A DNA stretch of 63,125 bases, filler included, from Reclinomonas americana ATCC 50394 (lineage: Eukaryota), in NCBI GenBank assembly GCA_048213135.1. It is 9 parts of 9 records of this genome, joined end to end, with 100 filler letters (N's around TTAATTAATTAA, not from the genome) between each part and the next. Parts side by side here need not be neighbours in the genome. Positions count along the whole stretch, not along the records: positions 1 to 19,738 come from AFZH01019798.1; positions 19,839 to 23,521 come from AFZH01019801.1; positions 23,622 to 28,584 come from AFZH01019802.1; positions 28,685 to 36,239 come from AFZH01019805.1; positions 36,340 to 41,580 come from AFZH01019807.1; positions 41,681 to 50,285 come from AFZH01019809.1; positions 50,386 to 53,429 come from AFZH01019810.1; positions 53,530 to 60,645 come from AFZH01019811.1; 1 more part is not named here. One strand, 5' to 3'. The position numbers and the translations under genes were made by a program. A model generated the notes under the pieces. That model saw only the letters and a program-made list of their open reading frames with translations. It was not told the DNA's origin and searched no databases. Positions 1-63,125 of this stretch are shown piece by piece (within the stretch, counting starts at the first letter, position 1; each line of letters begins with the position of its first letter).

Positions 1-163
<163 letters not shown>

Positions 164-476
164 GAACGAGATGAGGTGAGGCAACAAGACAAGTCACCAA
201 CAACGCGACGCGCCCCGACCTCTGCATCGCGAAACAAAGCCACGCTGTTGACTCGATTGCTGTGGCCCTCCAGTTCCCGCCACAGTGGCCCAAAGTAGTG
301 CTGCACACGCGGCGCACGTCCTTCAGCAGCAGCAGCAGTACCCTGCGACAAAAAATGCAATTCATGCATGATCAGCAACGAGGGAATCGCATGCACACGC
401 ACACATGCAGAGCGAGGGTGCACACACCCGACGAGCGCCATCACTCATTCGCTGACACACAGGCAACACAAACACC

Positions 477-2722
477 GTGTTGCGACTGGCAAATGCAAAC
501 AAGCCCGTCACTGGATCCTCCGACACCGCACCTCCCCCTTCTCCTCCTCCTTCACCACTGCCACCACCAGACAAGTCATCCGCACAGTACACTGCACAAC
601 GAAGCAAAAGTGTGAGTGAGGAAACACACCAAAAAAGAGATAGATGCTGTTGTGCACACGCCTTCCACGTGCTCATCATCGGCAAACGCGACATAGTCGG
701 CGCCTGCAAAGGTGTACCAGTTGGGCGAAGGCAGCAGGCATCGCTGTGCGTGCAGACGCCGCATGACAAAAGTGGAAGGATGGACACTAGTGTCCTGCGT
801 GCTCCTCCTGTCTCTGTCTGTGCCATGTTGGAAGAGTGCGTAAAGGCAGTGGTGGACCGCAGCGCACAGTCGCTGCAGCGATTCACACAGGCCATGCTCA
901 CAAGTTATGAGAGGGAGAGAGGAAGGAGTTTTTTCCGGCACTCACTCACACTCACTGTGTGTGCATGTGCGTATGTGCGCAGGTGCCATGGAGGATCGGC
1001 TGAGGCTGGCAGGCGAATCCGCGCATGTGGATGATCTGCTGCGAGTGCTGCTGAGTGTGTTGTGCAGTGATAGTGTCAGAGGTGGCGGTGGTGGTGACGA
1101 TGATGATCCACGTGTGGCTGCTGCTGTTGCACTGTGGGTGACACTGTATGGTATGCGCGTGCATGTGTTGCTGCATGGTGGTGGCCCAGCTGATCATGTG
1201 CGTGTGTGTGTGTGTGTGCAGAGAACAAGCCAGCGAAATGCGCATTTGCCATGATGAATGGTCCGAGTGCCGTGGTGCGGCTTCTGGAGACCTGCTGCTC
1301 CTCGTCGTCCCCTCGTGCCTCTGTGCTGTTGTCGCCGCTGATGGGAGCCGTGCGTAATGCGATTGCCGCGTGTCACATGGCTGTCGGCGACTTTGTGGAG
1401 GCCGGAGGGCTGGAGGTGACGCTGCGTGTGCTGCGCGAGTCGACGGATGTGGCGGTGCGGGTGCACGCGGCCGCCATTCTTCGCAACCTGACGCACGGTG
1501 CGTGTGTCTTGGCTGCTGTCGTGCGTCCGCCCCTAGAGGGAGACTCACCTTCAGCAGATGACGACGTTCGAGCGTGGTTGTCGGACGTGGACACGGTGTT
1601 TGCCACGCTGCTCGACATGTTGCAGTGTCATCAAGTGGACATTGCACGAGAGGCGGTGTGCGCCGTGCACAATGCTGTCAGCAGCTGCGTGTGGTGGTCT
1701 TTTCTCTCCCTCTTCGTGTGTCGTGCACTGACGTCGCAGCAACCACACAGAAACGCAGCGCAATGCACGCGCGCTGCGTGATCTCGGCATCGAGGACCAC
1801 ATGACTGCTCTCGTGAAGGAGTTCCCCGATCTGGCGCCCTCGGTGGAGAATGCGATGAAGAGTTTCGTGGCGCCGTCGACTGCGAGGTGCTGTTGCAAGT
1901 TTGGTGACCATTTTCTCTGCCGGTGACAGTCATCAACCGGCTAAAGGCGCAGCTGTTCTTCGACCCCGCCAAGAAGGGAACCAATGCACGACTCTCCGGA
2001 GAGAATCTTCACCTCCGTCGCCTGGAGGCGTCACCGTCTCCGTTCATGAACTCGGTAGCCATGATTGCGGAACCGCTCCCAGTTGTGTTATTGTGCCGCA
2101 GCTGGCATGAAAAGAATCGTGAGACCGCTGAATCAATCGCTTACACCACCACTGCTTGTGTTTGTCAAATGCGTAGGAGCTGTGCGAGGCTGATGAGAGC
2201 GGGAATGTGGTTCACGTCGAATTCACGGTGCGAGTGCTCCACATGCAACGCGGTTGGAGTGGTGCTCTGTCAATCGGATTCACCAACGCACCGCCAGACA
2301 CGTTCGAAGTGCCCTCCACTTGCAGTGGTACGATGTTCGCGTGTGCCCTTCAATAGGGCGCTACGTTCCTCACTCCTGCCTGCCTGCACCTCACAGGTGT
2401 TCCCGGTGTCGTCACGTACAGCGATTCTGAAGAACGGGCGATAGGGTCGCTGGTGGGCATCCGGCTGTACGCGGACAATGTGGTGAGGCCAGTGGTGAAC
2501 GGCCAACTGTTGGCGCCAATAGCCAACGAACGAGTGGTGGTAACACGACCTGTGTATGGCGTGGTGGACACGTACGGAAGGTGGGAGACCCGTTCATCTT
2601 TTTCTGCGTGTGCGCAACACGTGCTCTTCTCACTCGCATCCTCACGATTCCACAGATGTCACCACGTTACTCTCGATCTCTCCGACGCGGCCAACCAGCC
2701 ATCGGGGCAGCTTCAGTTGTAG
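477..2722 (+). CDS. Armadillo-like repeat protein with C-terminal Neuralized homology repeat (NHR) domain; spliced, 5' end uncertain
   Basis: ARM-like helices (FVEAGGLEVTLRVL...VRVHAAAILRNLT). Spliced NHR motifs: GTNARLSGENLHLRR, FTVRVLHMQRGWSGALSIGFTN, GSLVGIRLYADNVVRPVVNG, VYGVVDTYGRCHHVTL. Stop TAG ends at 2722. Confidence 0.75.
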
Positions 2723-2801
2723 CAGCCGAGCAGACAAGGAAAAATGCATGCCGATGATGTCGATGCAGCATGTTGTGCTTCGTTTTTTAATTATGGTTAC
2801 A

Positions 2802-5800
2802 TCACCACGGGTGATTGGTGTCACTCGCGAATACCTCCAGTGCTCTCACACTCAAGAGGTTGCGTTGCGATGGCTGCGGAACTGGTATTTGCTGTGGCTG
2901 TTGTTGTTGTTGTTGTTGCTGCTGCTGCTGCGATTGATGGGGGGAGCTCTGGTGCAGCGGTGTGGCAACAAAGGACTGCGGCGATCCAAAGCCCGACATG
3001 CTGATGGGTGACGCTGCGCGACCGCGCACAGATGGTGGTGGCGGTGGCGGCTGCGGCTGTTGCATTTCTGGAGTCTCATAGAGACTCACGACGACTCCGT
3101 TGTCGATGCGACCCGTAAGTAGGTAAGCAGTCTGCGTGTCCGTCTCTTTGATTTGCACCTGCCGTTCCTCGAAGGCATAGTCGGAGCAGACGAGTTCGTA
3201 GGTGGCGGAACTGACTTGCAACTGCATCGGCTCACTGGTGCTTTCCATGCTCGATGCCATGTACACAGTGTCTGGTGCGTGGAGCGAGGTGAGTACAACA
3301 TGGAAATTTTTCGTCTGCGATGATTGGTGTAACTCACCGCCCCACAAGTCCCATTGGAAGCGTTTTCGACCAATCACACCGGCTGTGACCGGCCCGGTGT
3401 GGATGCCCACGCGAACCTGCGTCCAGCGAGAAAAAAACTGTGAGTACACTGTGATTTGTGGCCGCGGTTTGTCTCTTGTTCTCACCGATATGAAGTTCTC
3501 GTACGCAATGGTGATGAACCCGATGGCGGCCTCCACTAGGTTCCTGGCCGCTTCAGCAGCGCTGCCAACGTCACCAGCCTGCAGACCGCTGCACGCCATG
3601 TAACAGTCGCCAATCGTTTTGACCTTGATGACTTCTTGTTCGTCGGCGATTTCGTCAAACATGGAGAACAGCGTGTCGAGCAGTTCGACGAGCTCAATGG
3701 ATGAGATGTTGGAGGACAGCTCGGTGAATCCTGGAGATGAAAGGCATTGAGAAACTCAACAGCGATACGCGGCTCGTGCGACATTACGCGAACACCAACC
3801 AACAATGTCAAGGAACCTATTGGAACAGGGCGCGATGAGTTTCGGGAAGGCGCAAGAGTCGAGCGGGACAACAACAAGAGGAGACGCAACAGCACTGAAG
3901 CATACTCGTGGATTTCAGCAATGGGTCGATCGTTGCCGTGCACTTGCAACTGAACCGCCACTCGGCTCGGAAGAATGTTCAGCAGCAGTTCGTGCGACTT
4001 GAGCTTCTCCTCTTCCAGCTGCTGCTCCCGCTTGAGTTCGTTCGTGCGGTCGTGGAAGAAGCACGTAAATACTGGCGTGGAACCAATGTATCCGAAGTGG
4101 AACGAGATCTGTCACGACGCGCAAACACTGTGAGCAACGTATACAGAGGAGCGACTTCTATACAACTCACCCACACAGGAAACATGCTGAAGCGTGGCTT
4201 CGTGTACTGTACGTGTGGCTGCGTATCAACGTCGTCATTCCACAGCTCTCTCTCCCCGAGAGTGTCCGCATCCAAGACAGACGCATCAGCATCTGAAACA
4301 AACGAATCCCAGTGGATGCATGTCATCTGTGCCGAAAAATCGGCTGTGAGGCAAGTGTCGCCCAGTAAGCTCAACTGCGAACACACGAACCTGTCGCTTG
4401 AATGCTCGAGAAGGCGCACGACTCTTGAGGAATTCCTGGACCTCCAGACGAATTTCGTTCAGGCTGCGCTCGTCAAACACTTGCTTCATCTGGTGACAAC
4501 ATGCAAGCAAGTCAGTCAGGGCTGCTGAGGAAGATTATAGGTAGCACTCTCTCGCACCCCATCGCCCAGCAAGCGCGTCGCAGGCAGTCCAAGCAGCACT
4601 TCGGCTGCCTTGTTGAGCTGTCGAACACAGCCGTGCTCGTCAAACTCCATGAAACCGTCGGCAGCAGTGCTGAGAACTGTCAACATCTTCTGATGCTTCT
4701 CCACCACGGCTTTGGCCAGGTCTTTGCGCAGGGTGTGCGCGTCGTCAGCCACATATGCGTGAATTCGTGGTACCGAGTCGATGACGGCCAGAGGCAGTTG
4801 CAGCAACAGATTTGTCGTGTAGCGCATCTGGCAAGAGAGAGAGAGAAGCTGTCAACTCCAGCGCAACGGAAGAACACCATCTCAAGCAAACACTCACCAT
4901 GTCACTGAGCTCGGCAATGAGGGGACGCCACACAAACCAGAAGAGCAGAAAAAGCAAGCACAGTGCCGCACACAAAGCAACGATGCTGAGTGTCATGTGC
5001 CATGTCGTGGTGTTTTGGTACAGCTGTGTGCGAACAGTGAGCGAGTGTATTCTGAAACTGGCACCACTTGCGAACAGAAAACGCACCACCATGGTCTCGG
5101 CGAGCATCATCTCCGTTTGCTGTTGCTCGAGCATGATAGCGTTAACTGAAAAAGCACGTAAACACGTGCGTGAGTAAAGGTGGCAGATTATGCAGTGTGT
5201 TAGGGGAGAAGAATCACAAACTTAAGGGATTCCACTCCGGCACAGCAAGGAGGTCCGTGCCACGGATCGAACTCCGCTGGAGCAGCGACGATGCCAGTGA
5301 GAAGACGGTGTGGAGTGTGGTATCCAGGTTAGGCAGTGGTGTGCATGGCGACAGGGTGGGCAGCCAGCACTCGCCCACGAATAACTGATGAAAGCACTGT
5401 CAGCAGCACGTGCAGAAAACAATGCCAAACTGAGCGAAGGTACACAGACCCTCTCAAATCCTGGACTGCGGTGCAAGAGGCTCGACGATGGCTCGCCGTT
5501 GCCAAACATCACGCGATCCCACGCCGCCCGCGCTGAGGATAGAGTGGCCGCAGTGCCTTCCCTGTGTGTACATGTAGTGATTGCTTGAGCCCTTCAAGCA
5601 GAAACGAGTATTGCAAATGTCAGAAACAGTGCCACACACCGCACATCAGCTTCCGCCGCTTTCGTATCGTACGCAAGTCGGATAATATCGTTTGCCAGCA
5701 TCGATGTCAGCAAATCGATATGCTGTATCCACTTCAGTGGTCGCCATTGCAGTACGAACGAGACACAATTCACATACCGCAGTTGCCAGAGCGTCACCAC

Positions 5801-8800
5801 TCAGCATCCGTTCGTGAGCGTTGTAGGAGTACACCAAAAGCAGCCACCCAACGAAGCAGGCGGCAACCACTACAACTGTGATCAGCACAGCCCACCGCAG
5901 TTGGCTCCGCAAACTCGACCGAGTTCCGCAGCAACCTGTGCACCCTCGGATCATAAGCTGACATGTCGACAGCGAATGATGGCAGAACCGCACTGACCAT
6001 CCGTAAACACACTTTCGTTGATGTTGGCCTCGAGCTGACCCGCAGAAGCAAATGAAGTTAGCTTGTTGCGAATCCGACGACACACGCGTCGCAACACTGC
6101 GCCGGGGATCTCCGAGAACAGGTCCATGATGCTGCGTTATCATTGTTTTTTGAGCACAATTCTACGCGTACAAAGGAAGATCAAACGCATGCGCGCAACA
6201 TTTCCCTCTCCTGCAGTACTTTGCGGTATACCGGCAGCGTTACGAACACAAGCAGAACACCAAACAGAGCCAGCAGACAAGCGGCAAGAATTCCGATTGT
6301 CATCAGTCTCGAATGAGCTGCACTCAAGACATCCTACAAAAATAAAAGCCGTCAACAATGTAAGCACAGGGTAATGAGCACTCGGTGACAGTCGTTGTAA
6401 TACCGTTCGCGTCGACATTGTTGCATTCAGCACAGCGTGCGTCACCTCGTCCATGTTGTCCATTGAGAAGCGGAACGCCGTGGCGCACGTTGTCGGCTCC
6501 ACTGGTGCTCCTTGCACCAGGCACTAATACCCGACAAAATGAGGAGAGCAGCAAAACCAAGAGACAGGAATGTGTGTGCGACAGCGCACCAAGAGCATGT
6601 TGCTGTACACCACGGACAGCTCGGCGAGAAATGAATACAAGGTGCTCGATGTCGTGACTGACGCGTGGTCACGCACGCTTCCTGCAGCGTGTGTAACGAC
6701 GACTGGAATGTCAAGGATGATTCGAGCCGTATCAGGCGAGTACATGTACTGTCGCCACGATTGTATCATGCTGAACAACTGCACACAATTTTTTCAGTTG
6801 CACAACATCAGTGGCGGTAGCATCAAGAGCGAAGTGCGCAACTCGATCGCCAGACGCGGCCACGTAGACCCCAAACGATTTCACTACAGTCGATGCGGTA
6901 TCAATCGCCCCACTGGCCAGAGTGGCCACACTGCCGACAAGGTTGGAGTACAAGCCTACCGGAGAGTGAGACGTGTCGACAATGCTTTACCCCAATTACA
7001 CGGGTGCCCCACTCACCAAGGCGACCATAAGCATTCCACGTGTACATCCACAAGAAGTTTGCGTAGTGTGCAGGAACAATCTTGACCTGCGTGGCTGTGA
7101 TCTCGATGGCAAGGCACAGCTCCTTGTTCACCGACGAGTAAGCCACAACAAAGACCACGACAGCCGCTACCAGAGCGACCAACAGAGGACCGAGCTGCAC
7201 ACAGCGATGAGATCGTCTGTCTGTTGGTGCACATGATACTCGCAGCACCCTCACGCATACCGTGTACAACAGCAGACGCAGGCGAGCAGTGTTGACTTTT
7301 GAGAGCAGGCGGTTCCTCAGATCCACCTGCTGCATCTGGTCGCGCTGCGCAGCCAGCACGGCCGGCATCAGTGCAGTTGCGCCTTGCCGGTTCTGCGGCC
7401 CCACAAGGTGCACGTGAGTGAGTATATATCATTAATGTCAACAGTCCCTGGCACTACTGGTAACCGACGCAACTCGCTGTGTCGCAAACGACCACGGAGC
7501 AGCATTGCCTGCGGATCCGTACATGTTGCTGTTGCCACGACTGCCTTGGCGGTAGTGTCTGCCATGAGCCTCGCCGTAGTCGGCGTCGGCAAACAGTTCT
7601 CTGGCGCCAGAGTCACGACCGAGCCCAGTAGACACAGAAGCACTGGTGTCAATGTCAAGCGCTCCGTCACCACGGCCGCCAGCACTGCCGATACCACCGG
7701 CGGCACCAGTACCGCTGCCCATATTTCTGCGAAGCCCTTGAACGGCAAGCGGCGACAGCTCGTCGGAGTCGGAGTCGGAGTCGGATGATTCATCATCACT
7801 CGTCACACTGGTGTTCTCGCCGTCGGCATTGAATGCGGCAGATGGTGAGTGCAGAAGCAGACTGTTGATGCGGGGGCTCACAGTAGGCATGCTCTTGAGC
7901 GAGGAGGAGCGTGCAGGGACTGCCACAAATGTGTCGACAATGCTGCGACCGGACTCGCGGCGACTGAGCATCTGCAACGATATCGGTTCCTGCGCAGAGG
8001 CCGGCTGCTGGCTGCCACCGAGGGCCATCTTGTCTCGGATCTGTGTCCACCTCTGCGCTGGGGCACCCTGCATGCGACCGAGGTCAAAACTTGGTCGCCG
8101 CATCGCCGCGTTGTCCACCAATAGACTCCTGCCCCTGTCCCGTTTCATGAGGGTGGTGTGGAGCGGGCTGCTGCTTGCTGCTGCGGTGGTGGTAGTGGCG
8201 GTGGTGGTGGTGGTGACAGTGATAGTGGCATCGGCAGTGGCCATGGTGGCAATTGGGCTGAGCACCCCTCCAGGTGCCGCCAGAAGCGGTGTCGATACGC
8301 CCACTGCCACAGGGCTCTGCTTGCGGCCGCCAACAATGTGCCGACCACTATCCAATGCAATCAGATTGTCGTCGTCTTCGTCCTCGTCTTCGTCCTCGTC
8401 GTCATCGTCGCCATCGTCACCAGCGTGACCCCTGCCCGCCTCGCGAAGGACCTCGGGCAGTCGGTGCAAGTGCTGTGCAAGCCACTTATCGTCGTCGTCG
8501 TCGTCGTCGCATTCGCCACTGATGCCAGCACCACCGCTGTCACCAGTCACACCGTCGATGCAAGCAGCAGCTTGTGGTGGCGACTGAACAGTGGGCGTGG
8601 TCACAGTCAGCGGTGGAACCCACAGGGTGGCCTCCGGCCGTCCTCGGCGAGTTCGTACGGGTGGAAGTACACGTGCTGGCTGCATAGTGCAAACGTCGTC
8701 GTCACCATCACCATTGGCTGCGACCGAAGGTGACAATGCGACTTTGGTGTCGCCGGGGCTGCTCTCGTGGTGGTGCGACTTGTTGTCGTCGGCGTCGACG

Positions 8801-11378
8801 GCAGCTTGGTTGATCGGCGAAGACTGAGGAGTGGACTGCAAGTTCGGCAGCGAGCTGTTCAGCGTGCGAGTCGAGCTCCGCCGCTCACGCGTCGTACCAG
8901 AACAACTGATCACGGCGCAGATGAGTATCACATTCAAGGCGTCTGTTCTCATCAAGTGGGATTGCGTAACTCGCGAGTGAGCACAGATGCGTCGTGCCGA
9001 CTTGCACGCCGAGCGCGTGAGCGTCGCTGCCGTCTTACTTCGACGACGTTTTCGTCCATGTAGTCGGCGTACTGCGCCACTGCGCGTGAAGCGTACACAC
9101 TGCGTGCGCCCGTGCGTCAGACACCACAGTCGCTGCAGTTGTAGTATGGTGTGTGCAGACACGCAACTCGTGTTCAATGTCATCCAGGTACTTGGAATAC
9201 GACCGCAGTACCAGTGACGAGTGTGGAGCATCACGCAGCAGGGAGCGGAACATGCGGCTCAGACGCGTCGAGTTCGTCGCTGTGTCGACGGCGGCAAGTG
9301 TCATGGAGAGTGCATGCGCGACGTACAAGTGCACAAAAAACTCACCAATGTCCTCGACCACATCGTCAAGTCGCTTCTTGTCTGCCGTGCCTGATTCGTC
9401 CGCGCTGAGAGACCAGCACTCGACCATCAGGTGCAACAGCTGTACATGCAGCTGGTTGGCGAGGCTGAGTCGCTGGCCGACGGAAAACTCCAGCGAATTG
9501 TCGGCAGCTGCGGCCTCGAGACTGCGCAGTCGGTACGACAGGATGAAGAAGCGGAAATCGACGGCATTGGTCGGCGGTGCATCGCGCAGCAACTGTGGAA
9601 GCAGGTGAGTCGACGCCGTTCTGCACATACAAGTGCGCGTGTTGTGCGCGCGTGGTACGCAACGGATGCCAGCTGTGCGTCCAACACATGTTGCAGTCGG
9701 CGATCCACGACTTCGTCCAAGTATTGCACTTGCAACAGGCGCAGGGACGCCGACTCCGGGTACTGTAGCAGTGCGTGGTGAAAAATGCATTTCACCATGG
9801 CCATGTCCATGTCTGCCAGTGAGAAGCGGAGGCGCAAACCCAGCTCCTCCTCCGAGCGTGAATCCTCCACAAAGAGCTGACAAAAGGCATTGTTGTATTG
9901 CTCCGCCATGGGTCCGGTTTCTTTTGCTGAGTAGCTATAGTGGTGTTGCGACTCTGCATCCAGCTGCAACGGGCGAGCAGAGCGAACAGTCTGTGCGCGC
10001 ACGGGCCATGAGCGTGATTCACCGATACACGCAGCGCAGTGCGTACGTGTGCTGTCGTCACGAACCGGGACGTACGTGCCCATGGCACTCAACGCCAGTT
10101 GCGACAAGATCACACGCTCACGGATCTTGACCAAAACGGGACCCACCTGCATGCAGCGTGTACAGTGGACTTGTGAGTGGAGCGGAAAAAAGGGCACAAC
10201 AACGTGGGCGATGCAAACGCAACGATGAGTGAAAGCACGATGCTGGCGGCCTGCGCCCACGGCTTCCATGTCGACAGTGCGATGCCCGACAGGAACAAAT
10301 TGGCAAACACCGCCGTGACGAGCATGTTCGCGGCTGTGTGAGCGAATGGCAGCACTCGGAAACTGTACACGGGCGTGATTGTGCGCGGTGAGTACTATTG
10401 TTGCGCTGTGCATATGAGAGAGAGAGAAACTGAGAACGTACCAACGTAGCGTTCCGAACAGGCCAGCGACGATGAGGACAATGCTCTGTGTGTTGTCCGC
10501 GTGTGAGCGGTACAGCTTGCGAGTGACGGCTGCCTGCGTGACACTCACCGCCGCAGTACCCACTGTACCCTGTAGCAGCTGCAGCATACAGCAGGTAGAG
10601 ATAAGCTCGGTGATGAGGAGCACCAACAGCACTCGACTCTCGGTCGGCACGTTGAAGAACCCAGACAGCAACACAGTTCGCCGCTGCATGAACAGGGCGT
10701 ACACGGGCGTGGCGTACAAAGCGAGCGGCACTGAGCCGCACACCAAAATACCCAAGCTCGCCTGCCACACCACGTGCTCACTGTGCAGGGCATTGTAGGC
10801 CACTGCCAGCAACAGCGTGAGTATGAACGGCCACACGGCAAAGACCAGCGGCAGTCCGCCTGCCAGCAGTCGTATGGCCAGATTGTTGCGTAGCTGGCGA
10901 ACTTGTGAGGCTCGGCGCACCGCCGCCACTGTGAGGACAACGCTCGCACAACCGGTCACCAGAACGCTAATACTGAGCGCGAGACACAGATACTTCAAGC
11001 CGTGGCCAGCAAAGTTCTCCACCGTCAAGTCAAAGTACGGCATCAACCACCACGAAGTGAGCAGGAACGAAGCAAACAGGTGCGTGGCCGCGCTGCACGC
11101 CATCAGCCACTGTGGTCGGAGTGCGTGACACACACTGCGCAGCGAGTGGTGATACAGGATGTGGTACCGGTGGGCAAACACAACAAGGAGAAATGGAGAG
11201 GATGATAGCTGGTGTAACGCAACAGTGTCTGTGACCAGATCACATAGGCGAATGCGTGTCGCAGTCTTGGAAGGGTGATCTGCGCTGTCGCAGGATCCTC
11301 ATCGTACCCGGCGGCGCCGGCATTGGTTGTTGCGGTGGCGCGTGATTCGTAGTCGAGCACACCTCCACCACCGCCCAT
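2802..11378 (-). CDS. Large multi-pass membrane protein: TmcB/TmcC-type N-terminal region, PAS domain, signalling helix and class III nucleotide cyclase domain
   Basis: N-terminal TM helices; TmcB-like motifs (ALLQYPESASLRLLQVQYL; RSLLRDAPHSSLVLRSYSKYLDDI); PAS (STAADGFMEFDEHGCVRQLNKAAEVLLG, about 4560-4680); ELLLNILP helix; cyclase motifs SVLFLDIVGFT, KVKTIGDCYM, RVGIHTGPVTAGVIG, WDLWGDTV. Treating it as one gene is an inference from the continuous strand and domain order. Confidence 0.8.
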
Positions 11379-12218
11379 GGCGTGGGAAGCAATGCCTATG
11401 TTGAGGGGAAAGAGTGAGTGGGTGAGTGGTAGTGTGAGAGGAAACGCATTGTTTACAGCAATCAAACACCACCCACACACAGCAGTTGTCTTGGTGGACT
11501 CTCTCCCTCTGTCTATCGCGCGCACGCACACACACACACACTGGTAGGCAACCCAACGTACCTGTTCTGGTTCGAGGGAGCGCCTGCTCCATCTCGCCGC
11601 ACACGTGAAAAATGCGAAAACTCTGACGGTTAGAATTCAGGTGATATCACCAAATGGGGTCACATTGCAGCACCGTTTTGCTGTATCACAATCAGATCGA
11701 GTTCGACGTACTGATGATGGAATGCTGCACCCCTCACTGTGCGATATCGCTTGCTGTGAGACGGAAGCCAGCACACATGTTGTATGATTGCAATTGGTGC
11801 GGCTGTTGCGATATCACCAATTAATTATTGCAATATTCTTTTTTCAGTGATCGCGATCGGTGCTCCACGTGCACTGGTGTGCTCGGTGCTCCACATGCAC
11901 TGGCGTGCACTGTTGGGCACGCGTACGGAAGCCAGTGCGAGGATCCGGATCGTAGCGATCGCAGCGCAAAATAGACTGTTCGAACTGACGATCACGAGTT
12001 CTGGAGTGAAATGCTTCTCCGAGTAAACTTGTGGCCTGATATCGATGTGTCGGATGATCACGTTACAATGCAGCAACAAGCAGCGATCGATATATTTGTG
12101 AGTGGACAGTTCAATTGTTATTGTCCGTGCTCGCGATCGTTGACGCATTCTATCAGCTCACCAGCAGCTGCACTTCCGTTCCCCCTTCAGCAGCATCACA
12201 GCGTTGTGATCTTCAACT
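11379..12218. promoter_or_regulatory. Divergent intergenic/promoter region rich in short palindromes
   Basis: Lies between head-to-head starts at 11378(-) and 12219(+). Contains GGTGATATCACC, GCGATATCGC, GATCGCGATC, GATCCGGATC and a 26-nt tandem duplication (11858-11909). Confidence 0.5.
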
Positions 12219-12804
12219 ATGCCACCAAAAGCCGGAAAGAAGCCGGCACCGCCGGATCCGCCTGGCCCGCCCTCTGCCGAGCAGCTTGACGAGGAACTGC
12301 GGTGAGAAAGAGAAGAAGAAGAAGAAGAAGAAGAAGATGAAGAGAGAGAGAGAGAGAGATGAAGGGAAGGAAGAAGAGAAGGGAGGTACAGAAGAAGAGC
12401 AAGGAAGGAGGAGAGAGTGACAGCAGAGTGTGATTGTGGCACTCACTCTCTTCGCACGCACACAGCTCACTGGTGGTACGTGAGGATGTGCCACAGTACT
12501 GCGCCTCAATCGTCGAAGGTAACGCGAACAAGGCAGAGATGCAGCGTTTTGCTTTTGTAGCACACTCACATGAGCACACGCAGATGTGTGGACACTGGCC
12601 TTGGCCAGCATCACCGATCGCTACTATGACTCGCTGCTGGTGCCACACTTGGTCAAGCAGGTGGCCATGGACATGCTTGACACGATCCAAGTTTCGTTGG
12701 CACACATTCTCTCTCTCCACTCTCTCTCTCATACACACTCCCTCCCTCCCCTCCCTTCCTCCCTCCCTCCCTCCCTCCCTCCTCCTCTCTCTCCTCCTCT
12801 TCTC

Positions 12805-12844
<40 letters not shown>

Positions 12845-26362: not shown

Positions 26363-27920
26363 CGCTTGAGCATCAGCTCCGCCAGGGGCACGGGCGCTGA
26401 AGAGGACAAGGCAGAGGCGAGGGAGCCCATCGGTGTTGCAGCGCAGGTGGTGGTGGCGGAGGAGGGGGAGAAGGAGGAGTAGTCAAAGAAGGCAACCAAC
26501 AAGCGCTCGAAACCAGCAGTTCGTTAGCAATTTACAGACAAAATTGCTGTTGGACAACTCCGCAGCGACTGTCTGGAACAGGTTTGCTGAGAATCAGTCG
26601 AGCAACATTTTAAGATTCTTCGCGAGGTGCTGAGTGAGTGGTCCACGGTGGTGGTCGCCGCGTCGTCGTGTTGCGGTAGCGTGGATCCGAACCGCAGCGC
26701 TGCGTGCGCAATCAACGGTTGGATCGTTGAGGAGCCGGAGATAAAGATTGGCTTTAGCCTATTGGTATTCCCGGCGCAGTTATCTCAGAATTGCTTCGAC
26801 GCTGTGAGTACGTGCTGTGTACCATGCAATGTACATGGATACAACTAGTACTCCCCCCTGCCGATTATGGTCACAGCCGTGGCAATGATATTGCCGATGT
26901 CGCCTTGGATCACAGCAACATGTCAACAACTTCACTGCATAATGATCACGATCTGGAGTGAGCACCAGAAACTGAGACCGGAAACGCACCACCGCGACAG
27001 CAGAGCCCATCTGGCCAAACGAACAGGCGGAGTCGTTCCATACCTGTGTGCTTGCTTTGAGAGAGTCCCGCTCATGATCAGCGTGGAATAGGCGCAGACA
27101 ACGCTGGGCACATAGTCGCGCGCGCGCTGCGATCGCGAGTTACAGCTGTTTCGGAATTGATGCACGCGCGTGCCGTCTCAGTATGACAGTTGGTATTGCT
27201 GCAAGGGGAAGTGTGTGCTGCTTTGCATTTCACAATTTGTCCGGAGCGCGTTGCTGTGCGCTTGCGTCGCTCCCTGCAGACCTTACCCACCCTCGTCCCT
27301 TTGCCCACATTTTGCCACATCAACTTCTTTCCATAAATGTGCCCATGAATGTCCTGCAATCACGAATCTTTCATTCTCACCCTCCTGCACCGTTATCCCC
27401 ATCCCTCGTCCACCACCACCTGCACGCTTCGCGGCCTCGCCTGCGGCCCCATCGACTGCGCCCACGACCACAGACAACTGCTGCTGCGCCTCCTCTCCTC
27501 CTCAAAGACCAGGGTTATCAGTGGTTGCCGAACGCGTCTCGCGATCGCACCGCGCTCACGCCTCGCTGCACCAGCCGCCACGCACTCACGCACCCACGCG
27601 CGTCCTTTCACACGCTCTCGCCACTCCGCCAGCGACAACGGCGTGCGATTCCAGCCCGGGGATGCCTGGCGGATATCGATACCGGCGCCGTCGGCTTCGG
27701 CGTCGAGCATTCCCTCGCCGTCGTCGTCCTCCGCGTGTGGCCACATGGGGCGTCGGTGCGTGGGCGACACGTGCACTGTAACTGGCGGTCGCTGTGTGTG
27801 GTGGTGGACGCGGCGTTGAAGTGCCTGCCGCCGTTGCGACCCCGGAGTGTTGCGCATCAAGTCGGCCAAACAAGTCGGCCGTGTGTCCGTCAAGCGTGCT
27901 GTTGTCGAAGCGGAGCCCAT
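25430..27920 (-). pseudogene. Probable decayed spliced gene with several in-frame stops
   Basis: Exon/intron-like structure and protein-like frames run through stops (SVEAILR*LRREYQ*AKANLYLRLLNDP...HLAKNLKMLLD*FSANLFQ; QYQLSY*DGTRVHQF). Contains a polyQ exon at 25939-26502. Looks more AT-rich than the flanks by eye. Confidence 0.5.
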
Positions 27921-28185
27921 GATTGTTGGTTGTGGGGTGTTTGCTTGCTCTCTCCCACACACGTGAAAACAAAACAAACAAATGCTGGCTGTCTATTGCA
28001 GCGAACCTCGCATCTCATTTTCCATCCCCACAAAAGGAAACTAAAACAGACCGTTTGCTGGCGAATCTTTTATTGCAATGCACCGCGGCGGCACCGCGTG
28101 CCTCGCACCTGCTCGTCGCACACGCACGGCTCAACGAGCTTGAATAGGGCAAGGGAGGAAGAAAACACGCAGTCAAGTCAGTCAG

Positions 28186-28584
28186 TCAGTCAGTCAACCG
28201 GCGAGTGGCGAAAAGCGAGGGTTCACCAAGGTATTCCCAGTTGCGGACCATCATCTTCTGCATGCATAGCAACGCCGCCTGCTGCACGTCCTCGTTGGCG
28301 TACGTCAGGAAGCCCATAACCAGCGTCTTAAAACCAATCTCCTCGCTCACTCTGCCATTTCCTCGTCGTCAGGAATTATCACGAACAAACCGAATACAGT
28401 CACACACACACAGCAAAAAGTAGTCACGACACACTGCCTGCCTGTTCACACCACACACACGAAAACGCACCGGCGGCCACGCGGGTGGAAACGAATAAAC
28501 TCGCCGACGTCGCCCAGACCGATGGCCAGGGTCTCTGGGTCGCGCGAGTTGGACAGCAGCTCGTGCAGGTCCTTCATGATGCGG
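28186..28584 (-). CDS. ATP6V1H: V-type ATPase subunit H, 3' end only
   Basis: LLSNSRDPETLAIGLGDVGEFIRFHPRGR...GFKTLVMGFLTYANEDVQQAALLCMQKMMVRNWEYL. Confidence 0.93.
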
Positions 28585-28684
28585 NNNNNNNNNNNNNNNN
28601 NNNNNNNNNNNNNNNNNNNNNNNNNNNNTTAATTAATTAANNNNNNNNNNNNNNNNNNNNNNNNNNNNNNNNNNNNNNNNNNNN
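28585..28684. other. Artificial assembly spacer
   Basis: N44-TTAATTAATTAA-N44. Confidence 0.98.
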
Positions 28685-28755
28685 ACAACAACAAAGAGGA
28701 GGATAACGTACATTGCATGCATTTCTCATGTGGACTCTTGTCTGTGTTGGTGCAG

Positions 28756-31700
28756 GAGCGACGACTGCATGCCGAGTGCACGTTTGATGTGGACGGGCAG
28801 ATTGCGGGTGTGACGCCTGTGCGCTTTCGTGGATACACCAAGGACTGCTTGATTTTGACCTTTTTCGATGCAAAGGTCTCTTCCTCTTTCACACTCGTTG
28901 CTCTGTCCGTTCATTGTTCACTGATGCCGCTGCGATTAGATCTCCATTGTGGAGTTTGATGAGAGCGCGCGTGAGCTGAAGACGCTTGCTCTTGTGTTTC
29001 TCGAGTCGGACTTGTACAAGGTTCATTGCGTGCGATCACTTCGGCTTCACTTCTGCCTCACACTCGATTGTGTGTACCAGGAGGGACGCACAGACTTCCG
29101 CACGCCGCCGCCTTTGCGTCGTGCCAAGGTCGATCCGTCGGGCAAGTTGGCCACGTGGATCATCTACAACACCAAGCTGGTCATCTTGCAGTTCGAGGAC
29201 GTCGATGACTTGCTGGGTGAGAGTTGTGCGTGTGTGGCTGTCGTGCATGTTGTTGTTGTGACAGAGCGTGGGCAGGCTTGGCGGGCATGAAACCTGCGAG
29301 TGGATCGCGAGAGGATCAATGTCCGCTGCAGAACTATTACGTGGTGGATCTGCCGACGCAACTGGGCGTGAGGGTGCGTTGTGGATGCGGTGTTTTTTTC
29401 CATTGCTTGCGACTGTGTTGACGAGTTGGGTTGCAGAACGTAATTGACATGACGTTCTTGCACGGCTACGTAAAACCGACACTGCTCATGCTGTTCGAGC
29501 CGAGGCCGACGACCACCGGGTACGTTCTTGTGGAGGAGATACGCTGCGCGCGTTTCATGTCTTCCTCTAACGCTTTCTCGTTCCGTGCTTGTCGCCTTAC
29601 TCTTGGGCTTCTCGCGCGTCGTCTCACTCGGTGCTTCTCGCTCGTCACCTCACTCCCTGCTTCACGCTCGTCGCCTCTCATGCGCTTCTCGCTCGTCGCC
29701 TCACTCCATGCTTCTCGCTCCTCGCCTCTCGCTCCGTGCTTCTCGGTTGTCGTCTCACTCCATGCTTCTCGCGCGTCGCCCCACTCCGTGCTTCTCGTTT
29801 GTCGCCTCTCACTCCGTGCTTCTCGTTTGTCGCCTCTCACTCCGTGCTTCTCGCTCGTCGCCTCACATACGCTTCTCGCTCGTCGCCTCACTCCATGCTT
29901 CTCGCGCGTCGTCTCACACTCCCTGCTTCTCGGTTGTCGTCTCACTCTGTGCTTCTTGCTGTTCGCCTCCCTCTGCGCTTCTCGCTCGTCGCCTCATTCC
30001 CTGCTTCTCGCTTCTCGCTTCTCGCTCCGAGCTTCTCGCTCGTCGCCTCATTCCCTGCTTCTTGCTCGTCGTCTGACTCCGTGCTTTTCGCTTGTTGCCT
30101 TACTGTGCTTCTTGCTGTTCGCCTGTCACCCCTGCTTCTCATTCGTCGCCTCTCACTCCGTGCTTCTCGTTCATCGCCTCACTCCATACCCTTTCCCCTT
30201 CACTGTCATCTCATTCCGTACTTCCCACAGCCGACTGCCCGCCCGCAAAGACCCCATGGTTGTGGCGTGCGCGTACTCCATCGGCATTCCCGAAATGCAT
30301 TTCCCCGAGTTGTGGGCCGTACAATATCTGCCCTACAACTCGTTCCTCGTGCATCCCGGACCAGTGCCTGCAGGTGCACAGCGCGCTCTCCCTCTCTCTC
30401 ACTCTCACTCGCATTGTCCCTGATAATATTGTTGTGCGCAGATGGAGCGATCGTGTATTCCTCAAACGCAGTATTCTACATCAATCAGGCCACTGCCGTG
30501 TGTGCCACCACCAATGACTTTGCGTTGGACACGGTGGCCGAGTTCCACGAACCGAGTTGCGATGCTCGGTGATGTGATATAGTCCTCACATCTCTGTGTC
30601 TCATGGAACGCGTCACGACAGAGCGCTCGAAGCACGACTTCCTGCTGGCCAATTGTTCCACCTGCCAGATCTCGTCGCGTCAGTACCTCCTCTCGTTGTA
30701 CAATGGCGATCTGTTGCGTCAGCGCGCGCTTGTGCTCGTTCTTCATGCCATCTCACATCGCCTCGCCGATGCACAGGGTGCTCATGCATCTCGACGCGGA
30801 CGCACGTGGAGTGCACAACTTTGAGTTTCAGCGCGTCGGTACCAGCGTTCTCTCTTCGTCGGTTTGCGACTTTCACCGACATGATTCCACGCTCTGTATC
30901 CCTCGCTCATTTTCACCACTTTTTAGTTGTCCCGATTCGGTCTGCGTCACGTGTTTGTCGGATCGGCACTCGGCGACCCCGTGCTCTTGGAGTTCAACGC
31001 CATTGGCGGTCTGTACTCCCCTTGCATGTATGCGCTGCCTGTATAGAGACAGCTGATTGACGGGCATTGCAGGTGAGAATGAAATGAGCGACGAAGCAAA
31101 GAGACATCAGCACGCGACACGATCGAGTACCGTGGACGAGGAGCTGGAGGACATTTTCGGCACCTCCGAAGCGTCGTCTTCATCTCTCGTTCTCGGTGCA
31201 GGCAAGCGATCAGCAGCGACTGCTGTTGCGTCTCTTGATTCACAGACATTGCATTGCATGTGTTTGCGTGCCTTCTGACTGCTGTTGTGTGCGCGTTGCA
31301 GGCTGCGACCGCGGACGGGCCGTTGCAGAAGCGCGCACGCGCGAGCAGTTGCGTTCCACGACCGCCGCTGTCAAGTGTCGGTAGTCGACCTTCTCACTGC
31401 TTTCCGCACAGATGGTGGTCGCCAAAGAGGATTGGGAATCGCCGTGCAAGAGGATATCGACGACGAGGCAGCATTCCTGTTTGACGAAGCCGGCACTGAA
31501 TTCACACGTGACAAGGTGCACCTCCTTTCATCCTCCCTCGTTTCCCCGCGATGTCGCTCACTCATTCGCCCTCACACACAGCACACGTCCATTATCTTCA
31601 CGCGGCGCGCGGAGGATGAGGTGCCTGGCTCGACTCTCACGGGGCACGTGATGCAGTATGACTGGCGAGTGGTGGACTCGCTGCTGAACATTGGTCCCAT

Positions 31701-34700
31701 TGGTGAGCTGGCGGTGGTGCAGGATCCAAGTGCGCGACACAATGTCGTTGGCGAGGTTCGCGCGGCCTGTGCGTTTTTTTGAAGAGAGAGTGAGCGCTGA
31801 CCGTCGGGCGTCGTGCGCAGCATTTGAGGAGAGAGATTGTCACGTGCAGCGGTTTCGGCAAGAATGGTGCCCTGTGCTCGCTGCGGGTGAGTCTCCATTG
31901 ATCTGCTCTTTTCCCACGTCCCTTTGTCACTCACCCACTCTTGTGCACAGCGGAGCCTGTGTCCAAGCGTGATGACCGAGTTTCCACTCGAATCGTGCGT
32001 TGGCCTGTGGACCATCAAGTGGCGTTCGTCGAGCGGTGCCTACCCGGCGCAGCACACGCATCTCGTCATCTCGACGCGCCACGCCTCGCGAGTGCTGGAG
32101 TGTGGCGAGGACATTCGCGAGCAGAATGCAGTCGTATTCGATCGAGATCACAGTACGCTGGCCGTCGGCACCGCCTGGGATCGCACCGTGGTGCTGCAGA
32201 TCACCAACAGGTCGCTGCGCCTGCAGTCACAAGGTTTTTCGTGCCTATCAGATAGAAGCGGGCTCTTGTTCCGTCAAGTGACACGTGCTCGCAGATGAAA
32301 TCATTGACGAAGTGGTCATTCCGGAGGGTGTGCACACGGCGGCCGTCTACGACATGTATGTGGCCATGATTCTCTCCACTGGATCTCTGCAGATGTACAT
32401 GGCGAACAGCACGTCGCACAGTCTGCAGCGCATCACTGGCGGCGCGTCCATGTTGTTGGTTTGTGTTTGCTCTCCATGCCATGCTGATGGCTGCTCTTCC
32501 ATTGTACTCACCCGCCCGGCACAGGCCAACTCGCGGTGCACGGCCGTCAGTCTGTTCTCGTCTGAACGAGGTGCGGGGTTTGCGTGTTTTGTTTCCTGGT
32601 TTCTGCTTTCATGAACTGAGTCGATTCAATGTCCCCCCCACGTCAGATGGCCGAACGCAAACAGTGCCAGTGCAGTTTTGCGCCGTGACCTTCGCTTCGG
32701 GTGCCCTGGAGGTGCTTGCGTGTATTGTTGATCTTGTGCGTGTGTGTTGCGCGCTTCTCACTCCCGACTTGCCAGATTTATGCGATTCCCGAATGCCGGT
32801 GTGTGTTCCGCGCCGCCACGTTTGCGAGTGGCAGCCCGACGTTGGATTCGTCGGCAGACGATGCGACCGCTGCGCCGCTGCATCGGAGAGCCGTTGTCTA
32901 TCCCTACGTGCACCAGTGCAGTGCCTTTTACTGCGGTCGCTCGCTGTACATGATGGTTTGCTTGTCGCCACGCACACAATAATTGTCATCTCGCATCTCT
33001 CTCTCACTCTCTCTTTTGCGCCCAGGGTTTGCTGTCGGACGGCGACTTGCTGGTCTACAAGGCATTCCTGCCTCCCATCCGGGAGCTGGTCACGGAGACG
33101 GCCGATGTGCGCCTGGGGCACACACGATTCGTGCGGCGTACCGTGCCGTTTATGACTCGCTACGAGGTCTTCCAGCAACAACAGCAGCCCATGCCGGCGG
33201 GCGCATCTTCTGCCGCAGCGGCAGCGGCGGCAGCAGCAGCAGGAGCCTCTTCTGCACGAGGCAGTTACTTGACTGCGGACATGTTCCGGCTGGATGTCGA
33301 TGAAGAGGACATGGGAGACGAGGAAGAGGGCATGCCTGTTGACGGTACGCAGGCGATACAGAGGAGAGTAGGAGGAGAAAAATCAAGCTCACCTTTATGC
33401 TGATGCAGCTCCAGTACGACCCATTTTCTCGCCGTCCGTGTCGCCAATGCCGCATGCTGTTGTGCCATTCAACGGACTCAGCGGCGGTCACTCTGGCGCA
33501 TTTGTGTGCGGTCCGCTGTCCGTGTGGGTGCGTTGTTGTGGTCGGCTGCAACCTGCATTGAGCTTCTGTTGTTGATCAGTGTCGTGTCGTCCCAGGCGTT
33601 TTACGATCGCGGTCTCATGCGCTTCCACCCCATGGACTCGCGTGCTGTGTCGGCGTTTGCTGCGTTGGACACGGCCGTGTGCGAGTCCGGTTTCGTGTAC
33701 TGGTCACAGGCCGATGTTGCGTGTTTGTGTTTGTTGCTAATGATCGATGGTCGTGCCTGACGGTGTGGTGGTGCAGAGCCTGTTGCGTATTGCCCAATTG
33801 CCATCCGATGGCACCACGGTGTTGTCGTACTGGCCAACTAGAAAAGTCAACATTCGCGCGACGCCACGCAAGATTGTCTACCATCCACCGTTGCGCTTTG
33901 TGGCATCTTGTGCTTGATGGTGATGGATGGCGGTGACTCACCAGCGTGACACACAGTCGCAATGCGTTTGTGGTGGCCATGGCCAATCAGGTCCCCAGAA
34001 AACGACCTCAAGAGAATGGTGGTCTACCGCAGAAAGAGGATGGTACGTGCGCGCAGCAGCAGTTGTTTTTTTTTATTCTCGCAGCAGTCGCTCACATGCT
34101 TGGGCACAGAACCGCGATCGCGCAAGCCGCCAACTGGTCGCTTGCCCACGCCCATGGACAACGAGTACTCGTTGACCGTTTTCAATCACGATCTGGTGGA
34201 AATGGATCGGTGAGCGCGTGGAGAGCAAGGTGATGGAAGAAGAGTGACTCTTATACGTTGTTGCAGTGTGCCACTAGAGGAGGAGGAGGAAATCACGGCG
34301 CTAAAGGTTTGCCTGCTGCGCGGTGATCCGGCTGTATTCGGCATGCGTGTCACGCATCTGCCGTACATTGTCATGGGCACGACGACACGCCTTGGCGAGG
34401 ACTTTACTTGCAAGGGCCGAGTTGCGTCGACTGCAATGCAGAGCATCGATGTCCATGGGCTCGTATTCCTGACAAACACCCGTACCGACACATGCAGTTG
34501 TCTGTGTATGACATTTTCGAAGACACAAACACGACGTTGGAGGACGAGTCGCACCCGATCAAGCTGAAGCTGGTGGCGGAGAAGCGTGGCTTCTCCGGTG
34601 CGATCAGTGCCGTATGTCAGATCGACGGGTACATTTTCCATGCCGTCGGTCAAAAGGTTCGATTGTATGAGGGGGCAGTGAGAGTGTGCAGAGCGCTGAC

Positions 34701-36058
34701 GCATGTGCGTCGACAGACATTTGTGCACGCCCTCGACTGGGACGAAAAGAAACTGGTGCCAGTGGCCTTCTTTGACGGCCAAACCTACGTCTCCACCGCC
34801 TGCTCCATCAAGAACTACGTGGTGTGGGGAGACATGCTAAAGAGTGTGTGGATGCTGCGGTGGAAGGTCTGTCTTTGTGTCTGCCGGTAAAGAGATGTTG
34901 ATGATGTTGATTTTTTCACTCACCGACATGCACACACACGACAGGAAATGCCGCAAGAGGGCGACATCATCTCACGAACACTGACGCTGATGGGCCGCGA
35001 TCTCACTCGCTTGCACGTCATGACCACCGAGTTTGTCATGTGCGGCGAGCAGCTCGGTGTGCTGGTCGGCGACCTCTCGCACAATGTGCAAGTTTTCCAG
35101 TTCCTCCCGCATCGTTGCGTTTTTTTCTTTTTGGAGGGAGTTTTGGTGCACGGCGCGTGACGCACGACTGGTGCACAGATGTGGCGAGTTACAATGGTCG
35201 TCGATTGATTTGCGTGGCGGATTTCCACGTCGGCAGTCTCGTGACGTGCGTGGAGCGAGTGCAGGTGGATCCAGTGACACCGCGGTTGGGGGTGGTGGCA
35301 GGTGGGTGGGGGAGGAAGGAGGGGAGAGAGGGGAAAGGGAGGGAGGGAAAGGGAAGAAGGGGGAAGGGGAGAGGAAGGGAGGGGGAGGGAAGGGATGGAG
35401 CGAAAGGGAGGGTAGTAAGGGAAGAGAGAGAAAAGGGGAAGGGGGAAGGGAGGGGTGGGAAGGAAATTAAGTGGGATTGAGTGCGAGAAAGAGACATAGG
35501 GAAGAGGCACAAACGAACTTGCACACACACAGGAAAAGCAGGAGGGACGGTCAGTGACTGAGTGCGAGTAAGATACTCAAGAAAGAGGCACACACACACA
35601 CACACGCACACATACACACAAACACAGAGGGAGCAGGGGAGAGAGAGAGAGCAGGCCGAGAGGGTCGCCAGAATGGTGTGGGAAAGAGGATGATAGACAC
35701 GTTGAGGGTGATTGTTGCTTGTGCGACACTGTCGCACTGGAGGCAGGGAACGAACAGGGAGACGAGTGCACAGTGGATTAGCGAGAAAGAGAGAAGCAGG
35801 GCAGATGAAGAGAGGCAGTAAAGTGACAACGCTCGTAGTCACCGCGATATCTCGACGGCTCTCTTTCTCCTTCTCCGACTCCCTCCCTCCCTCTCTGCAC
35901 GACTCCGCTCACACCCCTTCCATCGCAGGCACAAACCGCGGCGCCATCTCTGTCCTCGTACCCGTACGCTCCGGCACCCACCGGCGACTGACGCAGTTGC
36001 AGACACGCATGACTGTCACCCTCCCACACAGCGCCGGCCTCAATCCCAAAGCCTACCG
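28756..36058 (+). CDS. CPSF1: Cleavage and polyadenylation specificity factor subunit 1 (CPSF160), partial at both ends
   Basis: DCLILTFFDAKISIVEFD, NVIDMTFLHGYVKPTLLMLFEP, DSLLNIGPI, TCSGFGKNGAL, GEDFTCKGR, LVPVAFFDGQTYV..IKNYVVWGDMLKSV, RRLTQLQ..LPHSAGLNPKAYR. Confidence 0.96.
29587..30190. repeat. Intronic minisatellite, ~26-nt unit GCTTCTCGCTCGTCGCCTCACTCCGT, roughly 20+ degenerate copies
   Basis: Direct tandem copies without unique spacers inside the CPSF1 intron (about 29520-30230). Confidence 0.92.
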
Positions 36059-36199
36059 GTACGTGTGTATCCTCTCTCTCCCCCTCCCTATTCTTGTTCT
36101 TGTTCTTCTCCTTCTTCTCCTTCTCTCTTTTCTTGTTCTTGCTCTGGTCTTCTTCCTATTACTCTTCGTCTTCTTGCTCTCCTCCTCCTCCTCCTCCTC

Positions 36200-36239
<40 letters not shown>

Positions 36240-36339
36240 NNNNNNNNNNNNNNNNNNNNNNNNNNNNNNNNNNNNNNNNNNNNTTAATTAATTAANNNNN
36301 NNNNNNNNNNNNNNNNNNNNNNNNNNNNNNNNNNNNNNN
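36240..36339. other. Artificial assembly spacer (preceded by a CT microsatellite)
   Basis: N44-TTAATTAATTAA-N44. Confidence 0.98.
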
Positions 36340-41580
<5,241 letters not shown>

Positions 41581-41680
41581 NNNNNNNNNNNNNNNNNNNN
41601 NNNNNNNNNNNNNNNNNNNNNNNNTTAATTAATTAANNNNNNNNNNNNNNNNNNNNNNNNNNNNNNNNNNNNNNNNNNNN
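41581..41680. other. Artificial assembly spacer
   Basis: N44-TTAATTAATTAA-N44. Confidence 0.98.
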
Positions 41681-42288
41681 GACCACGGCTCCGGTTCTGC
41701 AGCCACGACTTTGGCAAACAAACACCAGTAAGAGAGGCCAGCTATGTACATACCTTCCGGCGCCTCAGCAGGCAACAACGGGCGCAGATAGCCGGGCTTC
41801 ACGTGCGGCTTTGGCGGGTACTTTTCCGGGTGCACTTGCAGATCGCGGAAATACTCGTGCATAAAGTCAATCATGTGATGGCCCTCGCGACGGAACTCCT
41901 CCAGCGGCATGCCGTACTCATTCTCAAAGTCCTCTGTGTGTGCATGCGTGTGAGCAAGTGCGTGTGCAATGAGAGAGAGTGTGCGCGCTCACCTCGGAGC
42001 TCACTGGGAGACACCGAGGCAGCAGCCACGCGCTGTTGTTCCTCTGTGTGCAGGCGATGCACAGTAACGAAGAAGTCACGCACAGAGTGCACCACCCACA
42101 CCTACGCACACACAGTGAGTCAAGCAACTTGTGTGAGTGAGAGTGAGAGGGGTGTGCGTAACTGCGACCGGAGCCGCCAACAAGGCAGCGCCCAGCAGAG
42201 CACCAACAGTGGCCGAGGCGCTCACTGACACCACACGGTGGAACCAGCCATGCTCTTCTTCTGGAGCAGCACCTCCACTCTCCGACAT
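41681..42288 (-). CDS. Group II PLP-dependent aromatic L-amino acid/tyrosine decarboxylase, 5' part
   Basis: MPLEEFRREGHHMIDFMHEYF...VKPGYLRPLLPAEAPE..EPW matches the DDC/TDC N-terminus. Two upstream exons start at ATG 42288. Confidence 0.88.
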
Positions 42289-42339
42289 TGTCAGTCACAC
42301 ACACACACTCTGTCCTCTGCTTTTTGTCACACACACACA

Positions 42340-43302
42340 ATGGCGTCGTCGTCGTCTTCGGGTGCCTCGGGGTCGTCTGGACTGCAACTGGTCTCGTCCA
42401 GTGAGCAGAGCTTGGACGCGCAGGAGAATGCCTTGTTTGCGGAGATCAAAGCCGCACGAGCGCGGAGAGAGTTGCGCACATGAGAGGACTTGCAAGTGAG
42501 CAAGCGTGCCTGATTGTGTGCGTGTGTAGGTTGCAGCCTGCGGCGGAGGTTGTTGACAAGTCGCGGAGTGGGTTTGAGGTGGCCGAGGACACCACGTTGG
42601 ATAGTGATCTGTATGAGGTGTGGCCGCGCGTGTTTCTCAGTGCGATTGGTGGGGCGGAGAATAGGGCGGCGTTGACGGAGAAGCACATTACGCATGGTCT
42701 GTGTGTCTGGTGGCAGATGAAGTATGCGATCGCGATGTTCATGTGAGTGCGTGTGCAGTGTTGGGCGTGGGGAATGGCATGGAGCGGGTGTTTCCGGAGG
42801 GCATCACCGGCGAGTTTGTTGGTTCGCGCACTGCATTTCGTTGGTGTCTGCTCCGGTTGTTTCCTCAACTTCTTTGTCGGCAGATCTGATCGATGCCAAC
42901 TCGTCGGCGGTCGATCTGCGACAGTTGCTGCCGCGTGCGGTGGCGTTCATGGTGCTGGCGCTGCGATCGTCGCCCGAGGCGAATGTGCTGGGTGAGTTGA
43001 CGAGTGAGCGGACTCGAGCTCTGTATGCATTGCTGACGAGTGTGCTATACTACAGTGTACTCGTGGACCGGATGCAGTCGATCGGTGGCTGTCGTGTGTG
43101 CGTATCTCATCTGCGAGCAGGGCATGCCGTTTGCCGAGGCGCTGGATCACATTCGGAGTCTGCGACCTGGTGCCGAGGTGAGACTGGCCACGCGATTCAA
43201 GTTACACACACCCACCGGCATTCATTGACTCTCTCCCTTCATCTGCAGCCCAACTTTGGCTTCTCGCGAGTGCTCGAAAACCTCAAGCCCGGCGAACTAT
43301 GA
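42340..43302 (+). CDS. Dual-specificity phosphatase-fold protein with degenerate active site (pseudophosphatase)
   Basis: EVWPRVFLS, ITHVL, VLVYSWTGCSRSVAVVCAYL, ALDHIRSLRP..PNFGF. The HC of the signature is replaced by YS. Confidence 0.88.
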
Positions 43303-43312
43303 AATGAACGTC

Positions 43313-46300
43313 TCACAGATAATCGGCCACGAAGCTGGCGAACTTGAGTTCGGCGTGCACAAAGGCCTTCTCGTCTCGCAAGCCGTGTCGCTCTGTGGGG
43401 TACACTTGCAGGTCGAACGGTTTGAGGTGGCGGATCATGTGGCTCAGGAAGACCTGGCTGTTCCGGAAGTGCACGTTCTCGTCAATGAGGCCGTGCACCA
43501 GCAGCAGGCGGTGCTCCCTGTGTTTGTTGTTGTTGAGACAAGAGAGAGGTGAATGAGGGGGGAGAGAGACGACGCGCAACTCGTCGGGAAAGTTGGGAAC
43601 GTAGGTGAGCACGTCGCCACGGCGGTAGGCGTCGGGGTGTGCCTGGGGACTTTAGTGGATAGAGGTGAGGTGAGGAGGCGATGCCACGCCAATAGGAGGG
43701 ATAAACGCAACGTTCCCATGTAGCGCTCCGTGTAGCCAGTGTCGTACAGCTCCCAGCGTGAGACCGGGGCGCCACTGATCGCCAGCTGTGCGGTGTGTGC
43801 GATGTGAGTAAGCGACGAGGAGAAGTGCACGGCAAGGAAAGAAGCGAACTTTGAAGATGTCAGAGTGCTGGCCGAGCGCCATGAGGCTCATGTAGCCGCC
43901 TGCGAGCGATGTACGTGAGACGAGAAATGCACGACGAATACGGAGAGATTCCAGCGCACCGTACGACCAGCCGTAGATGGCGACGCGTGACAAGTCAACG
44001 AGACCGCGCGATGCGAGTTCCTGTTTATGATTCAGACTTTGGAGGGGGGATTGGACTCACGGGGCGGCAGACTCACCCGCAAGCCGTCGATCTGGTCGTG
44101 CAGCTCGAATGTGCCCATGGCGTGCTTCAGCGGTGCCTCAAAGCCGAGTCCTGAGCGATGAATCACGCAGAGGGAAACATGGAGAAGTGAGGCGCGAGGA
44201 TGCGGAAAGAGGAGGGAGAAGAGCAGAAGCGCGGAAGTGCGAGTCATCACAAGTGCAAGGCAAAGGAGAGTTGGAGTTTGCGAGGACAAGGAGGGCGCAA
44301 CATACGCAGATGGTCGACATCAAACATACACACCAAGTCGTGCGTGTCACGGACGCAAGGAGGAAAGGATCACAAACGAGCGATGAACGAGAACAAGATC
44401 AGAAGGAGAGAAAGCGAATTCAGAAGGAAACAGAGACGTCGTATCACACTCACCACGGCGGTACGATCCGCGTCCGTCGATAATGACGCACACATAGCCG
44501 ACGGAGGAGTACAGTTGCATCTTCAGCATCACCGTCAGCGAGTAGAAGTTGCGCACGATCTGCAGGGGGCGTGAGAGAAACACAAAACTCGTGACTGCCG
44601 ACCACAAAACACAAACCTGCACGTGCGGGCCAGCGTACACGTACAGCAGTGTCGGGTACGACTTGGAAGGGTCGTGGTCTGGTGGCAGGTAGTACGCGCC
44701 GTTGATCTTGGTGCCTGCGACGAGAGGTGAGGAACACAACAACATTGTCTCGGCACTCCACTTGTGGCGCGCACCATGGCGATTGGCAAACTCAAAAAGC
44801 TGTGGCGGACGCGGGCGCAAGTCGGTCTCCGACACGGCGGCCTGATCAAAGGCCAGAATGGGAACGATTTGCTGAATGTCGGCAGCAGAGCCGTCGCTGT
44901 GAGTGGAAAGCAAGTGAGCACACGGACATTGACGGATAGTTATGAGTGCAGTAGCGACGAGAACCTGGCAATATGATACACGGCAATGTGTGGCGTCTGG
45001 GTGATGCTGGACGAGACGCACGCAAAGTACGTGTTGTCGCTGTTAAACGTCACCGACTCGTGGTACATGTGTGCACACGATAGCCTGTATGCAGAGGGTA
45101 AGTACAGATTCACTGTCTGCTGATTGATAAACGCACCTCGTCACCGGTCCAGGTTTGTCGCCAGCGAGTGGCGCCACGTACACGTGCGATTCCAGCTCCG
45201 TGTCCTTGGTGCCCTCAAAGAACACGAGCTGCGCAGAGAGAAGGGGGGTGAGCGACAAGGCAGCAGTTCATTCAGTGAATACGCACAACGCACCCTCTTC
45301 GCGGTGTCGATAATGACCCGACTCGACGGCTCCACTTGCCAGCCGTCGCCGTCGGTCAGCAAGCGCTTGGCCGCCACCTGTTGCGCTGGTTCAGAACACA
45401 TGTACACACACGCACCAGAGCACACACAGACATATGCGCGCACGCACCTCACTGCCACCCAACCGAATGTCGAGCAGCTGTCGGAAACCAGTGTCACCCT
45501 CGGTGGACATCACCAAATGCTGCACATGGCTCTCCGGCTCCGTGTACCACTCGTAAATGTCGGCAATCTGCAGTTACACGATGGTATGAGCATGCTGGGC
45601 CAGCCACCTTGCGCAACAGATGCGTGCGCGCCGCAACATTGATCCACACGTCCGTGCTCTCCTCGTGCAACACCACGGCACAGTCGGCTTGAATGGCAAA
45701 CGTGTGCACGACATCACGATCCGGGGACATGGCCACGGGGATGACATCCGTACGTGCCGACTCCAGTGCCGCGAGAGGCATGTACACCACGGCACCGTTC
45801 TGCTGCTCCCTGTCGAGCATGTGCAACCACACGCTGCGTGCACATTCAAACGAAGAGATGAGTGGCCTCCATCGTCGAGCAGCATACAACACCTAATAGC
45901 CAGCATACCCTTCTCCCGTGCCGTCGAAACCGAGACGCGGCACGTACTCCATCCACTCGAAACACGCATACAACCCGTCGAGTGGCATCATGTGATTGTG
46001 CACCGCCTGCACGCGGCTGAAATCGGCGGCCAGTGTGACGCGCGCCCACCCCATCGAGGTCTTGCAGTTCTTCTCGCCAGCACGCGGGTAGGTGAACGAG
46101 TCGCACTCTTGGAGGGAGACAGGAGCATGAGGGAGAAGCGACGAGGTGGCCGATCGGGAGGTCAACGCAACTCGGCGACTCATCACCCGCGGCAATCTCC
46201 ACCTGCGGGACGCCATCGTCGTCCACAATCGTGTACAGCACCTGAGCAGTGATCCACGAAGAGTGAACAAATAAGGCGCGCCTGTCGATGAATGCACACT

Positions 46301-47255
46301 CTGTCGCCGCCTCCGCAACATCATACACATGCGCGCCGTCGGCTGCGGTGTCGATGCGCGGCGAGATCCAGAAACCAACGTATCGGTCAAACTCCTCCTG
46401 CGTGATGTAATCGGCCGTACCAGCATACGCACGAGCGCCATACTCCGCCACCACATGGGTGACTTGCACAGTTGGCGACGGTGCCGCCGCACTGGCGTCC
46501 ACGGCACACACATGCAGCTCGCCTCCACGCGTAAACACACACAGACGACAATCGGCAGACAACTGCGGCTCCGACATGTCCTTTGGCAGCGGCAACAGCG
46601 CCGGTCCAGCCTCCTGCACCCTCAATGCATGAGCGAAAAGCTCAAAGACCATCATGATACCACATAAAGCGTGACCTTGTTTGCCATGTCCAACGAGTAC
46701 AGCTCACTCCCGTTGCGCATAATGACCGCATTGGTACTGCATAGTTGTAAGGTGAGACCCACTGTGCAGCAAGCAAGAGGGGAGTTGCTTGCACACACCG
46801 TGACTTGTAGCTGAACTCGGTCACTCCCGTGGCCACCTGACGCTGCCGCTCACGTGCCAGCTCCTCCTCGCGTGTAAGCTGTCGCCTGGTGTCGCCTACC
46901 TGCGCCACCAGCAGCGAGGGTGCCTCTGCACACAACTGAATGAGCACACACACAGACCGTGATTGATGATGAGACAACTGCAACTCACCAATGTGCGAGT
47001 CAGCTGCGTCCAGCGAGTACAGCGAGCGAATGCCCAGTGCGGTGTTGTGGTTGGTGAACAGAAGCATGCTGTGCGCACGAGTGAGCATGAGTGTGTGTGT
47101 GAGAGAGAGAGAGACAGAGAGAGAGCTCACCCGTCACCAGCAAACTTGAGTCCCGAGGGCTTCTGTGCGGCCAGTGTGCGCAGGCTCATGCCCGACTGCA
47201 CAAAGGCCTGTCGCTCAGCGCGTGTCATGTGCGACAGACGAGTGCGCTCGCTCAT
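43313..47255 (-). CDS. Dipeptidyl peptidase 8/9-like (S9B)
   Basis: QLTREEELARERQR, ADYITQEEFDRYVGFW, YPRAGEKN, YVYAGPHVQ, GWSYGG, YDTGYTERYM, HGLIDENVH, YPTERHG. Catalytic triad intact. Confidence 0.95.
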
Positions 47256-47440
47256 TGTTGTTGGTGATTGATGCAAGTTCTGTTGATTGGGCACTCACAA
47301 TCATAACAGTTGTGTGCCTGCTCAGCAGAGGTGCGCGTGCCTGTTCTCCTTGTGCCTCTCTCTGCTGCCTTCTCTTGCACGTGAGAGTCTCACTGTGTGT
47401 TGCTGCATCTCTTGTGTGCATCTCTCACACTCACGCAGAG

Positions 47441-49862
<2,422 letters not shown>

Positions 49863-50285
49863 CGGTGACGAATAATGGCGCCACAACATAGACCTACAAC
49901 AACAACACACCTGTTTTACTTTTTCCCGACGCCCTGCGCTCGACTAGTGACGATAATGCTAGCCGAGACGACATTGTGTGTGCGTGATGAAGGGGGGTGA
50001 TCGAGTAACACGATTATTTTTTGGTTTTATTTTCTCAATCACAACAAACAACAACAACAACACTTCACAACCGAACCGCGTGGGTGACGCGGAGGAAATT
50101 CGAGGGCCTGCGCGGCAGCACAGAACAAACGTCTGCCGTCGCCGAACTCCATTGCCGAAAGCCGAGCGTTCCCTGCCCGCTGCCGGGTGGTGAAACCACG
50201 AAATACACCACACAACCGGACTCACAAAACGGGAGGGACGCGGCAACCGAAACGGCGATATGTAAAGAGATAAAGAACGAAAGAG

Positions 50286-50385
50286 NNNNNNNNNNNNNNN
50301 NNNNNNNNNNNNNNNNNNNNNNNNNNNNNTTAATTAATTAANNNNNNNNNNNNNNNNNNNNNNNNNNNNNNNNNNNNNNNNNNNN
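50286..50385. other. Artificial assembly spacer
   Basis: N44-TTAATTAATTAA-N44. Confidence 0.98.
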
Positions 50386-50560
50386 CCCTCCTCCTCACAT
50401 CGTCCCGCCCGCTTGCCACCACACCGTCACCAGCCGACAGCGCGCGTGCGCATGCAATGCAAGCACACCAGCACACACACCCACAGGTCTCAAAACGCAC
50501 CGACACAAAAGAAATGGACAAGGAGCGGAACACACACAATCAGCAGAGTCGTACAGGTAC

Positions 50561-51614
50561 GAGTTCTGACTTGGAGAGTGTCTCCCAGTGCTCCCATGAC
50601 ACATCCAGTGTGCGGCCAGTGCGCGGGTCCGAGCGGAACAGCAGCGCTGCACCGGGAACCTGACAGAGCCGAGCGAGTCGCGTCAGTTTATATGTCGTCT
50701 GCAAATCAACTCATGCAGTCTCTCCAAGGACACACACACACACCTTGACACCGAGCTTGAGGAGGTGCTCGTTTGGCTCACCCGCTGGCTCATGGAAGAC
50801 GGCGAGACCCGGCGCCAACTCAAGTCCATCAGAGACGTGCTTGAGTGTGTGCAAAATCAGCGTGAATTCATCTGCGCGCACAAAACAGAGAGCGGCATGG
50901 GGGTGAGTCTCGGCGATGGTTGAATGTGAGGATGTGTGTGGTCTTGGTGAAGAGAGGAGGAGGGGGAAAGCGGGAGTTACGAAATGGCTCGGCGGCCATC
51001 AACACACAAACACAAAAAGTGTGACGAACGAATGCAGAAAAAGAGAGCAGAGTGAGACGTACTGCGGTGCATGCAACGCGTGTGTGCATGCGCGTGCACA
51101 AAGCCGCGTCGTGGCGGTTGAGCATGACTGTGCATCATGTATTGAAAGGACGGAAAAAACAAAACAAAACACACACACGCAAAACAAAACACACGCACGC
51201 ACACACGCGGAGAGAGCGAGAGGAAGGCACAGGAGAAAGAGATGGCGGAAGGAGAAAGGAGAGAGCGCAAGATAAGTGGACGGCAAAAACAAAAAGAGAT
51301 GCGGGAAATGGCCCCGGTCAAAACACAAAAACAAAACATGACGGCGTGGTCAAAGACAGCACGCACACGCGCGCGGAACATGAACGCACACACGCAAGTG
51401 AGAAAGAGTGAAGAGACGGAGCAGAAGAGGAGCAAGAGAGTGCCGAGTGTGTTTGTCAACGTGCGATTGGAACGGCTCACCCTCACACTCAGTGAAATGC
51501 TGCTGCACAACTGCCGACACACAAACCTTCACAAGCCCACCATTCCAGAGGCTCTGCTGCGCCCGGCGGAATATACAGGGCGCGACGCACAGGATTTGGA
51601 GACGCGGACGACAT
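50561..51614 (-). CDS. Hypothetical small protein (spliced, 3' end unresolved)
   Basis: Three exons join in frame: MSSASPNPVRRALYIPPGAAEPLEWWACE/DEFTLILHTLKHVSDGLELAPGLAVFHEPAGEPNEHLLKLGVK/VPGAALLFRSDPRTGRTLDVSWEHWETLSKSEL. The ORF track misses it. Confidence 0.5.
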
Positions 51615-51747
51615 CGGAAGGAAAAAAAGAAAGCGAGAAAGCTATGCGCGACGCGACTGCTGCAATTGAGTTTTTGGCGTGAAAGTGCGGCGATTTTGCT
51701 GAGTTCAACTTTCACAATTAATCTTCCGCATCGCAACAACGACGATA

Positions 51748-52168
51748 ATGTTTGGCTTCTTCACTTCGTTGAAGGAAAAGGTGTGGCGGTTGTTGTGCTG
51801 AGTGATTCCAGCCTCAAATTGGTCACACACATTCACACACACTCACAACTCACACACACTCTTGTCTCTCTCTCATTCTCACACACACTCTTGTCTCTCT
51901 CTCTCTCTCTCTCTCTTGTCTCTCTCTCTCTCTCTCTCTTGTCTCTCTCTCACACGTGCGCTCTCAGGGGGCACAACTGCTGGAGACATACAAGGAGGAC
52001 TTGAATGATTTCGTGTCGCAGACCAAGGAGATGCTTGCAGGTGGTGCAGGTGGTGCAGGAGACGCGTCTGTGCCAGGGGATGGTGATGATGATAGTCGCG
52101 TGATTGTTGATGACAGTGGAGTGGCGATTGTGGTGCGGGAACACGTGGCGGAGCGGCGGCGTGGTGAC

Positions 52169-52200
<32 letters not shown>

Positions 52201-52343
52201 TGTTGGGGAGGAGGATGAGGAGGAGGGGGAGAATGGCGAGGAGGGGAGGCGGAGGCGGTCGGTGGATCCGGGGTTGGCCAAGTTGCGGGAGATGGGAGAA
52301 GGGGGAAGGAGAGGGAGAGGGGAGACGGGGGAAGGAGAGGGAG

Positions 52344-52374
<31 letters not shown>

Positions 52375-52531
52375 CTGAGAGTGAGAGAGTGAGTGAGTGA
52401 GTGTGGGAGGGAACGAGAGAGGGAGTGTGTGTGGTATGTGTGTGAAACATGAGTTGTCACGCGAACTGCATGTGCAGTTGGAGGCGATGAACTGTGAGTG
52501 CTTGGTGTGGCATTCCCTGTGCTGTGTTCTC

Positions 52532-52570
<39 letters not shown>

Positions 52571-53892
52571 AAAGAGAAAGAGAGAAAGACTGTGTGTGCA
52601 TGTGCGTGTGTGGTTGAGCAAGGCGTGCGCTCTCCACTCGTTGCATCGATGGCAGTGAACTTGACTTATCCTCTGCGTCGCGCGTTCTCCGTCAGTGTCA
52701 GAGTTCGCAGGGCGGGCAGTCTCTTCGATTTCTGTTGAGTCCATAGTGTTCGTGCCATCTCTATGCATCAAGAGAGGGCGCGAGGCATCGAGCAAGGCCT
52801 ATGCTCTCCACTCTGTGAGAAAGAGATCATTCGCACTCCTAATCCTCTGCTTTGCGCCTTCTTAGTCAGTGTCAGAGAGCACACAGTTCGCAGGGCGTGC
52901 ACTATTCGCTCTTTTCATCGAAGCCACAGTGATCGTGCCGTGCTTCTTCTGTTATAGTGTGGATGGGAACGCAGAGAAGGTAGAATCGACTGTCGATGGC
53001 ACTCTCCACGATTTCCATTTGTTGCTCTCTGCTCTTCACGTGCCACGCGTCTTCGCTCTTTCCGTTGAAGCCTGCGCGCTTGTTGTGAGCTCTTCATCCT
53101 CTGCGTCGTACACCATCTGTCAGCGTCGGAGGGCAAGGGGCGTTGTACAATGTGCACTTTTTGCATCGTTGTGAGGGAAGGAGCCCTGCGATTGTCGTCA
53201 GATCAGAATTCAAGCGTTGCGCACGGGAGTTCATCTTCTCCCGCACCGATGGTTCTTTGTCGCAATCTTCCCTTCCTCTCTCCTCTCCCTTCTCTCCTCT
53301 CCCTCCCCCCTCCCCCACCCCACTCTCACCAACCACCTCCCGCGCCACAGACTGTACGCTCTCCAGTGCGACGACATGACCTTCCTCAGCGACCCCCAGG
53401 AGCCCGAATACGTCACCTTCATGGAGCGCNNNNNNNNNNNNNNNNNNNNNNNNNNNNNNNNNNNNNNNNNNNNTTAATTAATTAANNNNNNNNNNNNNNN
53501 NNNNNNNNNNNNNNNNNNNNNNNNNNNNNTTGTCACCTGTGCTCATCTCCTTCGCCCCCTTAGATGTGGCGCTGTCACCGCACGAACTGTTGCCGCCGCC
53601 GTTGCCCGTGGCGCCTGACGACAAAGAGGGAGAGAAGAGTGCCGCCGGCGCCATCGATGGCGAGTGGGTGGACGAAGATGGTGAGACGGTGGCCGTCACT
53701 CGCCCGCACGCATCGCCCGCCGCATCACCCACCGCTCCCGCACCTGCTCCCGCCGTTGTCGTGTCGGCGCCTGAGGTGCCGCAGCCGTCGCCAACAGCGT
53801 CGTCACCGTCCTCTGCCACCGCCGCCGTTCCTCCTCCCGCCGTTGTCGCGAAGGTCGACGAGGACGAGGAGGATCCGTTTGCGTGGTCATGA
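51748..53892 (+). CDS. BSD-domain protein (BSDC1/DOS2-like), interrupted by spacer
   Basis: MFGFFTSLKEK/GAQLLETYKEDLNDFV, RLYALQCDDMTFLSDP, and acidic C-terminus DEDEEDPFAWS after the spacer. The BSD core itself falls in the gap. Confidence 0.72.
53430..53529. other. Artificial assembly spacer
   Basis: N44-TTAATTAATTAA-N44. Confidence 0.98.
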
Positions 53893-53966
53893 AAGCTGCA
53901 GTATCATCATCATACGTACATGCACTACATTATGGGGCTCTCAATCTCTCTCTCTCTTTCTCCACA

Positions 53967-56900
53967 TCATTCGACGTATCCGAGGCACATGACGGCGGTG
54001 CGGTAGTGGCCCGGCTCGTTCCACTTCTCGTCAATGGCCTGGCTGAGAGCGGCCACCGACGAGCGCGTGCTCAGCGTCTCGGCGCCCGGCACGCCCTTGC
54101 GGAAAACAATCATCCACATTTCCTCCTTGAGTGAGAAGGCGCATTGTGTGATGGCAAACGACTCCTCCCAGTACTCGTCGATCGTGTTGGCCACCTCGGC
54201 GTAGGTCTGGCGGAATTCAAAAGCCTCTGCCGACGACTGATCGCCTGCGAGCGTGACAAGAGAAATCGTCAGTCCCACTCTCTTTTCCCAGAAAATATTT
54301 GTCTCCGCACCTTGCGCGGTGGCCACGAGCCACTCTCCAGTCACCACCGAGCACGATAGTGCGGTGATGTAGTTGCGGTTGTCTTCCTTCCACTTGGTCG
54401 ACACAAAGGCCTCGACTTCCGGCTGATTGTCGCACACGTGAAACGACGGCTTGCAACCGGGCGCACGCTCCATGACCAGTGCCCATGAGCGCTGCGACCC
54501 ATGATGAGCTCCACACTCGCAGCTTCCGTGCCTCCCAATCTCTTACACACCTGGCCGTGTACTGCGAGAGCAATGGAATCGAAACCCGCATCCCACTGGC
54601 GGTGTATTGTGGCCACCAATTCAGTTTCCGGGCACGTCACAAAACATCGTTGCACTCCAGGAGCCAGCGTCTGGTGCACAGACATAAGGGTGAACGGTTT
54701 GATGTGGTATGGGAGGCAAGAGAAGATCGGTGACACGCAACATTGCCTGTGCACAGCCACTCGTCGCGTTTCGGTTCATACACGAGTCCCGTCACTGTTT
54801 GATGAATGCACGAGCATCAGGCATGAAAGCGTGAAGAGTTGCTGCGGAAGTCGCACACACAAACCGTACAGTCCGTCACGTTGCCAGTCCTCAACACGCG
54901 CCGACAGAGTCGTCAGATTTGCCTTGGTGGTGACTGCACATGAACCTGTGCGTCAACGTGGTTAGCAAACGTGCCAAGCATGAGCTGAAATGGGTGAACA
55001 GGACGTGCCTGCCAGTCCGTGTCGCATCACCAGGAAGAATTTGCGGTGCAGCTGTCGCCGTGGCTGCATACGATAAACGTGTCAGCGAAACGACTATCAC
55101 CCCACCTTCTCTCTACCTCGATTCACCTTGTCACGCTGGCGAGCAGCCAGTGGCGAGGCAGGAGGCGAGGTGGATGACATGGCGGCGGCGACAGCCGCGG
55201 CCGACACGGGATCGACAATCTTGGTCGTCGTCCCGCCGCCGCCGCCACCAGCAGCACCGGCCGCAGCACTCGAGGTGGCAGATGACGCCGGCGGTTTTGC
55301 AAACATGCTTTCGCTTGCTTCATCAATCGCTGGCGATGCCAGCACCACGTCGGCATGTGGTGTCTCACGTGCATAGGTCACCAATCGTGGTCGCTGTGCA
55401 GGAAGGAGTGGTGCTGGCGCGGCTGCCGATGGACCAGCATCAGCTGCGGTGCTCTCTGTCGGCGCAGTCGCGGTAGCGGCCACGGTCGTGGTGGTGGTAG
55501 CGCCCTCGGGGGCTCCACCGGAAACAGCAGTAGCGGCAGACGCAGCAGCAGAAGGTGGTGATGCTGCCGGGGCGCGCAACCGCTCGGGTTGTGGTGCGAG
55601 AGATTGTAGTTGTGCAGCCACCGGTGTGAATGCTGCAGCGCATGTGAGTCGACGACGCACGCACAACCGCTCACTCATTGCCAAACCACACGCAACGATC
55701 ACCAGCCCCGCCAAATGAAAAGGCGTCGAGATCTGGCGGCACGACGGTGAGTCCCGACGAGCTGCCCTGACGACCTGAGGGCGACAAGGCGGCACCGAGG
55801 CTCGGTCGCGAGACGCCAGTCGGGGCCGACGCCAAACGAAGCATTGCTCGCAACGATTCCGGCGCGGAGGTGATGGTGCCGGCGCGTGGATGTACTTGTG
55901 GTGGCTTGTCCGATTGCGACTCCTTCAGCACCACATCCGCCGTGAGTGAGCTCGAGTTCCACGGCGTCTGCCGACCGCTGGTGGTCAACCGCACGTCGCG
56001 TCGGACCTGCGAGGCACAACGATTCAGCAGGGGCGAGCGGATCACAGGGCAGAAGAGATCGGCCCGAAAACCTTTTTGAAAATCGCCTCAATGTCGAGGT
56101 CGGGTGTGGGCAGGTACTTGAGCATGGCCTCCATGTATGGCGAGTGTTCGCCGGTCCCGTCGAAGGCCACCTTGCCGGGCGAGGTGGAGAAACCAATGAT
56201 GAAACCGCACGCCGTGTCGGGCACATCGATCTTGGCCAGACCGGAGCCGGCGGCACGCGGCATGTTCTTCAGCGGTCGCCCAAATGGGTTGTTGCGGCAG
56301 GCGTCGAGGAGCACGCAACATGGTCCGTTGGTGACGGTTTCAGCCAGGCAGTCCAGCAGCCACGAGAAGCTGACGCATGAGTGCACCATCTGGGGGGGGG
56401 GGGGGTGAAAGGGGAAGGGAGACGATGAGAGGATCATTCGACAGGAATCTGGGCGAGAAAGAGTTCCGAGTAATGGATGAGTGTGAGTAAAGACTCGACG
56501 ATGAATGGCCTGAGGATGCAACATACGCTCACAGGCAGGGCGAGGAAGAGCACAGGAGAGTGTGGAGGAGTGTCCCGGTGACGGATAGGCACGATTAAAG
56601 ACCAGACGATGCATGCCGAAGCGTGAGGTATGCATTTGTGAGAAGTCAAAGACCTCACAGCCAGAGTGCGAACGAACGGAGGAGAGTGCCGAGGAGTGTA
56701 GTGAAGACGGGTGGGTGCGAGTATCGCTGGACGAGTGAGGAAGGACGATGAAGAGTACAGCATGAGATGTGCAATCATTCAAGTTGAGCGAGGCGCCATG
56801 CGCGATCACGATCAAGATCCACATACGCAACATCAGCCTGCAGCTCCAAATGCCCCGTGCCCAGCGGCAACAAGTAGTTCTCGCCCTGCACCTGGAACGC

Positions 56901-57324
56901 ATGCCCACTAAAGTAGAAGAACGCCGTCGAGTCGGCCGTCAGCTTCGACAGCCACTCTCGCACACCCGTCTCAATCTGCCAACATGACACTGAGACGAAT
57001 GCGGTGACAAGAACGCGCTTGATCATCATGCCTACCTGTCGCCGATCGGCATCAATGACTAGCACGACCTCAAACTTGAGCTGAACGAGCAAGTCGCGGA
57101 GAGCAACTGTGTGAAAGTGAGTGAGCGAGTGAGTGAGTGAGTGAAGGAAGGAAGGAGGGAGAGAGCGAGTGAAGGAAGAAAGGAGGGAGAGAGTGAGTGA
57201 GGGAAGGAGTGAGTATGTGCATGTGTGTGTGTGTGTTACCTGCATCGGCTGGAGGGTTGCGCAACGGCGAGTGCTCATAGTTTCCATTGCCAATGATGAG
57301 TGCCGCAGCAGAGCGTGAACTCAT
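53967..57324 (-). CDS. Peptidase C14 (bacterial-type/paracaspase-like caspase domain) + Pro/Ala linker + C-terminal Trp-containing tandem repeats
   Basis: ALIIGNGNY..LRNPPADA, FFYFSGHAFQVQGENYLLP, LLDACRNNPF, FSTSPGKVAFDG..HSPY, VRRDV..TSGRQTPW. C-terminal repeats of the form ..W..G..IT.L....W.V. Confidence 0.9.
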
Positions 57325-57404
57325 CTTCTTGCTCACGAAGACAAATGTTCCGGTTGACACATGACAAACCGACAGGACACCGCGACGCGATACATACTTG
57401 GCGA

Positions 57405-59195
57405 ATGACAAGCGTGGCTGAGCAGCACACGCAAGTCGAGCGACTGGAGAAGCTCGTCGAGGCATTACAAGAGGGCGTTGCGTTGCCCCTTCTCTCTCAA
57501 ATCGCGCTCTTTTCCTTACTTTTCCCATGCAGCTGGATCACGCCATTCGCGATCGCGATGGCGCCTACGACGCACTGCACTGCCTCTTCTTGCAGATGGA
57601 CGATGCAGACGACACAGCACGACGGTATGTCACTCACGCGCACTCTCCCTCCACACTTCCCTCTCTGAGACTCACTGGGCGGCAGATCGCTGCAACGAGT
57701 GATGCGCGAGGTGCAAGAGTCGACGCAGTTCTGGCGCGTAAAAGTGCACAACTATGTGGTGTTGGCGGCGCGGTTGGAGTCCATGAAGCGATCGGCGTCG
57801 CAGGTGGCACAGCACATGGAGCGCAAGGAGCACATGTTTCAGCGGAAGCTCGTCGAGCTCATGGAACAGCTGACTGATATCCTTCATTGTCTACTGTCAT
57901 CACTGTCTTTGCTGTTTGTTGTCTGCGTCGAACTTGACTCGTCGTTGCGTGCACCAAAGGAGGCCGACATACAGAGACTGGTGCGCGCCAATCAGCAATT
58001 GCAAGACAAGTGGTCGGGCGCCAGTTGCGCGTTTTTTGCTTTCTCTGTCTCTGTGACGCGATGTTGACTGGCGGTGTGTGTATGTGTAGAGCGGCGCATG
58101 TCAGAGTTCACCGAGTCGCTGCAGGTGCAGATGCAGCAGCAGGCGGCGCACACGGATTCGTTGGTGGCGGAGCGTGATCGACTCGTGCAGCTGGTGGAGG
58201 AGCAACGCGTGCACCTGCAGCGGCTGGAGCAGCTGCGCGTGCAGCAACAGCAATCACCCATGCCACCGCCACCACCACCACCACCACAGCAGCATGCACA
58301 GCCCGTCTACGCACCACCAGCACCGGCACCGAGTTCGTCGTCGGCGGCCGCCCTGGAAGAGCAACGGCGACAGCTTATGGCGCTGCACGATGAGCTGGTG
58401 GCGATCCAGGAGGACTATCGTGCTCTCTCCTCCTCCTCGTCATCCCAGTCGTCTCGGCCGACGCTGGCCGCCACCATGAGTACGCTCGCAAGCAGTTCAC
58501 CGCCGATGCAGGTGGCGATGCTGCCGGTGGCCGCGGCACCGCAGCCGCATGTGGCGCCGCCGGAACCCACCCGCGCCGAACCCGTCGGTCCACCGCGACG
58601 CAGTGCCGTGCAGCGCGTGGTGACCTCCACCGTGCCGTCGCCCGCTGCTGCTGCTGCTGCGTCGGACTCGCAGAGTGCTGTGTCGCCGCTCACCGTCACG
58701 CCACCGCGTGCAAGTCGCTCGCGCGCACCGCCATCCAGTGCCGACGGCGGCGGTGGTGGCACGCGGCTGCTCACCGAGTTGCAGAGCGACGAGACGTCGC
58801 CGGTGACGCAGCAGCAGCAGCAGCAGCTGGCGACTCGTCGACGCCTGCTCTCGCCAGCCGATAATGCCGCGGCGATACAGTGGCAGTCGCCGCCGAGCGC
58901 CGGTGGTTCCACGCGGTACCTCGAGCAGGACGATGAAGATGACGACGACGACGATGACGGCGGCTTTGATGATGGGCGGGGTAGGTACCGGAGGACGGTT
59001 GGCAGCATGTCGACCACGGCGTTGCCGTCGGAACGCATTTTGCAACATGACAGCGCGCAGAGAGCGACGACAGGAACCGCTGCGCTGCTGTCGACCTCGG
59101 TCGATTCGCTCATGATTGATTCGCCCATCACGCCGCTCAGTGCGGGACGCGGCGCCGGTCGAGGTCGCAGTCGAGACACCATGTCGGCGAGGTAG
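57405..59195 (+). CDS. Hypothetical coiled-coil protein with disordered C-terminus
   Basis: Heptad-rich exons joined by GT-AG introns (MTSVAEQHTQVERLEKLVEALQEG/LDHAIRDRDG...). Long terminal exon ends TAG at 59195. Confidence 0.7.
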
Positions 59196-59329
59196 CAGTA
59201 ATGAAACGAACTGAACAGGAGAAGAGGAGGAGAAGAGCAGCAGCGAGTATCTGCTCTGCAAGGCGTGGGTGGACGGGTGCGAGCACATTTCACTCCACTC
59301 GCTCTCCAGGTATTTTTTCTCTTCCCCGC

Positions 59330-59940
59330 TCACTTTCCGGCAACCTCGTTGCGGCCGACCACACGGCGCACATACAGCACCTGGATGATGGTCATGGTCA
59401 CCATGACAGTGGCCTCGATGAGCGCCCACATCTTCACGCGCAGGCTCGTCGAATCGGAGGCTGCGAGATGAGAGGGGAAGAGAGTTCAGGTGTTGCGAAA
59501 AGAGTGGGGAATGGAGAGCCACGAAACTCTGCTTGTGGCGGCGCTCACGCAGGCGCAGGTAACGCGTCTGCTTCAGCAGATCCTGGATCTCGTTGCCGAG
59601 GTTGCGAATGCGCTGCTGGATCCACGCCACGTGCACTGCATAGACAACAATGAGCGTCGGGGTGCGGGTGTAACAACTCAGCCTCTCCACAGGCACCACG
59701 CAACTCGTCTCCGCAGCCTCCTCCTCCAGCTTTGGCGGCTCCACACGCAGGGCCAACTCAGGCTGCGTGTCGGAGAACTTGAAGTCGAAGGCAACGGTCT
59801 TGGAGCTGCACGCAGAAAAAGGCACAGGGAGTGAGCACGTTATGCACACGGAGAAGGAGGAGGAGGGAGAGAAACGATGCACTCTCCATCAACTTCAGAG
59901 AAGAAAGCAGATGCGGAGCTCAACACAGTCTCGCATCCGG
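59330..59940 (-). CDS. emp24/gp25L/p24 (TMED) family cargo receptor, 5' end unresolved
   Basis: SKTVAFDF, coiled coil QTRYLRLRERRHKQTSDSTSLRVKMWALIEA, TM segment ending IQVLYVRR. Confidence 0.85.
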
Positions 59941-59954
59941 TGTATCACACGCCA

Positions 59955-60545
59955 CTACTCTCATCGATCCCGCTCATGCATGCGTCTCACACGATCGATC
60001 ATGCATACTTTGACCCTCTTATCTCCCTTCTCATCGTTCTTCGCGCGCCCTTGACATGATCGATCATGTCTCCTCTCAGGATCGATCAGGCATGCTCGGA
60101 GCTCTCTGCTTTCCTCTCACACACAGTCACCTCTCTCTCCCGCGCGCGAAAGCGGAATGAGAGAGAATGAGATGTTTGGAGGTCTCCATGCATACGGGAT
60201 CGATTGCATAAGAAGCGCGCGAAGAAAGAGTGTGTGTGTGAGAGAGAGAGGCTCTGCCGTCTCTCTCGTTCACAAACATGCATGCTCTCCCTCCTCTCTC
60301 ACTTTCGTTCTTCGCGCGCTTCCGACATCCTCGATCATGCAAGAATGGAGACCTCTCTGCACCCACATCTCATTCTCTCTCCCTATACCTTCACGCGCTA
60401 CATGTTGGGAGAGGCACTGCTTATCTCTCGTTCACACACATGCACATTCTTCCCTGTCTCTTTCGCACTTTCGTTCTTCGCGCGCTCTTGACATGATCGA
60501 TCATGCATGCATGCAGAAACTCTCTCAATCCCCATCTATTCCCCC
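59955..60545. repeat. Compound repeat with direct and inverted copies and internal palindromes
   Basis: CGTTCTTCGCGCGC...GACAT..TCGATCATG at about 60036, 60306 and 60472; an inverted copy at about 60130-60230; perfect palindrome GACATGATCGATCATGTC at 60053-60070. Confidence 0.75.
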
Positions 60546-60645
60546 TCTCTCTCACACACACTCTCCTCTCCCTCTCCCTTCCCCTCTCTTCCCTCATCAC
60601 TCTCCACGTGTCATCATCATCATCATCATCATCGTTCTCACCTGA

Positions 60646-60745
60646 NNNNNNNNNNNNNNNNNNNNNNNNNNNNNNNNNNNNNNNNNNNNTTAATTAATTA
60701 ANNNNNNNNNNNNNNNNNNNNNNNNNNNNNNNNNNNNNNNNNNNN
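60646..60745. other. Artificial assembly spacer
   Basis: N44-TTAATTAATTAA-N44. Confidence 0.98.
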
Positions 60746-60859
60746 AAGACAAATAAAACGACAGGCTGTCGTTTGTGAAGCAGGAGATAGTGGGGAAGCA
60801 GACCAACTTGCTGAACAACAGCACGAGTGTGCCGTTGGCGGACGTCTCGTGCGCGCATT

Positions 60860-63025
60860 ACGAACCTGACACAGTGAGAGATCCAGGAACATCGACGACT
60901 GGGCCAGTGCCACCGTATCTGTGCATTGCGTGAGAGTTAGGCAATCTGCATCTCGAAACCGCAGGTTTCAACTCAGCGAGAGACGCAACTGAATGCACAT
61001 ACTGAACGGTCCACCAGGACCAATGACTGTCACCGGAACAGTAAGAGCTGTGTCCGCGGAAGAGGCCAGAGCGCCAATGGTAATCTGTGAAGCCAGAGTG
61101 AGCGCTTTCTCTTACTCTATGTACGTGCGTGTGCGGGTGGCGTACCGAAGCATCCGATGCTGACGTCGACGCGCAAACGCCAGCCGAGATAACGTACACC
61201 ACATCACTGGTTGACAGACCGTACCCAGAGACCACCACGTTCACTGGCGCCGCGGGAAGGAGAACAGTTGGAGAATACGAATCCGCCGACTGTCGTGGTA
61301 CCACAGGTTAGGATGCTACGTGAACACACACACACGCACACACACACACACACACACGAGAGCGCGCAAGCGCCAGAAAGCCGCACCTCCACCGTCAACA
61401 CAGCACTGGCGTTCACACGCGAATACGATGATGCAGTCGATGGCCTGCCAACGACGCACGAGGTGAGCACAAGAAGCGGCCTTCCTCATCCTCCTTTAAA
61501 CACACGCCACTGCACGCAACTGGATGCACACAATGTACCGGCCGCCGGTGGTGACCGACAGCGGGAACTCTACACGCGTTGGCACCGGCAAGGTGAGCGA
61601 GCCGACAGTGGCGGAACCGGCCGGCATATCTGCACATGTGCCGGGACTGCTGACAATCTTGACGAGATCGCCAGCTGTGACAACAGCGGAGGGTGAGTGA
61701 CTTTTTCGGGACAGAATATGTGCTGACAATCGAGGATAACGCACTAGTCAACCCGATGCCGACAATGGAGACAGTGGTGGGCGTGGCACCGACAGTTATT
61801 TGCGGCGGCGAAAAGCTTGTGGCTCCTGCACAATAATACGGATATCAGCAGGCGACTTCGCACACCAGCATCCAGTCAATGGAGTTCACGGTGACTCACC
61901 CTGCACGGTGATGGTGCCGCCAGCGACGGCCTGGTACGCAGAGCTTCCCCCATACGAGATGCACAACATCACAGTGGTGGGAGTCGTCGTCACCAGCTGC
62001 GCCGTTATCGAATTCGGCACCGACGCGGTACTGCTGACACTGGGTGTCACCGACGAGAGGGGGGGATCGATATTGCAGTTGCCGGTGGAGCCGACGACCT
62101 TAAATGTGTCCGTCGCTGTCGGCAGTCACATTTAGCCAACACTCATCATCGAGAAAGAAAATCAGAAGAATACAAAGCACTCACCACTCAGCCCGGCACC
62201 GTTCACCACCACCGTGCTCGTCGCCTGCGCCGGGATCACAGACGTTGCGATTCCGGTTGTTCCTGCGCATTCATCGGACGCTCATGAGCGCTGATGCAAC
62301 AAGACAAGCATCACCATCAGCGGGGTAAGCACAGACCTCGGACAGCCACAGTCCGTGCACTCGGCGTGTCCGCATAAAAGGCCGCCGAAGTGGCGAAGCT
62401 GGGTCACCACGTATCGACAATAAGACAACCACGACGTGCAGGTGACGACCAGCGCATTCACGACACATACCGAATGCACACGACATAGTTGCCGGGAGTT
62501 GCAGTCTGCGACGGCGTCACTGAAAACGTCAGCGTGGTGGCAGTCCCATTAATCGTCTTGGTGCTGCTGATGGGGAACTCGGGGAGTGCCGTGGACGTGC
62601 ACATATTGCCGACCGGATGCAACGTAATCACGTCGGTGGTCGAAAAGCCGAAACCCGACAGGACTACGTTGGTGGCCGCGCCAGTGGCCAGCACCGTCGG
62701 CGCAGTGGACGTGACACTCTGCACCGCGATTTCGCCAATGGCAAACGATGTGCTGGCAGGCTGCGACCCGAATCTGTGGCGCCACACACCGCACCTGTGA
62801 GAAATGTGGACGTTCCACGGAGAGCGCACAAATAATCACACAACTGGTAGCACACAGTGTATCGCCCGGCTGTGCCATTTGTGACCGTAAACTGCGCGCC
62901 CGTGCCGCCCACCAACGACACGGCGGAGACAGTGCCGAGTGCCGGGTCCGTGCTGCAGGAGCCGCCGAGTGCCACCAGCTTGACAACGTCCGTTGATTGT
63001 GCTCCGCTGACGGTGATCGCCACTG
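60860..63025 (-). CDS. Internal part of a large Ser/Thr/Val-rich, probably extracellular protein with ~100-aa Ig/IPT-like two-Cys repeats
   Basis: Recurring units V.VSG.G.ST.DVV.L...G..C......G.Y.VC (SGAQSTDVVKL, SGFGFSTTDVITL, GDLVKIVSSPGTC, SGYGLSTSDVVYVISAGVC). Confidence 0.7.
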
Positions 63026-63065
63026 CGTGAAAGAGGAAGGTGAGCAGTGGGAAAGAGGGGGAATG

Positions 63066-63125
63066 TGAAGAGAAAGAGAAGAGAAGAGAAGAGAGAGAGA
63101 GAAGAGAGAAGAAGAAGAAGAGAGA
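63066..63125. repeat. AG-rich simple repeat (intronic)
   Basis: AGAAG/AG tract at the window end. Confidence 0.85.

Follow-up and report, generated by a model that had tools for sequence, protein, structure and literature searches.

Results

Genes and introns of the window

The window, a single 63-kb stretch of DNA (63,125 nucleotides, filler included), is the source of all donor statistics given here. Predicted genes include a CaMKK-like kinase, a CPSF1-like gene, a DPP-like gene and a guanylate-cyclase gene. The gene models were self-trained on the window and include some errors; some models on opposite strands overlap. The window is extremely intron-dense, its 41 kb of coding sequence being interrupted by about 208 predicted introns. 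It is also GC-rich, its ordinary donors are GTGCGT-like, and CTGAC or CTCAC branch-like motifs lie close to the 3' end of the introns. No close homologue was found in the protein collections for any gene tried. The top matches of the DPP-like gene were fungal (57%), a mannosidase exon gave two matches (41-43% identity), and a CPSF1-like exon gave only five in a search of representative proteins. A CPSF1-like read-through ORF had no homologue in the protein collection search, and a metagenome locus scan found no relative.

Donors were predicted from the sequence with the gene finder run either flat, every GT receiving an equal score, or with a donor model. The earliest flat-donor run, made without an acceptor or length model, yielded 62 introns and was noisy; the flat-donor run from which GTTGCG was counted yielded 224. 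The donor-model set comprised 179 short introns, 37 of them with GTTGCG donors, 106 with G at +5 and 27 ordinary ones without +5G. The wider shifted class, used in the composition tests at -1 and -2, had 46 members.

GTTGCG is an abundant predicted donor

904..59704, both strands: GTT..G(+6) donors, 52 predicted, 41 of them GTTGCG and 11 others (GTTTCGT, GTTGTG, GTTATG etc.)

Donor 29378, counted among the 11 others, is a gene-model error.

The original prediction named 29 GTTGCG donors, and all of them read so in the sequence: 17 on the plus strand (13437, 13916, 14459, 30556, 30713, 31225, 31348, 33716, 34421, 37202, 38943, 39172, 39369, 39674, 42471, 48663 and 57477) and 12 on the minus strand (3890, 9167, 9663, 20798, 21698, 21902, 43580, 43711, 46171, 46319, 56831 and 59704). 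The sibling sites also had the sequence claimed for them, namely GTTGTG at 2082 and 39877, GTTACG at 42162 (minus) and GTTATG at 904. The flat-donor run recovered 24 of the 29 and the donor-model run 27, missing 31225 and 46319. At 31225 a 77-nt intron was judged plausible by eye.

GTTGCG led the donor hexamers even without a donor model (36 of 224 introns), and no other donor was as common in the donor-model set, where it began 37 of the 179 short introns. GTTGCG(T) accounts for approx. 21-24% of the introns in the window, or for approx. 26% together with GTTTCGT, GTTGTG and similar relatives. Counted on both strands, the hexamer occurred 110 times. Dinucleotide shuffles gave a mean of 66.6 (sd 8.35), and none of the 100 reached 110. 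Of these 110 occurrences 41 are predicted donors, and the remaining 69 are at chance level. The excess over the shuffles thus equals the number of predicted donors, which argues against a coding or chance word. The heptamer GTTGCGT was a predicted donor in 27 of 43 occurrences, compared with 21 of 113 for GTGCGT. The 37 GTTGCG donors were distributed over the three phases as 14/11/12; GTT is therefore not coding, and an invariant exon-final GTT is implausible. We concluded from these predictions that the GTTGCG(T) donors are real and form an abundant class of 5' splice sites, belonging to short U2-type GT-AG introns of the ordinary kind.

Position of the cut

Conserved motifs in the kinase (KLYL/VMEY and LKY/MH) and the DPP-like protein (YMGT/P) had been taken to fix the cut at the GT, and profiles and homologues bore this out. 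The GT cut was gapless or profile-compatible at nine junctions (43711, 43580, 45637, 39172, 39369, 30713, 33890, 34421 and 35114). The introns of the DPP-like gene were as follows.

43650..43711, minus strand: GTTGCGT intron, phase 2, YMG-T-PQ; gapless against the 12 homologues displayed of 25 aligned
43711, minus strand: GC(+3) alternative; DPP score 620.6 versus 626.8 bits
43518..43580, minus strand: GTTGCGC intron, phase 2, FPD-E-EHRLL; gapless against the 12 homologues displayed of 25 aligned
43580, minus strand: GC(+3) alternative; DPP score 621.6 versus 626.8 bits
45568..45637, minus strand: GTTGCGG intron, phase 0, VWIN-IADIY; gapless within the conserved WIN block
45637, minus strand: GC(+3) alternative; DPP score 622.0 versus 626.8 bits
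46108..46171, minus strand: GTTGCGT intron, phase 1; predicted in the flat-donor and donor-model runs; the GC(+3) cut gives a stop codon
46242..46319, minus strand: GTTGCGG intron, 78 nt, in-frame and stop-free; donor proposed originally and missed by the gene finder

Homology was uninformative at 46171, because this region of the protein is variable. When the intron at 46242..46319 was removed, the DPP profile score rose from 626.8 to 640.8 bits, a gain of 14 bits that supports the donor at 46319.

The kinase, the CPSF1-like gene and the guanylate-cyclase gene contained the following introns.

38943..39005, plus strand: kinase, GTTGCGC intron, phase 0; predicted by the gene finder
39172..39239, plus strand: CaMKK-like kinase, GTTGCGT intron, phase 1, KLYL-V-MEY; Pkinase profile positions 75 and 77
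39369..39435, plus strand: kinase, GTTGCGT intron, phase 1, LKY-M-HDN; Pkinase profile Y 113, H 115
39674..39737, plus strand: kinase, GTTGCGT intron, phase 1; predicted by the gene finder
30556..30621, plus strand: CPSF1-like gene, GTTGCGA intron, phase 1; frame open with the GT cut only, GC(+3) gives TAG
30713..30776, plus strand: CPSF1-like gene, GTTGCGT intron, phase 2, NGDL-VLMHL; gapless against P0039 and P0041
33716..33776, plus strand: CPSF1-like gene, GTTGCGT intron, phase 0; predicted, with a one-residue gap beside the junction in P0039 and P0041
33890..33956, plus strand: CPSF1-like gene, GTTGCGC intron, phase 2, absent from the earlier list; gapless against P0039 and P0041
34421..34497, plus strand: CPSF1-like gene, GTTGCGT intron, phase 0; gapless against P0039 and P0041
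35114..35178, plus strand: CPSF1-like gene, GTTGCGT intron, phase 1, absent from the earlier list; gapless against P0039 and P0041, CPSF_A coordinates compatible
3817..3890, minus strand: guanylate-cyclase gene, GTTGCGT intron, phase 2, followed by a 17-nt micro-exon; found in the donor-model run and not in the flat-donor run

At 39172 the flanking residues fall on Pkinase positions 75 and 77, so that one position is left for the split codon; at 39369 the flanking Y 113 and H 115 likewise leave one. The kinase exon that ends at donor 39172 aligns with CaMKK2 through its final residue. At 39674 the Pkinase coordinates were uninformative, since the loop there is variable. The kinase exon 38802-38942, upstream of 38943, had no Pfam or PDB match, and a PDB search with the exon 39242-39367 was without match. 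The junction at 3890 gives the product ASV-L-FLDIV-G-FTELS, and the cyclase profile begins at FTELS.

Moving the cut 3 nt downstream, to the GC, either lowered the score by 5-6 bits (each of 4 DPP junctions) or gave a stop codon, the latter at 3 of the 37 GTTGCG sites. GC-AG introns were rejected on these grounds. The predicted GTTGCG introns begin with GT and end with AG, and their removal restores the frame and, at the nine junctions, the protein homology. The alignments and profile coordinates of the predicted genes thus show the intron cut directly before the GT of GTTGCG.

The intron body

Donor aside, introns of the two classes are alike in their length, their branch motif and their acceptor. 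Mean length was 66.6 nt for GTTGCG introns and 66.5 nt for ordinary ones. A CTSAY branch-like motif was present in 32/37 GTTGCG introns versus 74/106 ordinary introns; in either class its median distance from the 3' end was 17 nt. CAG acceptors were found in 32/37 versus 98/106, and every one of the 37 GTTGCG introns ended in CAG, TAG or AAG.

Introns of the U12 type have the donor consensus RTATCCTT and the branch-site consensus TCCTTRAC. This minor type was considered and rejected, as the donors here are GTTGCGT and ordinary introns have an identical branch-like motif at the same spacing.

Exon ends and donor composition

The base preceding the 29 listed donors is A in 13, T in 8, C in 5 and G in 3, as claimed, and G precedes all six GTGCGT examples (13744, 14238, 17408, 18728, 29374 and 39487). 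The proposed association with the -1 base held within the window: G stood at -1 in 3/37 GTTGCG donors versus 93/106 donors with +5G (Fisher p=8e-19). The same was seen without a donor model (3/34 versus 62/88) and in the seven genes with a Pfam identity (2/24 versus 54/58). G at -1 was not merely less frequent than in ordinary donors, it was depleted against the exon background, both in the GTTGCG donors (3/37, p=7e-4) and in the shifted class (4/46 against 0.32, p=2e-4). A at -1 was enriched in the shifted class (22/46, p=1e-4), and G was preferred at -2 (22/46). For class II at -1 versus class I at -2, the base composition gave p=0.07.

Within the intron, the conserved G-T lies at +5/+6 in ordinary donors and at +6/+7 in GTTGCG donors; T was found at +7 in 26/37 GTTGCG donors and at +6 in 73/106 donors with +5G. 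GCG occurred in 37/46 members of the class; ordinary donors had GC at the corresponding positions in 27/106. Ordinary donors without +5G had compensating AAG exon ends, with G at -1 in 18/27, whereas GTTGCG donors had no such compensation. Two donor populations had been proposed, and in the window they take the form G/GTNNGT and H/GTTGCG(T), where the slash marks the end of the exon.

Pairing with U1

Searches with Rfam (gathering threshold and E<=1) found no U1, U5 or U6 gene in the window, and no snRNA at all. With the textbook U1 5' arm, which may differ from that of the organism, GTTGCG duplexes had a mean of -1.4 versus -6.5 kcal/mol (RNAduplex), pairing with GTTGCG donors was weak in every register, and +1G lay on C9 in 4 of 37 minimum-energy duplexes. 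The near-invariance of GCG in the class suggests that the organism has a U1 arm which fits GCG more closely than the textbook one does.

Discussion

A proposed shifted register for GTTGCG sites

The donor statistics of the window fit a shifted register. Our preferred reading, which we hold with about as much doubt as confidence, is that the GTTGCG(T) class is genuine and that its base pairing with the U1 5' arm, and afterwards with U6, is one nucleotide out of step. The intron +1G would then fill the slot usual for the last G of the exon, so that the last exon base would be freed from the requirement for G. The +2U would lie opposite a mismatch and UGCGU would make the helix, the near-invariant GCG being the price for the lost pairs, while the catalytic core would still fix cleavage at the sole available GU. 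In such a register the -1 base would face U10 of U1, and the enrichment of A at -1 would therefore be expected. The weak pairing with the textbook arm counts against this register, as does the preferred -2G, which would face G11 and is not explained by it. For relaxed proofreading, which had also been proposed, the window gave no indication in either direction.

Shifted and bulged registers between the 5' splice site and U1 have been proven in human cells, as described in PMC4856993. Mammalian shifted-register sites (Roca & Krainer 2009, as presented in PMC4856993) have an extra pyrimidine after the GU and the G-U at +6/+7, and GTTGCG sites are like them in both. According to the same source they match U1 poorly in the canonical register and are still cleaved at the GU, which again resembles the sites described here. 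The lack of +5G is shared as well, and the GTTGCG sites have all three sequence features by definition of the class. Unlike the mammalian sites, for which PMC4856993 gives AAG, the sites in the window have GCG, and they have an exon-end preference of their own, GA/; the likeness is one of sequence. The frequency differs as well. All validated noncanonical registers together make up approx. 1.5% of human 5' splice sites in the account of PMC4856993, whereas one motif is the commonest donor here (37/179). Among the matches listed in a literature search for GTTGCG, GUUGCG and GTTGCGT, nothing described a splice-site or intron motif, only primers and unrelated items.

Alternative explanations

A second, variant U1, or another dedicated snRNA, could have an arm fully complementary to GUUGCGU and pair with it in its own canonical register. 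The genome would then have two U1 specificities and not one U1 working in two registers. The great rigidity of the motif, with seven positions nearly fixed, speaks for such an snRNA, as do the very weak pairing with the textbook arm and the discreteness of the class, which has few intermediates. On the other hand every remaining feature of the introns is the same as in the ordinary class, and a variant U1 alone leaves both the preference for A and the depletion of G at -1 unexplained. We regard this explanation as somewhat unlikely.

Standard U1 and U6 could also keep to the normal register in their pairing and bulge out the extra U at +3 (or +2). GT-T-GCGT is indeed the commonest ordinary donor, GTGCGT, with one U added, such registers exist in human according to PMC4856993, and a bulge could serve the U1 and U6 helices alike. 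The GTTGCG sites resemble the bulge +2/+3 sites (Roca et al. 2012, as presented in PMC4856993) in having an extra U after the GU and a downstream part equal to a normal donor. The bulged sites, however, keep the -1G:C9 pair according to that source, and -1G is depleted in the GTTGCG donors. As a bulge leaves the last exon base facing C9, G should be favoured there, and the depletion thus counts against it. The other common donors (GAGT, GTGT, ATGT and ACGT) rarely or never occur with a T inserted. We consider a bulge quite improbable.

It appears very improbable that the donors have been modelled wrongly and are really cut at the GC(+3) or at a GT 5 nt downstream, or that the motif is a coding or chance word. 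The GC(+3) cut does preserve the reading frame, the earliest flat-donor run at times took the downstream GT (13442, 9658, 3885 and 56826), and a good GTATGT follows 56831. Against this, the GC(+3) cut scored worse or met stop codons, the kinase profile allows exactly one residue, the three phases are equally used, there is no conservation after the downstream GT, and the shuffle excess equals the donor count.

It is hardly credible that the introns stem from the recent spread of a mobile family (introners) with that donor, uniform as the motif and the short lengths are, since the longest word shared between introns (ends trimmed) averaged 5.86 nt over 666 pairs versus 5.84 nt among ordinary introns (1770 pairs, drawn from 60 of the 106), and the introns sit in old conserved genes.

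Implications for splicing in the organism

In its architecture the window is like the genome of the rhizarian Lemnamoeba sinaloensis, which is compact and very intron-rich with short introns and a moderately high GC content; PMC13746701 reports approx. 13 introns per gene, a mean length of 82 nt, a GC content of 53% and tiny intergenic spacers, with splice sites that are GT/AG in 99.5% and GC/AG in 0.2%. Plasmodiophora introns are shorter (mean 55.7 nt, as given in PMC2483917) than those in the window.

Returning to the shifted register, we suggest, a little more tentatively than for the register itself, that the splicing code of this lineage truly has two registers (or two U1s), the catalytic core keeping the cut at the GU. 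About a quarter of the introns would be defined by the +6 G, would have no exon-final G and would be read by U1 and U6 with an offset of one base. The prediction is that the U1 5' arm of the organism is GC-adapted, or that there are two U1 variants. Noncanonical registers at the 5' splice site matter for the interpretation of mutations and for splice-site prediction. If the code is as suggested, the mis-annotation of such genomes by standard gene finders would have an explanation, and a rare oddity of human splicing would be a routine rule here. The recognition of the 5' splice site and the choice of the cleavage site would be uncoupled genome-wide in a natural system, where one could study how the position of the cut is set independently of U1. 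Such an organism would show that the register in which U1/U6 pair can turn into an ordinary element of the splicing code, open to selection.

Frequency of the GTTGCG motif

All 29 sites named as GTTGCG donors in the original prediction (17 on the plus and 12 on the minus strand) carried the motif, and the preceding bases were as claimed (A 13, T 8, C 5, G 3). The six GTGCGT example donors were likewise all preceded by G, and the four sibling sites read as described: GTTGTG at 2082 and 39877, GTTACG at 42162 (minus strand) and GTTATG at 904. On both strands of the window GTTGCG occurred 110 times, compared with 66.6 ± 8.35 in dinucleotide-preserving shuffles, and none of 100 shuffles contained at least 110 copies. 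Subtraction of the 41 copies predicted as donors left 69, i.e. chance level. These comprised 22 sense and 22 antisense exonic copies, 11 inside predicted long introns, 9 on the strand opposite introns and 5 between genes. The heptamer GTTGCGT was predicted as a donor at 27 of its 43 positions in the window, GTGCGT at 21 of 113.

Gene and intron prediction

The window has a GC content of 57%, with short-exon genes tightly packed across it.

Genes in the window, identified by Pfam matches to open frames and exons
Arm-repeat gene
Large membrane guanylate cyclase with HNOBA and cyclase domains
GH38 alpha-mannosidase
DUF6691 protein
Spt20-like protein
CPSF1/DDB1/RSE1-family protein
CaMKK-like kinase
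DPP4/8/9-like peptidase
Metacaspase

For the genes at 17542-19794 (+), 43313-47255 (-) and 28717-35294 (+) no close homologue was found among the 1.8 to 5.8 billion proteins of the collections searched, the best matches having 41-57% identity. The lineage has apparently not been sampled or not been annotated. The source looks like a compact, extremely intron-rich eukaryote that is unsampled. No Rfam family was matched in the window, even at E<=1. Upstream of the kinase domain, the coding sequence of 36344-38543 (+) includes long tracts of low complexity (poly-Q, poly-A and PGM-rich repeats of proline, glycine and methionine); the gene borders there are uncertain, as the gene finder joined the region, the CPSF1-like gene and the kinase into one model. 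Sixteen runs of N between 19739 and 60745 (44 nt each, in eight pairs 12 nt apart) are masks, not biology, and gene models are cut off where they fall inside genes, e.g. at 19794 and 41628.

Introns were predicted by our own dynamic programming gene finder, using three-periodic coding scores trained on the long frames of the window, with introns modelled explicitly as GT..AG segments of 35-500 nt. In a flat-donor run every GT scored equally, and only the acceptor matrix and the length prior were learned, iteratively. This run yielded 224 introns, among which GTTGCG was the top donor hexamer (36), followed by GTGCGT (15) and GTGTGT (11), and recovered 24 of the 29 sites. With a first-order donor model included, the finder returned 208 introns, 41 of them starting with GTTGCG, and recovered 27 of the 29. 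Intron size was narrow, 179 of the 208 being 45-110 nt and mostly 56-81 nt long. The intron density is extreme (about 208 predicted introns per 41 kb of coding sequence), and CTCAC/CTGAC-like motifs lie about 17 nt before the CAG acceptor. The models contain errors: some genes are fused, some opposite-strand models overlap, and donor 29378 (GTTGTG, plus strand) is wrong. It was rejected because G/GTGCGT at 29374 (slash, cut position), the donor chosen in the original prediction, keeps the frame of a tblastn match at 29428-29517; in intron 29374-29436 (+) a false "shifted" donor had arisen 4 nt from the true ordinary one.

Two donor classes differ in the last exon base

Donor classes among the 179 short introns (45-110 nt); -1 is the last exon base and +1 the first intron base
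G at +5: n=106; -1G in 93; T at +6 in 73
GTTGCG: n=37; -1G in 3 (A 16, C 10, T 8); T at +7 in 26
Other GTT..G with G at +6 (GTTTCGT, GTTGTG, GTTATG, GTTTTG): n=9; -1G in 1 (A 6)
Neither pattern: n=27; -1G in 18; -2A in 15, -3A in 14

The association with the -1 base held, with -1G at 3/37 GTTGCG donors versus 93/106 donors with +5G (Fisher p=8e-19). The donor model cannot have created this contrast, because it scores -1 regardless of +3; the run without donor model gave 3/34 versus 62/88 (p=4e-10), and the seven Pfam-identified genes 2/24 versus 54/58 (p=7e-14). In the 27 donors of neither pattern we detected exon-side compensation by AAG/ ends (e.g. 28876, 31516 and 40627 on the plus strand, 46675 and 55126 on the minus strand), which was absent from the GTT..G class.

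When all GTT..G donors were combined (n=46), -1G was depleted (4/46 against an exon background of 0.32, p=2e-4), while -1A (22/46, p=1e-4) and -2G (22/46, p=0.016) were enriched, the commonest exon end being GA/ (17/46). The two positions preceding the conserved G were GC in 37/46, compared with 27/106 at the equivalent positions in ordinary donors; inserting a T into just any ordinary donor would thus not produce the class. AGA/GTTTCGT, a second recurrent member, was found in near-identical context at 1862 (+), 41409 (+) and 59527 (-), and may represent GTTCGT shifted by a T.

The cut falls at GT

It had been claimed that conserved kinase and DPP motifs fix the cut at GT, and junctions 39172 and 39369 of the kinase and 43711 of the DPP-like gene fit this position. 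The DPP-like model was aligned with 25 full-length homologues, fetched using its last exon. Junctions 43711 (YMG-T-PQ), 43580 (FPD-E-EHRLL) and 45637 (VWIN/IADIY) lay in gapless conserved blocks in 12 of the 12 homologues displayed out of 25. Against a profile of 28 homologues the GT model scored 626.8 bits, whereas models with one of the four GTTGCG donors shifted 3 nt downstream to GC scored 620.6-622.0 bits, and the shift at 46171 led to a stop. Excision of 46242-46319 (-) raised the score by 14 bits to 640.8. This 78-nt intron is in frame and stop-free, and our gene finder had read through its donor, 46319; introns of this kind would evade ORF-based annotation.

In the kinase, Pkinase profile positions 75 and 77 flank junction 39172, and positions 113 and 115 flank 39369, leaving exactly one position for each split codon; the exon preceding 39172 matches CaMKK2 through its final residue. 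Junction 39674 falls in a variable loop. Compared with two usable homologues, the CPSF1-like junctions 30713, 33890, 34421 and 35114 were gapless, a one-residue gap adjoined the cut at 33716, and 30556 and 31348 lay in unconserved stretches. The GC alternative creates TAG at 30556, and a stop in 3 of all 37 short GTTGCG introns. These introns use all three phases (14, 11 and 12), which makes it implausible that the exons end in an invariant GTT. No conservation following the GT 5 nt downstream was seen at GTTGCG sites.

The cut at GT was located at nine junctions, and the site class, the displaced G-T and the lost -1G were observed as well. We concluded that GTTGCG is very probably a real donor class cut at GT. 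A 17-nt micro-exon at 3800-3816 (-), encoding LFLDIV within the guanylate cyclase catalytic motif, lies between two introns, one with GTTGCG at donor 3890 and the other with GTTGGT at donor 3799.

Recognition of GTTGCG donors

The register interpretation of the original prediction stood in part: the base pattern favours a shifted over a bulged register, but duplexes with the textbook U1 arm are weak. In the shifted register U1, and then U6, would read GTTGCG one base out of step, the +1G taking the place that the exon-final G holds in ordinary donors. On this reading -1 should no longer favour G and, facing U10, should favour A, as was observed; the -2G preference of the GTT..G class is not accounted for by this register. 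We consider the odds on this mechanism about even. In RNAduplex calculations with the U1 arm as printed in PMC4856993, which may differ from that of this organism, GTTGCG donors averaged -1.4 kcal/mol and ordinary donors -6.5, and few minimum-energy duplexes of the former adopted the shifted register. This leaves a divergent U1 arm in this organism, a second U1, or recognition by other factors. A variant U1 is a possible explanation. A U1 arm matching UGCGU by complementarity would base-pair with donors of both classes and account for the rigid GCG.

A bulged register, with the extra U looped out, fits worse than the shifted one, since its retained -1G:C9 pair predicts a -1G that was not seen. 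A mobile intron family was rejected, because sequence sharing among GTTGCG introns is no higher than among ordinary ones (mean longest common word 5.86 versus 5.84 nt). Nor were signs of a minor spliceosome found in length (66.6 ± 5.3 nt, versus 66.5 ± 6.2 nt for +5G introns), GC content (0.55 versus 0.54), the CTSAY motif (median 17 nt from the 3' end in both) or the acceptor, which did not differ.

Relation to known splice-site registers

A literature search of openly available main texts gave nothing relevant to a GTTGCG-type donor among the matches listed. For a rhizarian genome of similar architecture, the accessible part of PMC13746701 gives donors solely as GT/AG and GC/AG percentages. 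Shifted and bulged 5' splice site/U1 registers are established in human cells (PMC4856993), where validated noncanonical registers make up about 1.5% of 5' splice sites, in contrast to the commonest donor in this window. Judged from the gene models of one window, what appears to be new here is that a noncanonical-register donor would have become the most frequent donor in a genome.
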